A DNA stretch of 55,666 nucleotides from a virus. The translations under genes and the position numbers were made by a program. Positions 1 to 55,666 of this stretch are shown here, piece by piece (within the stretch, counting starts at the first letter, position 1; every line of letters begins with the position of its first letter). The stretch lies in IMG/VR virus record IMGVR_UViG_3300027509_000003, one strand, 5' to 3'. The notes beneath the pieces are model-generated. The model ran no database searches, was not told the origin of the DNA, and saw nothing but the letters and a program-made list of their open reading frames with translations.

Positions 1-127
1 CGCCGTTTCCGGGGTCGGGGGCAGTGTCGGTGCCGGTTCGGTGGTTGCGTCGATCTCCGGCGATCCTGCGGCGTTCACGGGTTCAGTCGTTGGTTCTGTG
101 GTGGTCATGGTCATCACGCGCCCTTCA
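1..127. repeat. Terminal direct repeat copy 1 (assembly overlap of a circular or permuted genome)
   Basis: Identical to 55540..55666 by direct reading. It lies inside coding sequence (the 5-prime end of recT and the last codons of the Gam-like gene), so it is unlikely to be a physical genome end. Confidence 0.9.
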
Positions 128-938
128 AGTCGAATTTGCGGTCAGTGACCATGGACGCTCCCGGAATGATCTGCAGCGAATCCAGGTAGACCAGTTCGCC
201 GCCGGAAGTCCGGTCGGTGTACGCCGACAACGGCACCTCGCCTTTGACGTACTCGAATCGGTCAGGGTCCGTCGGCGGGACAGGTTCGTCCATCGTCCAA
301 TCGGTTCGGATCGGGATGGCCACCAACCGGTTCCCGACGCTGTTCGGTTCGGTGATCGGCCATCCAGGATCCGCGACCATGGCCTCGCCGGACTTGACCA
401 TTGCCGCCAGTTTGGATTTGGTGACCAGATGATGGGACTCGGTCCACGGCGTCGGATGTTCGACCCGGAGCTGCGCCGGGTGGGTCACCACCGTGGCGCC
501 CTTGTCGTCTTCGGTGATCACCTGAAAAACGACTTTGGTGGATTGTCGGGCCGTCAACGTCGCATCGACCAGTTTCACCGTTGACGGGATCGCCCGCCGG
601 CGCGCCGAATCGGTGACCGTTTCCCCGGCTGCTTCCCGGGCCTCGATCGTGTCCTCAGCGTCGCGGACCTGGGCACGATGCCATCCCATCAGCGTCGACT
701 CCAAAGTAGCGATCTGATTATTCACCCCGGACACCATGTCTTCGCGGCGGTCGACCAGTTCCTTTATGCGCCGGTCGAAATGCTCGGCCAGCTGGTTGCG
801 TTCCCGGGTCCGGTACTTCAACCACCGGGCGAACTTCTCGGCGGTTTCCTGGTCTGTGAGTTCGGGCAGTTCATCAGCGGTGAGCGGGTCGTCGCCGGCG
901 TCCTGCATCAGTAGTTCTTCGAACGTTGCGTCATCCAT
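114..938 (-). CDS. Gam-like (Mu Gam family architecture) recombination accessory protein, putative
   Basis: 274 aa from ATG 938 (MDDATFEELL), with AAGGA upstream and an 8-nt overlap with the helicase stop. N-terminal coiled coil (AEKFARWLKYRTRERNQLAEHFDRRIKELV) followed by a beta-rich half. Its stop overlaps the recT start across the circular junction. Confidence 0.45.
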   Translation of the reverse strand: MDDATFEELLMQDAGDDPLTADELPELTDQETAEKFARWLKYRTRERNQLAEHFDRRIKELVDRREDMVSGVNNQIATLESTLMGWHRAQVRDAEDTIEAREAAGETVTDSARRRAIPSTVKLVDATLTARQSTKVVFQVITEDDKGATVVTHPAQLRVEHPTPWTESHHLVTKSKLAAMVKSGEAMVADPGWPITEPNSVGNRLVAIPIRTDWTMDEPVPPTDPDRFEYVKGEVPLSAYTDRTSGGELVYLDSLQIIPGASMVTDRKFDLKGA

Positions 939-2439
939 TGTTGTTGTCCTTTGGGTTGGTTGGTTGTTGGTTGTTGGTTGGCTCCGGGGGTCGGAACCCG
1001 AACTCTTTTGGTACCTCGGAAACGTCGAGGCAAGTTTGCGCGCGGGTCGCGGCCACATACAACAGCCGGATCTCCTCGAGCGTGATCTCTTTGTCGGGGA
1101 CCATCCCGAAGTCATGGTGCAGCCGGACCGACGGCCACTGCGCGCCCTTCACTTTGTGGGCGGTCGACGTGATCAGCGTGGCGTCGCTTTCATACGGTTG
1201 GTTCGCCATCGCCGCGATCGTTTCCCACCCGAATTTTTCGACCAGGTCCACCGACAAAGCCAACTCGAACCCCAAGGCGTCTTCCTCGACATAGTCCAGG
1301 ACCTGCTGCCAAGACTGGAAGCACCCCAGGTCCGGGTGGTCAGACGATCCGAGCGCCATGAGCTCGCCGGCCGCCCGAGCGAACCGGACCATTTCCGCGG
1401 TGCCGCCCATCACGTGAGGGTCACCGCCGGCTTCCTTGTGGTCCAAGGCCACAGTCATCGCTCCAGCGTTGGTTCGGCACAGCACCGCGTCAGGCGCTCC
1501 GGGCGCCGGGCCTGTGCCGTGCACTGATCCGTTGGGGCCGGCGCCGATCAGGCGCAGGTTCGTCAACGCTGCCAGCTGGTAGTTCGCGACAGAAGCAATC
1601 GTTTCGCCGAACCTGAACGACTGGGTGATCTCACCGACCGGGATGGTCGGCGCTTCCTTGCGGATCCGGGCCAGCGCATCTATCGCCCCGGTGAACCCGT
1701 AGATCGCCTGGTTCGGGTCGCCGACCATGACCAGCTGACACGGCTGGGTCATGATCACCGACGCCATGACCGGGCTGACGTCCTGGGCTTCGTCAAACAT
1801 CAGGGTGTCACAGTTCAAGGTCGGGGCGGACAGCTGCCATTCTTTCAAGTAGTAGGCGTGGTCATAGGGCAGCGTCCCGTTGGGGTCGGTGCCGTCCTCC
1901 CATACCGACTCAGCAAACGGGATCACATGGGAACACCACCAGGACCACGTCGCCGGGTCCAACGCCAGATCCACCAGCGGGGGGACATGCTCCGGGCCGA
2001 TGTTCTGAGAATCAGACTGGCAGAACCGGCGGACCGTGGCCACCGCCTGACCGGCCACGAACCCGGGGGAATAGCCGCGTTGGGTGCCGTCGTCCAAAGT
2101 GACCCGCACGCTCTTCGCCCCCAAGCGTTGCCCGATCTTGTGTTGCGGCATCCGCGGGGAATCAAACCGGTCTTTGAACGGCATCCCATGAGTGCGGAAC
2201 GCGAGACCGTGGACCGTTGACACGCGGGCGATGCCATCAAATTTCTGTTTGGCTTCGGTGACGATCTTCTTATTGAAGGCCGTGTAGATCACTTTGCCCG
2301 AAAGCTGTTCAGCGGCTTTGACCAGCGTCGACGTTTTCCCGGTGCCGGCCAACGCTTCCACAATCATGGAATCGCCGCCGGCGACAGTGTCGACAATGAA
2401 CGATTGCTGATCAGTCAACGCGAAATGAGGTTCGGTCAT
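931..2439 (-). CDS. SF1 DNA helicase (UvrD/PcrA-like)
   Basis: 502 aa. Walker A ALAGTGKTST, Walker B LMFDEAQD, GDPNQAIYGF, and C-terminal STAHKVKGAQWPSV and LLYVAATRA motifs. ATGA overlap with the upstream gene. Confidence 0.8.
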   Translation of the reverse strand: MTEPHFALTDQQSFIVDTVAGGDSMIVEALAGTGKTSTLVKAAEQLSGKVIYTAFNKKIVTEAKQKFDGIARVSTVHGLAFRTHGMPFKDRFDSPRMPQHKIGQRLGAKSVRVTLDDGTQRGYSPGFVAGQAVATVRRFCQSDSQNIGPEHVPPLVDLALDPATWSWWCSHVIPFAESVWEDGTDPNGTLPYDHAYYLKEWQLSAPTLNCDTLMFDEAQDVSPVMASVIMTQPCQLVMVGDPNQAIYGFTGAIDALARIRKEAPTIPVGEITQSFRFGETIASVANYQLAALTNLRLIGAGPNGSVHGTGPAPGAPDAVLCRTNAGAMTVALDHKEAGGDPHVMGGTAEMVRFARAAGELMALGSSDHPDLGCFQSWQQVLDYVEEDALGFELALSVDLVEKFGWETIAAMANQPYESDATLITSTAHKVKGAQWPSVRLHHDFGMVPDKEITLEEIRLLYVAATRAQTCLDVSEVPKEFGFRPPEPTNNQQPTNPKDNNNG

Positions 2440-2702
2440 TGGGAGCCCCCATCGGATACCATTGCCGGTGGCGGGGTCGACGTGGAGTAGTTGGGGTGTT
2501 GTCCTGATGGGTCACGGTCGGCCCCGTCCTCGCGTCCCAACGCTTCGATGACATCATCGAGATCGAATCGTCGGTGGCCTCCCGGCGTCAGAGAAGCAAC
2601 CGGGATCCTGCCAGCCTTGGCCAAGCGCAGGATCGTCGCCCGGGACAGGCGCATCTCTTTCGCTAAACCGGTCGATGTGAGCAGATCATTGCCGGTTGTC
2701 AC
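2436..2702 (-). CDS. MerR/excisionase-family (HTH_17-like) DNA-binding protein
   Basis: 88 aa with a GTG start in a GTGA overlap. LLTSTGLAKEMRLSRATILRLAKAGRIPVASLTPGGHRRFDLDDV fits the excisionase/MerR N-terminal HTH pattern. Confidence 0.6.
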   Translation of the reverse strand: MTTGNDLLTSTGLAKEMRLSRATILRLAKAGRIPVASLTPGGHRRFDLDDVIEALGREDGADRDPSGQHPNYSTSTPPPAMVSDGGSQ

Positions 2703-3172
2703 GGGGTCGTCCCCAATTCGTCGTTGACCGCCGCTGCCATCCGCAGGCCTTCGACGAAGTCGCCGGTACGAACGTCGACGATGATCAACACGTCGGCGTC
2801 GTCATGGTCAGCGATGTCAGCGGGCGAGTAGTACTCCTCGAACAGTTCCCACGCCGGGCCCTCATGAACAGGGATCGGGATCCGGATCCGGGCCCAGTGC
2901 GAGTTCTGGATATAGGCCAGTTCAGCAACGGTCTTCGCATAAGCGGTCGATCCGTGCATGAACCACATGCTGCGAAGCATTCGATGGGCGATCACGAACT
3001 GTCGGGTTGCGATCTCATCCAGACGATCTTCGGGGGTGAACTGCCGGACCGATTCATAGTCCAGCCCGTCGTTGTAGATCTCTTCGTACAGGCCAGCAAC
3101 GTGGCCGGCGTCCAGGTTCATCCCGGCAGCGATGTCAGCCAGGCTGAACGTTTCGGGTTTAGGTAATGGCAT
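2699..3172 (-). CDS. Hypothetical acidic protein, first gene of the leftward recombination operon
   Basis: 157 aa from ATG 3172 (MPLPKPETF). The longer ORF reaching 3427 would run through the divergent control region. GTGA-coupled to the next gene. Confidence 0.6.
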   Translation of the reverse strand: MPLPKPETFSLADIAAGMNLDAGHVAGLYEEIYNDGLDYESVRQFTPEDRLDEIATRQFVIAHRMLRSMWFMHGSTAYAKTVAELAYIQNSHWARIRIPIPVHEGPAWELFEEYYSPADIADHDDADVLIIVDVRTGDFVEGLRMAAAVNDELGTTP

Positions 3173-3350
3173 GGCAGGGTCTCGTTTCGTAGTTGGTTGG
3201 TGTTGCCAACCACCACAATACACCCGAAACGTCCAAAGTGTCCAATACGTCCAATGTGTCCACGCAAAGTGACCGGAGTACTGACCGCGCAAGCATGGAT
3301 ACATCGACGGTAGAAATTCCACAGCGAATGTTGCACTATGGTCCCGACCC
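3173..3350. promoter_or_regulatory. Divergent control region with four tandem 9-bp GTCCA(A/C) units and an inverted repeat
   Basis: GTCCAA at 3231, 3240 and 3249 and GTCCAC at 3258 (TTGGAC on the minus strand). GGTTGG-N5-CCAACC at 3195-3211. TATGGT at 3337-3342 lies 8 nt before the rusA ATG. Confidence 0.5.
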
Positions 3351-3740
3351 ATGGATCTGACCCGAGTACTCCACATGAGACACATCGGGGAACCCGTCCC
3401 CAAAGACCGCCCCCGCTTCAACCGCAAAACCGGGAACGTCTACACCCCAAAACCCACCGTCGACGCTGAGAAGGCCTGGCGCTCATCGATGCGGGAACAA
3501 TGGGACCGACCCCACCCCATCGACCAAGAAGGGATCGTTGTCAGCCTCGCGTTCCATCTCGGCACGCACCGCCGGCGCAGCGACATCGACAACCTGATCA
3601 AACTGGTGTTGGACGCCGGCAACAAGATCATCTGGGCTGACGACTGGCTCGTGACCGGGTTCCACCGGGTGGCCCGCACCCGCGACAACATCAACCCGTG
3701 CACCGACCTCTCGGTCTACATCCCGAAAGGTTGGTCCTGA
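3351..3740 (+). CDS. rusA: RusA-family Holliday junction resolvase
   Basis: 129 aa. HRRRSDIDNLIKLVLDAGNKIIWADDWLV matches the RusA catalytic core (E. coli DRRRRDLDNLQKAAFDAL..WLDDAQV). One of only three plus-strand genes. Confidence 0.85.
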   Translation: MDLTRVLHMRHIGEPVPKDRPRFNRKTGNVYTPKPTVDAEKAWRSSMREQWDRPHPIDQEGIVVSLAFHLGTHRRRSDIDNLIKLVLDAGNKIIWADDWLVTGFHRVARTRDNINPCTDLSVYIPKGWS

Positions 3741-3973
3741 GCGACCGCCGCGGCCATGAGGCGATCACGTCGGATGCGCGCCGCGTATTGATTCACCGTG
3801 ACCAACTCAGAAAACCCGAACCCGTCCACCCACACGCCCGGACGATCTGACCAGAACCGTCGCCAACAGTTCACCAACGAATTCGGCTGAACAAGCACCC
3901 GCAAGGCAGGCACCGGACTGAATGTTTTCTCGGTCACCGGCACGCATGGGACCATGACACATCGCCCAGTCAT
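3716..3973 (-). CDS. Hypothetical protein downstream of the endolysin
   Basis: 85-aa ORF starting 4 nt after the amidase stop. Its 3-prime end overlaps rusA convergently by 25 nt. No motif recognised. Confidence 0.4.
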   Translation of the reverse strand: MTGRCVMVPCVPVTEKTFSPVPALRVLVQPNSLVNCWRRFWSDRPGVWVDGFGFSELVTVNQYAARIRRDRLMAAAVAQDQPFGM

Positions 3974-3976
3974 TTC

Positions 3977-4771
3977 TTAGACCACGTTCTCCTGGTGGTA
4001 GGTGGCCAGCGCAGCGAACCGCCGGCGGATCCTGGCCGACAACCGGTCGGTCTGTTCTTGGTTGCCTTCGGCGATCGCCGTTGCCAGAAGATCGGATTCG
4101 GTGACCCCCAACCGGTACGACATTTGGAGCACGTCGTACACGCTCGCCGGCACAGCGACCTGAGCGGCGCCCAACGCCGCTCCCAAACCGGGAACCCCCG
4201 AAGAAACCGGTGGGCGTGCAGGCCTCGGCGCTCCGCGTTGGATGTGGCTACGGAACGACGCTCCAGGGCACGCCGTCGACCCGACATCGCCATGACCGAT
4301 GATGCAGTTCCCCGGGCACGCCGACACCGCGACGCCGCCCAGCCACACCATCACCCGGTGCAAAGTCTCCTTCGCCGCGACAGTGAGCTCCTGACCGGTG
4401 ACCGACGTGTCCCCCGGATACACAATCGAGACAGTGGTGCTGTTCGCCGGGGTGTTCGCCCCGTTCTGATATTCGGCGCCGCGAAGATCCCAGAACCCGC
4501 CCCAAGGATCCAACCCCAAGTTGTACAGAACGTCGGTGCCGTTGAATTGCGGGGTCGTGTGCAACGCCTGAACCCGACGCCACAACGCCGGCATGTCACC
4601 GCTTGATGATGGCCACCAGCGGCGATCGCCGAAGTGGTGGCCGACAAGGTGCCGGTTGTTGGCAGGGTTGTCCACGGGTCGTTGCCGCCTCGACGGTCGG
4701 GCGTGCCAGTCGTCGCGAGTCATCTGAATCAGCGGCGCGTAACCATCGGGCATTGCAAGAGTGCGGGGCAT
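3977..4771 (-). CDS. Endolysin, N-acetylmuramoyl-L-alanine amidase (PGRP/Amidase_2 type)
   Basis: 264 aa. TRDDWHA, VGHHF, DVLYNLGLDPWGGFWDLRG and IIGHGDVGSTACPG are amidase_2 signatures. It has a C-terminal region of unknown function (roughly the last 90 aa) and follows two small membrane-protein genes. Confidence 0.8.
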   Translation of the reverse strand: MPRTLAMPDGYAPLIQMTRDDWHARPSRRQRPVDNPANNRHLVGHHFGDRRWWPSSSGDMPALWRRVQALHTTPQFNGTDVLYNLGLDPWGGFWDLRGAEYQNGANTPANSTTVSIVYPGDTSVTGQELTVAAKETLHRVMVWLGGVAVSACPGNCIIGHGDVGSTACPGASFRSHIQRGAPRPARPPVSSGVPGLGAALGAAQVAVPASVYDVLQMSYRLGVTESDLLATAIAEGNQEQTDRLSARIRRRFAALATYHQENVV

Positions 4772-4775
4772 GGGA

Positions 4776-4970
4776 TCAGTCCTTCTTTCGGATCATCCCT
4801 TCGAACCACTCGGGGATGTCTCCGGCAAGAGTACCCAAACCGATGCCCACAAGCAGATCGTCGTGAGGGAACGACGAACTGGTCAGGAACCGTCCGACGA
4901 TCAGCGTCATCACGATCACAAAAATCATGATGTTCAGCAGGTTCGCGTTCCCGGGTCTTATTTCTGTCAT
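4776..4970 (-). CDS. Holin-like small membrane protein
   Basis: 64 aa from ATG 4970 (ATGA overlap). Hydrophobic LLNIMIFVIVMTLIVGRFL and LLVGIGLGTLAG, charged C-terminus, directly upstream of the endolysin. Confidence 0.55.
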   Translation of the reverse strand: MTEIRPGNANLLNIMIFVIVMTLIVGRFLTSSSFPHDDLLVGIGLGTLAGDIPEWFEGMIRKKD

Positions 4971-5074
4971 CGTTTTTTCTTCCAATTTTTGAGACCGAAC
5001 CCGACGCCGAACCCCACCGCTATTGGGGCGACACCCAGGATCAATCCCAATGTGCTTGTTGCTATCAATGCCAT
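4967..5074 (-). CDS. 35-aa membrane protein (holin/antiholin-like)
   Basis: Absent from the ORF track because it is under 60 aa. MALIATSTLGLILGVAPIAVGFGVGFGLKNWKKKR has one TM helix and a basic tail. TAATG and ATGA coupling to both neighbours. Confidence 0.45.
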   Translation of the reverse strand: MALIATSTLGLILGVAPIAVGFGVGFGLKNWKKKR

Positions 5075-5295
5075 TATTGTTTCACCCCCTCCGACGATGC
5101 TTTGTCGAGCGGACCGATACCCGTTGGCATGTCCGGGTCGAGATCGAGCAGATCGTCGATTGCTGACCAATACTCTGACTCGTCGGTGTAGACGACTGCC
5201 CCATCCGGTGGCGGCGCGGCGTGCTCTCCTGGCCCGCCGGAACTGAACCCGGACCCGTCCGCGGCGTGGTGAATCCACCACACAATGCAGGTCAT
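5074..5295 (-). CDS. Hypothetical acidic protein
   Basis: 73 aa, with an ATGA overlap upstream and a TAATG overlap downstream. Confidence 0.55.
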   Translation of the reverse strand: MTCIVWWIHHAADGSGFSSGGPGEHAAPPPDGAVVYTDESEYWSAIDDLLDLDPDMPTGIGPLDKASSEGVKQ

Positions 5296-5939
5296 ACAAT
5301 CACCGGCCTTTTCGGGATAGTCAGAATCGATGCCATGGGCTCCGCTATAGCGACCGAAGCGAACGGGGCGCCGCCGGCGCCGCCGGCGACGGCTCTGGCC
5401 CGATAGCGAACTTGCGCTTCGATCGATTCGTTCTTATTGACAGGACCGCACCAGGTAGCCGCGCCGATGTACTGGGACTGGGTTCTTAGCGGCGTGGTGT
5501 TTCGTTCGTCAAAGTTCGCTCGGCCTGCAGAAAAGTTCGTGAACGCTGTTGACCCGTTGACCACTACCCGATAGTCAGCAATCAACGCCAGCCACGTGTT
5601 GCGTTGGCGCATCAGAGCCCACCCGAAAGACCAGTCCACGTCGGCGATGGCATCGCAGTCAGCGGTCATCGCCGTGATCGTTCTCCAAGTTCCGGCGATG
5701 TCTTGGAGCGCTCCGCCCGGCGGCAACGTCTGAGAGCCGTACACCCGGATTTGGTTCCGGGCGCAGCCCGGTTCGCAGAACCGGAGAATGACACCAACAA
5801 CACCGTCTTCGCATACCAGCTGAAACAGGGCGCCGTCATCTGGTGCTTGTTGTTGGGGTACAGACCCGCAAAGAACTCCGGGCGTGATGGGATTGTTCCC
5901 GCAGTTCGGGCACGGCGCGGCCAACGATTCAGCGACCAT
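5292..5939 (-). CDS. Cys-containing tail-tip/receptor-binding candidate
   Basis: 215 aa from ATG 5939 (TGATG overlap with the upstream stop). Last large gene of the tail block. 8 Cys by count. Confidence 0.45.
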   Translation of the reverse strand: MVAESLAAPCPNCGNNPITPGVLCGSVPQQQAPDDGALFQLVCEDGVVGVILRFCEPGCARNQIRVYGSQTLPPGGALQDIAGTWRTITAMTADCDAIADVDWSFGWALMRQRNTWLALIADYRVVVNGSTAFTNFSAGRANFDERNTTPLRTQSQYIGAATWCGPVNKNESIEAQVRYRARAVAGGAGGAPFASVAIAEPMASILTIPKRPVIV

Positions 5940-6778
5940 CAGAACCCCGTCGGCGTATTCCACACGACCTGTTGCTGGGTGGATTCCCAACCATCAAAAC
6001 AGATCGTGAAGTTACCGAGTTGGCTTTGCCCATTCACGCTTCCCGGTTCCACAGTGGTGGATTGCACCCAGGACAGGGCGGTGGTCATCGTCACAGACTG
6101 GAATGCCGGCACAATGAAGCACGGCCCGCGGATTTCGCGTGACTCGACGTGGGTCCCTACCCTGCTTGTCAGGATCCGGCAGTTCGGGTCCATCACCGCG
6201 AAGTCATTGAGCGAGAACCCAGCAGACGTCGAAACGGTGTTGTTCGCTGTCAAGATGTACGGAAACGCTGAGGCTTCCCATTCTGCTTCTTTGATATTGA
6301 TTGATGCTCGCAACACCAGGGGGTAGCACTGCGCTTCGATCGTGATCGTTTCCGTTTTGATCGGGATCGTACCCTCCTTCAATTCCACGGTCTGAGTTGC
6401 CCCGCCAGGGCTGCACAGACACACCGGCCGCGGCGCACGGTCCGCCCACAAGCACCAGGTCCCGTCCGGTTGCCGGAACCGGTACAGGCCGTGCTGGCAT
6501 GCAATCCGCTGGTTGGTCGTCTGGTCGAAAGCGCTTGGCGGGCCGTTGCTGGCCAACCCGCCGCCGGCATCGTCAGGTAGGTACGTGGCGAAATGATCGC
6601 AGATCGCTACGTCCAGGCCTGCTTCGCTGTAGTCCAGGCACCCGTCAGCGCCGGTAGTCGGAGGCTTCTCCCGGAGGACACCGTCATCGCACAGCCGCAC
6701 GAACGCAGTCGTTGTGTCAGCCGCGTCGCCAGGTTTAAGCCCGATCGTCGCTGATTCTTGCAAAGGGAAAACGGCCAT
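5939..6778 (-). CDS. Cys-rich tail-tip/fibre candidate
   Basis: 279 aa, 11 Cys by count. Third gene after the tape measure. Confidence 0.45.
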   Translation of the reverse strand: MAVFPLQESATIGLKPGDAADTTTAFVRLCDDGVLREKPPTTGADGCLDYSEAGLDVAICDHFATYLPDDAGGGLASNGPPSAFDQTTNQRIACQHGLYRFRQPDGTWCLWADRAPRPVCLCSPGGATQTVELKEGTIPIKTETITIEAQCYPLVLRASINIKEAEWEASAFPYILTANNTVSTSAGFSLNDFAVMDPNCRILTSRVGTHVESREIRGPCFIVPAFQSVTMTTALSWVQSTTVEPGSVNGQSQLGNFTICFDGWESTQQQVVWNTPTGF

Positions 6779-6804
6779 GAGGATCTAAGTATTGCCCACC
6801 GGCG

Positions 6805-7869
6805 TTACGGGGTGATTCTGGGCGGCCCGAGAACAGGGGACATCACCCGCATCTCGCAAGCGACTTCGGCGAACACCATCCCAGCAACGCGCATCCACCC
6901 ATCCACCCGCCCGCACCAGGTCTCCACGTCGACGTTGACGTGCAACCCCGGCCGGATCTCATTCAGGTCGAGCGGGAACCGGCACAAGCTCGCTGTCTTA
7001 GCGTCGCCACCAGTCAAGAAATCGCCGGCGCAATCCCCGGTCGATGATCGCAACGCGACACCATCAGCCTCGACCTGGGTGTCAACGTCGGAAACAATCG
7101 GGTCCCCATCAGACGAAGCGATCCATTCGATCAGCCCGCCGCACTCCGGGAGCACCGCGTCTTTCGTGTCTATCGGGAACGACCCGAGGCGTTGACCTCC
7201 TCCGCCGGCCGGGTCATACGGCACCCCGGTCAGTGTCCGGGCGGCGAACAGATCCTGGACCAAACCCAAAGACCGGCCGTCATCAGACCACGCCTGATTC
7301 GTGAGCGTCACGTCAGCCCGACCGTAATCATGCGGGCCGATCCACATTTCGTCGCCGATCACGAACCCTCGCACCAGCCCATCAAGCTGCTTCATTGCAG
7401 CCGAAATGTACCCGCCGATCTCATCAGGCGAACCCGCAGACACGCCCGCATCGTTGACGTTGAAAGTCTCAATGCCGGTCGGGTCGCATGCGCCGGCAGC
7501 CTCCATCAGCAAAAGGAACTGCTGGGCGGCGTCGCGGGACCCGGTGATCAACGTCCGGAGCAACCGCAGTTGATAGCGGGCCCACAAGGACCGGTCCGAT
7601 GCTGTCGCGTCGATCTTGCCGGGTTTCGAAGCGTCCCACTTCGTGAGCGGCCCCGCGTACAGGTCTTCCCCGCCGACGGTGACCACGAGCTCATCCCGGC
7701 CGACGACCGGAGACGCAGGGCAGCACCCCCACCCCAAACCTTCATAGTTCAGGTTCGCTTCGGCTACGCCGTCCTCGACCCATTCCCACGTCGTCGATCG
7801 GCCCTCTCCTGGCAGCAACGTTTCATCGCCCGTGAACCGGTTCACGATCCGCACCTCGGCACCGCTCAC
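6805..7869 (-). CDS. Minor tail protein (tail-tip, Tal position)
   Basis: 354 aa from GTG 7869 (GTGA overlap, GGAG 8 nt upstream). The ORF is open to 7893. Second gene after the tape measure. Confidence 0.5.
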   Translation of the reverse strand: MSGAEVRIVNRFTGDETLLPGEGRSTTWEWVEDGVAEANLNYEGLGWGCCPASPVVGRDELVVTVGGEDLYAGPLTKWDASKPGKIDATASDRSLWARYQLRLLRTLITGSRDAAQQFLLLMEAAGACDPTGIETFNVNDAGVSAGSPDEIGGYISAAMKQLDGLVRGFVIGDEMWIGPHDYGRADVTLTNQAWSDDGRSLGLVQDLFAARTLTGVPYDPAGGGGQRLGSFPIDTKDAVLPECGGLIEWIASSDGDPIVSDVDTQVEADGVALRSSTGDCAGDFLTGGDAKTASLCRFPLDLNEIRPGLHVNVDVETWCGRVDGWMRVAGMVFAEVACEMRVMSPVLGPPRITP

Positions 7870-9281
7870 GTGGAGTACTCCGGAGCGAGCCACGCCTCCA
7901 TGGTCAAATCAGTCAATTCGCGGAACGGCCGCGGGTCGCATGACGTTTGAATCGCTATCCAATACTGGTCGCCGCAAGTCATCGCACCGCAAGACTCGAC
8001 GCTCAGAGCCCCAGTCCTGCATTCGCCGGTGACGCACCTCGAGCGGACCGTCCCTTCCCGGCCGTCCCAGGTCAACACTTCATAGCTATCGAGCCGTGGG
8101 ATCTCCAACGCGTGAACCGGTTTCACATTGCAGTAGAACGCGTTCCCAGCAACGGTCATAGGGTCCGGGATCCCCGGTGACGCCTTCCACACCAAGACCC
8201 GCACATTGTCCACCGGGTCCTGACCGTTACGCAGTTCAACAATTGGGACCGCAACAATCGACGCCGGCAGCGACGGCGTCAACAGGCTCATCGTCCGCCA
8301 CGATGCCGGCTGTCGGAACCCGCCGCGTGACTGGATCCGGCCGCCGCGCCGCACCCGGGCCCGGGCCGGGGAACACGCCCCAGTCGGATGGTTCCCGGCA
8401 CACACGGTGCACGCCGGATCGGTGATGATGATCCGACCGACGTGGCAACCCGGAGGCGGACCATCTTTGCAGTCAGTGACAACGCTTTCTTCGAGCAGCG
8501 GCAAGTCCATCTGGGTGAGTTCCCCAACCCGGATCGGGTTCCCGTGGGTCTGACCGGACCGCACCGAAAACCGGATCACGATCCGCCGACTGAAACAGTT
8601 CGGGATCACCCGATCAGTGAGCGCGTCGATCGACTCGAACCGTACGCCGGCGAGATCACGGACGCCGTCGTCATACATCATCCGGGCCGGCGGCGGATCT
8701 CCCAACGGCGCCGCAATGTAGTGGTCATCGTCGCCGAGCGTCAGAACCGGCCGGGCCGGGTCCAGCGCGGGTGCCGCCGCTGGGGTGGTGTCCTCGCAAG
8801 GGCAATGCCCCAACCCGCGCAACCGGAAATCGTTGCACCGCAAGCACTCAGACCGGTACACCCGGTTCGCCCAATTGAGCCACGCTTCCAACCCGCGTTC
8901 AGACGTAGCGAACACGGTCCCTGTCTGAGTGAGGTATGGCCGCAGTGGCGTGTCGGCCTCAGCGATCCGGGAAGACGCCCCGTATTCGAGGATGGTCCCG
9001 AGGCCATCGTTCGGGTTGTACGCATCCGGGAGAAACCCGAGCGCTTCCCACGTCGCCGGGTTCATCGGGTCCACCCACGGCGCTCCGTCACTCAGCGGCG
9101 TGTCATAGGCACCGGTGTTGTAGGTCCAGCACCCGCACCCGGTCGGGCAGTTCGATCTGATCCGAACATGGTTTGGCAGCAAGTTCTTGATGTAGGTGCA
9201 TGTGCGCGCCCGGTTCAATACCTCGGTGCACACCCCGGAGCACTGGTCATGCATCTGCAGGTACCCGTGGAAGTTACGCAT
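7866..9281 (-). CDS. Minor tail protein (distal-tail-protein position), Cys-rich
   Basis: 471 aa. The start overlaps the tape-measure stop by 8 nt. 22 Cys by count. Confidence 0.5.
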   Translation of the reverse strand: MRNFHGYLQMHDQCSGVCTEVLNRARTCTYIKNLLPNHVRIRSNCPTGCGCWTYNTGAYDTPLSDGAPWVDPMNPATWEALGFLPDAYNPNDGLGTILEYGASSRIAEADTPLRPYLTQTGTVFATSERGLEAWLNWANRVYRSECLRCNDFRLRGLGHCPCEDTTPAAAPALDPARPVLTLGDDDHYIAAPLGDPPPARMMYDDGVRDLAGVRFESIDALTDRVIPNCFSRRIVIRFSVRSGQTHGNPIRVGELTQMDLPLLEESVVTDCKDGPPPGCHVGRIIITDPACTVCAGNHPTGACSPARARVRRGGRIQSRGGFRQPASWRTMSLLTPSLPASIVAVPIVELRNGQDPVDNVRVLVWKASPGIPDPMTVAGNAFYCNVKPVHALEIPRLDSYEVLTWDGREGTVRSRCVTGECRTGALSVESCGAMTCGDQYWIAIQTSCDPRPFRELTDLTMEAWLAPEYST

Positions 9282-12270
9282 TTCGAGCTCTCGCTATCTG
9301 GCGGCGGACAGCTGCGCCGACCTGGGTCCCCCACAACGGGGCCGGCCCGGCCGGCGGCGGGCCGGTCACGTTCACGATCACGTCGCCGATCGACTGGTCA
9401 ACACTCGACGGTTCACCGCTGCCGGCAGCAGCCGGTTCCGGCGGGGCGATCATCGCGGCGAGTTCCCGGAAGAACCCCCCGTCGTCGAATTTCGCGAGGA
9501 GCCCAGCGTTATGACGGAACGGTTGCCCAGCGTTCAAAGCGAGTTCTTCGTTGTTGTTTTCCGCCAGTCGGAACACGGACCCGCCCGGTCGGGGCTTCAC
9601 GATGCCGCCCAACGCCAACCCCGGGATGCGACTGGCCAAACCGCCGATGCCGTCAACAACTCCGGACACTGACGGGATCCGCCCAATGGCCGATATCAAA
9701 GATTCGACGGCGCCGATCGCTGATTGGATCGGACTTGTCAGCGTGCTGACCGCTGACGCTACAGACCCGAACACGCTGGAAGCGATCGACCCGAGAGTCG
9801 AGAACGGCGGCCCGGTGAACACGCTGGTCACGGCGCTGATAGCTGACGTGACCCCGGACCGCAGAATCCCCAACGCAGCCGATGTCGCCGAGTTCACCGT
9901 CGACCACGCCGAACTGACCGCAGAAGTCACCGTTGAAAATGCGGACGTGATCGTTGATGTCAGCGCTGACAACGCTGCGCTCACCGCTCCGGTAACAGCG
10001 GACCACGCCGCTGAGGTAGCACCGGTCACTGCGGACCACGCCGAACTGACCGTGGATGTCACCGCCGACAACGCTGCGGAGATTGTGGACGTCACCGATG
10101 ACCACGCAGCCGATGTCGCTCCGGTCACCGCTGACCACCCCGCCGAAATAGCGCCGGTCACGCCGCTGATCCATCCGGAAACGGTGCCGCTGATAGACGC
10201 CGTCGCTGATGACACCGTGCCGCTGATGGCCTCCCACACCCCGGAGAACAAGACGGCAAGCTCTCCGAACACCGGACCGAAAAGGTTACCCAGGATCTCA
10301 AACAGGCCAGTGATGCGGATGACCACGATGTCGATCAGACCGGTGATGATCCCCTGCAGCGAAGTCCACGCCCCGGAGAAGTCACCGGTGATGAGCTGCG
10401 CCACCAGGTTGATGACATCAATGATGACACCGAACGCCGGTCCGACCTGCTCGATCAGTATTCCGATGAACGGGATGACCACATCAGTGACCAGGAACTG
10501 CAGCGCCGCGGTGACCGCCTCAACGTCGAGACGTTGAAACGCCGCTGACACCTCCGCTATTGCCGCCTGCAACGCTGGAGCGACATCAGTGGCGAATGAT
10601 TCCACGATGGTGCCCAGGACAGGCCCCAGAACCTCAGCGAATTGTGACAGGATCGGCCCGACAGACTCGAACGCCGTTTGGAACACCGCAGATATTTGCG
10701 GTCCGAGACCGGAAAGAGACTCAGCGAACGGGCTGAGTACTTCGCCGACGGCAGTGAACGCTGACGACAACCCGGCGCTGATCTGCGGTGCCACACTCAA
10801 CGCCAAATCGAGGCCTGCAGCAACAAACGGTGTGATGGCCTCAGCGGCGCCGAGGAACGCTATCTGGGCTTGGGACTTGATCCTGTCGAACGTCCGGCCG
10901 AGGGTGTCGTCCATGACTTCATAGGCGGTGCCGGTAGCGCCGGCGGTCTCACCGAACTCATCCAGCACACCTTGAAAATCCTCAGCGTTCTTGCCGGTCA
11001 ACGCCAGGATTGCCTGGCCAGCTTCGACCGACCCGAACAGTTCATTTGTGCCGACGCCGGCGTCAGCCGCGGCGGTCTCGAGGATGTCGAGCGCTCCGGC
11101 GAGGTCACCGCCGTTGGCGATGAACTGCGGGAACGTTTCACCCGATACTTCCTGAAACGCTTCATTGACTGATGAACCGGAGTCCTGCAGCTCAGCCAGC
11201 GCGCCTTTCAGCTGGGTGGTCGCCACCGACGTCGGTGTACCGAGCGATGTGATCTGGGCGAGCGCCGCGGCAACGTCATCGAACTCGACGCCCAACGACG
11301 ACGCGATCGGGGCCACATCAAAGATGGTGGATGACAGCTGATTGAAGTCCGTTTTACCGAGCCTGACAGCGGTGAAAAGCGCGTCGCTCGCCTCAGCAGT
11401 CGACAAGACATCTGACCCGTAGGCGTTCGTGACCGACGTCAACCCGTCGACCGCGGTCTCGAGATCCGATACGCCGGCGATCGCCGCTTCGTTTGCCTGC
11501 CCCAAGAAATCGAAAACGCTGTCCGTCGGCACCCCGGCAGAAATGGCCTGATAGAGCGCCGGGAGCACATCGTTGGTGGTCAGCCCTGCCTCCAGGGCGA
11601 ACGCTTTGATCTCATCACCGAGCGCGCCGATCCCGGCGTTATCGAGCCCGGGCAACAAGGTGGTCACTTCCGCCAACCCGGTCTCGAACGAAGCGAACGA
11701 CGTGACCAGAGTCCCGGCAGTAGCGGCGAGGCCGGCCAACCCGGCGGCGGGTCCCGCTATCGGCAGAGACCCGAGGGCGCCGCCTAGGCCGGTGACTGAT
11801 GTCCCGAGGCTGGCGATCTGGCCGGCGGCGTCCTGGATGCCGGCGGTGTTCACATCAACGTCGACGCTGACCCGTTGGCTCAGCCTCGATATCAGGCTTT
11901 CCGCTTCCCGCACGTCACCGGTCGCTACCTCGACCGCGACATCGACGGTGTCAGACAGACCGGCGATCAGACCTTCCGCCGCGGCGAGGTCCCCAACGCC
12001 GACTTCGACGCCGACGTCAACGGTGCCGCCCAGGTCAGCGATCAGACCTTCCGCAGCGGCAAGGTCACCAACGGCCACCTCCGGGCTGATGAGCGGGCTC
12101 AGCCCTTCAATGGCAGCGAGGTCAGACACCAACGAATCCAGGCCGGTGGAGTCAACGTCAATGCCGACGCTGACGGACCCGTTCAAGCTGGCGATCAGGC
12201 CTTCCAACGCCGTGAGCTCGTTAATGGCGCTGTCAGCTCTGATCTCGATTTCTACAACGCGGGGGGCCAT
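9274..12270 (-). CDS. Tail tape measure protein
   Basis: 998 aa, rich in Ala/Gly/Ser/Val, with no Cys. TP901-type core segments (TGLAEVTTLLPG, AISAGVPTDS, DALFTAVRLGKTDF). Contains internal repeats and follows the G/GT chaperones. Confidence 0.9.
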   Translation of the reverse strand: MAPRVVEIEIRADSAINELTALEGLIASLNGSVSVGIDVDSTGLDSLVSDLAAIEGLSPLISPEVAVGDLAAAEGLIADLGGTVDVGVEVGVGDLAAAEGLIAGLSDTVDVAVEVATGDVREAESLISRLSQRVSVDVDVNTAGIQDAAGQIASLGTSVTGLGGALGSLPIAGPAAGLAGLAATAGTLVTSFASFETGLAEVTTLLPGLDNAGIGALGDEIKAFALEAGLTTNDVLPALYQAISAGVPTDSVFDFLGQANEAAIAGVSDLETAVDGLTSVTNAYGSDVLSTAEASDALFTAVRLGKTDFNQLSSTIFDVAPIASSLGVEFDDVAAALAQITSLGTPTSVATTQLKGALAELQDSGSSVNEAFQEVSGETFPQFIANGGDLAGALDILETAAADAGVGTNELFGSVEAGQAILALTGKNAEDFQGVLDEFGETAGATGTAYEVMDDTLGRTFDRIKSQAQIAFLGAAEAITPFVAAGLDLALSVAPQISAGLSSAFTAVGEVLSPFAESLSGLGPQISAVFQTAFESVGPILSQFAEVLGPVLGTIVESFATDVAPALQAAIAEVSAAFQRLDVEAVTAALQFLVTDVVIPFIGILIEQVGPAFGVIIDVINLVAQLITGDFSGAWTSLQGIITGLIDIVVIRITGLFEILGNLFGPVFGELAVLFSGVWEAISGTVSSATASISGTVSGWISGVTGAISAGWSAVTGATSAAWSSVTSTISAALSAVTSTVSSAWSAVTGATSAAWSAVTGAVSAALSALTSTITSAFSTVTSAVSSAWSTVNSATSAALGILRSGVTSAISAVTSVFTGPPFSTLGSIASSVFGSVASAVSTLTSPIQSAIGAVESLISAIGRIPSVSGVVDGIGGLASRIPGLALGGIVKPRPGGSVFRLAENNNEELALNAGQPFRHNAGLLAKFDDGGFFRELAAMIAPPEPAAAGSGEPSSVDQSIGDVIVNVTGPPPAGPAPLWGTQVGAAVRRQIARARNA
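9817..10230 (-). repeat. In-frame 11-residue (33-nt) tandem repeats within the tape measure
   Basis: About 12 units of the type SAAWSAVTGAT / SAALSAVTSTV / SSAWSTVNSAT (aa ~681-818), with W, L or F recurring every 11 residues. Confidence 0.8.
11851..12075 (-). repeat. N-terminal repeats within the tape measure
   Basis: VGDLAAAEGLIADLGGTVDVGVEV is repeated as VGDLAAAEGLIAGLSDTVDVAVEV and again as TGDVREAESLISRLSQRVSVDVDV (aa ~66-140). Confidence 0.75.
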
Positions 12271-12276
12271 GGGCTC

Positions 12277-13001
12277 TCATTGTTCCACGTCGCCGCGCAG
12301 GAACCGATGCCGGATCCGGCGGCGTTGCTCCAGGATGGACATGGACGCCAACGGGTTCACCAGTAGCGACACGGCAAAGTCCAAAGCGACCCACCGGCCG
12401 GTCCCCCACCGTTCGATCATCACGTCGTCATACCCCGCGGCGCGGGAATGAGCAACAAACGCGATGGTGTTTTCCGCCGCCACGGCGGCTACTGCAAAAA
12501 AGAATCAGGGTCCGTGAGGATCCGGTTCAGCATCCCGTTGATAGCGGACCGGGCGTCAGACGCTGTGACCCCGTCGCGTTCTTCTTTGGACTTCTGCAGC
12601 CACGCCAGCTGGTCCCGCCGGTACTTCGCGGACGTTTGAGGCCCGAAGATCTGATCGATCATTGCTGATACCTGAGCGAGACCGTCACCTGCCTGGGTGG
12701 CCTGAGCGGCCAGAATCAGGATGTCGCGAGTTTCGCTGTCGGCGAGGTCGAGACGGACTTCGTACCGTCCCCACGGGAAATTCAGGATTACCGGGTCCTG
12801 CTCGGTGGCGCCGGTTTCGTTCACCGGCGGCGGGACAGGGTCGCGCTGCTCCTGTCCTGGGACAGGCTCTGGTGGCCGCACTGACGGAGACACCGCCCGC
12901 ATTGACGCCGGCAGCGGCGGATGCTCCGGTTCCGTGTTGGTGATGAACTCTTCGAAGTCGATCTCTTTGGGGGCGTTCGGGTCAGTTGTCATGGCGGCCA
13001 C
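12277..13001 (-). CDS. Tail assembly chaperone, GT-type fusion made by a programmed -1 frameshift
   Basis: Minus-strand T TTT TTG (12501-12495) sits in X XXY YYZ register two codons before the TAG. The -1 frame is open from there (..AVAAVAAENTIAF..) to 12277, which is 6 nt before the tape-measure ATG. Confidence 0.65.
12489..13001 (-). CDS. Tail assembly chaperone (G-type)
   Basis: 170 aa (GTG 13001, or ATG 12992). It ends ..DSFLQ-stop on the slippery run and lies directly upstream of the tape measure. Confidence 0.7.
   Translation of the reverse strand: MAAMTTDPNAPKEIDFEEFITNTEPEHPPLPASMRAVSPSVRPPEPVPGQEQRDPVPPPVNETGATEQDPVILNFPWGRYEVRLDLADSETRDILILAAQATQAGDGLAQVSAMIDQIFGPQTSAKYRRDQLAWLQKSKEERDGVTASDARSAINGMLNRILTDPDSFLQ
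12495..12501 (-). other. Slippery heptamer for -1 ribosomal frameshifting
   Basis: The minus strand reads GAT TCT TTT TTG CAG TAG. The heptamer T TTT TTG is in the zero-frame register. Confidence 0.65.
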
Positions 13002-13020
13002 GTTACCCGTCGCGCCGGGG

Positions 13021-13674
13021 TCAACCGATGAGCGATTCGAGCTTCGCTCGGAACCCGGACCAGCCGCCGGTCTCCCACGTGCTGATCGTCCCGGTCAGCC
13101 TCGGTCGGGTGCACCGCCGGCCGGGCGGCGCGCACCGGGCGAAACACTGGCACCATTTGTCTTCGATGCCCATAGCGAACGCGTTCATTTCCCGGGACCG
13201 CCAGAACGCGTGCGACGTGGTGGTGTGATTCTGGTTGCCGGCGGTAGGGCAGTCATGCGGGTCCGATGGGTACAACGGCGGGACCTCCCCGCATTGCTGG
13301 CACTCCCCGAGGATTGAATGGTCACCGTCGCACTGCGGGACGGTCTGGTCCAGGATCGTGGGGGACCCGCACCGGCCGACCACGAAATCGAACTGGTTGA
13401 AACACATTGTCACGCACGCCGCCCGGTCGTACTCCATCCGGATACCGGACGGCGAAAACAGCATGAATGAGCACTGGCACGGCGGAAGGTTCGGCAAACC
13501 CGCAGAACCGCGCCCGTACCCGGTGTGGGATGCGTACCGGTGCTTCACCTTTGGGAGCCCGCACGCAACAGCGATCTGTTGGGCGGCGGTGAGCAGGCAG
13601 CACCCGGCGCGGAACGGTAGGTCAGCCAGCTTGTCCGGCATCACCTCGACCTGGTCTATGTCGATGAGCGTCAC
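13021..13674 (-). CDS. Major tail (tube) protein candidate, extremely Cys-rich
   Basis: 217 aa (GTG 13674). The gene lies directly upstream of the chaperones. 16 Cys by count, including CC, CQC, CQQC and CQCFARC. Confidence 0.45.
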   Translation of the reverse strand: MTLIDIDQVEVMPDKLADLPFRAGCCLLTAAQQIAVACGLPKVKHRYASHTGYGRGSAGLPNLPPCQCSFMLFSPSGIRMEYDRAACVTMCFNQFDFVVGRCGSPTILDQTVPQCDGDHSILGECQQCGEVPPLYPSDPHDCPTAGNQNHTTTSHAFWRSREMNAFAMGIEDKWCQCFARCAPPGRRCTRPRLTGTISTWETGGWSGFRAKLESLIG

Positions 13675-13675
13675 G

Positions 13676-13993
13676 TCAGAATCCCATTTCGTCCATGGAT
13701 TGGTTCACGGCCTTATCCCACGTTTCCTGAGCGGTGACCTTGTTCCACCACCCGAGGTGAGGTTCCCTGTTGTCCCAGTACGTGCCGTAATCAAACTCGA
13801 GGACTCCGGCGCGGGTCGTTGATTCCAGCACGGCGAACAGGTTGGCCGGGCCGTCCACCAGGTCCACGCCCAGAGACAGCGCCCCGGTGTCGAATGGCAT
13901 GTCCGGATCTTCACGGGCCATCTCAATGAAGATCTCGACGGCGCGAACCATGACCGCTTCAAGGTCCTCGAGCAGTTCGTCAGCCAGGTTCAC
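13676..13993 (-). CDS. HK97 gp10-like neck/tail-completion protein, putative
   Basis: 105 aa with a GTGA overlap. AREDPDMPFDTGALSLGV and FDYGTYWDN resemble gp10-family motifs. Located between the adaptor-like gene and the tube candidate. Confidence 0.4.
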   Translation of the reverse strand: MNLADELLEDLEAVMVRAVEIFIEMAREDPDMPFDTGALSLGVDLVDGPANLFAVLESTTRAGVLEFDYGTYWDNREPHLGWWNKVTAQETWDKAVNQSMDEMGF

Positions 13994-14949
13994 TTCCCGG
14001 TCACCGGGTCAACGGTCACCACACCCCCACCACCGGCACCGGCTGTAAGCGGTTCTGCGGGCGGCACGGGCGGGTCGGGTGGAACGATGGGGCCGATGTC
14101 GTCGCACACCGGAGGAGGTGACCACGGCCCCCCAGCGGGAGTGTTCGGGGGGAACAACGGATCCGTGGCCGGGTTCCAGTTCGATTCGATGAACACCCGC
14201 CCGGTGTAGCGGGCCTCGTCCGGGTCAAGGATCCGGCTCGTGGACCCGCTCCGGTGGTACCGCATCACATGAGCCCCGACGCGGTCAATGTCGCGCTGAT
14301 CGATCGTGTACGTCCGGACGCCGTCGTTGTAGCTGGTCACCTTCCCCTTGACTTTGCAAAAGCTGGACCCGTAGTGCTTGAGCACCTGGGACCACCACAT
14401 CATGTCCCGCCACCGCAACACCACCGGCGGCGGCGCAGCCCCGTACCGCACAATCACAGACCACGTGCACGGCGACCCGTTGACCGCGTTCGGGTCCTGC
14501 AGCGGGTACATCCCCTGATGATTCACCAGCAGGTGATAGTCCTCGATCGACCAGCCGGACGTACCCACAGACACGCCGTTCACCCGGACGTCGATCAGTT
14601 CCAGGATCGGATACCCGACACCGCCGGACATCGGATCCCGCAGTTCCAAACCGTTGCGTTCGCACCCGCAGGAACACGGGCATCCGCACGGCTTACATGG
14701 CCGGAGTTGAGCGATGCAGCAACACCCCGGGTACCGGCGCGCCGTCTCATCGAACGCCATGTCGTTGGCCAGGTCAAGTTCGCATTGAAGCTGCTCAGCG
14801 GTGAACAGGTGAGCGCACGGATACAGGCCTTTACCGAAGTGCGGGTTTGGCCATGACCGGCACCCGGGCCCGCACGGCATCATCGGCGCGGTCAGAAGCG
14901 TTGACGCTCCGCCGGCAGGATCATCATCGGGTCCGGTTTCTTCATCCAT
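13990..14949 (-). CDS. Head-tail adaptor-like protein with a metallothionein-like Cys cluster
   Basis: 319 aa from ATG 14949. The ORF is open to 15018, but that stretch forms a strong hairpin. AEQLQCELDLANDMAFDETARRYPG resembles gp6-type connector N-termini. Contains GCCCIAQLRPCKPCGCPCSCGC and a Pro-rich C-terminus. Confidence 0.4.
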   Translation of the reverse strand: MDEETGPDDDPAGGASTLLTAPMMPCGPGCRSWPNPHFGKGLYPCAHLFTAEQLQCELDLANDMAFDETARRYPGCCCIAQLRPCKPCGCPCSCGCERNGLELRDPMSGGVGYPILELIDVRVNGVSVGTSGWSIEDYHLLVNHQGMYPLQDPNAVNGSPCTWSVIVRYGAAPPPVVLRWRDMMWWSQVLKHYGSSFCKVKGKVTSYNDGVRTYTIDQRDIDRVGAHVMRYHRSGSTSRILDPDEARYTGRVFIESNWNPATDPLFPPNTPAGGPWSPPPVCDDIGPIVPPDPPVPPAEPLTAGAGGGGVVTVDPVTGK

Positions 14950-14977
14950 CAGGTCCCCATCGTAAACCGGGCGCGAC

Positions 14978-15007
14978 TCGGGGGGCCGACCGAAGCCGAC
15001 CCCCCGA
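14978..15007 (-). terminator. 13-bp stem-loop with a UUCG tetraloop (attenuator or mRNA stabiliser)
   Basis: Minus-strand RNA UCGGGGGGUCGGC-UUCG-GUCGGCCCCCCGA (two G-U pairs), about 30 nt after the stop at 15037. No U-tract follows. Confidence 0.5.
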
Positions 15008-15036
15008 AGCCACTGCACTCTGGTGAATGGCCGATC

Positions 15037-15789
15037 CTATGCTGCGGCCCGTAGCAGCGGGCTCACCTCTGCGTCTTTGCTGCACGACGGGCACGAACAC
15101 GCCAGCACACCCAACGCTTCGAGCTCTGCGGCCTGCTCATAGGTCACATACATTTCAGACCATGGGGTCGTCACGCCGGCGCCTCGAGGGTCGATCCCCC
15201 ACGGGTCAGCGAAGTTCGCGTTCGTTTCTGATGTCGCGGTGAAGGTCCGGGGCTTGAACCCCTGACCGCGTTCGATGACCAGGCCGTTGGTCTTGAACCG
15301 CAAGCACCGCTGAATCAGTGCCACATAGGCAATGTCGGGGTGACGCTTTTTTCCGCACCATGCGTTGTGGAGCGTGATCAACCCCATCTTGTGCGGGCAC
15401 GTCGCGTTCTCAACCGAGCACGAAGGGCACTTTGACACGTCCTGTTCGGTGGGCTCCCAACCCAAACAGGCGCCGGTCTCCGGGTCGATGATCTCCTGGG
15501 CCCAGCCCTGCAGCGCCCAGAACTTTGGCATCTCGGTGGCGCACGTGGTGATCTCGTTTTCCCACCCGGTCCGAACCGGGTCGGTCTCAACCTCATGGCA
15601 CGGCTCACCGGTTTGGCCGCTCTCATCGGTGATGGTGGTGCCTTCCCGAAACAGTTCGGTCAGCTTCAGGTTGCTGATGCTGCAGTAGGCAAACGCCGGG
15701 TTGGTTGGGTCCACGATCCCGGTGCAATCTGTCGGGACCACGATGGTCCGGCAGATGTCATAGGCCGCATAGGAAATGTCTTCAGCCAT
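15037..15789 (-). CDS. Cys-rich virion-module protein (250 aa), abundant structural protein candidate
   Basis: ATG 15789 (MAEDISYAAY, 8-nt overlap upstream). 14 Cys by count, including CPSC twice. Last gene before the adaptor-like gene and followed by a strong hairpin. Confidence 0.5.
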   Translation of the reverse strand: MAEDISYAAYDICRTIVVPTDCTGIVDPTNPAFAYCSISNLKLTELFREGTTITDESGQTGEPCHEVETDPVRTGWENEITTCATEMPKFWALQGWAQEIIDPETGACLGWEPTEQDVSKCPSCSVENATCPHKMGLITLHNAWCGKKRHPDIAYVALIQRCLRFKTNGLVIERGQGFKPRTFTATSETNANFADPWGIDPRGAGVTTPWSEMYVTYEQAAELEALGVLACSCPSCSKDAEVSPLLRAAA

Positions 15790-16159
15790 GATCGGCCTCC
15801 TCAGTTGATTCGGTTTCTTCGGTGTTGCCGTCCATGGTCTCACTCTCATGGTCCGGTATCGATAGGACGATCATGGTGGCCAGTTCCCGGGTGGTGGTTT
15901 GCAAAGACCAGGTGAGCCCGTGGACGGCGGCCATCTCGACCAATCTGTCTCGTGTCAATGATTGGGTCAGCACGTCGACTGACGCGGTCTGGTCATCGGA
16001 CATGACGACCCGAACGGATGGTCGACCGGCCGGCCCCGGCGTGATGCCGGCGGCTTTGGCTTCGGTTTCGTTCTGGGCGCGCTGATCCCGGTACTCGGTG
16101 GGTGTCATCTCGGCGCGTTCCCACCAAGGGATCACTACTCCGGCAGGCAGGCGGGTCAT
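15782..16159 (-). CDS. Acidic protein with an HeH/SAP-like motif
   Basis: 125 aa with an ATGA overlap. Contains TRDRLVEMAAVHGLTWSLQTTTRELATMI and the acidic tail ETMDGNTEETESTEEADHG. Confidence 0.5.
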   Translation of the reverse strand: MTRLPAGVVIPWWERAEMTPTEYRDQRAQNETEAKAAGITPGPAGRPSVRVVMSDDQTASVDVLTQSLTRDRLVEMAAVHGLTWSLQTTTRELATMIVLSIPDHESETMDGNTEETESTEEADHG

Positions 16160-16728
16160 GGCTGCGGGAACGTCGACACGTCAGGCGTGTGGTTCACTCG
16201 GCGGGCGGGGACACAAAGCACACCATCCACCGAAACGTCGGCGGTCTCGATCCACTCCAGCTGATAGTTCCCTTCACACCGGCCGGCCGTGTTGATCTTG
16301 GTCCACTTGTCGTCGCCGATGTTGCGGCCCCACACGTCCCACGTCACGCAGTAGTAGGACCCCTGCGGCTGCAGAACGAAGACGCCTTCGTTGTTGTCTG
16401 GTCCCCCGGCCAGCGGCCTGGGGCTCACGTTGTGGCCAAGCGGGCACGTAGCGTACGTCAGAACCGGGCAGTCACGGTAGGTACCCAAAACCGACGGGTA
16501 CACGCCTTCGTACTGGCTCAGCAGCCCGTCAGCGCCCAGGAGCAGCTTCCCGCCCTGAGCGACGCTGTTCGTCGACAACGAATCCGGGCCGACTCCCGAC
16601 TCCATGCTCTCGGCTGGTGAACCGTCAGCGTTCTTGACGTTGATCGCAACGTCGACAACTTCGTACTCGTCCTTGTCGGGGCACATGATCCGGGTCGGTA
16701 CTGCGATGCAACGCGATGCAATGAACAC
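16156..16728 (-). CDS. Cys-containing virion-module protein
   Basis: 190 aa. GTG 16728 with GAAGGAG 5 nt upstream. 7 Cys by count. Confidence 0.55.
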   Translation of the reverse strand: MFIASRCIAVPTRIMCPDKDEYEVVDVAINVKNADGSPAESMESGVGPDSLSTNSVAQGGKLLLGADGLLSQYEGVYPSVLGTYRDCPVLTYATCPLGHNVSPRPLAGGPDNNEGVFVLQPQGSYYCVTWDVWGRNIGDDKWTKINTAGRCEGNYQLEWIETADVSVDGVLCVPARRVNHTPDVSTFPQP

Positions 16729-16730
16729 GT

Positions 16731-17024
16731 CTACTCCTTCTCTTCGGTCAGCGGGTCAGCGTCGAAAGCCGCGGCCGCTTCCTCTTTGGTTGCGAACAGG
16801 CCAGCCTCGACCAGGCCACCGATTGCTTCGTCTCGCGCTTCGGTCTCGGTCATCGGGCTGTGCTGCCCGTCGGCCATCAACGCTTCCTCAGCTTCGGCGA
16901 TCAACTCATCCGGCGGCACCGACGGATCATCGACGACAGATACTGGTCCTCTGCCTCGCCGTTCAGCGTTGCGGGCCCGCGACGCTTCCACCTCGTCGTT
17001 GGTTAGTCGTCGTCTTGATTTCAT
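16731..17024 (-). CDS. Hypothetical charged protein
   Basis: 97 aa with an ATGA overlap. Basic N-terminus (KSRRRL..RARNAERRGRG) and an acidic remainder. Confidence 0.55.
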   Translation of the reverse strand: MKSRRRLTNDEVEASRARNAERRGRGPVSVVDDPSVPPDELIAEAEEALMADGQHSPMTETEARDEAIGGLVEAGLFATKEEAAAAFDADPLTEEKE

Positions 17025-17380
17025 GTGGTCTGCTCCACCCCGAAGTTGTGACCGGCTTCTATCAGTGCTTCGATCAGCCCGGATTCGTTGAGCTTCGATC
17101 GGTCGACGATCCGGTATTTCGTCGCGAGTTTCCGCAGCGTCGCCACAGTGACAGCCGCTGCTATCGCGGCCCGGTCCTGACTGAATACGGACAGGTCAAC
17201 AATCGCTGCAGAGTCCGGGGCAGCGTTGAAAGTTTTGGCGATGTCAGCGGCCACGCCATCGCTCTCGACGTCTGCGACGGCGAGCGCAACCAAATCATCT
17301 GAGTCGATGGGGGCGAACCCGTCGAGCGGCAAGTCAGAAATCTCGATTGCGTGCTCGGTGATTCGCACGTACTGGGTCAT
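17021..17380 (-). CDS. Acidic protein with a C-terminal HeH/SAP (Rho_N-like) motif
   Basis: 119 aa from ATG 17380 (ATGA overlap). C-terminus reads TVATLRKLATKYRIVDRSKLNESGLIEALIEAG. Confidence 0.55.
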   Translation of the reverse strand: MTQYVRITEHAIEISDLPLDGFAPIDSDDLVALAVADVESDGVAADIAKTFNAAPDSAAIVDLSVFSQDRAAIAAAVTVATLRKLATKYRIVDRSKLNESGLIEALIEAGHNFGVEQTT

Positions 17381-18024
17381 GACTGGCCTCCAGTGACGAT
17401 TGTGCGGGGGACCGTGACGAGCGCAGCTTGGGACCGTAGCCCTACATACGCTCGGGACCATGGCGTGTCCTGGGGGGCGCCTTCGCGGAGGCGGTGCCGG
17501 ACCTGCACCCCGATGCTCGCCGAAGCGGGAATGTTGAGCAGATGCTGCGTGTCAACGCCGCCGTGCTCCCATTCGTACTGCAGAGGTTCGGTAGAGAGCG
17601 CCTCAGTGCGCTCGTCGCTGTACGGGTACGCCCGGTTCGTGTGCGTGGCCACGACAGTGCCGTTGACCAGATAGCGGGCGTCGATCAGGTGATAGATCCG
17701 AGTGTCACGGGCGTAGTGAAGCAGCGTCCCGAGGTCCGTGGTGGCCAGGCCGTCGGTGATGCAAGCGGCCGTGGTGAACGTTGCGATGGTGCGCCAGTCC
17801 ACGATCGTGGTCCACGCTGCAGGGATTCGGGTCCCGGTGGTGATTCCCAGCCAGCCGGTCGGGTTCGACGAGTGAGTCCACGGGCCGGTGCAGGTCAGCA
17901 TCGGCTGATGCCATGATTCGCCGGGGGCCAGAACGTACGGGTCGCATCCTTCGACGATCTCCTTGCACTGGACTTTGCCGTCGTCTGTGACGCACCACAC
18001 GAGACGGGTCCGCGCTGCGGTCAT
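17377..18024 (-). CDS. Virion-module protein of unknown function
   Basis: 215 aa, ATGA overlaps at both ends, 5 Cys by count. Confidence 0.55.
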   Translation of the reverse strand: MTAARTRLVWCVTDDGKVQCKEIVEGCDPYVLAPGESWHQPMLTCTGPWTHSSNPTGWLGITTGTRIPAAWTTIVDWRTIATFTTAACITDGLATTDLGTLLHYARDTRIYHLIDARYLVNGTVVATHTNRAYPYSDERTEALSTEPLQYEWEHGGVDTQHLLNIPASASIGVQVRHRLREGAPQDTPWSRAYVGLRSQAALVTVPRTIVTGGQS

Positions 18025-19787
18025 CGGTCTACCCTCAGCGCAACGTTCGCCGTTGTCGCACTCTCAACGTTTGCCGTTGTCGCCCGCTTCACTGGTGTGC
18101 CTTCGCCCGATGCGGTCGTTGGTTCGCAGGTGGTGTTGTCGACGATCTGCTGCAGGAGAGCGTTGGTGGCGTCTTGCTTGTCGCACAGATCAGCCAGACC
18201 GGGATCGGGGGCGGCGCCTTTCGCGACCTGGGTTGGCTGCGGGTCGAGCGGCGCGGTGCAGTCAGCGGGGATCGGATCTCCTGACGACCGGAACTGGAAC
18301 CGTCGGCACGAGCGACGGCCACCGGCGAACTCGGCGTCTGCGCCTTCGACGCCGTTGTTCCACGCTTCGGAGTATGCGGCTTCGCACCCGGCGACGTCAT
18401 TCTGCTGGGTTGACGTGACGGTGGTGACGTTCCCTGCTGTGTTCACGGTGACGGTCCGAGTGTCGATGACGAACCGAAGCCCGCCAATCGTGTACGTGCA
18501 AAGCTGGAAATTCGACCCGATCTGGTTGTTGATCTGGTTCAGCAGCGCGGTGCCACTTTGCCCCATCGTGAACGATGCGGTGTGGCCGTCATCGGTGACG
18601 GTGATTGTGTCGGTCGCCCGGCCGAGCCAAGCGATCGCCGCTACCGACTGCAGGCAGCGGCCCTGCGGCGTCGGTGCCGTGTTCAGCTTCCCGGGCAGGA
18701 ACGTGGGGCACTTGGATCCGCCGGGGTACACCGTTTGGCCGTTCTGGTCGATGCCCTGGACCCAGCAGACCGATTCGCCGTACCGGTCGTCTGACTGGTC
18801 GCAGATCCACCCGTCAGCGGTGTGCCATGTCGGTGTCACTACCGCCGGTGGTTCTTCGACGGCCGCTCCGGTGGCGCAGTCGCCGTAGTAGTTACCCTCG
18901 CCTAGTTCGTGGGGTACGACATCGTCGTTGTCGTCGAGCGTGTACGGCACGACCGTGCGGACACCATCGCAGTCTTCGATCGAGATGAACACGCCCCGAG
19001 TGATAACCGTGAATGCGGGGTTGCCGTCGCCGTCGAGCACCGGGTTGCCGTCGGCGTCGAGCGTCGGGCTGATCTCGCATACCGGGCCGATGTTCGTCGT
19101 GGGGCAATCTGGCACAGCGGCGAACTGTGGGTGCGCTGGCACTTCGCAGTTGCGGTACAGGCAGCCCTCGGGTCGACCCTCGATGGCGACGGTGGTTCCG
19201 TCTTCTTGTACGGCCTGCCACGTCTCGGTGATCGTCCCGTCAGGCTGCTTGGTGATGCACTGCCAGAACCGTTCGGGGGTGCCCGGCTGGATCGACAGTG
19301 GCAGGTAGATCACGCGACCGTCTCGGCGTCCGCCGATCGTCGTCGACTTGACCCGGATTGGGATGATGTCGCCCGGGCAGCAGTCCGCCCAGCCGAAGGC
19401 CCCCCATGGGGTGAGCGGGTTGCCGTCGGGCCCGGCGTTGCCGTACTCGTTGCCGTTCGCTTGGGTTTTGACTGTGGTGCTGCCCTTGGCTGCGGACAGG
19501 CACTTCGACAGCCAGCTATTGATGTGCGCCCACCGGTTCGAGTAAGCACTCGATGCGTCATAGCCGGGGACGGCATGGACCTGGACCAGACCGTTCGACA
19601 TCGTCATTTCGAGCCGTATGTCGTCAGTCGGGATCGGGAGCGCACCGGGACCGATAGGGCGCGGTTCGCCGACGGTGTGATTGTCGAGAGTCAACACGTC
19701 GGACTGTCGGCACCACTCAACCCAATCAACGTTGGGCTGCGCCAAGATCGCGCACTTGAGGTCTTTGATCAGTTGAGCGAGATTCAT
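18021..19787 (-). CDS. Large Cys-rich virion-module protein with DxDGNP repeats
   Basis: 588 aa, 22 Cys by count. LDADGNPVLDGDGNPAF is a calcium-binding-like motif. The C-terminus has the duplication TTANVESATTANV. AAGGA lies 6 nt upstream of the ATG. Confidence 0.6.
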   Translation of the reverse strand: MNLAQLIKDLKCAILAQPNVDWVEWCRQSDVLTLDNHTVGEPRPIGPGALPIPTDDIRLEMTMSNGLVQVHAVPGYDASSAYSNRWAHINSWLSKCLSAAKGSTTVKTQANGNEYGNAGPDGNPLTPWGAFGWADCCPGDIIPIRVKSTTIGGRRDGRVIYLPLSIQPGTPERFWQCITKQPDGTITETWQAVQEDGTTVAIEGRPEGCLYRNCEVPAHPQFAAVPDCPTTNIGPVCEISPTLDADGNPVLDGDGNPAFTVITRGVFISIEDCDGVRTVVPYTLDDNDDVVPHELGEGNYYGDCATGAAVEEPPAVVTPTWHTADGWICDQSDDRYGESVCWVQGIDQNGQTVYPGGSKCPTFLPGKLNTAPTPQGRCLQSVAAIAWLGRATDTITVTDDGHTASFTMGQSGTALLNQINNQIGSNFQLCTYTIGGLRFVIDTRTVTVNTAGNVTTVTSTQQNDVAGCEAAYSEAWNNGVEGADAEFAGGRRSCRRFQFRSSGDPIPADCTAPLDPQPTQVAKGAAPDPGLADLCDKQDATNALLQQIVDNTTCEPTTASGEGTPVKRATTANVESATTANVALRVDR

Positions 19788-19833
19788 GCTGATCCTTGCA
19801 GCTTGGGGACCCCGGACACCTTGCCCATTGAGA

Positions 19834-20202
19834 TCATTCGTCCGATTCGTTGGCCGCGTTGATGGCCGCGACCAACTGAGAGCGGTTGCCGGTGGCCTTC
19901 ACGTCCAGGCGCTTCGCTTCGGTGACCAGTTCGTCCTTCGGCATGTCCTCGGTAAACACACGACGGATCGAAGGGCCGAGTACAGGCGGGCCGAAGTCAA
20001 CCGGGGCGCGATCTTCTGGCAACGGGACGTCCAGCGCTGCCAGTTCGTCGGCGTCGGTGATGACCTTCGCCCAAGTGCTGTATGCAGCAACCTCGGCGTC
20101 GAACTCGTCCGGTTCGACATCCATGAAGTTCGTTACGATCTCGTCGGCGGGTCGGCCCATGGCCTCGTATCCCCTTGGGAATTGGATAGCGATGGTGCTC
20201 AT
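19834..20202 (-). CDS. Acidic protein with a C-terminal HeH/SAP motif
   Basis: 122 aa from ATG 20202 (ATGA overlap). Contains MPKDELVTEAKRLDVKATGNRSQLVAAINAA. Confidence 0.55.
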   Translation of the reverse strand: MSTIAIQFPRGYEAMGRPADEIVTNFMDVEPDEFDAEVAAYSTWAKVITDADELAALDVPLPEDRAPVDFGPPVLGPSIRRVFTEDMPKDELVTEAKRLDVKATGNRSQLVAAINAANESDE

Positions 20203-21047
20203 TGGGCACACTTCCTTTCACGGATAAATAGGATGACCATCGACGCCGCGTAGAACTCGACAGAAGAACCAGCGGTGAGGCTGTTGACTGTTATTTCCTG
20301 ATCGACGGTGAACACGAAAGTGGAGCCGCCCGGCTGCGTCGAGGTGATCAGCATGTATGTCGGCGTCGATTCGGTGTCGCCCGATTCGAGATCGGGTGCG
20401 ACCACCGTGTCGCCGTTGCCGTTCATCGGGGAGGCGGGAACACCGCCGCCAATCGAGTACACGGACCGGAAAGCGATGCGGCCGTTATCGGCACTTGATT
20501 TGGCACCGAAACCTCGTGCCCCGGGGTTCACGAAAGCGACGAAGCGGCCTCCGCACTTCGGGACCGTGAACGACCGTGTGAGCGTTTGCCCGATCAGTCC
20601 TTCGTCGCCGGGTCCGATCTCGATTACAGCAGTATTTGAGTTGGGGCCACCGTCGAAAGATGCGTTGTGGCACTCGTCGGTGACGACGCCTTTGACGCTC
20701 GTGAAGGTTCGCTTGATCGCCTTGTTGTCGGTCGTGCATTCGACAGTTGCGATTGCGTCGTCAGGCAGGCAGCCAGCCGACAGGACTGTCCCGTCTGGGT
20801 TGAGGATCGTGATGACCCGAGCGTCAGCGGGTGCGCCTTCTGCGCCAGTGCCGGTGTAGTCGAGACCTGCGATGGGGCCGACCGTGATCTGGACATCGTC
20901 CGAGATCGGGTTGCCATCAGCGTCCAACAGGTTGCATGCCTGAGCGAACGCGACGAACTGCGCCTTCGTGATCGGGTCACCAGCGGTGCCCGTCTGCGGG
21001 TAGACGTTCGTGGTCTTCGTTTGCGGTGGTTGTGGGCAGGCCGTCAT
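20199..21047 (-). CDS. Cys-containing virion-module protein
   Basis: 282 aa, 7 Cys by count. Its LLDADGNPISDD motif is shared with 18021..19787. Confidence 0.55.
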   Translation of the reverse strand: MTACPQPPQTKTTNVYPQTGTAGDPITKAQFVAFAQACNLLDADGNPISDDVQITVGPIAGLDYTGTGAEGAPADARVITILNPDGTVLSAGCLPDDAIATVECTTDNKAIKRTFTSVKGVVTDECHNASFDGGPNSNTAVIEIGPGDEGLIGQTLTRSFTVPKCGGRFVAFVNPGARGFGAKSSADNGRIAFRSVYSIGGGVPASPMNGNGDTVVAPDLESGDTESTPTYMLITSTQPGGSTFVFTVDQEITVNSLTAGSSVEFYAASMVILFIRERKCAQ

Positions 21048-21048
21048 G

Positions 21049-21909
21049 TCAGCATTCCTCTTCTTCGATGGGGACTTCGGTCCCGATTACTCCGGTGACC
21101 GATCCGGCCCCGTCAATGGTCACTGCTTCGCCGTTACCACAGAAGGTGGCCTCGCATCCCGGCTGCACATACTCGGTGTACTCGTTGCCGTCCACGCCGA
21201 CCGTGGTCACGGCCACGGCCTGGTCCTCGACTTCGCAGTCAGGATCAACCGACGCTTTCACCGTGACACTGCACACGTTCTCCAGGATCAGTGGCGCGGT
21301 GCCGTCCATGACACCGTCGACAAGCGGTTTGGTGTTCCCGTCGAGTGGCACACCGACGATCTGGGTGGTCGCCGGTGGGCCGCCGATGTTGACGCCGCAC
21401 GGTGCCAACACGTAATCGACTCCTTCGGTCAGACCTTCGATCGGACTGTCGATCGGCGTGAGTCCGCCGTTCTGAGTCCAGCTCCGCGGTTTGATCGTGC
21501 CGTCGCCGGCCATGACCACTTCGAACTCGCCGAGCTTGCAGGTGAAATACCCTTCGTTGTCGCCGCTGCCTGGGGTGAGGACTTGGACGCAGCGCCGGAT
21601 CAGGTCGCAAACACCGAGCTGCGCGCCTTCGGGGATCGTGTCGGACTTGGTGAACCCGTCGTCTGACAGGTACCCGACCGGGATCATTGCGCCGTCTGGG
21701 CCCTTAATGAAGCAGACCGAGATCTGATCGCAACCGTTCAAACAGTAGTCCCGCAGCACGGGCGTGCTCTGCACGGTGACGTTGATGTCTCCCAGTTCGG
21801 CGATCGCTTCCGCGATGGCCTCACCGAGTCCTTCGATGTCGAAGTCAACTTCGATCGTGGTTGGTGGGCAGTAGAGGTCATCGGCCGCTGTCGGTTTGTT
21901 GACGCTCAT
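21049..21909 (-). CDS. Cys-rich virion-module protein
   Basis: 286 aa from ATG 21909 (ATGA overlap). 13 Cys by count. Ends IEEEEC. Confidence 0.55.
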   Translation of the reverse strand: MSVNKPTAADDLYCPPTTIEVDFDIEGLGEAIAEAIAELGDINVTVQSTPVLRDYCLNGCDQISVCFIKGPDGAMIPVGYLSDDGFTKSDTIPEGAQLGVCDLIRRCVQVLTPGSGDNEGYFTCKLGEFEVVMAGDGTIKPRSWTQNGGLTPIDSPIEGLTEGVDYVLAPCGVNIGGPPATTQIVGVPLDGNTKPLVDGVMDGTAPLILENVCSVTVKASVDPDCEVEDQAVAVTTVGVDGNEYTEYVQPGCEATFCGNGEAVTIDGAGSVTGVIGTEVPIEEEEC

Positions 21910-23060
21910 TGCTTGTCCCCCTCTACCGCAGGAAGGGGGCACCCGCCCAGGATCGTCGGCGCAGCCGCAGCGAAACACGGGTTCCACACGCCAAGCGTGT
22001 GGATCTCCCACACCGCATCAACCATGTTGTCCAAAAGTTCAATGCTCGCCGCTGGGCTCACCAGGTTCGCGCGGTTCACCATTACGGGGTCAGACACGGC
22101 CGCAAGGATCGGGCCGGTAGCCCACGTGTACCCGTTGGCCACACCCGCCGCCGGCGGCGGGATCGCCTGCGGGGTCGCCTCAGGAGGGCACCCAGCAGTC
22201 AAACATTCAGCGGCCGGTACCACCGGATCTCCGTTGAAATCGACGCCAACACCGCCGTCCAGGTTCAGCCAATGCCCGGCAGCGTCAGACGGTCCGCCTT
22301 CGAGCTCGACCAGCCCGTTGCACTTCCGAAGCTTGTATACGCCGTGGCCAGGGACATGAGACACGCCGCGGCCGGCTTTGTTTTTGATGCGCCATGCGTC
22401 CATCCCGGCCAGCGCGTCGTCGATCTCGAGGTACCCGGAAGCCAGGTTCATCGCGTAGTCACGAATCGCAGGGCTTCGGGTGTAGTGCCCGGTGAACAGT
22501 TCCCGGGTCATCATGTCCGAAGCGCACCGCAACAACCGTTCGCGTGCTTCAACAGCCAACCCCTCCGGGGTGTTGCACGCCAGGTCGCCGGACGCCGGCA
22601 CGTACCACGTGCCGGGCCGGAACTCCACGGTTACGGTCTTGATCGGGGCGGCGATCTTCGCTATCGGCCACGCCGGACCTTCAGCAGGTTGGACGCTGGG
22701 GTGCCATTGCACCAACCCCAGGTTGTTCCTGGTTCGGGCGGGGACTTTCACGCCGCCATCGTCGATGCACTCGACAACGGTTGGCCAACCGTTGATCGAC
22801 TCGCAACATACGACGGTCAACCGGACGCCGTTGCGCCAGTTCCGGTTCGGGACCGCGTCGCCAGGGGTCGGCGCCCAAACGTACGGGTTGGCGCGCAAGG
22901 CGTTCGCGTTGGCCACCGCGGCGGCTTCGCGCTCCACGGCGTCTTCGATCTCGTTGACGCTGCGCAGCTGCGGGATCTGGTCCAGCCGGAACGTGGCGTC
23001 AGTGATCAGCGAAAACAGGCGGGAAAGTTTCCCGTCGCCGACCAGCTGCAGAGCGTGCAT
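21906..23060 (-). CDS. Capsid-associated protein, second major-capsid candidate
   Basis: 384 aa, the first gene after the 702-aa head protein. The C-terminal LLDNMVDAVWEIHTLGVWNPCFAAA loosely resembles the C-terminal pattern of HK97-family capsid proteins. 10 Cys by count. Confidence 0.35.
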   Translation of the reverse strand: MHALQLVGDGKLSRLFSLITDATFRLDQIPQLRSVNEIEDAVEREAAAVANANALRANPYVWAPTPGDAVPNRNWRNGVRLTVVCCESINGWPTVVECIDDGGVKVPARTRNNLGLVQWHPSVQPAEGPAWPIAKIAAPIKTVTVEFRPGTWYVPASGDLACNTPEGLAVEARERLLRCASDMMTRELFTGHYTRSPAIRDYAMNLASGYLEIDDALAGMDAWRIKNKAGRGVSHVPGHGVYKLRKCNGLVELEGGPSDAAGHWLNLDGGVGVDFNGDPVVPAAECLTAGCPPEATPQAIPPPAAGVANGYTWATGPILAAVSDPVMVNRANLVSPAASIELLDNMVDAVWEIHTLGVWNPCFAAAAPTILGGCPLPAVEGDKQ

Positions 23061-23095
23061 CAGTGCCTTTCAGGTTTGCGTGGTGAGCCCACATT

Positions 23096-23137
23096 CCCGA
23101 GAGCAGGCAACCATGGTGGTGGTTACCTGCCCTCGGG
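23096..23137 (-). terminator. 18-bp imperfect stem-loop after the 702-aa head gene (attenuator-like)
   Basis: The minus strand reads CCCGAGGGCAGGTAACCA-CCACCA-TGGTTGCCTGCTCTCGGG (two G-U pairs) and starts about 25 nt after the stop at 23162. No U-tract follows. Confidence 0.5.
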
Positions 23138-23161
23138 CTTATAGGCCGTGGTCACGGGGTA

Positions 23162-25270
23162 TCAGGTCGGGCAGGTCGCCAATGGGGCCATACAACCAAT
23201 ACGGGCGCCGGTCCACATCAGGTTCTTCAGGTTGATGGTGAACGCCTTGTGGCAGCCGTCTTTCCCGAGACCCTCATGGGTTTCCTGGAACATCCCGAAG
23301 ACCCAGTTGCTCTTCGCGTAGGCCGGGGTGACCTGAGCGCCGAACCCGATCGATGGGCGGCGCAGAGCAAAGAAGTCTGAGCGGTCATAGATCCGGATGC
23401 GGTAGTCGCACCCGAACTTCCACGCGGCGTATTCCGTCGCGTTCGCCGCGCCGAGGCCGCTGTTCTCTTCGGTGGGGAATGAAGGAGTCGGGAACGGCGA
23501 CGTTTCATCGCTGGCCAGGTCCAGCATTGACTTGATGGTGAACGTTGCGTCACCCTCGAACGCTGATGTGAGCAGCGAAGCGAGTTCTTCGCGGCCTTCG
23601 TGGCACGCACGTCGGTTGTCCCAGCCGAGGATCTTGGCCATGCCGGCGGGGATAGCGACGGTGTAGTCGCCGGCGGTGGTCCGGTCGTTGAACTGACCGG
23701 AACACGTGAGCGTCTGCACGATCTCTTCGAGGACCGGGATAGCTCCGAGCTGTTCGCCGGCAGCGTTCGCGAACCCGCACGCCGGGTCGGCTACATCGAT
23801 GTTGACCCAGTGGGAGAATGAATCGATCTGAGCGAGGCGGTACTTGTTCCGCTCACGGATGAACGCGGTTTGCAATGACCGGCGGGCGGCGCTGATCAAC
23901 TGCTCGTTGCACGCCTCCAATTCTTCCGGCCATTCCATGCACGCAGCGATCGAAAGCATCCGAACCTTGGACTTCGGTACGCATCCGGGCACGTAGCACT
24001 GCTTCTGCAGCGCGAGCATCGCGGCGTGAAGTTCCGCCTTCGGTTCGCCGTCAGCAATCGACCCATACCAGGCGTCTCGAGCTTCGCAAAACTTTTTGCG
24101 GCGCTCGTCATCCCATACGGTCATGCCCTGGGTGACCAGCGGCAGTTCCCGGTAGTACTCGAGCTCGCACGTTGGAGCGGAGTACTCCTCGAATTCGTCG
24201 GCCAGCGGATCAAACATGGTCCGGCAATCCGGGATTTCGGTTCGCTGCGTTGGGACCACAGGGCAGTCACCGGTCGCTGACGCCTGGACACGGGCCCGGG
24301 CCCGGTCAGCGTTGGTGATGCCGTTGGCGTGGACGATCTGGCGGGACTGCGCCAGGTCGATGGTGTTGGCCGGGTTCACGCCGGGAGCGTCGATCCGGTA
24401 CGAACCGAACTTCACGCCGGCCGGCATCAGCCCGCTGGACTGGTTCCCGGCGTTGTTCGACAGGTAGCTCGAGAACTGTTCAGCGATGTGGGCGTCGGTG
24501 ATGTCCTGCCCGACGGTGATGTGTTCTTCCGCGCCGTTCGTGAACGCTGACGCGGCGACCATGCGGGCAGCGCGGCGTGGTTGCGCTGGGACCGGGGCCG
24601 GGGCCGGCCCGCCGCCACCGTTGGCGGGTGGGGCGCCGCTGATGAGAGATGCGGGGTCACGGTTGAACGTGGTGCCACCGGACCAGTTGACCGGGGCGCG
24701 TACCCCGTTGGCGAGCACTGCCACAGGCGTGACTACGCCGTCTTCGCCAACGACCAGGTCGATATCGACGCTGGTCACCGGCGGATCAGCTGGCGCGTTC
24801 GGGTCCGCGGGCGGGTCGGCTGGCGGAGCGTTCGGGTCCGCGGGCGGCGCCGGCGGAGAGTTGGCAGCGTTCGGGTCCGCGGGCGGGTCGGCTGGCGGAG
24901 CGTTCGGGTCCGCGGGCGGCGCCGGCGGCGGGTCGGCTGGCGGATCGGGCAAGGCGTTCATCCGGGCGATGCGCTTGTCGGCTGCCTCGCTCATCACCAG
25001 GTAGGGGATCAGCGCCTGTTCTGATGCGTCCATATCCGCATCCAAGCCCGTCGTCTGGGCCGTGGACAACAGCGTCTGAAACGCGGTGCGGGCTTCGGTC
25101 ACCCGCGCCTGGAGCGCTGGTAGCTCAATGGTCGATGTTTCTGCTACCAGGGCGTCCATCTCGTGGACGGTGGCGCCTTCGGGTGCGGGGCCTTCAAACG
25201 GGACCAGGCTGGCCGGGCCGTCGGCAGTGTTGATGGTGTAGAGCACACCATCAATCAGGACATAGATCAT
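23162..25270 (-). CDS. Large head protein: scaffold-like coiled coil, Pro-rich linker and a C-terminal domain of several hundred aa (major capsid candidate)
   Basis: 702 aa. The helical N-terminus (EMDALVAETSTIELPALQARVTEARTAFQTLL) resembles a delta or scaffolding domain. The (PPADPNA)n linker spans aa 108-165. It sits downstream of the protease and scaffold-like genes and is followed by a strong hairpin. Confidence 0.45.
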   Translation of the reverse strand: MIYVLIDGVLYTINTADGPASLVPFEGPAPEGATVHEMDALVAETSTIELPALQARVTEARTAFQTLLSTAQTTGLDADMDASEQALIPYLVMSEAADKRIARMNALPDPPADPPPAPPADPNAPPADPPADPNAANSPPAPPADPNAPPADPPADPNAPADPPVTSVDIDLVVGEDGVVTPVAVLANGVRAPVNWSGGTTFNRDPASLISGAPPANGGGGPAPAPVPAQPRRAARMVAASAFTNGAEEHITVGQDITDAHIAEQFSSYLSNNAGNQSSGLMPAGVKFGSYRIDAPGVNPANTIDLAQSRQIVHANGITNADRARARVQASATGDCPVVPTQRTEIPDCRTMFDPLADEFEEYSAPTCELEYYRELPLVTQGMTVWDDERRKKFCEARDAWYGSIADGEPKAELHAAMLALQKQCYVPGCVPKSKVRMLSIAACMEWPEELEACNEQLISAARRSLQTAFIRERNKYRLAQIDSFSHWVNIDVADPACGFANAAGEQLGAIPVLEEIVQTLTCSGQFNDRTTAGDYTVAIPAGMAKILGWDNRRACHEGREELASLLTSAFEGDATFTIKSMLDLASDETSPFPTPSFPTEENSGLGAANATEYAAWKFGCDYRIRIYDRSDFFALRRPSIGFGAQVTPAYAKSNWVFGMFQETHEGLGKDGCHKAFTINLKNLMWTGARIGCMAPLATCPT
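24776..24949 (-). repeat. In-frame tandem repeats encoding PPADPNAPPADPPADPNA
   Basis: The plus strand shows near-identical gcgttcgggtccgcgggcgg(g/c).. units repeated four times. They encode aa 108-165 of the 702-aa protein. Confidence 0.8.
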
Positions 25271-25440
25271 GGGAGGATGCCTTTCAAATGTGGGATCGGT
25301 GGAACACGACCAACAGAAAAGACCGCCGTTTTGGGTTGGTTACCCGGACCGGGGAACCTGAAACGGGTTGTTCTGATGGTTACAGCGCACCGAACCGGCA
25401 TCGCCAACGGCACCGAAGGTAGCACCCAGCCGCGCCGGTA

Positions 25441-25470
25441 CCCCTATACCGGGGGTTATAATCTGGGCAT
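25441..25470 (+). promoter_or_regulatory. TATAC-G5-TTATAAT promoter core for the plus-strand HTH gene, possibly bidirectional
   Basis: CCCCTATACCGGGGGTTATAAT. The TATAAT at 25457-25462 lies 8 nt before ATG 25471. The opposite strand reads TATAGG, facing the 702-aa gene. Confidence 0.5.
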
Positions 25471-25683
25471 ATGGCAACCCTTGATGACCTCACCCCCCTC
25501 GCAGAAACTGTGTCCCGGCTCGAACCGGAACTCCACGCGGCGATCACGGCCCGTAACCAGATGATCGGTGAACTACTCGCCGACGGCGTATGCACCCAGC
25601 TTGAGATAGCAGAAGCGATCGGTGTGACCCAGCCAGCGGTGAACCGGATATGGCGCCGCGAGAAAATCGCTGCGCACTCCTAA
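25471..25683 (+). CDS. Small HTH DNA-binding protein
   Basis: 70 aa. CTQLEIAEAIGVTQPAVNRIWRR is a classic helix-turn-helix. Its stop codon (25681-83) overlaps the stop of the convergent gene (25680-82). Confidence 0.6.
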   Translation: MATLDDLTPLAETVSRLEPELHAAITARNQMIGELLADGVCTQLEIAEAIGVTQPAVNRIWRREKIAAHS

Positions 25684-26309
25684 CCCGGTGGTACCGGACC
25701 CCACCGCAGACCAGTGAACCATCGGCCGTGATCATCGACCGCCGGCGGGACCTTCATCTCTCCGTCGGCCCACGGCGGTTCTGGCGGCATCATGTTGTCG
25801 CCTTGGAGCGACGGCACCCACCTGGTGACTTTGCCCCGCAGATCGCCAATCTGGCCGCCTGGAACTGACATCGGCTGATACCGCCGGCCCGGTGACCGCC
25901 GGTTCGGTCGGTACAACACCCTGGACAACGTGGTCCTGACCGACAGGTCCTGGTTGAACATCGCGAATTCGATGAGCCCGACAGCTACCCCCAACGATGA
26001 CCACCGGACCGGTTCAGCGAACATGCCCACCCACCGGATCACCGAAGCGTGCACAACGTCGAGGGTCACCAGAATCGATTCGTCCATTGACGCGGTCAAA
26101 CCCATGTTCTGCGTTTGGAGGTTCATCGCATAGGACGTCATTGCTTTGCGGTTCAATTCCGGATCCGGGGCGTACGCGCTGACTTCGCTCGCTGATCGGT
26201 GCACCAACGCCATCACCAGGTCGTTGGCCGCAGCTATAGACACCCGGTCTCCGGGCGTCACGTTCACAGACACCGCATGTGACAGCGGGTCATCCATTGG
26301 GACCCTCAT
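25680..26309 (-). CDS. Hypothetical protein, last gene of the portal-protease operon
   Basis: 209 aa with an ATGA overlap upstream. No motif recognised. Confidence 0.6.
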   Translation of the reverse strand: MRVPMDDPLSHAVSVNVTPGDRVSIAAANDLVMALVHRSASEVSAYAPDPELNRKAMTSYAMNLQTQNMGLTASMDESILVTLDVVHASVIRWVGMFAEPVRWSSLGVAVGLIEFAMFNQDLSVRTTLSRVLYRPNRRSPGRRYQPMSVPGGQIGDLRGKVTRWVPSLQGDNMMPPEPPWADGEMKVPPAVDDHGRWFTGLRWGPVPPG

Positions 26310-26581
26310 CGTTGCGTCCGTCGTTTCGCTGCGCGGCGCTCCCGTTTCGTTGCAGCGGCAGCGCGGCGGTCCTCCGATGCTCTGGTGGACCGGGACGAAC
26401 GGCGGGTATCAGCCGGTGATCCACCGTCTGATACCCGTATCAGGTTCCGGAGATGCCCGGCTATTTTGCGTTCGGCGGGGTCGTTCAAATAGACGGTGAC
26501 GGTCCCGTCGTCGGCTGTTACCTGCCGGGCGGGGACGGTGATAGACCCGACTCGGGCCTCGATGGGTTCAGTTGTTGCCAT
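26306..26581 (-). CDS. Hypothetical protein with a highly basic C-terminal tail
   Basis: 91 aa. The tail reads RRSSRSTRASEDRRAAAATKRERRAAKRRTQR. Confidence 0.55.
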   Translation of the reverse strand: MATTEPIEARVGSITVPARQVTADDGTVTVYLNDPAERKIAGHLRNLIRVSDGGSPADTRRSSRSTRASEDRRAAAATKRERRAAKRRTQR

Positions 26582-26595
26582 CCCATCACGGTAGT

Positions 26596-27708
26596 TCAGA
26601 CGCTGATCTGACGGGCGCGCGATCGGACCCGCTCCCGTTCCATTTCCTCCATGAGCGGAGCCATAGCGGCCCCCACGGCTTCGGTGAGAGTTTTCGCCAT
26701 CGCGTCAGCGGTGACCGAAACGGGGGCATCGCCGCCGACGTTGGTGGTGCATCCGCCAGCGCACGCCTGAACAGCGCCGTGGCCGGCGCCGGCGTTGATC
26801 AACGTTTGTGCCTGTTCGGGGGTCATTCCTGTGGGGATCTGAAGCTGCATTGCAGTGCCTTTCGTTGGGGCATAGGTAGCGTTGGCCATCACCACGATAC
26901 GTGATGTGGCCTGAACGATCTGGCCGGATGCGTCGCGGACCACGTCGTATCCGGACCGGCGAAGGATCCCGAAGAACTCATCATTGGTGTTCTGTGCGGG
27001 TTCGGGTTTGATTCCGTGAGGTAGCCCACCACGGTTCACCAGGACAGGTCCCAGCGGTTCTACATCTCCGAGTTCAGGGACCCACCGCCAGTCGCCGGAC
27101 AGGACACCACCGCGGAGCCGTTCAACTCGTTGGTTGGTGACTCCGGGCAGGATCGCTCCGAGGTACCAAGCGACCTGTGGGCGTTCACCGGCGGCCGCTG
27201 GGCGCCATCCGCCGCCGGCAGCCTGGACCATTTCCATGATCCGGCCGCGGGACCCGGCGCGGCGCGGGTCGTTGTAGTGGCGCATCGCCGCGTAGATGTC
27301 CTCGTCCATGGCGTGGCCGTCCCACACTGGAAGGAACCCGGAGGGGATCTCCAGGTGTTTCCCGTCCGGTCCGGCCGCGATCGTGGCGCCCTGGTGAAAC
27401 GCCTGGTTATCGGTCTTGGATGGCGGCGGAATCCAGCACCCGGTAGCGCAGTCGTCGCAGTCGCAGTTATCGCCGTGCGGGCTCGAGTTGTGGCATTGAT
27501 CAAATTCCCAGGCGACGATTGCAACGCGGCCTTGCCCGTCGATGTACGGCGGGGATGTGGTGGTCCGACCGGCTGGGACGTTCAGGAGCCATTCTGCCGG
27601 CGGGTGATCACCGAACGGTGTCGGGTAGATGTCCTCTGGTTGCCCGGGGGTGAACACCCCGGGCACTTCTCGCGCTCCTGGGGGTAGAACCAAACCGGTG
27701 GTTGTCAT
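26596..27708 (-). CDS. Prohead (capsid maturation) protease, putative
   Basis: 370 aa. GRVAIVAWEFDQCH, IPPPSKTDNQAFHQG, RHYNDPRRAG and VLSGDWRWV resemble my remembered actinophage maturation-protease pattern (GH.A.W..CH / HYDDT / LSGDWR). Located after the scaffold-like gene. Confidence 0.5.
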   Translation of the reverse strand: MTTTGLVLPPGAREVPGVFTPGQPEDIYPTPFGDHPPAEWLLNVPAGRTTTSPPYIDGQGRVAIVAWEFDQCHNSSPHGDNCDCDDCATGCWIPPPSKTDNQAFHQGATIAAGPDGKHLEIPSGFLPVWDGHAMDEDIYAAMRHYNDPRRAGSRGRIMEMVQAAGGGWRPAAAGERPQVAWYLGAILPGVTNQRVERLRGGVLSGDWRWVPELGDVEPLGPVLVNRGGLPHGIKPEPAQNTNDEFFGILRRSGYDVVRDASGQIVQATSRIVVMANATYAPTKGTAMQLQIPTGMTPEQAQTLINAGAGHGAVQACAGGCTTNVGGDAPVSVTADAMAKTLTEAVGAAMAPLMEEMERERVRSRARQISV

Positions 27709-27740
27709 GGTGTGATTATGTCATCACCCCGCCGCGGGGT

Positions 27741-28562
27741 TCAGGCCTGCATCGCCGCCCGGGCAGCGAGCACAGCGTCAGCCAGCAGGTTCTTGTTGGC
27801 GTGGTCCTCGGTGTCTACGGCCAGGCCCTGTTCGGTGATGTACTGCTCGAGTTCGGTGCGGGAACCGCGTTTCATCACCGATTCGGTCGGGGTCTTGCCG
27901 TCATAGGCCGCCCCGGATCCCGGCGCCGGCTCCGGTTCGGCCGTGCCGCCGCCGATGGGCAGGCCGACATCATCGCCCTGGTCATCACCATCAGGCCCGT
28001 CAGCCTGGCCATCAGCATCATCGTCGATTGGTGTGGGGTCCGGATCGTCCTCGTCGATGGCGACGCCGTTGGCCGCGGCCAACACGTTCATGTCGACCGG
28101 TTCATTCCGGGCGATAGCGATCATCTCGGATTTGGGGACCGATCCGGCGGCCATGAACCGGTTCAAAGCGTCGGAACGTTCGTCGCCGTACGCGCGGATG
28201 ATCGTGATCAGCGCCTCTTCTGAGAGGGCGTCATAGTCCGGGTGGCCATCAGTTGGCACAGACTGCGCCTCAGCGGATTGACCGAGGCGGGGAGCGCCGG
28301 CCGGGACAGCGTTGGCCTGCAGCGTCTGTTGATTCGCTGGGGTTTCCGGGCGGTCCCCCGGTTTGGGGTGAGCGTCGCCGGTCAACAGTTTCGCCTTGGC
28401 CGACGCCACGGCCAGGACCCGCCATGCGCGGCCGGCGTTCGGGTTGACCGGCACAAACGTGGAACAGATCTCGACTCCGTTCACGTGGAACGTCACCTCA
28501 GCCTCGCTTTCGTTGTTGGGGTCGGATACGACGGCTGTTTCGACTGCAGCTATTGAAGACAT
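27741..28562 (-). CDS. Scaffold-like acidic protein with two HeH/SAP motifs
   Basis: 273 aa from ATG 28562 (AAAGGAAAC upstream). Contains SEEALITIIRAYGDERSDALNRF and SRTELEQYITEQGLAVDTEDHANKNLLADAV, plus a long acidic tract DDDADGQADGPDGDDQGDD. Confidence 0.5.
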   Translation of the reverse strand: MSSIAAVETAVVSDPNNESEAEVTFHVNGVEICSTFVPVNPNAGRAWRVLAVASAKAKLLTGDAHPKPGDRPETPANQQTLQANAVPAGAPRLGQSAEAQSVPTDGHPDYDALSEEALITIIRAYGDERSDALNRFMAAGSVPKSEMIAIARNEPVDMNVLAAANGVAIDEDDPDPTPIDDDADGQADGPDGDDQGDDVGLPIGGGTAEPEPAPGSGAAYDGKTPTESVMKRGSRTELEQYITEQGLAVDTEDHANKNLLADAVLAARAAMQA

Positions 28563-28590
28563 GAACAGGGTTTCCTTTGGGGTTGGGTTC

Positions 28591-30375
28591 TCAGAATACT
28601 TCGTTGGGATCAGCGTCAGGGGTGATGAACGCGGTCTGGTTCCTCCACCCGCAACGGCACATGTAATGAGCGCCTGGGTGGTGCACATCGCCTCGCGGCC
28701 ACGGCTCGGAGTTGATCGGGAGAACATCCCTCATGATCGGGTCATCGATATCGGTGACGGTGCCGTCATGAATGAACGATGTGCCGGCGCCGTCAATGTG
28801 CACCTGCAGGTTCTCCAGAGCGACACCGTTCATGTTCAGCTGCCACGTGGACTTCACCACCCGCAGATCGTCGACCGTTTCAACGTCGGGGGATTCCGCG
28901 ACCAGGCGCCCGATTTCTTCGAGGTCAGCGCGTAGCCGGTCACTGATCTGGATGCCTGGGGTGCGCGTCGCTACCGCTTGCACAGGCGCCGGTGTGACAT
29001 TCGAGTGAGCGGCGATCGCCTCGGAGATGAGGCGCTGCCCGATCGGGCCGCACCCCAAACAGTCTGTGCCGGTGACCCCTCCGCTGACCGGGAACCCGGC
29101 GCTGTCACGGTTGACGAACCCATCCGGGTCAAGTTCAGCGCCGCCGGCCAACGCGACGACGTGGCGGGTGAGCCCGGCCGGAGCGATCAGCGTCTGGTCG
29201 GTGCCGTCATGGCCGCTACCCAAACGGTCCTGGACGAGTTCTCGTAGCAGCCGAGAGAATTCGTCCACCGCCACCTGAGCGTTAGCGGTCATGTCCATCA
29301 CCGTTTCCGGGTCATAGGTCACCCCAAACCGTTCTTCGGCCGCGTCGATGACCTGGTTAATGCCGTCGGTGAGGATGCGGCGGGTGTGGTCGGTCGCGTT
29401 GTTGATTGGCCCGTCGATCGACCCGTCGATTTTCCCGGGGCGGAGCTCGACAGCCGCGGCCGCTACCGCCCACGCAGCAGCGTCAGCTTGCACCGCTCCC
29501 GGTTCCGCTTCCGCTTTCTTGAGGCGGCCTACCCGTTCCAGGGCGGACAACAACCCCAGTTCAGCTGCCGAATCAATTTTCGGCCACACCGTCCTGGTGA
29601 TCTGTTCCCACACCCCAGTCAGATCAGATAGGGCGCCGTTCAGCGCCGGGAACGGACCGGTGGGGGTTGCAGCGGCTTGGACCGGTTCCGGCGTGGATCG
29701 TCGCTCCGGCAGCGCCTGGCGGCGTTCTGCGAACACTGCGGCGGCTTGGACCATCGCGAACGATGACCGGTCCATGGTGGCGTCTGTCAAAGCGACACCG
29801 GCGGAACCGTCGACCATGGCCATGACCCGCGCAAGTTTGGTCGGGTCGATGTCCGCAGCTATCGGCCCGAGGCCTCGGTACCGGCCCGCCTGGTCCTCGA
29901 TCACAAGCCATGACTGGGCGGCGTCGGTCACTATCCACGCGTCACCGACAGGGAACGACCCGCCGCGGGTGATCCCATCGGGCGGGAAGTACTCCGCCGC
30001 GCTGAACGCTTTCTGGTGGGCGGTGTGAGCGTCGATGAGCCCCAACCGTTCCACATCCAAAGATGCGGCGGCGGCTGCGGCCACCGGCGATGTCACCGGC
30101 GGAACGGTCGCCGGCGCTGCAGGCGACGGCTTCGCTGCTTCGGCCATGGTGTCGCCTCCCATGAGTTCCCACGCCAACCACTTTTCGGATCTGGCGGCCT
30201 GGTCGGCGGCGGACGGTCGCGGCGTCCGCCCAAAAAAGTTTCGCACTTTCTGTGCGGCGGCATCGTCGAGCGTTCCGCCGGCAGCTATCCGATTTGGTGT
30301 CGACTCGTCCTGGGTGATCGGGGCGACTTCCAACGCTGCGGCAGCGGCACGGACCGCGTCATTCGGGATGTTCAC
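28591..30375 (-). CDS. MuF-like minor head protein (SPP1 gp7 family)
   Basis: 594 aa. The C-terminal PWPRGDVHHPGAHYMCRCGW matches the MuF H-x-x-C-R-C signature. GTGA-coupled to the portal gene. Confidence 0.75.
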   Translation of the reverse strand: MNIPNDAVRAAAAALEVAPITQDESTPNRIAAGGTLDDAAAQKVRNFFGRTPRPSAADQAARSEKWLAWELMGGDTMAEAAKPSPAAPATVPPVTSPVAAAAAASLDVERLGLIDAHTAHQKAFSAAEYFPPDGITRGGSFPVGDAWIVTDAAQSWLVIEDQAGRYRGLGPIAADIDPTKLARVMAMVDGSAGVALTDATMDRSSFAMVQAAAVFAERRQALPERRSTPEPVQAAATPTGPFPALNGALSDLTGVWEQITRTVWPKIDSAAELGLLSALERVGRLKKAEAEPGAVQADAAAWAVAAAAVELRPGKIDGSIDGPINNATDHTRRILTDGINQVIDAAEERFGVTYDPETVMDMTANAQVAVDEFSRLLRELVQDRLGSGHDGTDQTLIAPAGLTRHVVALAGGAELDPDGFVNRDSAGFPVSGGVTGTDCLGCGPIGQRLISEAIAAHSNVTPAPVQAVATRTPGIQISDRLRADLEEIGRLVAESPDVETVDDLRVVKSTWQLNMNGVALENLQVHIDGAGTSFIHDGTVTDIDDPIMRDVLPINSEPWPRGDVHHPGAHYMCRCGWRNQTAFITPDADPNEVF

Positions 30376-32054
30376 AGGTCCCGACCAATAGCAGCGAACG
30401 CCCGAGCGTTCCGGGCGCGCTGCGCCACAGTGTCAGCGTCTGTGGTGCGAGGCAACCCGTCCGCCGGCGGCGGTTGCAGTCCGGTCTCATTGGCTTTGGC
30501 TCCGGACACAGCCGCCCAAAACGCAAGGTCATCAAACTGGTCAGTGGCGGGGATCAGGTCATCAGCGGTGAGACTAAACCGGTCAGCGACCACTTGACGC
30601 TTCACGCCGAGGACTTTGTACGCGTCGAGCATCGTTTTGAAGTCATTCGGTTTGACTTCCAGCGGCGAGCAGTCAAACCCGATGGCGTGGTCTTCGGGGT
30701 TCCCGTCTCCGATAGCGCGGCGCCCGGCCGGCGTGAACGCCAGAATCGGCCGGTACGCGAACCGGGTCCAATCGTCGAGTACTTCGCCCATGCTCGGGTA
30801 GACACCGTGGTCATGGAGCGCTGACCGGAGTTCGGTGCTATTCCAATATGTTTGGGAGGCCTCGCCGGCAACCAGGAACTGGATCGGGACTTTGAGGCCT
30901 TGGCCTGCCTGAATGACCATCGCGGCCAACGTCGCCAAAGTCTCTTCGTCTACGGCTCGGCCGACGTCCACCATCTCGGGTTTGGTGTGGTGCAGGAACG
31001 GGTAGAAAACGCGGGACGCCGGATCAGATCCGTTGGTGTCGCGGAACGCTCGCCCCGCGAACCGGACAACATCGGTAGCGATTTTGTTGACGCCGCCCGT
31101 AGATGACGGCGACGCCGGCAGCATCTGGTTGTTGGGCCCGTAAGAGTTATCGAAGGTGTTCACATGCGGGAGACTCATCCCACCGGTGAGATGTTCCGCT
31201 TCGAGCTGCTCGGCGCTGTCGCCGCCGGTGCTGATGAACAGGAGCCCGTTCATCAACAATCGCGAATCGACAGCTGACAGGACGTTACGCATCGATGACC
31301 GGCTGGTCCGGATCTCCGGGAGGATGCGCGCCAGGTCCACTTTGGCTTCTCCTTCCCACACGTCGCCGGGGTTGTGCATCCTTCGAAGATTTTGCGCTGG
31401 CAGTTCCACGAAGTCGGTGGACCCGGGCATCGCGTTGGGGCGGAGCTTCACCCCGAAGGTGTCCGGCCGGTTCGGGACCATCGACAACGCCATCGGGTGA
31501 GCGACACCGAAACGGATATCGCCGAACGGTCCGGTGGTTGGCCACCATGCGTGTTCCCCGATCGATGACCGGAACCGGAAGCATCGGTACATCAAATATT
31601 CTTGGGACCGTTGCGTGTGGCGAATACTGTTCACGACCGCGATCAGGCCGGCGTCGTAGGACCGTTGCCAACCGGCGGGTGTGCGGACCAGCGGCACGGG
31701 GATGCATTGCGCGGCGAGCATCGCCCGTATGTCGTTATAGAACCCGACGAACCCGGGGCCGGTTTGGTCTGCCCGGTCGACTTCCATTTGGTCTCGGGTC
31801 AGTTCAAACCGTAGGCGCTGGGTGCGGGAATTGATGTAGGTGCTCGGGTCGGCGGTGACCGGCGGCGGCGGGTTCTGGTTGAACTCGATGGGTTCGTAGT
31901 AGGGGAGCGGTTCGCGGACGGTGATCCCGGCGCCGTTCAGCGCTTCGGTGCCGGTGACCGGCGGCCGGCGGGCCGGTGACGCGTGAAGCGTCGCGTCGTT
32001 TGCGTCGATCAGGTCAGTCACGGGGTACATGATGCCATCTGCATGGGGCGACAC
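30372..32054 (-). CDS. Portal protein
   Basis: 560 aa. The call rests on size and the canonical position directly upstream of, and coupled to, the MuF gene. The start is either GTG 32054 or ATG 32030. No motif-level confirmation was possible. Confidence 0.6.
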   Translation of the reverse strand: MSPHADGIMYPVTDLIDANDATLHASPARRPPVTGTEALNGAGITVREPLPYYEPIEFNQNPPPPVTADPSTYINSRTQRLRFELTRDQMEVDRADQTGPGFVGFYNDIRAMLAAQCIPVPLVRTPAGWQRSYDAGLIAVVNSIRHTQRSQEYLMYRCFRFRSSIGEHAWWPTTGPFGDIRFGVAHPMALSMVPNRPDTFGVKLRPNAMPGSTDFVELPAQNLRRMHNPGDVWEGEAKVDLARILPEIRTSRSSMRNVLSAVDSRLLMNGLLFISTGGDSAEQLEAEHLTGGMSLPHVNTFDNSYGPNNQMLPASPSSTGGVNKIATDVVRFAGRAFRDTNGSDPASRVFYPFLHHTKPEMVDVGRAVDEETLATLAAMVIQAGQGLKVPIQFLVAGEASQTYWNSTELRSALHDHGVYPSMGEVLDDWTRFAYRPILAFTPAGRRAIGDGNPEDHAIGFDCSPLEVKPNDFKTMLDAYKVLGVKRQVVADRFSLTADDLIPATDQFDDLAFWAAVSGAKANETGLQPPPADGLPRTTDADTVAQRARNARAFAAIGRDL

Positions 32055-32057
32055 GCG

Positions 32058-32105
32058 GAACAGCCCGCCAACGCAGCGAACACATACTGCGCGGGCGGGC
32101 TGTTC
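32058..32105 (-). promoter_or_regulatory. 12-bp perfect inverted repeat between the ParB-like and portal genes
   Basis: GAACAGCCCGCC (32058-32069) pairs with GGCGGGCTGTTC (32094-32105). The 24-nt loop itself contains a CGCAG/CTGCG pairing. It ends 4 nt before the portal GTG and has no U-tract. Confidence 0.45.
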
Positions 32106-32142
32106 TCACGGGGCGACGCGGGCGGAGCGCCACCCCGGACCA

Positions 32143-33594
32143 TCACATGTCGTCGTCCGGGTCAGGTTCGAACTCCGCGGCGATCGCCTCCGGGATCTTC
32201 ACCCCCAAAATGTTCAGTGTGTTCAGGAACTGTTGCGCCGGTGGAAGGCCCCGCTTCACTGCCTGGACCATTTCACCGACCTGGCTTCGGTATGCGAGCA
32301 GCGCCGGGTTCCCATCGGACTCGAGCATCCACTTTGTCAGTGTCTCATCAGCTACCCGAACCCGGGTACCGCGCCGATTTTGGCGAACATTCCATACGTC
32401 TGTGTCTTTGGTATGTGGGTGCTCGGCTTCGGCGATCGCTACCGGATCCACATCAGTGATTTCGCCGCCAGTCAGGTACTCGATCCTGGCCTGGGTCTGA
32501 TTGTCACGCGTCATCGCAATGTTGGCCACATAGCCGACCACCGCCGCTGTGGCCTGGGGGACGTTCGCCGCGTCACGGACCGCGGCCATCAGATCGTCGA
32601 ACGCTTCGACCCATCCCGCCGGCGGTTCATCGCCGCGACCGTTGATGCGTTTCGGCTGTTTCGCCTTCGGTATCTTCAACTTCGATTCGCCGTCGGGCAT
32701 GTGACGCGTCCAGTCCTTGCAACCCTCAGCGGTGTCAACGGTGTCAGTGTGGGAGTACCGTCGGCGCACCGACCACACGTGGCACGGTTCGCCCCGATGT
32801 TTCGCGGCGGTGGTCCCCAACGCCGCCATCGATGACAACGCCCCGGGCCCGTAATACTGCGGGATCGGGTTCCGGACTTCGCCAGACACAAACTTGACTT
32901 TGATGCCGTCGCCCTGGTGTTTGGCTTTGATGTCCGCCCGGGTCGCGGTGATCGTTCGTTTCACCTCGACTTCGCTTTTGCACTGAGACGCCAGCGACGC
33001 CCACGTCGTGTACGTCGACCGACTCGGGGTCGCTTTCAAAAACGCGGCGTACACATCCGGGTCGTTGAGCAGCTTCGCCGCTGCCACCGCTGCTTCCAAT
33101 GGCCATGTCCCATCCGCCACCAGCCTCGATTCGGTCTCCGGGAGTTCCATAATCGCGAGCCGTTGCGTAACCCACTTCTTCGATTTTCCCAGGTCTTTCG
33201 CGATGTCAGCGACGGTCGTGTCGGTGGCGACCAGGCGGGCCAGAATTTGGGCGGCTTCGACATGGTCCAGGTCGAGGCGGTGCAGGTTCTCGGTGGCTTG
33301 CAATGTGAGACGCTGCCGCTCAGTCAACCCCGATTTGATGATCACAGGGACGGTCAACAGTTTGGCTTTGCGGGCTGCGGCGAGGCGGCGATGCCCGGCG
33401 ATCACGTGGAAAAGTTCCTGGTCGAGTTCGTCAGGTCGGGCGATGATCGGGGTGAGGACACCGAGCTCTGCGATGTTCGAGATGAACTCTTTGTTTAGCA
33501 CTGGTTTGCGGTTGTCCGGGTCCGGGACCAGGTGGTCCAGGGCCACAGCTGGTTCGTATCGGTCAGACACGTCTAGTGGTTTGGTGTCGGTCAT
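32143..33594 (-). CDS. ParB/Srx-fold (ParB-like nuclease domain) protein with a long uncharacterised C-terminal region
   Basis: 483 aa from ATG 33594. LDHLVPDPDNRKP...LTPIIARP...FHVIAGHRRLAAARKAKLLTVPVII is the ParB N-terminal GxRR box. An HTH-like ADIAKDLGKSKKWVTQRL follows. Confidence 0.7.
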   Translation of the reverse strand: MTDTKPLDVSDRYEPAVALDHLVPDPDNRKPVLNKEFISNIAELGVLTPIIARPDELDQELFHVIAGHRRLAAARKAKLLTVPVIIKSGLTERQRLTLQATENLHRLDLDHVEAAQILARLVATDTTVADIAKDLGKSKKWVTQRLAIMELPETESRLVADGTWPLEAAVAAAKLLNDPDVYAAFLKATPSRSTYTTWASLASQCKSEVEVKRTITATRADIKAKHQGDGIKVKFVSGEVRNPIPQYYGPGALSSMAALGTTAAKHRGEPCHVWSVRRRYSHTDTVDTAEGCKDWTRHMPDGESKLKIPKAKQPKRINGRGDEPPAGWVEAFDDLMAAVRDAANVPQATAAVVGYVANIAMTRDNQTQARIEYLTGGEITDVDPVAIAEAEHPHTKDTDVWNVRQNRRGTRVRVADETLTKWMLESDGNPALLAYRSQVGEMVQAVKRGLPPAQQFLNTLNILGVKIPEAIAAEFEPDPDDDM

Positions 33595-33925
33595 TGGTGT
33601 TGTCCTTTTGGGTTTGTTGTTGGATTGTGTTGATGAGAGTTTGCAGGCGGTCAGCCCACGGCACGGGGAACGGTTCGGGTGATGGCGGCGCCCCCACGGG
33701 GGGTATAAGCCATTCCGCAGCGGGGTCTTCCACGGTGAGGTTGTCGCCGTCTGATGCGATCCGGACTGACATCCCCCATGGGCCACGCACGGTCAGCGCG
33801 GCCATGTGCCGGTTGGAGACGCATGCGCCGGCGACCATAGCGAGGCATCCTTGGCGGATCTGTCGGATCAGGGCCGGGCCGTCGTCATCGACAACGAGCC
33901 CGGTTAGTTGGTAACGGTCAACCAT
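33563..33925 (-). CDS. Hypothetical protein, first gene of a leaderless unit
   Basis: 120 aa. The ATG at 33925 lies 6 nt downstream of a TATAAT box. The 3-prime end overlaps the ParB-like start by 32 nt. Confidence 0.55.
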   Translation of the reverse strand: MVDRYQLTGLVVDDDGPALIRQIRQGCLAMVAGACVSNRHMAALTVRGPWGMSVRIASDGDNLTVEDPAAEWLIPPVGAPPSPEPFPVPWADRLQTLINTIQQQTQKDNTNDRHQTTRRV

Positions 33926-33950
33926 CCCCGCATTATACCCCCCCGTATAC
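33926..33950 (-). promoter_or_regulatory. Leaderless-type promoter with a TATAC-G6-TATAAT core
   Basis: The minus strand reads CGTATACGGGGGGTATAAT-GCGGGG-ATG. The -10 box is at 33932-33937. Confidence 0.55.
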
Positions 33951-34127
33951 GGGATGGGTGGTTGGGGGCGGCAGGGTCCCGAACCCCTTGTTGGGTGGGG
34001 TCGTAGGTGGGATCCCTTCGGTAGCGTGTCCGCCGGTCCCGAGAGAACCGGGGGATGTAGCCGTTGACCGCCCCCGCCATCACTTTACGTCAGATCAGCC
34101 GGTCCAACATCTTGCTCGCGGTTCAGG

Positions 34128-34373
34128 TCAGACAGTGACGCACGCGCTCGCGGCGACAGCTGCGATCAACCGTTTCTGGGTCGCGGCGTTCACTGACACC
34201 GTCCGCTTGTGGATCGTGTCGCCCTGATCGCTCATCGCGTATGCGCCGCGCTTGTGTGGGTCGGACCGCTCCCACGTGTGATTGCCGAGCACTGTGACCA
34301 GCGGCCCGTCGTCCATGGCGAGCCGGTACACGTCACCAACACTGTAGTTCAGGCGAGGCGGTCGACGGCCCAC
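34128..34373 (-). CDS. Small protein paralogous to the C-terminal domain of 44292..44780
   Basis: About 80 aa, start uncertain (GTG 34373 or GTG 34331). VYRLAMDDGPLVTVLGNHT..RGAYAMSDQGDTIHKRTVSVNAAT aligns with VYRLNVEDRPLVTVLANHT..RGAFTLNDRGDTIDKRTGSVNRAT. Confidence 0.5.
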   Translation of the reverse strand: MGRRPPRLNYSVGDVYRLAMDDGPLVTVLGNHTWERSDPHKRGAYAMSDQGDTIHKRTVSVNAATQKRLIAAVAASACVTV

Positions 34374-34894
34374 TTCGGGAGAGAACCAAGTTCATCTCTG
34401 GTGATGTACCACCGCCTCAACCGCATCGGCAGATCCAAAATGACGGTCCCGTAGTCATGGCACACCACCCGCCCCTTGAGCATCCCGAAATTCTCGGCCT
34501 TGATGTCTGTGAGGAACGCCGGCAGCCGCTCCGGGATCTGAGCCCTGACAATCGGGGCGGTGCGAGCCATGACCAGTTCCCGGGCGTCATCGGACATCCA
34601 CAGGACCGGCGCCAGCCAGTCTTTCGGGCCGGGGATCGTCCATGACCGGTGATGGTCCCATATCCGGTTTTCGATGATGTTCTGGGTCGGGGGTTCACCG
34701 TCATGGGTGATCTTGATTACCAGGTCGCGGCGACCCCGGAAGGCGTACACGGCCCGGCTGATACCGGAGTTGACGTGCTCGCCCATGTCCCCGACGCCGA
34801 TCTGGCCGTCACCGCTCAGGCGTCCGGGGATCGTGAAGTTCTGTTCTGTGGTTGTCATGGGTGTTGTCCTTGGGTTGTTGTCACCCGCCACCAT
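34349..34894 (-). CDS. Minimal protein-kinase-like protein
   Basis: 181 aa (alternative ATG 34858 with AAGGA upstream). Has a VAIK-like DLVIKI, a catalytic-loop-like LTDIKAENFG (compare HRDLKPEN) and a DFG-like VCHDYG. It ends about 40 aa after DYG, so there is no full C-lobe. Confidence 0.5.
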   Translation of the reverse strand: MVAGDNNPRTTPMTTTEQNFTIPGRLSGDGQIGVGDMGEHVNSGISRAVYAFRGRRDLVIKITHDGEPPTQNIIENRIWDHHRSWTIPGPKDWLAPVLWMSDDARELVMARTAPIVRAQIPERLPAFLTDIKAENFGMLKGRVVCHDYGTVILDLPMRLRRWYITRDELGSLPKWAVDRLA

Positions 34895-34900
34895 ACGCGC

Positions 34901-36394
34901 TCATGTGGCCCCGAACGCCTGGTCGACGATCGACGACCCCGGGATCGATGATCCCGTACCGTTCCCGCCGATCAGGTCCGCCGGCTCAATATCGAGCAGC
35001 CACGTCACCAGGTGCACCATCGCGTCCAACCGGTTGGGGCTGTCCTTGTCGTCAGCCTCCCAGTCGCACATTTCGCCTTCGAGTTCTTTGAGGTTGTCGC
35101 CGACCAGGTGGACCCGCGCAGGAAGCTTGGTGAACGGTTCTGGGTAGAACAGGTTAGCGACCGGTGACGCCCGAAGGTACTTCCCGATGCGGGCGTGCAC
35201 CGGGAAAAACCGGCCTTTGAACCCGGCGGCGGCCAACGGCGCCCGCACATCGTCGCCTTTCCCGTCGCGGGTCGCTTCGCCGATGATGACGCTGGTCCCG
35301 TAATGCAACCCGGCGATCATCGCTACCGGCGCCCATTCATGGGACCGGCCGAGCATCGAGTAGTCAGCAAATATGTAGGCGTGCCGTCTGCCGGCCGGGT
35401 CGTTCTCTCCGTTGTCGCGCCCGCCGGCGATGATGCCGGTGGCGTCGCCTTTCCCGGACCAGGCCGGGTCAATACTGATCGCCCGGACCGGTAGATCAGC
35501 AGGGCGGATGTCATAAACACGGGTCGCGTCGATCAGCTGAGACGTCCACAACGCCCCAGGTTTGTCTTCTAGGGCGTCCCAGTCGCCTTCGCGCATCGCT
35601 TTGCGGCGTCCCCGGTCACTGATCGAAGCGAGCTTCGACGCGTAAGTTGGGTCGTTCGCCATCAGGATGGCGTTGTCCTCGAGCAGCGCCGGGACGTACA
35701 CGCGCAGCGGCGGATCTGGGCGATCCGTTGTCGGGGTTTCCCTCCACACGACCATCGGGGCCGGCGCCGGCCCGGCCGGGTCATGGACACCAGCCGCCGG
35801 GCGGACGTACTCGCCTTTGATGTAGTCGTGAGACACGCCACCGGGGTTCGTGGTGAGCACGATCTTCGGGCGGATCTTCGTGCCGACCGGGGACCGGGCA
35901 CGGTTCCTGAGTTCCTCGAGCTGGGTGGCGGTGAACTCGGTTGCCTCTTCGAACCCGATGAACCCGTAGCTGATGCCCTGGTGGGCTTTCCAATCGTTCG
36001 GGTCTTTCATGTGGCTGAGGAGCAGCTTCGACCCGTTCGGGAAGATGTATTGCTTTTTGCCGGCGGACCACACCGCCCGCGGGGTCGGGCCGTCGATCCC
36101 CAACATCAGATCAATCAGGTTCTTGACCGTGTGCTCCAACGATTTGAAGTAGCGGCGGAACAGGATCCCGAAGTTGTTCGGGTGGCGTTCCATCTGGTGG
36201 ATCGCGGTGGCGGATAGCCACCAGGTCTTCCCGCCGCCGGCGGCGCCGCCGTACAGGATCTCATCGGCTTGGGGGAGCAGTTCAGCGGCTTGGCGCTGTT
36301 TCGGTTGGAGGCCTTCGAGGTATCGGGTGTCCAGGCGGGCGCGGCGTTCGAGCTCAGCGGCGTAGACAGCTAGCTCAGCGGCAGGTTCTGGCAC
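34901..36394 (-). CDS. terL: Terminase large subunit
   Basis: 497 aa (GTG start). Walker A YGGAAGGGKT, Walker B YGFIGFEEATEF, and a C-terminal RNaseH-like nuclease segment ISIDPAWSGKGDATGI. Confidence 0.85.
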   Translation of the reverse strand: MPEPAAELAVYAAELERRARLDTRYLEGLQPKQRQAAELLPQADEILYGGAAGGGKTWWLSATAIHQMERHPNNFGILFRRYFKSLEHTVKNLIDLMLGIDGPTPRAVWSAGKKQYIFPNGSKLLLSHMKDPNDWKAHQGISYGFIGFEEATEFTATQLEELRNRARSPVGTKIRPKIVLTTNPGGVSHDYIKGEYVRPAAGVHDPAGPAPAPMVVWRETPTTDRPDPPLRVYVPALLEDNAILMANDPTYASKLASISDRGRRKAMREGDWDALEDKPGALWTSQLIDATRVYDIRPADLPVRAISIDPAWSGKGDATGIIAGGRDNGENDPAGRRHAYIFADYSMLGRSHEWAPVAMIAGLHYGTSVIIGEATRDGKGDDVRAPLAAAGFKGRFFPVHARIGKYLRASPVANLFYPEPFTKLPARVHLVGDNLKELEGEMCDWEADDKDSPNRLDAMVHLVTWLLDIEPADLIGGNGTGSSIPGSSIVDQAFGAT

Positions 36395-36440
36395 AGGGCC
36401 GCCACGATAGTGGCCGCACGGTTCTACCCCCGAGCGGCGG

Positions 36441-37016
36441 TTACCCGTTCTGCGCTTTGCGTCTCGCTGTCAGATCGACCACGCCGGCCGCTGCGGCGGC
36501 GGCTTGGGCGTTCGCCCACAGTTCGGCGTCGGATAGCTGTACGGCGGCCCCAGCGGCCGTACCGTCGACGCCTGGCGCCGGGCCGGCGGCGGGTGGTTCC
36601 TCGGCGATGACGCCGGCGGACAGCTTCAACGCTTTGTCAGACAGGATCGCGAACGCGATAGCGATGTCTTTCATCGCCCGAGGGTCTTTGGCCATATCCG
36701 CAGGGTTGAGGAGTTGCACCGCTTTGCGGATCTGCGCTCGTAGCTCAGCTGCGGTGACCGATGTGTTGTGGGCTTCGGCGGCGTGGATCCGGAGCAGGTT
36801 TGTGCGGGCCCGGGTGCGGGCTGTTTCGTGTTCGGCGGCGACCGATTCGGCCTGCTCGGTTTCCCAGTCGATGCCGGCGGTTTCCCATTGTTGTTTCCAT
36901 CGGCTGATCGTGGACCGTGACACCCCGCACGCTTCCGCGGTCGATTTGATCGATCCGCCATCCCGGATCATCTGCAGCGCTTTGACCTGGTCCGGGGGGA
37001 GCGCCTTGTCACTCAT
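36441..37016 (-). CDS. terS: Terminase small subunit (HTH type), putative
   Basis: 191 aa from ATG 37016. N-terminal HTH GGSIKSTAEACGVSRSTISRWKQQW. Directly upstream of terL. Confidence 0.6.
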   Translation of the reverse strand: MSDKALPPDQVKALQMIRDGGSIKSTAEACGVSRSTISRWKQQWETAGIDWETEQAESVAAEHETARTRARTNLLRIHAAEAHNTSVTAAELRAQIRKAVQLLNPADMAKDPRAMKDIAIAFAILSDKALKLSAGVIAEEPPAAGPAPGVDGTAAGAAVQLSDAELWANAQAAAAAAGVVDLTARRKAQNG

Positions 37017-37356
37017 CGCCGAGGCCGAGATCAAGTGGTGGCCGCATGAATGGGTCGTAGTCCAAGTGTGACGGGATGATCGTTGTCCTGATGCCGGTGG
37101 GTCCGACCTCGAGGGGGACCCGGGTGGCGGTGGGTCCCCTCACGGTGAACATCGCCATCGGGGGACCGTGAGCTCCGGTCTTCGATGTAGATGTCAGCGG
37201 CTCCATGAACAGGTCACCGACGCTGCCGAACGGGTGGTCGCAGTGATGAACGATCCCTTCGGTGACGGTCACGTGGGTGACGATCGTGCCGGCGGTTTGG
37301 GGCGTGTCGCACACCGGGCACGTCAGCTCGAAGTCTTCCCACTGCACACCCGTCAT
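37009..37356 (-). CDS. Hypothetical protein with CxxC and HHCDH
   Basis: 115 aa with an ATGA overlap upstream. Contains CPVCDT and VHHCDHP. Not a convincing HNH. Confidence 0.55.
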   Translation of the reverse strand: MTGVQWEDFELTCPVCDTPQTAGTIVTHVTVTEGIVHHCDHPFGSVGDLFMEPLTSTSKTGAHGPPMAMFTVRGPTATRVPLEVGPTGIRTTIIPSHLDYDPFMRPPLDLGLGDE

Positions 37357-38843
37357 GGATGCACTTTCTTTGGGGTCTCGTCGATGTACTGAGCTACCCG
37401 CTCAATTGATATGTCGGCGTATGTGGGCGATATCTCCATCCCCATGCCGATCCGCCCATGGGCTGCAGCAGCGACAACCGTGGATCCAGAACCGACAAAC
37501 GGGTCATATACGGCGTCGCCCTCGTCGGTGTATGCCATCACAAAAAACTCCGGTAGTCCGACAGGGAACGCGGCGCTGTGTCCTGTCGATTTGTGGGACC
37601 CGGAGAATGTGGGCAGCCTGTTGCCCGGGTATGCCATCCCTTTTTTGATGTATTCGCCTGGCGCAACGTTTTGGCCTTGCACATCAGACATCGTTGACGA
37701 CGTACCGTTAATGTGCTTTTTCGCTCCGAACATCTGGCCATTGCCACCTTGATTATCTGCCCAGGTGGTGGCCCCCACGCCAGGACCGCCGGCAACTGGC
37801 ACATTGTCTGATTGGTGGCGGACATTGTCTGGTCTCATTTTGAACTCGCCGCGCGAAAAGTGGTAGATCGGCTCGAACTGGTTTTTGAACCGTCGGCCGA
37901 CACTCTTAGGCATCCCTATGCGTTCCCAACAAAACTCCGTCACCCAGTGCCAACCCCACAACCTCGCGTGAGCCAACACCAGATCCATCACGTAGAGATC
38001 ACTGTCCAGGCCTTCGCAGCTCGGTTTGATGTTCACAAACCATGACGCGTCGCCAGCCATAACATCCGAAACGTTCGCGGCTATCGGAGAGAACCAATCG
38101 ACGTATTGGTCAGGGTGGATCGGCACAAATCCGCTAGTCGGGTCGTACTTGCGGCGATCAGCGTATGGAGGAGACGTGAATGCCATGTTGACATCGCGCC
38201 CGTCAGTCAACAACCGCACATGGTCGATATCAGATGCGTCTCCGATCATGATGCGGTGCGGGCCTATCTCCCATACATCCCCGAGGGATGATCTGGTCGG
38301 TGCGTCAAAGTTGATTGCCCCCTCTGGTTCCATGGTGTCTGAGGACGTGTCATCGATATCGATGATCTCCATGGATTCTTCTATGGTGAACCCGGTTGAT
38401 TCGATCAGTTCTGGCGAGTACTCGATCACGTCTGCCAGCGCTGCCCCCAACATTTCCGTGTCGTATGTGCCGAGTTGGCTCGTCCTGTTGTCTGCCAACG
38501 CGAACGCTGCGGATTCTTCCGCGGTCATGTCGTCAGCGTCGACGACGGCCATGTGAGACCATTCAAGCTTCTCTACTGCCATGCGTTGGTGGTTGCCGGC
38601 TTGGATCACTGGGTTGCCGTCTGAGTCTTTCCGGGTCACCACAGGCCGGCGTTGGCCAAACGTTTTATATGATTTGGCGACTGCTTCGACATCGCCGCGG
38701 CGCGGGTTCCCCGGTAGCTGCCACAGGTCGACGATGGGTTGAAGCATCGGGACCAGGGCGGCGGGCCCCCACCATTCCTCGTTTTTGTTGCGGGTCCATC
38801 GGCGTGGCTGGTCGGGGTCTTGCACCCATTTCTTGCGCGGCAT
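37353..38843 (-). CDS. ParB-domain-fused DNA methyltransferase (beta-class N6_N4 family, SPPY motif IV suggesting N4-cytosine)
   Basis: 496 aa from ATG 38843. ParB-like N-terminus (LPGNPRRGD..FGQRRPVV..IQAGNHQRMAVEKL), motif IV MAFTSPPYADRR, and motif I VYDPFVGSGSTVVAAAAHGR near the C-terminus. Looks visibly less GC-rich than its surroundings. Confidence 0.75.
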   Translation of the reverse strand: MPRKKWVQDPDQPRRWTRNKNEEWWGPAALVPMLQPIVDLWQLPGNPRRGDVEAVAKSYKTFGQRRPVVTRKDSDGNPVIQAGNHQRMAVEKLEWSHMAVVDADDMTAEESAAFALADNRTSQLGTYDTEMLGAALADVIEYSPELIESTGFTIEESMEIIDIDDTSSDTMEPEGAINFDAPTRSSLGDVWEIGPHRIMIGDASDIDHVRLLTDGRDVNMAFTSPPYADRRKYDPTSGFVPIHPDQYVDWFSPIAANVSDVMAGDASWFVNIKPSCEGLDSDLYVMDLVLAHARLWGWHWVTEFCWERIGMPKSVGRRFKNQFEPIYHFSRGEFKMRPDNVRHQSDNVPVAGGPGVGATTWADNQGGNGQMFGAKKHINGTSSTMSDVQGQNVAPGEYIKKGMAYPGNRLPTFSGSHKSTGHSAAFPVGLPEFFVMAYTDEGDAVYDPFVGSGSTVVAAAAHGRIGMGMEISPTYADISIERVAQYIDETPKKVHP

Positions 38844-39082
38844 CAGCGATCGCGGCGGATCGGCGGGCCCTCGGCAGGAGCGTCCGGACCGACCCTGGTC
38901 GCGGTGTAGATCCACCGGCCGGTGTCACCGAAGTCGACGCCCTCACGGAACGTCGCCCGGTACTCGGTGGTGTCGACAACGCGACCGACGAAGACCCCGT
39001 TGATGAGGCCACCCTGGGCGCGTCTCGCCGCGGTCATTTCTGCCAGTTCGGCGACGGCATCCGTGTCTATCCGGACGATCAT
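38843..39082 (-). CDS. Hypothetical protein
   Basis: 79 aa. ATGA overlap upstream and TGATG overlap downstream. Confidence 0.55.
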   Translation of the reverse strand: MIVRIDTDAVAELAEMTAARRAQGGLINGVFVGRVVDTTEYRATFREGVDFGDTGRWIYTATRVGPDAPAEGPPIRRDR

Positions 39083-40011
39083 GCTGCGGTCGCTATGCGG
39101 GTAGACCCTGGTGCGTAGATTTCGATTTCGGCGGCGGCGTCAGCGAAACTGATGCGGCGGACCGTCGCCCACCCGATGATGAATCCGCGCACGTTCTCGA
39201 TGTGGCGGTGCACGCCGGCGAACGTCCGGAACGAAGCGAACGTCAGGCAGGTCAGGACAATGGTTTGCATGGCCACGTCCAGCGGCAACCGGTACGTAGA
39301 CCCGTCATTGCTCACTGAGCTGCTGTATTTAGCCCGCATGAGCGGTTGAGTGAACAGCTGGATCAGGGACGCGGCCGTTGCTCCTGCGATCCCGCCGTGC
39401 CCGGCCGGGTCGCCGCCGTGGCCGGGTGCGCCCTCGGTGTAGTGGGTCATGTTGAACCCCCACCATTCCTCAGCGCGGACCACCCAGTCGCGCCACTTCA
39501 TCCGGAATATGACCTGGATCGCCCGGACGATGTGCCAGCCGACGTACATCACGGGCCAGATCGTCGCGCCGATGAAATCGATGGACCCGTTGGTCGCCCA
39601 CCCGAACCGTTCCGGGGTCCGATAGTTGATCCCTTGACCGGTGAGCCATTGGAGCAACACGAGCAGGAGCATGAACGGGTGATCCATCCGGACGGTCTGC
39701 GCGCATTTCGGGCCCGATAGTTGCCCGTCATCATCCAGGCAGTGGTCTGCGAGCGGTGGCATTGCGTGGGCGGGGAGGCCGTGGCGGGCCATGAACTCTG
39801 CCGGGAACTGATATTGCGCTTCGGTGGATACCGCCAACACCTCATCCATTTGGGCTTCGAACTCTGGGGAGTCAGCGGGTGTGGTCGGCGGGGCTTTTAA
39901 CCATCGTGGCTCGCCGACGATCTTCATCACGTTCACGAACGGTTTCTTGTTGAAGACTTTGGGGCGGGGTGGGCGGGGTTGGCTGGCGGTGGTGTTGTCG
40001 TTTGGGGTCAT
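39079..40011 (-). CDS. Integral membrane protein
   Basis: 310 aa from ATG 40011 (MTPNDNTTAS). Several hydrophobic segments (FMLLLVLLQWLTG, FIGATIWPVMYVGWHIV, AMQTIVLTCLTFASF). The start is preceded by the repeated hairpin cassette. Confidence 0.6.
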   Translation of the reverse strand: MTPNDNTTASQPRPPRPKVFNKKPFVNVMKIVGEPRWLKAPPTTPADSPEFEAQMDEVLAVSTEAQYQFPAEFMARHGLPAHAMPPLADHCLDDDGQLSGPKCAQTVRMDHPFMLLLVLLQWLTGQGINYRTPERFGWATNGSIDFIGATIWPVMYVGWHIVRAIQVIFRMKWRDWVVRAEEWWGFNMTHYTEGAPGHGGDPAGHGGIAGATAASLIQLFTQPLMRAKYSSSVSNDGSTYRLPLDVAMQTIVLTCLTFASFRTFAGVHRHIENVRGFIIGWATVRRISFADAAAEIEIYAPGSTRIATAA

Positions 40012-40106
40012 GGGTTCGGATGTTAGCGGCCGGTGTGGGCTGGGACGCGAAACACCCCCCGGCTGGGAACCTGAGCCGGGGGGTGCTGCGGGGGGGGTGG
40101 GGGGGG
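40012..40106 (-). repeat. Hairpin cassette copy 1 (C-tracts, 12-bp GC hairpin, TAACAT box 8 nt before the ATG)
   Basis: Stem CACCCCCCGGCT/AGCCGGGGGGTG at 40053-40085 with a 9-nt loop. A 60-plus-nt block is identical to the copy at 40772-40866. TAACAT is at 40020-40025 (minus strand). Confidence 0.8.
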
Positions 40107-40319
40107 TTAGTAGTGCCATTCGTTCAGCCACGATTGGTGACACCCCGAGCACAGGTCTCCTTCGCCCATGGTTTCGGTGTACCAGCCGCTGTCATGGGCC
40201 AGGAACGAGGCTTCGGCCGTGTCGCCGTCAGTGTCGAAACTGATCGTGGTTTCGCATCCGCTGTTTTCGCAGTGCAGGGTTACTACGGGGTTGGTCTTGG
40301 TGGCTGTGGTGTTGTCCAT
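40107..40319 (-). CDS. Small Cys-containing protein (MDN start)
   Basis: 70 aa. Has CENSGC and CSGC pairs (zinc-ribbon-like). The ATG lies 6 nt after a TATACT box. Confidence 0.6.
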   Translation of the reverse strand: MDNTTATKTNPVVTLHCENSGCETTISFDTDGDTAEASFLAHDSGWYTETMGEGDLCSGCHQSWLNEWHY

Positions 40320-40354
40320 AACCCCAGTATACGGGGGGTTATATGGGGTTGCAA
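40320..40354 (-). promoter_or_regulatory. Leaderless promoter TTGCAA-N17-TATACT-N6-ATG
   Basis: The minus strand reads TTGCAACCCCATATAACCCCCCGTATACTGGGGTTATG. -35 at 40349-40354, -10 at 40326-40331. Confidence 0.65.
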
Positions 40355-40355
40355 G

Positions 40356-40553
40356 TTATGGGGTGCGGTTCGGTTCCCATGACGCCGGCGCCAACCGCAC
40401 AACCTCAGCCGATGCCAGGACCGGGATGATGTGGAAAGCGTAGTGCCGGACGCCGCTGGCGATGTTGCCTCGGGAGTATCCGGCGGCCTGCCATGACTCC
40501 ACCATCTGCCGGATGACAGCGGGATCTGCTCCGGGGATGCGTGGGGCGGTCAC
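40356..40553 (-). CDS. Hypothetical protein
   Basis: 65 aa from GTG 40553 (GTGA overlap). The ORF is open to 40580. Confidence 0.5.
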   Translation of the reverse strand: MTAPRIPGADPAVIRQMVESWQAAGYSRGNIASGVRHYAFHIIPVLASAEVVRLAPASWEPNRTP

Positions 40554-40771
40554 AGGTTCGGGTCCGCTGACTTGACCCACCGGCAGGTGTACACCGCTGC
40601 TTCGGCGGTGAGTAGCCCGATGATCTCAGGGACGCACATGCCGTCACTGGTTTCTGTGACCGTGACGCTGTTCCCGTCATCGGTGGTGACCACCTGGATG
40701 ATGATCTCTTTTTCTACCCACCCGTTCAGGTGATCATCATCTATCCGGCGAGGGAGGGTGTTGTCGCTCAT
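40550..40771 (-). CDS. Hypothetical acidic protein
   Basis: 73 aa from ATG 40771 (MSDNTLPRR). The start is preceded by hairpin cassette copy 2 with identical geometry. Confidence 0.55.
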   Translation of the reverse strand: MSDNTLPRRIDDDHLNGWVEKEIIIQVVTTDDGNSVTVTETSDGMCVPEIIGLLTAEAAVYTCRWVKSADPNL

Positions 40772-40866
40772 CGTTTCGGATGTTAGCTGCATGCGTGGGC
40801 TGGGACGCGAAACACCCCCCGGCTGGGAACCTGAGCCGGGGGGTGCTGCGGGGGGGTGGGGGGGGA
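40772..40866 (-). repeat. Hairpin cassette copy 2
   Basis: Same sequence as 40012-40106, offset by exactly 760 bp. Hairpin at 40813-40845, TAACAT at 40780-40785. The adjacent G-run is 6 long here and 7 long in copy 1. Confidence 0.8.
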
Positions 40867-41307
40867 CTATTTGTGGTTGCCGGAATCGATCAGTTCATCG
40901 ATCAATCGACCCATTTCCCAACAGGCGTCGCTGCGCTGTGCCCACAACCTGTCGACCGTGAACGTCCGGAGATCAACAATCACCGGTTCGTCGTCGCCCA
41001 TGACATACGCCTCGAATGGGCCGAGCGTGCCCTTGCTGGGGTTCGATTCAACCGGTTCGGACCATTCGGCCACATACTGGTCGGTTTCGGTGCCGTCACC
41101 GTCGGTGTGCCGGTAGGCGAAAATTCGGCGGTCGTCGTCGTCACAGATGTTGACTGGTCGAAGGAACCGGGCGAATCGGCGCATGTTCTCAGCGAACCAG
41201 TACTCAGCTTGTTGTTCTGATCCGTCGACACCGACGAAACGGCTGATGAGTCCGTTGTCTTCGGCGAGGTCGTTGGGGGTGGGTGCTGCTTTGGTTTTGT
41301 TGTCCAT
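40867..41307 (-). CDS. Hypothetical acidic protein (MDN start)
   Basis: 146 aa from ATG 41307 (MDNKTKAAPT), which lies 6 nt after a TATAGT box. Confidence 0.6.
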   Translation of the reverse strand: MDNKTKAAPTPNDLAEDNGLISRFVGVDGSEQQAEYWFAENMRRFARFLRPVNICDDDDRRIFAYRHTDGDGTETDQYVAEWSEPVESNPSKGTLGPFEAYVMGDDEPVIVDLRTFTVDRLWAQRSDACWEMGRLIDELIDSGNHK

Positions 41308-41342
41308 ACCCACACTATACGGGGGGTTATAACGGGATGCAA
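41308..41342 (-). promoter_or_regulatory. Leaderless promoter TTGCAT-N17-TATAGT-N6-ATG
   Basis: The minus strand reads TTGCATCCCGTTATAACCCCCCGTATAGTGTGGGTATG. -35 at 41337-41342, -10 at 41314-41319. Confidence 0.65.
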
Positions 41343-41358
41343 ACCCATAACCAGGAAT

Positions 41359-41385
41359 GACGGCCCGCACACATGGCGGGCCGTC
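41359..41385 (-). terminator. Perfect 10-bp hairpin after the ASCH gene
   Basis: GACGGCCCGC-N7-GCGGGCCGTC begins 2 nt after the stop at 41388 and is immediately followed by the promoter at 41308-41342. The U-tract is weak. Confidence 0.5.
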
Positions 41386-41387
41386 GC

Positions 41388-41828
41388 TCAATCGACGGAT
41401 TGTGCCCGCACAGCCCCGATCACGTCATCGTCGGGTATCCACAGCTTCTGACGGCCAGAAGCCCGCACCGGGGCAGGGAGCGGGGTTACGTCGCCTATCT
41501 CCCAATGCCACATGCTGTCGCTGAGTGTTACCGGCTTAATCGCCCACGGGGAACACATTCCGATGCGCTGGCCGGGGCAGTCGTATTCGATGTTAGAACC
41601 ACTGTTGTGACCGCGCAGCTCGTGGGCTCCGGTGATAGTGGCAACAGCAACCACTGCGCTGCGCAGGAAAGGTCCGTTCGCAGAATGGATCATCAGATGG
41701 AACGGAAACTCCAGCGACTTGTAAGGAGGCCAGGATCGGTTTTCTACATTTTTGCCTGCGTAGGTAATCGACCACGCCCACGGCTGCGCGATCGTCAACG
41801 CATACCGCAACAACTGACCCTGGCTCAC
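41388..41828 (-). CDS. ASCH-domain (PUA-like) protein
   Basis: 146 aa from GTG 41828 (GTGA overlap). LTIAQPWAWSITYAGKNVENRSWPP...FHLMIHSA fits the ASCH N-terminal pattern. Confidence 0.5.
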   Translation of the reverse strand: MSQGQLLRYALTIAQPWAWSITYAGKNVENRSWPPYKSLEFPFHLMIHSANGPFLRSAVVAVATITGAHELRGHNSGSNIEYDCPGQRIGMCSPWAIKPVTLSDSMWHWEIGDVTPLPAPVRASGRQKLWIPDDDVIGAVRAQSVD

Positions 41829-42019
41829 GAAACGAGGATCTCCGCGGCAGCTTTCTTCGATGGCTGCCATCCGGCTGCGGTGCAACCGTCGGGAGTGATG
41901 GGGTTCCACCGGTCGCCGAGCGGGTCGCGGACGACGCTGCCCACGTGCTCGTCGTCGCTGTCGTAGACGTCGTAATGGTCTTGTTCTGTGCGTACCAGTC
42001 TGGCTTTGGGCATTGTCAT
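41825..42019 (-). CDS. Hypothetical protein
   Basis: 64 aa with a strong AAGGAG 5 nt upstream of ATG 42019. Confidence 0.6.
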   Translation of the reverse strand: MTMPKARLVRTEQDHYDVYDSDDEHVGSVVRDPLGDRWNPITPDGCTAAGWQPSKKAAAEILVS

Positions 42020-42075
42020 TTCTCCTTGTTTGTTGAGTGTTCACCGCTCCTGCCTCGGCTGAGCGGGCCAGAGCA

Positions 42076-42312
42076 TCAATCATCTCGCTCACAGCGTGAT
42101 CCCATCCTTCGTCGGTCCAGAATCTTCTTGATTGCTGTGTGGCTGAGTTCTGTTGCTTCGGCGATCTGTCGGAGTGACGCTCCCTCATTGCGAGCGATCA
42201 GGACGGCATTATCTCTCCGGAGGCGCCACTCTTCGACCTTTTGGCGGGAGCGGCGTGCAGTGATCTCAACGATCTTCAACGCATCCTGGAGGCTTTGGGG
42301 TTGGGCGGTCAT
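42076..42312 (-). CDS. Small HTH DNA-binding protein
   Basis: 78 aa from ATG 42312 (ATGA overlap). The HTH is ASLRQIAEATELSHTAIKKIL. Confidence 0.55.
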   Translation of the reverse strand: MTAQPQSLQDALKIVEITARRSRQKVEEWRLRRDNAVLIARNEGASLRQIAEATELSHTAIKKILDRRRMGSRCERDD

Positions 42313-42572
42313 GGTGCGGTCCCATCCGGGTCGATTCCCGTTGCACCACATGTGCCGCAATCCCTGCCACCGAGCATTCCGCGTCCGTCGCAGTCAAGGC
42401 ATTCAACGGCTCCAACGGGTGAGGTGTCCACATCGTCGTGGGCAGGGTCATCGACCGGGATTCGTTGCAGGTCAGCTTCGAGTGCTGCCCATTCGGGGTG
42501 GTTGGGATCGTCGCGCATCTCGGCTGCAGTGCGACGTACTCGCTTTGCCCATCCCTGCACCTCGGCGGTCAT
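42309..42572 (-). CDS. DnaJ-type zinc-finger protein
   Basis: 87 aa from ATG 42572. Has two CxxCxGxG units, CLDCDGRG and CGTCGATG. Confidence 0.55.
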   Translation of the reverse strand: MTAEVQGWAKRVRRTAAEMRDDPNHPEWAALEADLQRIPVDDPAHDDVDTSPVGAVECLDCDGRGMLGGRDCGTCGATGIDPDGTAP

Positions 42573-42817
42573 GGTGTGCTCCCATCGGCCAACGCTTGAT
42601 CCCACTTGGACAGCACTGCAGCAGTAGCCCGCAAACGGTGACGCTTCTTCTCGACGGACGCTCCCGGGCGCATCGCCTTGCCCAGAATCCATCCGACCAG
42701 CCAGAACCATTCGGCCTCACTTTTGGATTTGTCGTGCTCGTCGGTCCATCGAGTTGATTGATACTCGGCTTCCTCTTGCGCGTCAGCCCAGAAGTCGCGC
42801 GTGACCGGAGCAGTCAT
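42569..42817 (-). CDS. Hypothetical protein
   Basis: 82 aa with ATGA overlaps at both ends. Trp-rich (EAEWFWLVGWILGK). Confidence 0.55.
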   Translation of the reverse strand: MTAPVTRDFWADAQEEAEYQSTRWTDEHDKSKSEAEWFWLVGWILGKAMRPGASVEKKRHRLRATAAVLSKWDQALADGSTP

Positions 42818-43218
42818 GCTTCTGTCCCATCAGGGAGGGAAACGACGGTCCAGAACTCGGAATTCCACAAAATCCAGTTATCCCGATTAGGAAACCGGAA
42901 TCTTCGGCACTCGATTTCGGTGACCGGTTCGGCGCGACTCAAACCCCACGTTCTGGCCTTTACTGTGCTTCCGACTGGTGGCGGCTGGGCAGGGTCGAGT
43001 GGCCAACCAGCACGCAAACGAAGATCATTCGGCGCAGTGCCGGGGTAGTCGAGATATTCCTTGCGCTCGTTGTAGGCCAGCACATAAAGCGAATCAAGCC
43101 ACATAACCCAATGCGACAAGGCCGCCCAGCCGTGAGGACCGAGAACGGCGACCACAATCCCGCGCCGCTTGCCGTGCCGCACCTCGTCCCCTACTACGGG
43201 AACCCGGGGAGCGGTCAT
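42814..43218 (-). CDS. Hypothetical protein
   Basis: 134 aa with ATGA overlaps at both ends. Confidence 0.55.
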   Translation of the reverse strand: MTAPRVPVVGDEVRHGKRRGIVVAVLGPHGWAALSHWVMWLDSLYVLAYNERKEYLDYPGTAPNDLRLRAGWPLDPAQPPPVGSTVKARTWGLSRAEPVTEIECRRFRFPNRDNWILWNSEFWTVVSLPDGTEA

Positions 43219-43403
43219 CCTCTGGCCCCTTCGATTTCCGCTGTCAGTTCTGCTTTGGATTCATCAGCGGCGGTGCGTTTGCGTTGGACCTCATGGCGTA
43301 CTGCGGCCAGCATTGATTCCTGCTCCCGCAGCTTGCCCATGGATTCGGCCAGTTCCAGTTCACATCGTTGCCAATGCTCATAGAGCGTTTCCTGTTTGGT
43401 CAT
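43215..43403 (-). CDS. Small coiled-coil protein
   Basis: 62 aa with ATGA overlaps. Heptad-like ELELAESMGKLREQESMLAAVRHEV. Confidence 0.55.
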   Translation of the reverse strand: MTKQETLYEHWQRCELELAESMGKLREQESMLAAVRHEVQRKRTAADESKAELTAEIEGARG

Positions 43404-43723
43404 TCTGGTGGGTCCTCCCCCTGGATGATCCCGGCCAGTAACCGGATCGCATCGTTCTGATGTTGGTCCAGATCCAGCTGCTCTATTTCCAAACGCTCCA
43501 CCAGGTCCATCCGTTCTTCGAGCGATCGGACCTGAGCTCCCAGGCGGGCGTCAGGATGGACCCACGGTGCCCTGCTCGGGACGACGGTGGGGGCGGTGGG
43601 GGCGGGTTGCTCGAGGATGGAGAGCCGGTCGTTGACGTTGGCGTGATGGTCCATGGTCACACCGACGGTGATGACGAACATGGCGGCGGCGATCATCGCT
43701 GCGGCGGCTGTGCGGGTGCTCAT
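43400..43723 (-). CDS. Membrane-anchored protein
   Basis: 107 aa from ATG 43723 (MSTRTAAAAMIAAAMFVITVGV). Alternative starts are 43735 or TTG 43762. N-terminal TM helix followed by a coiled-coil-like region. Confidence 0.5.
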   Translation of the reverse strand: MSTRTAAAAMIAAAMFVITVGVTMDHHANVNDRLSILEQPAPTAPTVVPSRAPWVHPDARLGAQVRSLEERMDLVERLEIEQLDLDQHQNDAIRLLAGIIQGEDPPE

Positions 43724-43809
43724 CGGTTTGGGCATCCGGGCCAGTGACGGACCTGCCCGCAAGCGGGGCAGAGGTCATGGGCGGCCATGTGGGCGAGTAT
43801 TCGTTTCAT
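43720..43809 (-). CDS. Possible 29-aa Cys/His peptide
   Basis: MKRILAHMAAHDLCPACGQVRHWPGCPNR. GGAGAG lies upstream and the stop makes an ATGA overlap with the next gene. Below the ORF-track cutoff and speculative. Confidence 0.3.
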   Translation of the reverse strand: MKRILAHMAAHDLCPACGQVRHWPGCPNR

Positions 43810-43874
43810 GCTGGTGAGGACTCTCCGGAATTGGTTGGTGCGTGCACGGCGGTCATTGTTGGATGATGGGCCGC

Positions 43875-44150
43875 TCAAACCGTTGGGGGGCACTGGTTGG
43901 CGTTGTTCTGCAGGAACGTGACGCGGTCTTGTAGCCGGCGGTTCTCGACGTGTAGTTCGGCGTTGCGTACCACCAGGTTCTCGATGCGGTTCCGGAGGCC
44001 GCGTAGCCACGCTTCGCCGCGGGTGGTGTCCCATGCCCCGAATACGAACGGGTTGTTGAGATCGCCGGCCAGGGGCATGTTGAGCATCATCGTTTCGACG
44101 TCGGCGGGGTGTTCGTAGCCGGCGGGCTGGTTTGTGGTTTGGGTGGGCAT
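43875..44150 (-). CDS. Hypothetical protein with a C-terminal coiled coil
   Basis: 91 aa with GGAGGA 6 nt upstream of ATG 44150. Contains LRGLRNRIENLVVRNAELHVENRRLQDRV. Confidence 0.6.
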   Translation of the reverse strand: MPTQTTNQPAGYEHPADVETMMLNMPLAGDLNNPFVFGAWDTTRGEAWLRGLRNRIENLVVRNAELHVENRRLQDRVTFLQNNANQCPPTV

Positions 44151-44185
44151 GGTGGTCCTCCGTTTGGTGTTGGGTTGTTGTCAAC

Positions 44186-44215
44186 CCATGATTATACGGG
44201 GTCTTATACGTCGGT
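44186..44215 (-). promoter_or_regulatory. Promoter with a TATAAG-ACCCCG-TATAAT core (leadered)
   Basis: The minus strand reads GTATAAGACCCCGTATAATCATGGG. The -10 is at 44191-44196, about 40 nt upstream of ATG 44150. It lies in the divergent region facing the plus-strand gene. Confidence 0.5.
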
Positions 44216-44291
44216 GCGCGGATTTGACCGGGGTCTATGATCCGGGTTGCCCTGGGCGGAGGCGCCCGGGGTGACACAGGAGGAAACACAT

Positions 44292-44780
44292 ATGTTGTTC
44301 AAGTACGTAACGGATCATCACCGGTCAACGGTCATTGAGGGGGTGACCGCGGTTCATATGATCGGCCGTGGTCTGCTCACGATCTCTGACCATACGATCA
44401 TTCGGGATCAGTCTCAGGGGGTAGCGCCGCCGAATGGGACGAAGGTGTACCGGTTGCATATCTGGTCTGGGCTCGAGGACGGCGCGGATGTAGGCCAGAA
44501 GTATTCGGCGCCGACGACGGTGGAGCACCACACCGCTCTGGTGATTGTGACGCCGCGGGATGTGGCGTATGGGTGGGTGTACCGGCTGAATGTCGAGGAC
44601 CGGCCGCTCGTGACGGTGCTGGCCAACCACACTCCTGACCCGGGTGATATGAAGGCGCGGGGGGCGTTCACGTTGAATGACCGGGGTGACACGATCGATA
44701 AACGGACCGGGTCGGTGAATCGGGCGACCGGTGAGCTGTTGGCCAAGGCCGTGGAGACCGCGGCGGGCTACTTCGGTTAG
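44292..44780 (+). CDS. Plus-strand moron-like protein, with a C-terminal domain paralogous to 34128..34373
   Basis: 162 aa from ATG 44292, with AGGAGGA 7 nt upstream. The VYRL motif occurs twice (KVYRLHIW, WVYRLNVE). It has its own downstream hairpin. Confidence 0.65.
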   Translation: MLFKYVTDHHRSTVIEGVTAVHMIGRGLLTISDHTIIRDQSQGVAPPNGTKVYRLHIWSGLEDGADVGQKYSAPTTVEHHTALVIVTPRDVAYGWVYRLNVEDRPLVTVLANHTPDPGDMKARGAFTLNDRGDTIDKRTGSVNRATGELLAKAVETAAGYFG

Positions 44781-44799
44781 CGGGGGTTGACGCGAGGAA

Positions 44800-44837
44800 C
44801 CCCGTCCCTGCCGCTCGGTTGTCGGTGTGGGACGGGG
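44800..44837. terminator. Hairpin between convergent genes
   Basis: CCCCGTCCC (44800-44808) pairs with GGGACGGGG (44829-44837) across a 20-nt loop. CTCTTCT follows on the plus strand. Confidence 0.4.
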
Positions 44838-44868
44838 CTCTTCTGGGCTGCAGCCGTAGACGGTGAAT

Positions 44869-45381
44869 CTATCCGGGACGATGGGCGGGGTGAGTCCGCT
44901 GGCAGGTTGGGCACCAGACCGACGCCAGGAATGTGGCGGTCAGGTCGCGGTGGTACGTGGCGCCTGGGGCGCGGCAGACCGGGCACATGTTGAACACGGC
45001 GATCGCTTCTCTCATCACATGTTCCAGGTGGGCGGTGGGCTTGGTGGTGGGTTCATCGTTCAGCGCGTGAGCCAGTTTGTCCATGGCGACCTTCGCTGCG
45101 CCGGCACTAGACAGGAGCACATCAGCGGCGGTGGGTCCGACAGGTTGCAGCTCATCGTGTAGTGGGGTAATGAGGCTCACATCGCAGTGCCCGCACAGAT
45201 AATCGATGTGGCCGTCACCGTCTTGGTAGTAGACCCGACCCAAACCAGAACGCCGGGCGTTCGCTTTGATCACGGTCTGGACCAGCGTCCTGTCCAGGTT
45301 GGGGCACACGATCGTGATCCGGTCTCCCAGGTTCAGGTCTTTGTGCCTGGCACGGGTCAGGGTGTAGGTGGTCACGGTCAT
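44869..45381 (-). CDS. Cys-containing (CxxC x3) protein
   Basis: 170 aa from ATG 45381 (ATGA overlap). Contains CGHC, CPVC and CPTC. Confidence 0.55.
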   Translation of the reverse strand: MTVTTYTLTRARHKDLNLGDRITIVCPNLDRTLVQTVIKANARRSGLGRVYYQDGDGHIDYLCGHCDVSLITPLHDELQPVGPTAADVLLSSAGAAKVAMDKLAHALNDEPTTKPTAHLEHVMREAIAVFNMCPVCRAPGATYHRDLTATFLASVWCPTCQRTHPAHRPG

Positions 45382-45689
45382 CGGGTGGTTCCTTGGTCTT
45401 GGGTGGTGCGGCTGACGCCGGTCAACCCGCATGAAATCTGGGTTTCGATCAGACTGACATCTAGGTAATCGCCATCGGGATCCACGACGTGGCAGATCCC
45501 GGCGTCTTCATAGTCAGGGTGGAACTCGAACAAGGCCATGCGGGGGAGCCCAGACGCGACAAGGTGGCGAACGGTCCGCCACGTTTGGGTTGTTTCAATG
45601 CTGAGATCTTCGACGGTGCCGGGCACGGTGACTGGGTGGGGCTGATCCGGCAGCCACACTTCGACGGCCGGGTAGGTGGTCGCTGTCAT
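45378..45689 (-). CDS. Hypothetical protein
   Basis: 103 aa from ATG 45689 (ATGA overlap with the small upstream ORF). Confidence 0.55.
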   Translation of the reverse strand: MTATTYPAVEVWLPDQPHPVTVPGTVEDLSIETTQTWRTVRHLVASGLPRMALFEFHPDYEDAGICHVVDPDGDYLDVSLIETQISCGLTGVSRTTQDQGTTR

Positions 45690-45862
45690 CGTGGTTGGCC
45701 TCCTCTTTCTCGGGGGATACGGGCCGGGGTGTGATCCCAGCAATAGTCATGCTGGTTGTACTTCGACAGGATGGTGTCGCACCCGGCACGTTGGCATGAC
45801 CGTGGCCCTTTGGTTTCGTTCTCGAGGTAGTAGCTGCGGGCGGTGCGTCGTGAGCTTCCCAT
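45686..45862 (-). CDS. 58-aa zinc-finger-like protein
   Basis: Not in the ORF track. MGSSRRTARSYYLENETKGPRSCQRAGCDTILSKYNQHDYCWDHTPARIPRERGGQPR. It fills the 172-nt gap exactly, with TGATG and ATGA coupling at its two ends. Confidence 0.5.
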   Translation of the reverse strand: MGSSRRTARSYYLENETKGPRSCQRAGCDTILSKYNQHDYCWDHTPARIPRERGGQPR

Positions 45863-46134
45863 CAGTTCATCCGTCGTTTGCTTCGAAGGAACGCTGCCTG
45901 GGTGGATTTCACAACTGGGTCGGCCAGGACATCCGGGTCAGTGGTCCGGGTGATAGTGAACGGGTCCACGGTCACGCATTCGTTCACGGTGGTGCAGTAG
46001 AAGCAAACCAGGATGGAGCCGGGGGTCACCTCCCCGGTTGCGTTGACGGGTGTCGCTGATTCGATCGTTGACCCGCAGCCAGTGCATTTCGCGCCGGCGT
46101 TGCGGATGTCGTCAATGCGGGGGTGGGTAGTCAT
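45862..46134 (-). CDS. Zinc-ribbon-like protein
   Basis: 90 aa from ATG 46134 (ATGA overlap). Contains CTGC and CFYC. Confidence 0.55.
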   Translation of the reverse strand: MTTHPRIDDIRNAGAKCTGCGSTIESATPVNATGEVTPGSILVCFYCTTVNECVTVDPFTITRTTDPDVLADPVVKSTQAAFLRSKRRMN

Positions 46135-46532
46135 TGGCTGGTCTCTTTCGGGTTGCGGTTGCGGTGTTGGTGCCAGTAGGCGTCGGGTTGCTGCCGGAGT
46201 TTCCAGGAGTCCCATACCCATGGTGGCCGGCCGGCTTCGACCATGGCGCCGTGGCGTGGTAGGTCGCCGGTGTCGACGCGGCGCTGGTGGCAGTCGGCGA
46301 TGAGCGGGCATTCGGTCCGGCATAGGTGCACGTGCCGGCGGATTGTTGGTAGGTCCTGGTTGTTCCATTCGAGGGCGTGCTCGAGGCACGGCGCCCGGTG
46401 GTAGGCGAGGCGTTCGTGCCATGGGCGGGGGAGCTGCTGCGGTGGCGGTTCTGGTTCTGGGGGCGGGTTGCGTAGGCGGTTGTATTGGCCGAGGGTGAGG
46501 GTCCCGTAGTCGGATGCGTCGTAGCGGGTCAT
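46131..46532 (-). CDS. Divergent WhiB-like four-Cys protein
   Basis: 133 aa from ATG 46532. PCLE..(21 residues)..LCRTECPLIADC gives C-x21-C-x3-C-x5-C. It lacks the canonical GVWGG turn. Confidence 0.4.
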   Translation of the reverse strand: MTRYDASDYGTLTLGQYNRLRNPPPEPEPPPQQLPRPWHERLAYHRAPCLEHALEWNNQDLPTIRRHVHLCRTECPLIADCHQRRVDTGDLPRHGAMVEAGRPPWVWDSWKLRQQPDAYWHQHRNRNPKETSQ

Positions 46533-47203
46533 CGGATTTCGTAGGGGCCGGGGGTCGGTGGGCGTTCCCCGTCCGGGAACGATGCGGAGTAGATCCCGTG
46601 CTCGAGGGTGGTGGGCCCGTAGACAGCCAGGCCGAGGCACGCGGTGCGGGCCAGTTCTGCGATGGTGAGTCCGATGGGTTGGCCGTTGGTGTCTTCGCCG
46701 TAGATCATGACGGGCCCGTAGATGTTCTGTCCCATGATCATGGTGGCGATGGAGCATTCACCCAGGAGACCCACCAACCGGGACCGCGCCTGTTCGTTCG
46801 GGTCGCCGGCCCATAGGCGGACCTCTACCCCGTCCTCAGCGTGGGTCAGGGTGGTGGCGTGGTCCGGGAACGGGACCGGCACCAACACTTTGGAACTGAC
46901 CCACACCGAGTCGCGGGGCCCGTTCAGTTGGGTAAGGAACGGGGCGGCGGACCTACCGCCCAGGATGACCAGCGCATAGCGGGGTGGTTCCGGTTGCGGG
47001 ACGGGTTTCAGGCCGGTCTGCTCTTGTTGCCATGGGTAGTTCCCATATAGGGGAGTTTCGCCGCGACCGTGGCACACGTCGCAGTCTCTGACGGTGTCGC
47101 CGGTGGGTCCGATCCCTGAGCCGCCGCAGGAACCGCACGGCTCCCACGTCACGTTCAGGTCACGCGGCGGCGGATGGTGTGGTGTGGATGGTGGTGTTGT
47201 CAT
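46529..47203 (-). CDS. DnaJ-type zinc-finger protein with an unknown C-terminal domain
   Basis: 224 aa. Contains CGSCGGSG and CDVCHGRG near the N-terminus. The ATG lies 7 nt after a TATACT box. Confidence 0.55.
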   Translation of the reverse strand: MTTPPSTPHHPPPRDLNVTWEPCGSCGGSGIGPTGDTVRDCDVCHGRGETPLYGNYPWQQEQTGLKPVPQPEPPRYALVILGGRSAAPFLTQLNGPRDSVWVSSKVLVPVPFPDHATTLTHAEDGVEVRLWAGDPNEQARSRLVGLLGECSIATMIMGQNIYGPVMIYGEDTNGQPIGLTIAELARTACLGLAVYGPTTLEHGIYSASFPDGERPPTPGPYEIR

Positions 47204-47230
47204 ACCCCCCAGTATACGGGGTGTTATAGA
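47204..47230 (-). promoter_or_regulatory. Leaderless-type promoter with a TATAAC-ACCCCG-TATACT core
   Basis: The minus strand reads CTATAACACCCCGTATACTGGGGGGTATG. The -10 is at 47211-47216 and the -35 is weak. Confidence 0.5.
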
Positions 47231-47327
47231 AACCCCAAAACGGAAAAGGCCCGGTGATCAGTCCCGAACCCCCACCTGCCATGGTTGGTTTGTTCAAACG
47301 TCACACCGGACCAGAACCCCGGGAAAC

Positions 47328-47480
47328 CTACTCGCGGTAGCGTGCCCGCACCCCGGAAGCGGCCAAGTACCAGTACATGACCGGGATGATGACCGCCAAC
47401 GCCACAATCGCTACCGCCGCGAGAGGGACCACCACAAGGTGGCGGGCCGCGCGCCGCACCGCGCAGGCTATGGCCGCCAT
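47328..47480 (-). CDS. 50-aa membrane protein
   Basis: Not in the ORF track. MAAIACAVRRAARHLVVVPLAAVAIVALAVIIPVMYWYLAASGVRARYRE. Its start overlaps the upstream stop by 13 nt. Confidence 0.4.
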   Translation of the reverse strand: MAAIACAVRRAARHLVVVPLAAVAIVALAVIIPVMYWYLAASGVRARYRE

Positions 47481-47884
47481 GACGCCACCCGGATCAGGTC
47501 CTCATTGACCAACGCCGCGACCGTGACAGCCGCCTCAGCGGAACTGAACACCAGGCGGGCGCCGTCCTCATCAGCGACAAACAAGTGATCACGATCCCGG
47601 ACCACCACAATCCGGCCGTCCACGACAACCGCGCGAGCCGCGATCGGTTCCGTGGGGAAGTAGTTGGTGCGCTGCTCCTCCTGGTCCGCTTCATACTCAC
47701 CCCACAAGTACTCGGCGTCCATGATCTCCCGATACGCCCAATGCCGGTACGTGTTAGCACCAACCTGCGGGATGACCACCTCGGTCACATATTCCTCGAA
47801 CACGCCCTGGTTGAGACGGTCCAAACGCTCCACCGCCACGGCAGCAGAGTCAAGGGTCATAACTGAATGTTGGTTGTTGTCCAT
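47468..47884 (-). CDS. Hypothetical acidic protein (MDN start)
   Basis: 138 aa from ATG 47884 (MDNNQHSVM), which lies 6 nt after a consensus TATAAT box. Confidence 0.6.
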   Translation of the reverse strand: MDNNQHSVMTLDSAAVAVERLDRLNQGVFEEYVTEVVIPQVGANTYRHWAYREIMDAEYLWGEYEADQEEQRTNYFPTEPIAARAVVVDGRIVVVRDRDHLFVADEDGARLVFSSAEAAVTVAALVNEDLIRVASWRP

Positions 47885-47919
47885 AACCCAATTATACGGG
47901 GGGTTATATGTGGTTGCAA
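47885..47919 (-). promoter_or_regulatory. Consensus leaderless promoter TTGCAA-N17-TATAAT-N6-ATG
   Basis: The minus strand reads TTGCAACCACATATAACCCCCCGTATAATTGGGTTATG. -35 at 47914-47919, -10 at 47891-47896. Confidence 0.7.
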
Positions 47920-47973
47920 CTTTTACCCCCGTCACCCACCCCAACAACAACACCGTCGACCAAAAAAGGTGGG

Positions 47974-48435
47974 TCAGGTGGTTGTTGGGGGGTTGTGGCA
48001 TGGGCATCGGATGGTGGGGTCGTGCATGTTGCCGCAGACGAGGCAGACCATTTGTTCGAATGTTTCGAGGAACAGTGAGCGGACGCCGGGTGCTGGTGGT
48101 GGGTTGGGGGTGATGGTGAGGTTGTCTACGTAGACGACTTCGGGGATGGGTGGGGTGCGGGTGAAGGTGGCCATGGCCCATCCGTGGTCGAGGGTTTCGG
48201 GGTGCATGGTGTAGCCGGTTTGCATGGCGAATAGTTCGACCTGGGGGATGAGGTTGGCGTAGAAGGGGGTGGTTAGTTCTATGCGGGGGTGGTCGTGTTG
48301 GTTGGCGTGTTCGAGGAGGCTGGCTATGGCGCCGGTTTGGTATCCGGCGACGAATGCGTCGTCGTTGTAGGGGCCGCCTTTGGATGTGACGGGTAGGAAC
48401 GGCATCACGGGGCCGTCGCCCCAGTGGTCAGTCAT
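47974..48435 (-). CDS. Hypothetical protein
   Basis: 153 aa from ATG 48435 (8-nt overlap). C-terminal CLVCGN..RCPCH. Confidence 0.55.
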   Translation of the reverse strand: MTDHWGDGPVMPFLPVTSKGGPYNDDAFVAGYQTGAIASLLEHANQHDHPRIELTTPFYANLIPQVELFAMQTGYTMHPETLDHGWAMATFTRTPPIPEVVYVDNLTITPNPPPAPGVRSLFLETFEQMVCLVCGNMHDPTIRCPCHNPPTTT

Positions 48436-48739
48436 CGTTGTCGTCGAGAATGACGGGCCCACCGGACCATGGCCAGCCGGCCACGTGTGGGGGGTGGTGG
48501 GGTGGGGTGCTTTGGTCGGTGTCGACTTTGCCGGCGATCAGGTCTGTGGCGAGGTCGTCGGCCCATCGGGGTGGGGTGGGGTTGTTGCGCATGTACCGCT
48601 CGATGACGCTGAGTGCTTCGGCGGTTTCGTAGCCTAGTTGGATGTGGGATCGTGACAGGCGCAACAGTTGGTGTGCGAACCCGGCGGTCATTAGGGCGTT
48701 GATAATAAGGGCCATGGCGTACAACAGCGCGATGGTCAT
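48428..48739 (-). CDS. Membrane protein
   Basis: 103 aa with an N-terminal TM helix IALLYAMALIINALMTAGFA. Confidence 0.55.
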   Translation of the reverse strand: MTIALLYAMALIINALMTAGFAHQLLRLSRSHIQLGYETAEALSVIERYMRNNPTPPRWADDLATDLIAGKVDTDQSTPPHHPPHVAGWPWSGGPVILDDNDD

Positions 48740-48745
48740 ATGTTG

Positions 48746-49015
48746 TCACTTTCTGGGTTGGTATACGGGTGGTTCATAGTTCGGGCATGTCGCGAAGTGC
48801 GGCATGTACCGGGATCGTTCGCCGCCGAACTCGAGCGACGGTTGGGATTCGACGACGGCCTGGCCGCGGTCGTTCATGTAGACGTTGCCGGTGTCGGTGG
48901 GGTCGGGGTCCAGCGGCATCCGTGATTTGCCGTCGGACGCTGCGGTGTGCGCCCACAAGATGCGTTGGTGGCAGAACCGGCATCGGGATACGGGTCCGGT
49001 GTTTGCGGGGCTCAC
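48746..49015 (-). CDS. Zinc-ribbon-like protein
   Basis: 89 aa from GTG 49015 (GTGA overlap). Contains CRFCHQRILW and HFATCP. Confidence 0.5.
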   Translation of the reverse strand: MSPANTGPVSRCRFCHQRILWAHTAASDGKSRMPLDPDPTDTGNVYMNDRGQAVVESQPSLEFGGERSRYMPHFATCPNYEPPVYQPRK

Positions 49016-49308
49016 ATTCGCTCCAGTTGGGTGTGGGGGTTTCGTTTGCGTTCGTTTTTGGACTGGCCTGTCTGAGTGTCTTTGCGGTTGGGGTGGCAGG
49101 CTCCGCAGACAAACCACCAGTCTTGGGAGCGGATCCAACCGCCCACGCACCGCCGGCGTGGCGGGTGGTCCCAGTAGGTGAGCACGGTGCCGGGGTCCAG
49201 AACGCCGCCGCGCCAAACGTCGAAACGGATCGAGTCGTCAGGGTCAGGGATCGGGCTATTAGCGATGATCCTCCGCCCGTACTTGTCCATGTCGGTTGAT
49301 TGCGTCAT
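49012..49308 (-). CDS. Hypothetical protein
   Basis: 98 aa from ATG 49308 (ATGA overlap). Trp-rich, with C..CGAC. Confidence 0.5.
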   Translation of the reverse strand: MTQSTDMDKYGRRIIANSPIPDPDDSIRFDVWRGGVLDPGTVLTYWDHPPRRRCVGGWIRSQDWWFVCGACHPNRKDTQTGQSKNERKRNPHTQLERM

Positions 49309-49484
49309 GCGATCCACCGGGTGTGGGGTGGTGGTGGGGTCATATCGACGCGGTGGGCGTCAGCGACGATGGTGCGGGTAATCCAGTCCATGTACTGGGG
49401 GGACATGACCTTGACGCATCCCACCAAGGTGATGGTGTACGGCGTCGGGTTGGTGGCCCTCACCCATTCCGAGCAATCAGTCAT
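49305..49484 (-). CDS. Hypothetical small protein
   Basis: 59 aa from ATG 49484 (8-nt overlap). Confidence 0.45.
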   Translation of the reverse strand: MTDCSEWVRATNPTPYTITLVGCVKVMSPQYMDWITRTIVADAHRVDMTPPPPHTRWIA

Positions 49485-49662
49485 CTTTGAACCGTTTCGG
49501 GGTCGGTTGAATTCGGCCGGTTTTCTCGAGTAGGTCAAGGTAGATCTCCATGCCGTATTCCACCAGGAGGGCTACGCTCACCGTCACTTCGTCACTGGCC
49601 GCGACGAGTCGGGCCCATAGTTCGTCATCGAGTTTGAGGGAATGGCAGTTTCGGTCAGTCAT
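49477..49662 (-). CDS. Ribbon-helix-helix-like small protein
   Basis: 61 aa from ATG 49662 (ATGA overlap). HSLKLDDELWARLVAAS resembles an RHH beta-strand plus helix. Confidence 0.4.
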   Translation of the reverse strand: MTDRNCHSLKLDDELWARLVAASDEVTVSVALLVEYGMEIYLDLLEKTGRIQPTPKRFKDD

Positions 49663-49994
49663 TGGCTGGCATGCGCTTGGGACGGAAACGCTGCATTCGC
49701 GAGGCATTGCGCCTTGGATGCGTTCAGGTGCCAATCATCGATGGTGACGTCATTGGTGGTGGTCGGGTCGAACGGGTCTTCGTACCAGGAGCACCCGCAC
49801 TCCGGATCGTCGCAGTCAACGAACACGGCCGGCCGCTGGCGTACTTCGGCCATCGCATTGTTGAACACCTCGCGCCATTCGGCGTTCGGCATCAAATCGA
49901 TTTTGAGGCCGGCCGGGCATTTGATCTCGAGACCGGGGAACGTCTCAAAGAACATGATTGGGGCGTTCGGACGGAACGGTCTATCGGTGGTCAC
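49659..49994 (-). CDS. Hypothetical protein
   Basis: 111 aa (GTG 49994, alternative ATG 49955). Contains DCDDPECGC. Confidence 0.5.
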   Translation of the reverse strand: MTTDRPFRPNAPIMFFETFPGLEIKCPAGLKIDLMPNAEWREVFNNAMAEVRQRPAVFVDCDDPECGCSWYEDPFDPTTTNDVTIDDWHLNASKAQCLANAAFPSQAHASQ

Positions 49995-50679
49995 GGCGGG
50001 AGTCTCTTTCTCGGGGGTGTTCGTCGCATCGGGGGTGGCGGCGTTCCTGCCGGTTCCGGGGTTCGATCGCCGGCCGGCGGCACGAAGGAAGTTCGCAGAC
50101 CGGGCATTCGCCTTCGCCGCCTTCTGGGTCGGGGCCTGCCTCCGGGGCCGGTTCCTGGTCCGGTGGGAGCCAGGCTCGGGCGGCTCTGGGGTTCAGCGCC
50201 TCTGAAACGTCGGCCACGTGGGCCGATTCCCACCCCAGTGCGTACCCCCGTGACACTTCCAGGATGCTCCTTTCGGTGAGCCCTACAGCCTCCCGGGTCC
50301 AAAGCCCAACGGCGGTGCCGTCTGATCCGGTGGCCGGGTCCACCCCGACCATGACGTTCTCCGGCACCGGGTCATAGGCCGTTCTCAGTTGATGCCGGGG
50401 GGGCGGATCCAGCAATGATTGAAAGATCGATCGCAATACAGGCAGTGCTCCCATCTCTGGGTGCTCCGCCGGTCCATCGATCGGGACTACTTGGGCGTGG
50501 GGCGTGACTCTGGGGTTCTGAGCCTGAGGGGGCACGTAGTAGAACGGCGGACATGGCGCCGCTCGTTGGGTTGGGTGATAGGCGAGCTCATCGATGTCGA
50601 GGCCGCCTGTGTCCAGCGTCCACGCGATGTCACGGTCCAGGTCATCACGGCGTTTCTGGCGGGACCTCTGATCAGGCAT
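49981..50679 (-). CDS. Hypothetical protein with a basic C-terminal tail
   Basis: 232 aa from ATG 50679 (8-nt overlap). Contains CPVCELPSC, followed by an Arg-rich tail. Confidence 0.55.
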   Translation of the reverse strand: MPDQRSRQKRRDDLDRDIAWTLDTGGLDIDELAYHPTQRAAPCPPFYYVPPQAQNPRVTPHAQVVPIDGPAEHPEMGALPVLRSIFQSLLDPPPRHQLRTAYDPVPENVMVGVDPATGSDGTAVGLWTREAVGLTERSILEVSRGYALGWESAHVADVSEALNPRAARAWLPPDQEPAPEAGPDPEGGEGECPVCELPSCRRPAIEPRNRQERRHPRCDEHPRERDSRRDHR

Positions 50680-50983
50680 CGGGATCACCCGCAGATTCCA
50701 TTCGTTCTGTTTCGGCGGACCGGACCAGGTGCAGCAGCGGGCTGACCGCGTCCGGGCTCATCTGATTGCTCGCGCCGCGGGCCAGGTCCTGTTCGTACTC
50801 GGCGCGGGCGGCGGCGGTCAGGAGCTGCATCGCGACCCGCCGGGCAGCTGCGGCCGGGCAGTTGCCTATGACGTTGCCGTGGTCAGGGGTGATCACCCGG
50901 ATCCTCACGAACCCGGTCAGCGACTCGGGGGTGATGCCGTGCTCGACTTCGATGCGGTCAAGGCCCATTAGTTGCCGGGGCAT
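50672..50983 (-). CDS. Hypothetical protein
   Basis: 103 aa from ATG 50983 (TGATG overlap). Confidence 0.55.
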   Translation of the reverse strand: MPRQLMGLDRIEVEHGITPESLTGFVRIRVITPDHGNVIGNCPAAAARRVAMQLLTAAARAEYEQDLARGASNQMSPDAVSPLLHLVRSAETERMESAGDPDA

Positions 50984-51267
50984 CAGGGCACCGGGGGAGA
51001 TGTCGGCGCGGTGGCGTGGTGGGAACCGTCGGGCTTGTATATGCCGGCGTCGTACAGGTAGCAGGCCGTCGAAGCTTCGATCAGGGTGGGGTAGTCCTGA
51101 ATCCATGTTTGGCTGCCGCCGGCGTTGTTTTGGTAGACGGCCCAACCGTGGGTGGTGCGGGGTGGGCGTTCGTTGACGTCGCCGGATGTGATGGTGCCGT
51201 CGTCGTCGATGAACCATCGGACCGCGAACCGCGGTTCGGGTTGGGTGGTGTCAGGGTTGTTGTCCAT
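50983..51267 (-). CDS. Hypothetical protein (MDN start)
   Basis: 94 aa from ATG 51267 (MDNNPDTTQ), which lies 7 nt after a TATAGT box. Confidence 0.6.
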   Translation of the reverse strand: MDNNPDTTQPEPRFAVRWFIDDDGTITSGDVNERPPRTTHGWAVYQNNAGGSQTWIQDYPTLIEASTACYLYDAGIYKPDGSHHATAPTSPPVP

Positions 51268-51300
51268 ACCCACCACTATAACCCCCCGTATAGGTGGTGG
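51268..51300 (-). promoter_or_regulatory. Leaderless-type promoter with a TATAC-G6-TTATAGT core
   Basis: The minus strand reads CCTATACGGGGGGTTATAGTGGTGGGTATG. The -10 is at 51275-51280. It begins right after the stop at 51301. Confidence 0.55.
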
Positions 51301-51600
51301 CTACGTTTTCGATTCGAGGATCACGCCGGATCGTTCAGCGACGATGAGCCCGGACTCGGTGCGTCGGGTGCCTTCCTGGATTTTCCAGCCGTTGGCTTTG
51401 GCTATTGCCAGGATCGCTTCGTCGGTGTGTTTCTGCCATCGTCGGGCGAGCGGGTTCCAATAGTAGAAATAGCGGTCCTGGGGCATGTAGGTGGGCGCCG
51501 GGATCTTGTCGGTTCTGGTGGTGGTCCTTGACGCGACCGGCGGTTTCCGGTTCGGGTCGCGCTCGCGCTTCTTTTTGGGTTTCCGCCGGCGGTTACTCAT
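51301..51600 (-). CDS. Hypothetical protein with a basic N-terminus
   Basis: 99 aa from ATG 51600 (ATGA overlap). Starts MSNRRRKPKKKRERDPNRK. Confidence 0.55.
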   Translation of the reverse strand: MSNRRRKPKKKRERDPNRKPPVASRTTTRTDKIPAPTYMPQDRYFYYWNPLARRWQKHTDEAILAIAKANGWKIQEGTRRTESGLIVAERSGVILESKT

Positions 51601-51995
51601 GCGTGCTCCAGTGTTGTGCGGGCGTGGACGTGGGCCGGGTGGCTCGTGGCCATCATCCACATCATGTACGCGGCGAAATGTTTCTTGCGGCCCCGGATCG
51701 CGGAGAGCGAGAACGGGTTGTACGGGATGATCCGGTGTGACCAGGCGTCGGTGGCGTCTGTGCGGTCAGCGACGGGCAGGACGTTGCGTGCGAGATCTCC
51801 GGCGGTCGATTTGAGGGCGGCGGCGGCGGCGTTGTCTCTGCTCCCCCATTGTTTGACGGCGGTCTCGAGGCCGTGGCCGGTGATCATCGCTCGGATGACG
51901 GCTTCGTGTGGGACAGCGAGGACTCGTGACGTAGCACAGCATCCGACGCTCACCATGGAATGCGGGCCTTCGCTGCTCATCATCTGATCAGCCAT
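51597..51995 (-). CDS. Hypothetical protein
   Basis: 132 aa with an 8-nt overlap upstream. Confidence 0.55.
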   Translation of the reverse strand: MADQMMSSEGPHSMVSVGCCATSRVLAVPHEAVIRAMITGHGLETAVKQWGSRDNAAAAALKSTAGDLARNVLPVADRTDATDAWSHRIIPYNPFSLSAIRGRKKHFAAYMMWMMATSHPAHVHARTTLEHA

Positions 51996-52356
51996 GGTGG
52001 TCGCCTCCTGGCGGGTACCGGAGCGGGACCGCGGACTCAGCGATCACGTTGGGCTGGCGGATCTGGTTGGTGGCCACGATGGCCATACCAATGATCACTG
52101 AGAAGACCAACGCCACCAGCATTGACACGGCGAACAGGGCCAGGTGCTCGCGCCATGGTGTCCCCCATCCGAACGCGGCGCCGGCGATCAGCGCCGGTTC
52201 GAGCCCGGAACAGAACATGCACGCCGCTTTGAGGCTCCAGAACGGCCGGTATTTGATTCGGTCGCGGTACCCGCGGAACAGGTCCGACTCGACTATCAGC
52301 CATCCGGAAACGACCCACACCGCGGCGGTGGCCAGGACAATCAGCAAAGGGTTCAT
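51988..52356 (-). CDS. Membrane protein
   Basis: 122 aa with three to four hydrophobic segments (LLIVLATAAVWVVSGWLIV, ALIAGAAFGWG, LFAVSMLVALVFSVIIGMAIV). Confidence 0.6.
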   Translation of the reverse strand: MNPLLIVLATAAVWVVSGWLIVESDLFRGYRDRIKYRPFWSLKAACMFCSGLEPALIAGAAFGWGTPWREHLALFAVSMLVALVFSVIIGMAIVATNQIRQPNVIAESAVPLRYPPGGDHHG

Positions 52357-52742
52357 GGCGGCGATGGTATATCACCGCTGCGGTTGACCCGACGTTGACG
52401 GGATCGCAGGTTCCTCGACCGGATCAGACAGTCCGGGTGGTAGAGGCGGGTCACTGGTGCGTCCGCAGGGAGCGCCTGATCGCAGTCGTCAGCCTGGCAG
52501 CGTCGCGGCGCCGCGGCTTTGCGGGCTGATCGTTGCTGGTGGGTGAGGCCGCCCCATACGCCGTACGGGACGGTGGGATGCCCGCCGACGTGGATCACCG
52601 CAGCTGCGCACCGCTGCTTCATCCAGGCGGGGCACACAGAGCAACACGCCTGGATGAACGCTGCGGTAGCGGTCGGGTCACCGTCGAGGGTTTGTTGCCA
52701 CATCGCCGCGTGGCCACGACACGGCGGTTCTGGTTCGCCCAC
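52353..52742 (-). CDS. whiB: WhiB-family Fe-S transcription factor-like protein
   Basis: 129 aa from GTG 52742. Cys at PPCRG and ACCSVCPAWMKQRC, plus the hallmark GVWGGLTHQQR turn. Confidence 0.65.
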   Translation of the reverse strand: MGEPEPPCRGHAAMWQQTLDGDPTATAAFIQACCSVCPAWMKQRCAAAVIHVGGHPTVPYGVWGGLTHQQRSARKAAAPRRCQADDCDQALPADAPVTRLYHPDCLIRSRNLRSRQRRVNRSGDIPSPP

Positions 52743-52767
52743 GTTCCCCTAACCGGCCCGGGTGGGG

Positions 52768-53109
52768 TCAGCTGTTATCCCAGTCTTCGATCGAGTCGGT
52801 CGTGGCCTGCTCGAGGTTGATCTCGTCGCCGTCGGTGTCAACCAGGCGAAGGTTCCCCGATTGTTCTTCCTCAGCCCGCAGAACCATGTCCTGGATTTGG
52901 GCGAAGCTCTTGGACGCGGGATCGACAATGGTCAGCGTCTGCAGCGTGATGGACTGATAGTCGACCTCGCCGCTGTTCTTTGTGGCTTTGGTGCCTTTGT
53001 CAGCTACCGAACCTTTGGCGAGGATGTAAACCTCGTCGTGAAGGTCGTGGACGTCAGCGACGGCGGCGGATCCGGCAAACCGGGTTCTGATGGCATTTGG
53101 TGTTGTCAT
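52768..53109 (-). CDS. Hypothetical protein with an acidic C-terminal tip
   Basis: 113 aa. The ATG lies 8 nt after a TATAGT box. It is the first gene after the ori and terminator. Its tail DSIEDWDNS is reminiscent of SSB-type acidic tips, but that is speculative. Confidence 0.55.
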   Translation of the reverse strand: MTTPNAIRTRFAGSAAVADVHDLHDEVYILAKGSVADKGTKATKNSGEVDYQSITLQTLTIVDPASKSFAQIQDMVLRAEEEQSGNLRLVDTDGDEINLEQATTDSIEDWDNS

Positions 53110-53123
53110 GGAAACGGACTATA
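53110..53123 (-). promoter_or_regulatory. Leaderless-type -10 box TATAGT-N8-ATG
   Basis: The minus strand reads GGTCTATAGTCCGTTTCCATG. The -10 is at 53118-53123, directly downstream of the terminator. Confidence 0.5.
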
Positions 53124-53137
53124 GACCGTCACAACCC

Positions 53138-53182
53138 AAAACGGTAACGACCCTTCACCTGGCTGGCAGGCGAAGGGTCGTT
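53138..53182 (-). terminator. Rho-independent-type terminator of the replication/recombination operon
   Basis: An 11-bp stem, AACGACCCTTC (53146-53156) with GAAGGGTCGTT (53172-53182), and a 15-nt loop. ACCGTTTTGGG follows on the minus strand. Confidence 0.6.
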
Positions 53183-53238
53183 ATCTTTGGCGCACAATTG
53201 CCGGTTGGAAGGAATCCGATCAGGACTCTACCACAAGT

Positions 53239-53856
53239 TCAGCGAAGGTCCTTTCGGTCATTCCACGGGTCTGGGCTGTCGTCGGTCGCGGCGGCTGCTT
53301 TCGCGCCGGCCGCCGCCAAGCGGTCCTGAGCCTCTCGGAGGTTCGCCAAATTGGCGTTGCGGTCCTCGCGGCTCAACAACCGCGGGGGGTCCGTATCGCT
53401 CCCCAAAGGTTCTTTATGGTTGTTTACGGATTGGGGGTGCGTTTGGTACCCCCCGCTCGGTGCATTTTGTACCCCCCGCTCGTGACCATTTGTACCCCCC
53501 GCTACTGCCCGGGGGGTGTGATTTGTACCCCCCGGGCCAGACGTCCATATGACCCCGGGCCCGTACTTGTGCAACGGCAGGATCGTGTACAAATTGGGGC
53601 GCCGATCAACCGGTATTCTGGTGTCCGGGGCGCCGTTCGGGACGACGTGCAGCAGCCCCACGTCTTGCATCTTCCGAATGAGTTTCTTCACCGTCTGATG
53701 GTGCATCTGGGTCTCATCAGCGATCAGCTGGTGAGACGGGTACGCGGTGGCGCTATCGCCGTTGACGTGGTTCGCGATGGACAACAGCACCAGGCGTTGC
53801 CCGTTGGCGGTGTGCCGGTCATTGTCGAGGACCCACGCCATAGCCTGAATACTCAT
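53239..53856 (-). CDS. Replication initiator-like winged-HTH protein (lambda O-like organisation)
   Basis: 205 aa. The N-terminal AMAWVLDN..RLVLLSIANHVNGDSATAYPSHQLIADETQMHHQTVKKLIRKMQDVGLLHV fits the HTH_36/initiator pattern. The gene contains four iterons. Confidence 0.55.
   Translation of the reverse strand: MSIQAMAWVLDNDRHTANGQRLVLLSIANHVNGDSATAYPSHQLIADETQMHHQTVKKLIRKMQDVGLLHVVPNGAPDTRIPVDRRPNLYTILPLHKYGPGVIWTSGPGGTNHTPRAVAGGTNGHERGVQNAPSGGYQTHPQSVNNHKEPLGSDTDPPRLLSREDRNANLANLREAQDRLAAAGAKAAAATDDSPDPWNDRKDLR
53442..53537. repeat. Putative origin of replication: four iterons plus an 11-bp inverted repeat
   Basis: TT(T/G)GTACCCCCCG units with (T/G)GTAC starting at 53445, 53468, 53491 and 53524 (spacings 23, 23 and 33 bp). 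GCCCGGGGGGT-N9-ACCCCCCGGGC at 53507-53537. The units encode a repeated GGTN in the initiator protein. Confidence 0.6.
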
Positions 53857-53975
53857 TCCGCCACCACCACCGGCGCCGGCTGCGGTGTCAGCGGGTCAGG
53901 GATCGTGACCAGCGACGCGATAGCGACCGCCGCCAATACCATCCACAGGACCGTTGTCCACGTTCGGTCGGTCAC
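53853..53975 (-). CDS. 40-aa membrane peptide
   Basis: GTG 53975 (GTGA overlap) running to an ATGA overlap at 53853. VTDRTWTTVLWMVLAAVAIASLVTIPDPL. Confidence 0.4.
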   Translation of the reverse strand: MTDRTWTTVLWMVLAAVAIASLVTIPDPLTPQPAPVVVAE

Positions 53976-54379
53976 TTTGCCAGCTCCACCGACGTGGTGA
54001 AATCGCGGATCGTGACCCGGTTCCCCCACCACGACTGCACGATTCGATCGATTGTCCCGTCGATGATGATCCACGCTCCGATCCCGCCGTCCATGTTCGG
54101 CATCGCTACCCGGGCAACCAGTTCATCAGAGGTAGCGCCGCGGGCTTTGACCCGCGCTGCACGAACCCATTGCCGGTCCGGCGAAATTTCGTAGCCCGGT
54201 GATGGGACCGTCGCGCAACACACCAACTGCGGGCGGTCCGGGCCGAACCGGGCGCGCATCGCCCGGTTCGGCATCAGGAACGTCACCTCCGTTTGTCCGG
54301 CGTCCATGCTGCATCGCCGCATGAAATTCGTTAGCGCCCGGTGTCGGGCCTCCTGGTCCTGTGTCCTCGGCGCAGCCAT
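53972..54379 (-). CDS. Hypothetical protein downstream of recT
   Basis: 135 aa from ATG 54379 (TGATG overlap with the recT stop). The ORF is open to 54394. Confidence 0.55.
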   Translation of the reverse strand: MAAPRTQDQEARHRALTNFMRRCSMDAGQTEVTFLMPNRAMRARFGPDRPQLVCCATVPSPGYEISPDRQWVRAARVKARGATSDELVARVAMPNMDGGIGAWIIIDGTIDRIVQSWWGNRVTIRDFTTSVELAK

Positions 54380-55656
54380 CAGACCAGTTCCCATCCCATG
54401 TCAGTGAGCGTGAACCGCGAACCGCGAGTCAACACGTCCTCGACCGATTCGACAGTCAGGCTGACGTGATCGGCGATCAGCTGCGCTTTGAGCGGCCGGC
54501 CGGCGCCGCGCATGTACTCCACCAGTTGATCGGTCAGGGACCCTTCCGTTGGCGGCGCCGGCGGTTCTGGCTGCCCAGCCAGCAGGCCGTCAGCCGGCTT
54601 GTCACCGGGTTGGGAATCATCCTCGACCGATTCCGGCTCGAGGACCTCGCTGTCGACGTAATCCACAGCGTCCACAGGTTTGCCCACACCCGCAGATGCC
54701 GCACCGTCGGGGTTCCTGCGGTCATCGATCGACGCCCGCAGGATGTTCTGGTTCAGCTTTGACAACAACGCCGGGTCAGCGTCAGCGTTGATGTCAGCAA
54801 ACCCGTTGGGGTATTGATGATCCCCAGACGGGAATTTCAACCGGCGCAGCCAAGCATCGACCCGCCCCTGGGACGCCTCAGACAGTTTCGGGTACTCATC
54901 GCTGATCGTGCGCCACAACGCCGCTGAGGCGTCCACGTCGTTGGTGGCCCGGTACAGGTCCACCTCCACCGATTCGATGGTGTGGTCATCCCCGTCGAGT
55001 TCCTCCGGGGTGTAGCCCAACCCCATCATCACATCTTGAAACAGCATCCGGGACAGCGCTGTGAGCGCCCGGGCGTAACACATCGCCATTGGGTACTTCC
55101 GCCAGTTGTCCTTCTGCAAAAGTTCAGCCCGGCGGGCGTCATCGATGGTGAATGACACGTCGCTGACTTCGCCGGTGTCGCGGCGGGTCCCGACGATCAG
55201 GCAACCGTGAGATGTAGCGCTGACCTTGAGGACGTGACCGGCCTGGCGGATCTTCGCTCCGATCGCTTCTGCCGCAAAGCTGGGCTTGCCGTCCACGACG
55301 TAGATCCATCGCATGGACACGGTCAATGGCCACCCCTGCTCGGCGCCGGTCAACCCGGCCAGGATGATGTCATTGGGTTTGCCCCGGTACGCCTTGGGTA
55401 CCAGCGACGAGTTGGCGATGGCGTTAGCCATCTCTGCCAATTCACCGAATGATTGCGGCGGACGCTGCAACGGTGAACTGTTCGGGTTGTGGAACTTCAC
55501 CATCTCCATGCCCGGCACGACCGCTGCGGGGTCCGTGGCCGCCGTTTCCGGGGTCGGGGGCAGTGTCGGTGCCGGTTCGGTGGTTGCGTCGATCTCCGGC
55601 GATCCTGCGGCGTTCACGGGTTCAGTCGTTGGTTCTGTGGTGGTCATGGTCATCAC
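54379..55656 (-). CDS. recT: RecT-family single-strand annealing recombinase with a long C-terminal extension
   Basis: 425 aa. IANSSLVPKAYRGKPNDIILAGLTGAEQGWP..YVVDGKPSF and NWRKYPMAMCYARALTALSRMLFQDVMMGLGYTPEEL are RecT core motifs. An acidic C-terminal extension of well over 100 aa follows. The start overlaps the Gam-like stop. Confidence 0.8.
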   Translation of the reverse strand: MMTMTTTEPTTEPVNAAGSPEIDATTEPAPTLPPTPETAATDPAAVVPGMEMVKFHNPNSSPLQRPPQSFGELAEMANAIANSSLVPKAYRGKPNDIILAGLTGAEQGWPLTVSMRWIYVVDGKPSFAAEAIGAKIRQAGHVLKVSATSHGCLIVGTRRDTGEVSDVSFTIDDARRAELLQKDNWRKYPMAMCYARALTALSRMLFQDVMMGLGYTPEELDGDDHTIESVEVDLYRATNDVDASAALWRTISDEYPKLSEASQGRVDAWLRRLKFPSGDHQYPNGFADINADADPALLSKLNQNILRASIDDRRNPDGAASAGVGKPVDAVDYVDSEVLEPESVEDDSQPGDKPADGLLAGQPEPPAPPTEGSLTDQLVEYMRGAGRPLKAQLIADHVSLTVESVEDVLTRGSRFTLTDMGWELV

Positions 55657-55666
55657 GCGCCCTTCA
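55540..55666. repeat. Terminal direct repeat copy 2
   Basis: Identical to 1..127. Confidence 0.9.

What the first reader, a model, noticed from the sequence alone, without database searches (positions are those of the whole stretch)
5292..25270. Outer virion proteins are massively cysteine-enriched (possible disulfide- or metal-crosslinked particle)
These are my direct counts. The tube candidate 13021..13674 has 16 Cys in 217 aa. The adaptor-like protein 13990..14949 has 16 in 319. 15037..15789 has 14 in 250, 18021..19787 has 22 in 588 and 21049..21909 has 13 in 286. The tip protein 7866..9281 has 22 in 471 and 5939..6778 has 11 in 279. In contrast the 998-aa tape measure has none, the large terminase has 1, the portal 3 and MuF 4. 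The bias is therefore specific to proteins expected on the outside of the capsid and tail, not a genome-wide codon effect. Phage particles assembled in the cytoplasm are normally Cys-poor. I do not know of a described actinophage with a whole set of exposed structural proteins at roughly 4-7 percent Cys, and the pattern suggests a covalently stapled or metal-bound virion.
Basis: partly seen in the sequence, partly recalled or inferred. Interest (0 to 1): 0.75.

Follow-up and report, generated by a model that had tools for sequence, protein, structure and literature searches.

The report
Hyper-cysteine virion of an actinophage
This complete 55.5-kb phage genome encodes shell-position, tube and tail-tip proteins with 2-7% cysteine at conserved positions, some shared with a mycobacteriophage whose particle was recently shown to be held together by disulfide bonds, so this particle is probably disulfide-stapled too, with about twice the cysteine density of any described case.

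Summary
The counts are exact and the reading frames are real. Fourteen proteins in the minus-strand virion module hold 174 Cys in 4,760 aa (3.7%; up to 7.4%). The rest of the genome has 1.17%. Eight interleaved proteins have none, including the 998-aa tape measure and the chaperone-position proteins.

The pattern is not compositional. Six syntenic metagenomic relatives with GC from 45% to 67% show the same two-class pattern, up to 8.3% Cys. Cys is the most conserved residue type among them (62% versus about 24% for the rest).

Profile comparison and gene order place the tail module in the "cluster-B-type" actinophage lineage (Mycobacterium phage Bernardo, Rhodococcus ReqiPine5, Arthrobacter SilentRX). 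The Cys positions of that lineage match the disulfide cysteines reported in a 2026 cryo-EM preprint on M. abscessus phage Jabs (about 1,700 disulfides across the particle). Window tube C22, C64 and C83 align with Jabs C19, C60 and C79, which form the links between tube rings.

CxxC motifs are not enriched and His is depleted, which argues against metal sites as the main role.

Verdict: a real, extreme variant of a now-known kind. No bond was observed here.

The parts
23162..25270 (-). 702-aa protein at the major-capsid position. Residues 1-335 are Cys-free and include a Pro-rich repeat linker. The C-terminal 367 aa hold all 15 Cys.
   Evidence: Counts. First Cys is at residue 336; P = 6e-5 for that by chance. 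It lies where the 565-675-aa MCP lies in Bernardo, ReqiPine5, Sour and SilentRX; in the four Mycobacteriales-host phages all MCP Cys fall in the C-terminal part. No sequence or profile homology to those MCPs. The AF2 model was unusable. The capsid role is inferred from gene order only.
21906..23060 (-). 384-aa protein with 10 Cys, at the position of the second (penton) capsid protein of Jabs-type phages.
   Evidence: Gene order only. Nothing beyond this phage's own copy in the 5.8-billion-protein search. tblastn against phages found nothing. hhalign was negative. AF2 pLDDT was 35.
21049..21909 (-). 286-aa protein, 13 Cys (4.5%), role unknown.
   Evidence: No PHROG or Pfam family.
20199..21047 (-). 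282-aa protein, 7 Cys (2.5%), role unknown.
18021..19787 (-). 588-aa protein, 22 Cys (3.7%), role unknown. It lies in the accessory or fibre hot spot upstream of the tube gene.
   Evidence: In relatives L019 and L020 this stretch carries pectate-lyase, DUF1996 and He_PIG proteins.
17377..18024 (-). 215-aa protein, 5 Cys. Its C-terminal domain is paralogous to that of 5292-5963.
   Evidence: BLASTP 30% identity over 135 aa, E = 3e-7.
16156..16728 (-). 190-aa protein, 7 Cys (3.7%), role unknown.
15037..15789 (-). 250-aa probable major tail (tube) protein, 14 Cys (5.6%). C22, C64 and C83 align with Jabs tube C19, C60 and C79.
   Evidence: hhalign against cluster-B-type MTPs gave 85% (E = 6e-6) and 74% (E = 3e-5). 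It sits directly upstream of the adaptor, as in Bernardo and Jabs. Cys alignment. 61 of 84 Cys comparisons are conserved in six relatives, against 26% for other residues. tblastn against phages was negative.
13990..14949 (-). 319-aa head-to-tail adaptor, 16 Cys, with a conserved cluster C76-C77-C78...C85..C88.C90.C92.C94.C96.
   Evidence: PHROG 783, E = 1e-10. hhalign 99.2% to cluster-B-type adaptors. 90 homologues in 1.84 billion representatives, many with 4-8.5% Cys and conserved Cys columns.
13676..13993 (-). 105-aa HK97-gp10/DUF646-like tail component, 0 Cys.
   Evidence: hhalign 82% to ReqiPine5 gp25 and TPA2 gp31, the latter annotated DUF646. Its orthologues in relatives are also nearly Cys-free.
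13021..13674 (-). 217-aa protein, 16 Cys (7.4%), the most Cys-dense. It sits at the tail-terminator position, but its identity is unproven.
   Evidence: Orthologues in six relatives have 3.5-8.1% Cys, and 60 of 95 Cys comparisons are conserved. hhalign to cluster-B gp24 (the Jabs TT position) was not significant at 6-8%.
12277..13001 (-). Two genes at the tail-assembly-chaperone position (170 aa and 68 aa), 0 Cys.
   Evidence: Position between the terminator-position gene and the tape measure. Cys-free or nearly so in all relatives.
9274..12270 (-). 998-aa tape measure protein, 0 Cys.
   Evidence: PHROG 991, E = 7e-80. The tape measures of relatives have 0-2 Cys in 695-1,557 aa.
7866..9281 (-). 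471-aa probable distal tail protein (Dit), 22 Cys (4.7%).
   Evidence: It is the first gene after the tape measure. BLASTP to Arthrobacter SilentRX gp32, the post-tape-measure minor tail protein, gave E = 2e-10. hhalign to cluster-B gp29 plus SilentRX gp32 gave 79.5%, E = 1.5e-5, over 321 columns. Jabs Dit is 478 aa.
6805..7869 (-). 354-aa probable Tal (baseplate hub), 8 Cys.
   Evidence: hhalign 96-98% to cluster-B gp30 and SilentRX gp33. Jabs Tal is 345 aa.
5939..6778 (-). 279-aa tail-tip protein, 11 Cys, role unknown.
   Evidence: Weak orthology to L017_18675. Its Cys are poorly conserved.
5292..5963 (-). 223-aa tail-tip protein, 8 Cys. Its C-terminal domain is shared with 17377-18024. Possible receptor-binding protein.
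15782..16135 (-). One of four small acidic Cys-free proteins in the block (the others are 16731-17024, 17021-17380 and 19834-20202).

Best explanation
The window is the complete genome of an uncultured siphophage, probably of an actinobacterium. Its tail module (tube, adaptor, Dit, Tal) is a distant member of the 'cluster-B-type' actinophage lineage. By matching protein lengths and Cys positions, that lineage also includes M. abscessus phage Jabs.

In Jabs, a few cysteines per subunit form disulfides within and between subunits. They link capsomers, successive tube rings, terminator to tube, tube to Dit, and fibres to Dit.

The window phage and its metagenomic relatives appear to keep core cross-link positions and have added many more, 10-22 Cys per protein. 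The extra ones most likely form further loop-stapling and inter-subunit disulfides.

Assembly would happen with reduced thiols in the reducing cytoplasm. Oxidation at or after lysis would then lock the particle, as the Jabs authors propose.

Proteins that leave the particle, are ejected through the tube, or never enter it are kept Cys-free. These are the tape measure, the chaperone-position proteins and the N-terminal domain of the capsid-position protein (the equivalent Jabs segment appears to be cleaved off).

Shown here: the counts, the conservation, the homology and the alignment of positions. Inferred: that the bonds form, when they form, and what the extra cysteines do.
For: (1) The two-class Cys pattern is highly non-random.
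(2) Six syntenic relatives with GC from 0.45 to 0.67 show the same pattern protein by protein.
(3) Across the tube, adaptor, 217-aa, Dit and Tal families, window Cys are identical in relatives in 259 of 415 comparisons (62%). Other residues average about 24%, Gly and Pro 39%, Trp 31% (Fisher p = 2e-58).
(4) Homology to cluster-B-type phages: adaptor 99.2%, Tal 98.3%, Dit 79.5% plus BLASTP 2e-10, tube 74-85%, gp10-like 82%. Gene order is the same.
(5) Cys positions in cluster-B-type proteins (Bernardo; for tube C234/C264, ReqiPine5, TPA2 and Sour, because Bernardo lacks them) reproduce the Jabs disulfide cysteines. Tube 20/61/80/132/234/264 versus Jabs 19/60/79/131/234/264. Thirteen Dit positions match at an offset of +6 to +8. 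MCP 262/272/339/555 versus 271/281/347/563. MCP2 99 versus 97. gp24 92 versus TT 93 (paper).
(6) Window tube C22, C64 and C83 align with Jabs C19, C60 and C79. Arthrobacter SilentRX tube has only two Cys, at 64 and 83.
(7) Cys density for tube + adaptor + terminator-position + Dit + Tal rises along the lineage: SilentRX 1.4%, Bernardo 2.1%, window 4.7%, L023 5.8%.
(8) CxxC, CxC and CC motifs are not in excess over shuffles, and His is 1.4% versus 2.8%.
(9) All 15 Cys of the 702-aa protein lie after residue 336. This parallels Jabs MCPh, where residues 1-266 are absent from the map, and Bernardo, where all MCP Cys lie after residue 262.
Against: No disulfide was observed, and no Cys-Cys distance could be computed. 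The structure tool returns no coordinates, and both single-sequence models failed (pLDDT 35 and 39).

Its link to cluster-B-type phages rests on matching lengths and Cys numbering.

Tube and Dit homology is only moderate (74-85%). The capsid-position proteins and the 217-aa protein have no detectable homology to Jabs-type proteins, so capsid cross-linking rests on gene order alone.

Jabs C131 has no aligned Cys in the window tube.

Cys counts are even in only 8 of 14 proteins. That is compatible with inter-chain bonds but gives no positive support.

Seven Cys-rich proteins (286, 282, 588, 215, 190, 279 and 223 aa) are not shown to be virion components.

Jabs reaches about 1,700 bonds with roughly 2% Cys, so the excess here has no demonstrated role.

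The Jabs report is a preprint.
Confidence: 0.68

Rival explanations
1. Most cysteines coordinate metals (structural Zn sites, or Fe-S clusters like the one in lambda tail-tip protein gpL), so the particle is metal-stabilised rather than disulfide-linked.
For: The adaptor carries a dense conserved cluster (C76-78, C85, C88, C90, C92, C94, C96) shared with cultured adaptors. The corresponding stretch of the Jabs adaptor, residues 68-102, was not resolved by cryo-EM, so its chemistry is unknown. Local CxxC and CxC pairs occur in Dit and in the 217-aa protein. The lambda gpL Fe-S cluster is known from the literature (my own knowledge, not checked here).
Against: Over the 14 proteins, CxxC (7 observed, 6.1 expected), CxC (10 versus 6.4), CC (6 versus 6.8) and gaps of 5 or less (36 versus 30.7) do not exceed shuffles. 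The median Cys-Cys gap is 15.5 residues. His is half the genomic level. In the homologous Jabs-type tube, Dit and MCP, the matching Cys positions form disulfides.
Confidence: 0.12
2. The cysteines are conserved for folding or stability within single subunits only (intramolecular disulfides or buried thiols). There would be no covalent network between subunits, so the particle is not 'stapled'.
For: Many gaps of 9-40 residues fit local loop staples. In Jabs several Dit and tube bonds are intramolecular. Cys turnover between relatives is high in Dit and Tal, at 36-51% conserved.
Against: The best-conserved tube positions, C64 and C83, are the only two Cys in SilentRX tube, and they correspond to the Jabs inter-ring bond C60-C79. 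Odd Cys counts in 6 of 14 proteins leave unpaired Cys available for inter-chain bonds.
Confidence: 0.15
3. The pattern is an artefact: wrong reading frames in a GC-rich genome, a compositional effect, or ORFs that are not virion genes.
For: The genome is 63% GC and has many spurious long ORFs. Seven Cys-rich proteins have no family assignment.
Against: GC3 is 0.72-0.83 in the called frames. Three independent pipelines call the same genes. Orthologues in phages with 45-67% GC show the same enrichment. Adaptor, Tal, Dit and tube are homologous to annotated virion proteins.
Confidence: 0.03

Closest known systems
Mycobacterium abscessus siphophage Jabs (Cambillau et al., bioRxiv 10.64898/2026.07.24.740622)
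   Same: It is a siphophage of an actinobacterium with the same gene order and protein sizes: large MCP with a removable N-terminal part, second MCP, tube, adaptor, terminator, Dit of about 475 aa and Tal of about 350 aa. Window tube Cys align with Jabs C19, C60 and C79. The adaptor family shares a Cys cluster.
   Different: The sequences are so diverged that only profile methods link them, through cultured cluster-B-type phages. The capsid-position and terminator-position proteins show no detectable homology. Cys density is about twice as high (4.7% versus about 2.1% in the Bernardo-type equivalents). Jabs C131 has no aligned counterpart. There are extra Cys-rich proteins between the capsid and tube genes. 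No structure or biochemistry exists for the window phage.
Cluster-B-type actinophage virion module (Mycobacterium phage Bernardo, Rhodococcus ReqiPine5, Tsukamurella TPA2, Gordonia Sour, Arthrobacter SilentRX)
   Same: Adaptor, Tal, Dit, tube and the gp10-like protein are homologous by profile comparison. Gene order from ParB to Tal is shared. Cys concentrates in the tube, adaptor, terminator-position protein and Dit. Tape measure and chaperones have no Cys or almost none.
   Different: Cultured members have 1.4-2.7% Cys in these five proteins, against 4.7% here. The MuF/protease fusion of the cultured phages appears split in the window (a 594-aa and a 356-aa gene, separated by a 273-aa gene). 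No nucleotide similarity, and little direct protein similarity, was found.
Agrobacterium myophage Milano (PMC10811340, PMC10491603)
   Same: A disulfide network runs through capsid, neck, sheath and baseplate. Structural proteins are Cys-enriched (2.1%) relative to the rest of the proteome (1.4% overall).
   Different: It has a contractile tail, an unrelated host and unrelated proteins. Its bonds must be reduced before the tail can contract. Its Cys density is lower.
Disulfide-linked PF08813 tail tubes (PMC13576161) and cyanophage Pam3 fibre-baseplate disulfides (PMC9942802)
   Same: Tube rings, or fibres and baseplate, are covalently linked through a few conserved Cys. In PF08813 the trait is confined to one branch of the family.
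   Different: Only two Cys per tube subunit, or six bonds per wedge. The protein families are different, and the enrichment does not extend across the whole particle.
HK97 capsid 'chainmail' and oxidative maturation of polyoma- and papillomavirus capsids (my own knowledge, not checked here)
   Same: Subunits are covalently cross-linked after assembly, which stabilises the particle. In the eukaryotic viruses the disulfides form after release into an oxidising medium.
   Different: HK97 uses Lys-Asn isopeptide bonds. The eukaryotic viruses are unrelated.

Membership tests
Jabs/cluster-B-type disulfide-cross-linked siphophage virion module | Gene order: portal, MuF/protease, large MCP with N-terminal domain, second MCP, ..., tube, adaptor, terminator, chaperones, tape measure, Dit, Tal | tested here: met
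   Window order compared with Bernardo, ReqiPine5, TPA2, Sour and SilentRX and with Jabs ORF sizes. The window has extra genes between the MCP-position and tube genes, and the order of the gp10-like and terminator-position genes differs from Bernardo (where the 173-aa gene comes first).
Jabs/cluster-B-type disulfide-cross-linked siphophage virion module | Sequence homology of adaptor and Tal | tested here: met
   hhalign 99.2% (adaptor) and 96-98% (Tal). PHROG 783. tblastn with metagenomic adaptor homologues P0010 and P0012 hits annotated head-to-tail adaptors.
Jabs/cluster-B-type disulfide-cross-linked siphophage virion module | Sequence homology of tube (MTP) and Dit | tested here: inconclusive
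   Tube 74-85%, E about 1e-5. Dit 79.5%, plus BLASTP 2e-10 to SilentRX gp32 over the N-terminal 137 aa only. tblastn with the tube protein found nothing.
Jabs/cluster-B-type disulfide-cross-linked siphophage virion module | Sequence homology of the two capsid proteins and the tail terminator | tested here: not met
   hhalign probabilities of 8% or less. tblastn found no match. Single-sequence AF2 models were unusable.
Jabs/cluster-B-type disulfide-cross-linked siphophage virion module | Cys at the tube inter-ring cross-link positions (Jabs C60-C79 and C131-C19) | tested here: inconclusive
   Window C64, C83 and C22 align with Jabs C60, C79 and C19 by way of Bernardo C62, C81 and C21. No Cys aligns with C131; the nearest is the conserved C145.
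Jabs/cluster-B-type disulfide-cross-linked siphophage virion module | Disulfide bonds actually present in the particle | not testable with these tools
   This needs particles or recombinant assemblies, or model coordinates.
Metal-binding Cys sites (Zn ribbon or knuckle; Fe-S as in lambda gpL) | Excess of CxxC or CxC pairs, with accompanying His | tested here: not met
   Motif counts equal shuffle expectation, and His is 1.4% versus 2.8%. No Pfam metal-binding domain was found. The adaptor cluster remains a local exception.
Virus-encoded disulfide-formation pathway (poxvirus/NCLDV Erv-type oxidase, thioredoxin-fold or DsbA-type proteins) | A thiol oxidoreductase gene in the genome | tested here: not met
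   Pfam scans of 40 window proteins found no such domain. They covered nearly all non-structural proteins with two or more Cys. Reading all translations by eye found none either. The remaining small proteins, all Cys-free or with a single Cys, were not scanned.
Actinobacteriophage (host assignment) | Actinobacteria-specific genes and homologues restricted to actinophages | tested here: met
   WhiB (PF02467) scores 23.7 bits against a cut-off of 23.6. Adaptor-family hits are only in Mycobacterium, Gordonia, Rhodococcus, Tsukamurella, Nocardia, Skermania, Arthrobacter and Curtobacterium phages. The Dit hits were all in Arthrobacter, Curtobacterium and Streptomyces phages. The host genus is unknown. 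No tRNA and no prophage relative in GTDB genomes.

The most novel reading that the evidence does not exclude
The window phage and its relatives form an undescribed clade of tailed phages with the highest Cys density yet seen in a virion module: 4.5-5.8% over tube, adaptor, terminator-position protein, Dit and Tal, and up to 48 Cys in one Dit-position protein. Nearly every loop and interface would be disulfide-stapled. The conserved adaptor Cys cluster, unresolved in Jabs, could be a metal or redox-sensing site. Infectivity would then depend on an oxidative maturation step after lysis, and possibly on local reduction at the host surface.
Probability: 0.3. Interest if true: 0.75.

Novelty: new variant of a known kind. 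Interest (0 to 1): 0.55.

Why it matters
Disulfide networks that span a whole phage particle were recognised only in 2023-2026 (Milano, Jabs). It is still an open question how and when they form for a particle assembled in a reducing cytoplasm.

This lineage offers a natural graded series, from 2 Cys in a tube protein (SilentRX) to 14-15 (window, L017, L022), and from 1.4% to 5.8% Cys over five tail proteins. The core cross-link positions appear to be kept throughout. Such a series makes it possible to test what extra cross-links buy in stability, host range or environmental persistence. It also gives design rules for very stable protein nanotubes and capsids.

The work also shows that per-protein Cys content can flag such particles directly in metagenomes.

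Tried and rejected
Searches that found nothing or only distant hits:
- Megablast of the 20-kb block against 50,697 phage records: no match.
- tblastn of the 702-aa, 384-aa, adaptor and tube proteins against phages: no match.
- The 5.8-billion-protein word-index search found only this phage's own copies for 13021-13674 and 21906-23060. For the portal it found two distant relatives whose contigs are too short to help.
- IMG/VR scans with the adaptor, the portal and alignment A2 found nothing. Tape-measure hits there were distant phages with ordinary Cys content.
- Scans of JGI metagenome contigs and GTDB genomes with alignments found nothing. Alignments A1 and A3 were too diverse to search with.

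Structure:
- The two single-sequence AF2 models were unusable, with pLDDT 35 and 39, so no fold search was run.
- PDB sequence searches with the adaptor, tube and 217-aa profiles gave nothing relevant. The filamin hit comes from an N-terminal extension that the window protein lacks.

Other dead ends:
- The other assemblies of this phage are 99.95-100% identical, so they say nothing about Cys conservation.
- Sample accessions were not found in the paper library, so the environment is unknown.

Ideas rejected:
- Wrong-frame artefact (GC3 and independent gene calls).
- Base-composition effect (same pattern at 45-67% GC).
- A repeated 'C..DDG' hairpin motif as a common module (only scattered matches).
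- Cys-count parity as evidence for disulfides (8 even, 6 odd; uninformative).
- A phage-encoded oxidoreductase (none found).
- A thermophile-type oxidising cytoplasm (nothing in the data points to it; not tested).

Full report
**Observation.** All genes in 5292-25270 lie on the minus strand. GC3 is 0.72-0.83 in their frames, a codon-usage gene caller selects them, and independent JGI, ENA and Logan annotations of the same phage call the same proteins. Every Cys count in the finding is reproduced exactly.

The block holds 174 Cys in 6,556 aa (2.65%), against 127 in 10,844 aa (1.17%) in the rest of the genome (Fisher p = 1e-12). The distribution has two classes. Fourteen proteins carry 2.1-7.4% Cys (3.66% overall). 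Eight proteins, 1,796 aa in all, carry none. The Cys-free set comprises the tape measure, the two chaperone-position proteins, a gp10-like 105-aa protein and four small acidic proteins. That absence has P = 6e-10 even at the background rate. Portal (0.5%), MuF (0.7%) and TerL (0.2%) are low.

For scale, the authors of the disulfide-rich phage Milano report 2.1% Cys in its structural proteins, and 0.9% and 0.7% for the T4 and A511 proteomes (PMC10811340). Five unrelated siphophage loci fetched through tape-measure similarity show about 0-1.5% in most structural ORFs.

**What the window is.** The two ends share an exact 127-bp overlap, so this is a complete, circularly assembled genome of 55,539 bp. 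The same phage was assembled at 99.95-100% identity from four other samples.

It has a TerL, portal, MuF, tape measure and adaptor, but no nucleotide match to 50,697 phage records. TerL is at most 38% identical to anything there.

A WhiB-family protein points to an actinobacterial host. So does the fact that homologues of its adaptor and Dit occur only in phages of Mycobacterium, Gordonia, Rhodococcus, Tsukamurella, Nocardia, Skermania, Arthrobacter, Curtobacterium and Streptomyces. The host genus and the environment are unknown.

**Relatives.** Word-index searches found only the phage's own copies of the 217-aa and 384-aa proteins. An exhaustive phmmer search of 1.84 billion representatives with the adaptor found 90 homologues. 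Many of these are 220-300 aa long with 4-8.5% Cys and strongly conserved Cys columns.

Their contigs (L017, L019-L023) share the window's gene order from the tube gene to the tail tip. GC content ranges from 0.45 to 0.67, and every one shows the same two-class pattern. The tube-position protein has 3.5-6.2% Cys, the adaptor 4.3-8.3%, the ~200-aa protein 3.5-8.1% and the post-tape-measure protein 3.0-5.8% (48 Cys in L023). Tape measures, chaperones and the gp10-like protein have 0 or close to 0. The enrichment is therefore a trait of a clade and not a base-composition effect.

Over the five alignable families, a window Cys is identical in a relative in 259 of 415 comparisons (62%). Other residues average about 24%, Gly and Pro reach 39% and Trp 31% (p = 2e-58). 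By family the figures are: tube 73%, adaptor 78%, 217-aa 63%, Dit 51% and Tal 36%. A conserved core therefore sits alongside lineage-specific gain and loss.

**Identity of the proteins.** Profile-profile comparison with families built from cultured phages (Bernardo, ReqiPine5, TPA2, Sour, SilentRX) gave the following:
- Adaptor: 99.2%.
- 6805-7869 against gp30/gp33 (Tal position): 96-98%.
- 7866-9281 against gp29/gp32 (Dit position): 79.5%, plus BLASTP 2e-10 to SilentRX gp32.
- 15037-15789 against the major tail proteins: 74-85% (E about 1e-5).
- The 105-aa protein against DUF646/gp10-like: 82%.

Gene order agrees. In these phages and in Jabs the tube gene lies upstream of the adaptor gene, with at most one inserted gene between them. 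The tube is therefore most likely 15037-15789.

The 702-aa and 384-aa proteins lie where the large and small capsid proteins lie, but no homology could be shown, and the single-sequence AF2 models failed. Seven further Cys-rich proteins remain unassigned. In relatives the stretch before the tube gene carries pectate-lyase, DUF1996 and Ig-like proteins, so these may be fibres or accessory enzymes.

**Link to a solved case.** A 2026 preprint (10.64898/2026.07.24.740622) reports the cryo-EM structure of M. abscessus siphophage Jabs. It describes two capsid proteins and about 1,700 disulfides joining capsomers, terminator to tube, successive tube rings, tube to Dit, Dit subunits and fibres.

However, the reported protein lengths and disulfide Cys numbers match the cultured cluster-B-type proteins almost one for one:
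- Tube: Cys 20/61/80/132/234/264-267 against Jabs 19/60/79/131/234/264 (Bernardo has only the first four).
- Dit: thirteen Bernardo Dit cysteines sit at +6 to +8 from the Jabs Dit list.
- MCP: 262/272/339/555 against 271/281/347/563.
- Second MCP: C99 against C97.
- gp24: C92 against TT C93.

The Jabs virion module therefore belongs to this lineage. This is an inference, because Jabs itself is described as Cluster MabL-like (PMC12993973).

In both the MAFFT and the hhalign alignments, window tube C22, C64 and C83 fall on the columns of Jabs C19, C60 and C79. The Arthrobacter phage SilentRX tube protein has only two Cys, at 64 and 83. That marks the inter-ring C60-C79 pair as the conserved core. 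Jabs C131 has no aligned counterpart in the window.

Cys density over tube, adaptor, terminator-position protein, Dit and Tal rises along the lineage: 1.4% (SilentRX), 2.1-2.7% (Bernardo, ReqiPine5, Sour, TPA2), 2.9-3.8% (L019, L020), 4.5-5.1% (L021, window, L022, L017) and 5.8% (L023).

**Disulfide or metal?** Cys spacing shows no excess of CxxC, CxC, CC or short gaps over within-protein shuffles. The median gap is 15.5 residues, and His in the Cys-rich proteins is half the genomic level. These features argue against Zn- or Fe-S-type sites as the general explanation.

The adaptor cluster is the exception. It is dense, it is conserved out to cultured phages, and it maps to residues 68-102 of the Jabs adaptor, which were not resolved in the map. 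Its chemistry is open.

All 15 Cys of the 702-aa protein lie after residue 336 (P = 6e-5). Likewise, in Bernardo, ReqiPine5, TPA2 and Sour all MCP Cys lie in the C-terminal part, and Jabs MCPh residues 1-266 are missing from the map. This fits selection for Cys only in what stays in the mature shell.

No thioredoxin-fold, Dsb, Erv or VKOR protein was found. Oxidation would then be spontaneous or host-assisted at or after lysis, as the Jabs authors suggest.

**Verdict.** The disulfide-stapling interpretation is well supported by homology and conservation, but it has not been demonstrated. The concept is no longer new (Milano 2023/24; Jabs 2026; PF08813 tubes 2026; Pam3 2023). What is new is an uncultured clade with about twice the Cys density of any described case, set within a graded evolutionary series.

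The main weaknesses are these. No coordinates or biochemistry are available. Tube and Dit homology is only moderate. The capsid proteins are unassigned. The cysteines beyond the Jabs-type core have no demonstrated role.

Noticed in passing
window 1-127 and 55540-55666: The two ends share an exact 127-bp direct overlap, so the contig is a circular, complete genome of 55,539 bp. An independent ENA assembly of the same phage is 55,608 bp.
   Followed up: partly
window 24778-24928: A 72-nt tandem repeat (2.1 copies) encodes the Pro-rich PADPNAPPADP linker of the 702-aa protein. The ENA copy of the gene encodes 678 aa, exactly one unit fewer, so the linker length varies in the population.
   Followed up: partly
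window 52353-52703 (-) and 46131-46532 (-): The first is a WhiB-family protein (Pfam 23.7 bits, cut-off 23.6) with the CxxC...C...GVWGG pattern. The second has a WhiB-like Cys pattern by eye but no Pfam hit.
   Followed up: partly
window 17377-18024 (-) and 5292-5963 (-): A protein in the head-tail region and a tail-tip protein share a C-terminal domain of about 130 aa (30% identity, E = 3e-7). It may be a duplicated fibre or receptor-binding domain.
   Followed up: no
window 34128-34316 (-) and 44292-44780 (+): A 62-aa ORF near TerL and the C-terminus of a 162-aa plus-strand ORF are 53% identical over 58 aa (E = 2e-16), a duplicated small domain on opposite strands.
   Followed up: no
window 19834-20202, 17021-17380, 15782-16135, 27741-28562 (-): These small or acidic proteins (the first three Cys-free; 27741-28562 has one Cys) carry helix-extended-helix (SAP/Rho_N-like) motifs by eye. 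Such motifs are often DNA-binding, and the role of these proteins inside the structural module is unknown.
   Followed up: no
L019 1-9210; L020 1137-9192: In lower-GC relatives the genes just upstream of the tube gene encode pectate-lyase/beta-helix, CLIPPER_2, DUF1996 and He_PIG (Ig-like) proteins. This looks like an accessory-enzyme or fibre hot spot in an unusual position.
   Followed up: no
window 13990-14949 (-), residues 76-96: The adaptor's conserved Cys cluster corresponds to residues 68-102 of the Jabs adaptor, which gave no interpretable cryo-EM density. The best-conserved Cys feature of the family therefore has unknown structure and chemistry.
   Followed up: partly
proteins P0012, P0013, P0015 and similar (adaptor homologues of about 365 aa): A subgroup of adaptor homologues with only about 2% Cys has a roughly 100-aa N-terminal extension that matches filamin-type Ig repeats (PDB profile search, E = 1e-6).
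   Followed up: no
window 32143-33594 (-) and 37353-38843 (-): There are two ParB-like proteins. One lies between TerL and the portal. The other is fused to a DNA methyltransferase (PHROG 498, E = 7e-61). Bernardo also has ParB-like genes next to its TerL.
   Followed up: no
window 3977-4771 (-), 4776-5074 (-): By eye, this looks like an amidase-type endolysin (HHFGD...GHGDVGSTACPG), with two small membrane proteins directly after the tail genes. Pfam gave no hit for the 232-aa version of the ORF.
   Followed up: partly

What the first reader, a model, noticed from the sequence alone, without database searches (positions are those of the whole stretch)
15037..23060. Oversized head module: eleven unknown genes between capsid and adaptor, arranged as HeH/SAP-motif protein plus Cys-rich protein sets
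Siphophages usually have only a few small genes between the major capsid gene and the head-tail connectors. Here about 8 kb (21906..23060 down to 15037..15789) intervenes. Three small acidic proteins carry a helix-extended-helix/SAP-like motif. They are 19834..20202 (DELVTEAKRLDVKATGNRSQLVAAI), 17021..17380 (TLRKLATKYRIVDRSKLNESGLIEALI) and 15782..16159 (TRDRLVEMAAVHGLTWSLQTTTRELATMI). The same motif occurs twice in the scaffold-like protein 27741..28562. Each small protein is followed closely by a Cys-rich protein of 588, 190 (after a 97-aa gene) or 250 aa. Two of the large proteins share DADGNP calcium-binding-like motifs. One reading is a series of decoration or fibre proteins, each with a dedicated scaffold or chaperone. 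I cannot name a known analogue.
Basis: partly seen in the sequence, partly recalled or inferred. Interest (0 to 1): 0.65.

Follow-up and report, generated by a model that had tools for sequence, protein, structure and literature searches.

The report
Cysteine-rich orphan head-to-neck gene block
A marine tailed phage with almost no sequenced relatives carries about 8 kb of unknown genes ahead of its head-tail adaptor; they split into cysteine-rich proteins, probably outer virion parts, and cysteine-free small proteins, probably assembly helpers, but no function could be confirmed.

Summary
The eleven ORFs are real. They match independent gene calls, have coding GC3 of 0.66-0.80, and g384 and g286 are under purifying selection. 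They lie upstream of a head-tail adaptor (phrog_783, E 1e-10) in a complete ~55.5 kb marine siphophage genome.

None matches Pfam, PHROGs, NCBIfam, PDB sequences or 50,697 phage genomes. An exhaustive HMMER search with g384 found one fragment. Two partial relatives were recovered.

The Cys pattern is real but wider than reported. Every presumed outer virion protein from g702 to the distal tail is Cys-rich (3.66% overall). The G/GT tail chaperones, tape measure, portal, g594, the scaffold-like protein and the four small proteins are almost Cys-free (0.23%).

The HeH/SAP claim is weak: only g122 gets a sub-threshold SAP hit. DADGNP is far above chance. The capsid protein was not identified; g702 and g384 are the main candidates.

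Best reading (about 0.4): accessory disulfide-linked surface proteins interleaved with non-virion assembly factors. This resembles the disulfide-networked phages Milano and Jabs. g286 travels with g384. g282 has a conserved N-terminus and a swapped C-terminal part, as fibres do.

The parts
The N-terminal 335 aa have no Cys and hold a helical stretch plus PAPPADP-type proline repeats. The C-terminal ~370 aa hold 15 Cys. Candidate capsid-shell protein with a removable N-terminal assembly domain.
   Evidence: P of no Cys in the first 335 residues is 6e-5. No family, PDB or phage match. AF2 pLDDT 38. The repeat is 24 aa shorter in L001.
21906..23060 (-). g384, 10 Cys. Capsid-shell candidate: major capsid protein, a second (penton-type) capsid protein, or cement.
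   Evidence: Only two relatives found: L005 (94% aa over residues 100-384) and L004 (46% over the C-terminus). dN/dS 0.21. Always followed by a g286 homologue. No capsid-family match by any tool. AF2 pLDDT 35.
21049..21909 (-). g286, 13 Cys, pI 4.05. Conserved partner of g384; candidate cement or decoration protein.
   Evidence: Homologues in L005 (94%) and L004 (34%, E 7e-21). Nine Cys are invariant across all three copies. dN/dS 0.17. Overlaps the g384 stop by 4 nt.
20199..21047 (-). g282, 7 Cys. Modular protein: a conserved N-terminal ~50 aa that includes LLDADGNPI, then a replaceable C-terminal part. Candidate fibre or ligand-binding decoration.
   Evidence: The L005 homologue is similar only over the first ~94 residues (49.5% by tblastn; closest over the first ~50) and then diverges. 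L004 has a same-sized Cys-rich gene here with no detectable similarity.
19834..20202 (-). g122, no Cys, pI 4.2. C-terminal SAP-like helix-loop-helix, below threshold. Candidate assembly factor.
   Evidence: Pfam SAP and SAP_new25 at E 0.002-0.03, below cut-off. Overlaps the g282 stop by 4 nt and lies 46 nt from g588. In L005 an unrelated Cys-free 111-aa gene takes this position.
18021..19787 (-). g588, 22 Cys, tandem DADGNP..DGDGNP. Largest accessory protein.
   Evidence: No match anywhere.
17377..18024 (-). g215, 5 Cys, all in the first 88 residues. Accessory Cys-rich protein.
   Evidence: No match.
17021..17380 (-). g119, no Cys, pI 4.35. The proposed HeH segment is not supported by profiles.
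16731..17024 (-). g97, no Cys, pI 4.4. Small charged protein.
16156..16728 (-). g190, 7 Cys, with an NADGSP variant of the shared motif.
15782..16159 (-). g125, no Cys, pI 4.5. The proposed HeH segment is not supported. Marginal similarity to the tail chaperone g167.
   Evidence: phmmer E 0.0018 in a 25-protein set and BLASTP E 0.016; this is a lead only.
15037..15789 (-). g250, 14 Cys, including CPSC and CSCPSC clusters. Last gene before the adaptor.
13990..14883 (-). g297, the head-tail adaptor and lower boundary of the block. 16 Cys with a CxC cluster.
   Evidence: phrog_783 at E 1e-10. Cys positions.
12277..12992 (-). g167/g68, the G/GT tail assembly chaperone pair with slippery T_TTT_TTG at 12495-12501. 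No Cys. Reference for the Cys-free class.
   Evidence: Lies directly upstream of the tape measure (PF10145, 2.7e-25).

Best explanation
The block is the middle of one long late operon (g702 through the tail genes) of a complete marine siphophage genome from a lineage that has hardly been sampled.

Its genes belong to two composition classes that run through the whole virion module. The first class is Cys-rich at 2-7%. It holds g702 (C-terminal part), g384, g286, g282, g588, g215, g190, g250, the adaptor, g217 and four proteins encoded after the tape measure. The second class is essentially Cys-free. It holds g122, g119, g97, g125, the G/GT tail chaperones, the tape measure, g105, the N-terminal 335 aa of g702, and (with 1 to 4 Cys each) the scaffold-like protein, g594 and the portal.

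I infer that the Cys-rich proteins are outward-facing virion parts. They would become disulfide-cross-linked once the particle leaves the reducing cytoplasm, as shown by cryo-EM for phages Milano and Jabs. The Cys-free proteins would be transient assembly factors or internal parts.

On that reading the block holds several kinds of protein:
- g384 is a capsid-shell protein.
- g286 is its conserved partner, possibly cement or decoration.
- g282 is a fibre-like protein with a conserved anchor and an exchangeable distal part.
- g588, g215, g190 and g250 are four further surface proteins, forming head decoration, head fibres or a neck collar.
- Four small non-virion helpers are interleaved with them.

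Shown: the genes are real, the two Cys classes exist, the adaptor, chaperones and tape measure are identified, g384 and g286 are linked and under purifying selection, g282 is modular, and the D-x-D-G-N-P motif is shared. Inferred: the disulfides, virion location, helper role, and which helper serves which protein.
For: Gene reality: with dN/dS 0.17-0.21.

Cys classes: 174/4755 (3.66%) against 8/3528 (0.23%). P of no Cys in the four small proteins at their neighbours' rate is 3e-8. P of no Cys in the 998-aa tape measure at the module-wide rate is 7e-9. All 15 Cys of g702 lie after residue 335 (P 6e-5).

Anchors for the classes: adaptor phrog_783, tape measure PF10145, and the G/GT frameshift site.

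Precedent: Milano structural proteins hold 2.4% Cys, and most of their cysteines are in disulfides. Its minor capsid protein gp10 and collar gp13 carry gene numbers between the capsid gene gp9 and neck gp14 (PMC10491603). [quoted passage not shown]

The g384-g286 pair is kept in both relatives. The g282 N-terminus is conserved while its C-terminal part and the downstream small gene are replaced in L005. All six accessory Cys-rich proteins have their first Cys at residues 4-14 (post hoc P 0.003), reminiscent of Milano's N-terminal disulfide anchors. Motif: 3 observed against 0.0004 expected.
Against: No protein of the block has any detectable homologue of known function, and both structure predictions failed (pLDDT 35 and 38). 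Virion location is therefore inferred from composition and position only.

The Cys rule has a likely exception. g105 lies between the adaptor and g217, has no Cys, and may be a neck part. So a Cys-free protein is not necessarily absent from the virion.

Several Cys clusters (CxC and CxxC in g297, g217 and g250) look more like metal sites than disulfide partners. Cys counts are odd in several proteins.

The first-Cys statistic and the class boundaries were chosen after seeing the data. Only one instance (L005) supports module swapping, and that contig is partly chimeric.
Confidence: 0.4

Rival explanations
1. Three HeH/SAP-motif proteins act as dedicated scaffolds or chaperones, each for the Cys-rich decoration or fibre protein encoded just downstream (g122 for g588, g119 for g190, g125 for g250). 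The same motif in the scaffold-like g273 marks a common mode of binding.
For: The order of genes is as stated. g122 has a weak SAP-type match. The small proteins are Cys-free, like known transient proteins. g125 overlaps g250 by 8 nt.
Against: g119, g125 and both g273 segments fail SAP/HeH profiles at E<=10. The joint profile finds no HeH chain in the PDB, and the three proteins show no significant similarity to each other. g122 is coupled to the upstream g282 by a 4-nt overlap and lies 46 nt from g588. In L005 the small gene changes together with the upstream gene's C-terminal part. g97 has no proposed motif yet sits in the same class.
Confidence: 0.15
2. Part of the block, most likely its adaptor-proximal end (g215 to g250), is neck rather than head. 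It would encode the connector parts missing from this genome (stopper, tail terminator), or a collar or whisker structure around the neck, as in Milano gp13 or T4 wac.
For: Only one small gene (g105) lies between the adaptor and g217, the only sizeable gene left before the chaperones. A usual four-part connector is therefore not accounted for. HK97 has Ad1, Hc1, a Neck1/tail-completion protein and a terminator in that interval. In Milano the Cys-rich collar gene number falls between those of the capsid and neck genes.
Against: Connector genes normally follow the adaptor rather than precede it. None of the proteins matches any connector family in PHROGs, even at E<=10. Jabs and T5-type phages manage with a three-part connector that lacks a stopper.
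Confidence: 0.2
3. The cysteines mainly bind metal (zinc or iron-sulfur clusters) or serve another redox role, so there is no disulfide network. The two classes would then reflect fold type, not location.
For: CxC and CxxC clusters are present: CKPCGCPCSCGC in g297; CQC, CQQC and CFARC in g217; CPSC and CSCPSC in g250; CLNGC in g286.
Against: Most Cys in g588, g282, g215, g190, g384 and g702 are isolated and tens of residues apart. The class split follows virion topology, outer against internal or transient, across unrelated proteins. That matches the two phages in which disulfides were actually seen.
Confidence: 0.12
4. The block is non-structural cargo (morons, anti-defence or host-takeover genes) inserted into the late operon.
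For: No structural family matches. Genes with no homologues are common in accessory regions. A small HTH gene on the other strand shows that this module tolerates insertions.
Against: The block has the same strand, tight coupling and GC3 as its neighbours. It shares the Cys-rich composition of the adaptor and tail proteins, unlike the early genes. g286 is kept next to g384 in a relative at only 34-46% identity. No PHROGs category matched; PADLOC was not searched.
Confidence: 0.06

Closest known systems
Agrobacterium myophage Milano: disulfide network with minor capsid protein gp10, linking proteins and collar gp13 (PMC10491603)
   Same: Structural proteins are enriched in Cys: Milano 2.4%, here 3.66% in the outer class. 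Extra Cys-rich virion proteins carry gene numbers between those of the capsid gene and the neck/adaptor gene. Short N-terminal Cys-bearing strands anchor accessory proteins; here all six accessory proteins have their first Cys at residues 4-14.
   Different: There is no sequence similarity (tblastn of g702, g384 and g297 against 50,697 phage genomes found nothing). Milano is a contractile-tailed phage of a soil and plant bacterium. It has four genes in the interval, not ten or eleven, and no reported interleaved Cys-free small genes. Disulfides are demonstrated there and only inferred here.
Mycobacterium abscessus siphophage Jabs: ~1,700 disulfides, two capsid proteins, three-part connector (bioRxiv 10.64898/2026.07.24.740622)
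   Same: Jabs is a siphophage of a high-GC host, with Cys cross-links from capsid to tail tip. It has a long capsid protein (594 aa) whose N-terminal 266 residues are absent from the mature shell, and the next ORF number is a shorter second capsid protein (257 aa). Here the 702-aa g702 has a Cys-free N-terminal 335 aa and is followed by the 384-aa g384. Jabs has an adaptor of about 250 aa and no stopper.
   Different: Homology could not be tested directly because the Jabs genome is not in the phage collection. No PDB sequence matched. The HK97 fold of g702 and g384 is unproven. Jabs has no decoration or cement proteins, whereas this phage has six extra Cys-rich genes.
Tail-fibre plus assembly-chaperone cassettes (T4 gp37/gp38, lambda stf/tfa, Mu S/U); from general knowledge
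   Same: A protein with a conserved N-terminal anchor and an exchangeable C-terminal part is followed by a small gene that changes with it. This is seen for g282/g122 against the L005 pair.
   Different: The genes sit in the head-to-neck region, not after the baseplate. There is no similarity to Tfa or gp38 families. Only one comparison is available.
SAP / HeH / Rho_N helix-extended loop-helix motifs (Pfam PF02037, PF18953)
   Same: The g122 C-terminus aligns to SAP models over about 30 residues.
   Different: The score is below the curated cut-off. The other proposed copies do not match. SAP/HeH domains are known as nucleic-acid binders, not as chaperones of capsid proteins.

Membership tests
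SAP/HeH motif (Pfam PF02037 SAP, PF18953 SAP_new25) | Match to the family profile at or above the curated gathering score | tested here: not met
   g122 scores 14.3-17.8 bits against a cut-off of 23.9 (SAP), and 14.8-18.1 against 26.3 (SAP_new25), at E 0.002-0.03. g119, g125 and the two g273 segments give no hit at E<=10.
SAP/HeH motif | The copies are recognisably related to each other and to solved HeH domains | tested here: not met
   All-against-all phmmer and BLASTP find no significant pair among g122, g119, g125 and g273. A four-segment profile against the PDB returns ResT and arsenate reductase at E>0.3, with no SAP, LEM or Rho chain.
HK97-fold major capsid protein | Sequence or profile similarity to a capsid family (Pfam, PHROGs, NCBIfam, PDB) | tested here: not met
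   g384 and g702 have no hit in Pfam (E<=0.1), PHROGs or NCBIfam (E<=10), or PDB phmmer and profile searches (E<=10). hhalign against HK97 gp5 gives probability <=0.2%, no better than other proteins.
HK97-fold major capsid protein | HK97 fold (N-arm, E-loop, spine helix, P and A domains) | tested here: inconclusive
   AF2 without an alignment gave pLDDT 35 (g384) and 38 (g702 residues 251-702). Foldseek on the g384 model found nothing with E<=0.001. No alignment could be supplied because no homologues were allowed or found.
Head-tail adaptor (phrog_783) | Profile match, and position between the head genes and the tail tube, chaperone and tape measure genes | tested here: met
   g297 residues 71-198 match phrog_783 at E 1.1e-10. 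It is followed by g105, g217, the G/GT pair and the tape measure. It is a different family from HK97 Ad1 (phrog_40).
Tail assembly chaperones G/GT | Two ORFs directly upstream of the tape measure, joined by a -1 slippery heptamer | tested here: met
   T_TTT_TTG at 12495-12501 lies just before the g167 stop, and the -1 frame reads into g68. The tape measure matches PF10145 at 2.7e-25. There is no family hit for g167 or g68 themselves.
Disulfide-networked virion (Milano and Jabs type) | Cys content of structural proteins well above the usual phage level and above the phage's other proteins | tested here: met
   3.66% in 14 presumed outer virion proteins against 0.23% in 13 internal or transient proteins. 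TerL, g594, portal and methylase are at or below 0.7% and the ParB-like protein is at 1.1%. Milano: 2.4% structural, 1.4% proteome, T4 0.9%.
Disulfide-networked virion (Milano and Jabs type) | Inter-subunit disulfide bonds present in the particle | not testable with these tools
   This needs particles, for example non-reducing gels, stability with and without DTT, or cryo-EM.
Fibre with exchangeable distal domain plus co-varying chaperone | Conserved N-terminal part, replaced C-terminal part, and a downstream small gene replaced with it | tested here: inconclusive
   g282 against the L005 288-aa protein: tblastn gives 49.5% identity over the first ~94 residues (closest in the first ~50), and the rest does not align. 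The downstream genes are unrelated (g122 against a 111-aa Lys-rich ORF). This is one comparison, on a contig that is chimeric upstream. A trimeric fibre fold was not tested.
DxDxDG-type calcium-binding loop | Motif present in the expected loop context, with bound calcium | not testable with these tools
   D[AG]DGNP occurs 3 times (g282, g588), with NADGSP in g190 and DEDGNP in L005. No calcium-binding family matched in Pfam.

The most novel reading that the evidence does not exclude
This is a marine siphophage that combines a whole-virion disulfide network and two shell proteins (g702 with a removable N-terminal domain, plus g384), as in Jabs. On top of that it has a previously unseen superstructure on the head or neck. 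That structure would be built from six unrelated Cys-rich proteins, anchored by N-terminal cysteines and a shared D-x-D-G-N-P motif. Each, or each pair, would be folded or held in the reducing cytoplasm by its own small Cys-free helper. That would make a set of dedicated chaperone-client cassettes for capsid accessories, with at least one client (g282) exchanging its distal domain like a receptor-binding protein.
Probability: 0.15. Interest if true: 0.75.

Novelty: new variant of a known kind. Interest (0 to 1): 0.5.

Why it matters
If the composition rule holds, Cys content alone could separate outer virion parts from transient or internal proteins in phages whose genes match nothing. That would be useful for the large unannotated fraction of marine viromes.

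It would also extend whole-virion disulfide cross-linking to an uncultured marine lineage. So far this has been shown only for one soil myophage and one mycobacteriophage. It would point to a much larger set of accessory surface proteins than either of those has.

A head- or neck-borne protein with an exchangeable distal domain would suggest host or particle binding by parts other than the tail tip. None of this is established here. As it stands, the finding is a well-delimited, internally consistent block of orphan genes.

Tried and rejected
Searches that found nothing:
- megablast of the block against 50,697 phage genomes.
- tblastn of g702, g384 and g297 against the same collection.
- Pfam, PHROGs and NCBIfam for all block proteins, repeated at E<=10.
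- PDB sequence searches for g702, g384, g588, g297, g250 and g282, and for profiles A1, A2 and A3.
- Word-indexed homologue search for g384 and g297, which returned only the query itself.
- Scans of IMG/VR with g702, P0003, A1, A2, the portal and g370, and of GTDB genomes with A1 and A2.

Steps that failed or led nowhere:
- A concatenated query of ten proteins returned nothing, not even the query proteins, and wasted one search.
- The exhaustive HMMER search with g384 found only one 127-aa fragment.
- Tape-measure relatives in IMG/VR (20-28% identity) carry no homologue of any block protein.
- The best terminase hit, Arthrobacter phage Jinkies (38% over half the protein), is a myophage with an unrelated head module.
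- AF2 without an alignment failed for g384 and for g702 residues 251-702.

Ideas rejected:
- Paralogy among the block's proteins, and between g702 and g384: no significant pair by BLASTP, phmmer or shuffled Smith-Waterman (g702 C-terminal part against g384, z = 0.8).
- My own by-eye match of g384 to HK97 gp5 motifs (spine helix, C-terminal NM...E...P): hhalign gives 0.1% probability, so I dropped it as evidence.
- My by-eye reading of g105 as HK97 gp10-like: no family hit.
- Promoter and terminator scans are at background level.
- Strain variation cannot be used. L001-L003 are 99.9-100% identical to the window.

Full report
WHAT THE WINDOW IS. The two ends of the window share an exact 127-bp repeat. 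It is therefore a circularly assembled, complete phage genome of about 55.5 kb. The same sequence, at 99.9-100% identity, occurs in an ENA assembly, a Logan assembly and a JGI metagenome. The one indexed run is labelled marine metagenome.

Nearly all genes are on the minus strand. The recognisable landmarks are:
- large terminase, 34901-36394 (Terminase_3 and Terminase_6N);
- a ParB-like protein;
- portal, 30372-32054 (phrog_776);
- head-tail adaptor g297, 13990-14883 (phrog_783, E 1e-10);
- tape measure, 9274-12270 (PF10145, 2.7e-25);
- directly upstream of the tape measure, a G/GT chaperone pair joined by a T_TTT_TTG -1 slippery site at 12495-12501.

The phage is therefore a siphophage. The best terminase match to a cultured phage is 38% over half the protein, to Arthrobacter phages. 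The one examined (Jinkies) has an unrelated structural module.

THE OBSERVATION. All have coding GC3 of 0.66-0.80. They are packed with 4-8 nt overlaps or gaps of 1-2 nt. The exceptions are 46 nt before g588 and 153 nt (or 18 nt with an upstream GTG start) before the adaptor.

The quoted peptides, the absence of Cys in the small proteins and the Cys-richness of the 588-, 190- and 250-aa proteins are all correct. D[AG]DGNP occurs three times against 0.0004 expected in shuffles. In HK97 the adaptor gene follows the capsid gene directly, so 7-8 kb here is indeed long.

HOMOLOGY. None of the eleven proteins, nor g702, matches Pfam, PHROGs or NCBIfam, even at E<=10. Those tried against PDB sequences or the 50,697 phage genomes matched nothing either. 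The word-indexed search of 5.8 billion proteins found only the queries themselves for g384 and g297.

The exhaustive HMMER search of 1.84 billion representatives with g384 found a single 127-aa fragment. Its 2.2-kb contig (L004) holds three things. The first is the C-terminus of a g384 homologue (46% identity). The second is a 298-aa homologue of g286 (34%, E 7e-21). The third is a 278-aa Cys-rich gene in the place of g282, with no detectable similarity.

A scan of JGI metagenomes with the g286 alignment found one more contig, L005. It is chimeric, with Bacteroidota-like genes up to about position 9100. Beyond the junction it carries g384 residues 100-384 (94% aa), g286 (94% aa), and a 288-aa protein that tblastn matches to g282 only over the first ~94 residues (49.5% identity, closest over the first ~50), including DLLDEDGNPI, and that then diverges. 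An unrelated Cys-free 111-aa gene follows. For g384 and g286 against L005, dN/dS is 0.21 and 0.17, and the cysteines are kept. No other relative was found in IMG/VR or in 185,579 species genomes.

THE HeH/SAP CLAIM. Only g122 matches SAP models, and it does so below their curated cut-offs. The segments of g119, g125 and g273 match nothing at E<=10. A joint profile finds no HeH-type chain in the PDB. The proteins are not significantly similar to each other. A loose pattern gives 3 matches against 1.7 in shuffles.

THE CYS PATTERN IS WIDER AND SHARPER THAN REPORTED. Across the virion module the proteins fall into two classes.

The Cys-rich class has 174 Cys in 4755 residues (3.66%). It holds g702, g384, g286, g282, g588, g215, g190, g250, the adaptor, g217 and four proteins encoded after the tape measure.

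The Cys-poor class has 8 Cys in 3528 residues (0.23%). It holds the four small proteins, g105, the G/GT chaperones, the tape measure, g91, g209, the scaffold-like g273, g594 and the portal.

At their neighbours' rate, the chance that the four small proteins hold no Cys is 3e-8. At the module-wide rate (1.86%), the chance for the tape measure is 7e-9. Within g702, all 15 Cys lie after residue 335 (P 6e-5).

Members of known role in the Cys-free class are either absent from the finished particle (chaperones) or inside it (tape measure). The member of known role in the Cys-rich class, the adaptor, is on the outside. By position, so are the proteins encoded after the tape measure.

PRECEDENT. Two cryo-EM studies describe this kind of particle. 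In Agrobacterium phage Milano, structural proteins hold 2.4% Cys, against 0.9% in T4, and most of those cysteines are in disulfides. The disulfides link capsid, neck, collar and tail, and reduction destabilises the particle. The minor capsid protein gp10 and the collar gp13 carry gene numbers between those of the capsid gene gp9 and the neck gene gp14. Accessory proteins are anchored through N-terminal cysteines (PMC10491603).

In the M. abscessus siphophage Jabs, about 1,700 disulfides span the whole virion. The shell is built from a 594-aa protein that lacks its first 266 residues in the mature capsid, plus a 257-aa second capsid protein with the next ORF number. The connector has a 247-aa adaptor and no stopper. 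The authors propose that the bonds form at or after lysis (doi 10.64898/2026.07.24.740622).

The parallels here are the composition, the g702/g384 pair, the adaptor size and the sparse connector. There is no detectable sequence similarity. The Jabs genome is not in the collection I could search.

WHICH GENE IS THE CAPSID PROTEIN? This could not be settled. No head-module protein matches any capsid family. AF2 without alignments gave pLDDT 35 (g384) and 38 (g702 residues 251-702). g702 and g384 are not detectably related to each other (z = 0.8).

I had read HK97-like motifs into g384 by eye. hhalign against HK97 gp5 gives 0.1% probability, no better than unrelated proteins, so I withdraw that reading. 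By size, position and the Cys-free N-terminal domain, g702 is a good candidate for a capsid protein with a removable assembly domain. g384 could be the capsid protein proper, a second shell protein, or cement.

PAIRING. The alternation can be read in either direction. The coupling favours 'small gene belongs to the gene before it'. g282 and g122, g215 and g119, and g190 and g125 each overlap by 4 nt, whereas g122 and g588 are 46 nt apart. In L005 the small gene changes together with the C-terminal part of the upstream g282 homologue. This is how fibre and chaperone cassettes behave in known phages (general knowledge). g125 overlaps g250 by 8 nt, so the evidence is not one-sided. A marginal similarity between g125 and the chaperone g167 is only a lead (E 0.0018 in a 25-protein set; BLASTP 0.016).

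VERDICT. The block is real and unusual in length, and it lies far from anything annotated. The best-supported reading (about 0.4) is a set of accessory, disulfide-linked outer virion proteins interleaved with small non-virion helpers. Within it, g286 would be a conserved partner of g384 and g282 a modular, fibre-like protein.

It does not agree with the HeH motif as the organising feature, with the stated direction of pairing, or with the block being necessarily all 'head'.

The rivals are as follows:
- Part of the block builds the neck or a collar (0.2).
- The cysteines bind metal rather than forming disulfides (0.12).
- The block is non-structural cargo (0.06).

I rate it a new variant of a known kind, the disulfide-networked virion with accessory proteins. 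Interest is 0.5. The composition rule and the sheer isolation of the lineage are notable, but function remains inferred.

Noticed in passing
window 1-127 and 55540-55666: An exact 127-bp direct repeat sits at the two ends of the window. The assembly is therefore circular and the window is a complete genome of about 55.5 kb.
   Followed up: yes
window 25271-25683: A 70-aa helix-turn-helix gene on the plus strand (25471-25683) sits inside the minus-strand structural module, divergent from g702. The 200-bp region between them holds a CCCCGGTATAGGGG palindrome. This may be a regulator and operator for the late operon.
   Followed up: partly
window about 24780-24950 (g702 residues ~107-165): The PAPPADP-type proline repeats in g702 are 24 aa (72 bp) shorter in the otherwise identical ENA contig L001. 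This is either a length polymorphism or repeat collapse in assembly.
   Followed up: partly
window 12495-12501, minus strand: A canonical -1 slippery heptamer T_TTT_TTG lies just before the stop of g167. The -1 frame continues into g68, giving a G/GT tail-chaperone pair with no family hit.
   Followed up: yes
window 14665-14727 (g297 residues 54-74) and 13021-13674 (g217): The adaptor carries a dense CxC run, CCCIAQLRPCKPCGCPCSCGC. g217, the only sizeable gene between the adaptor and the chaperones, has 16 Cys in 217 aa, with CQC, CQQC and CFARC. These look like metal-binding or multi-disulfide knots.
   Followed up: no
L005 1-9146 against 9147-12282: The ENA contig ORXT01002014 is chimeric. 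SusD-like, FG-GAP-like and oxidoreductase-like genes at about 50-57% GC are joined to phage sequence in the middle of the g384 homologue (residue 100). The hybrid ORF begins with what looks like a signal peptide.
   Followed up: partly
window 32143-33786: A 547-aa protein with ParB_N and HTH_ParB domains is encoded between the large terminase and the portal.
   Followed up: no
window 15037-21909 (g286, g282, g588, g215, g190, g250): All six accessory Cys-rich proteins have their first cysteine at residues 4-14. With random placement P is 0.003, though the test was chosen after seeing the data. This is reminiscent of the N-terminal disulfide anchors of Milano's linking proteins.
   Followed up: partly
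window 26596-27708 (g370): Residues ~54-230 weakly match a domain that PHROGs files under virion structural protein, head maturation protease and portal fusions (E 4e-9 to 3e-3). It contains CHNSSPHGDNCDCDDCATGC. This may be the prohead protease or another head-internal enzyme domain.
   Followed up: no
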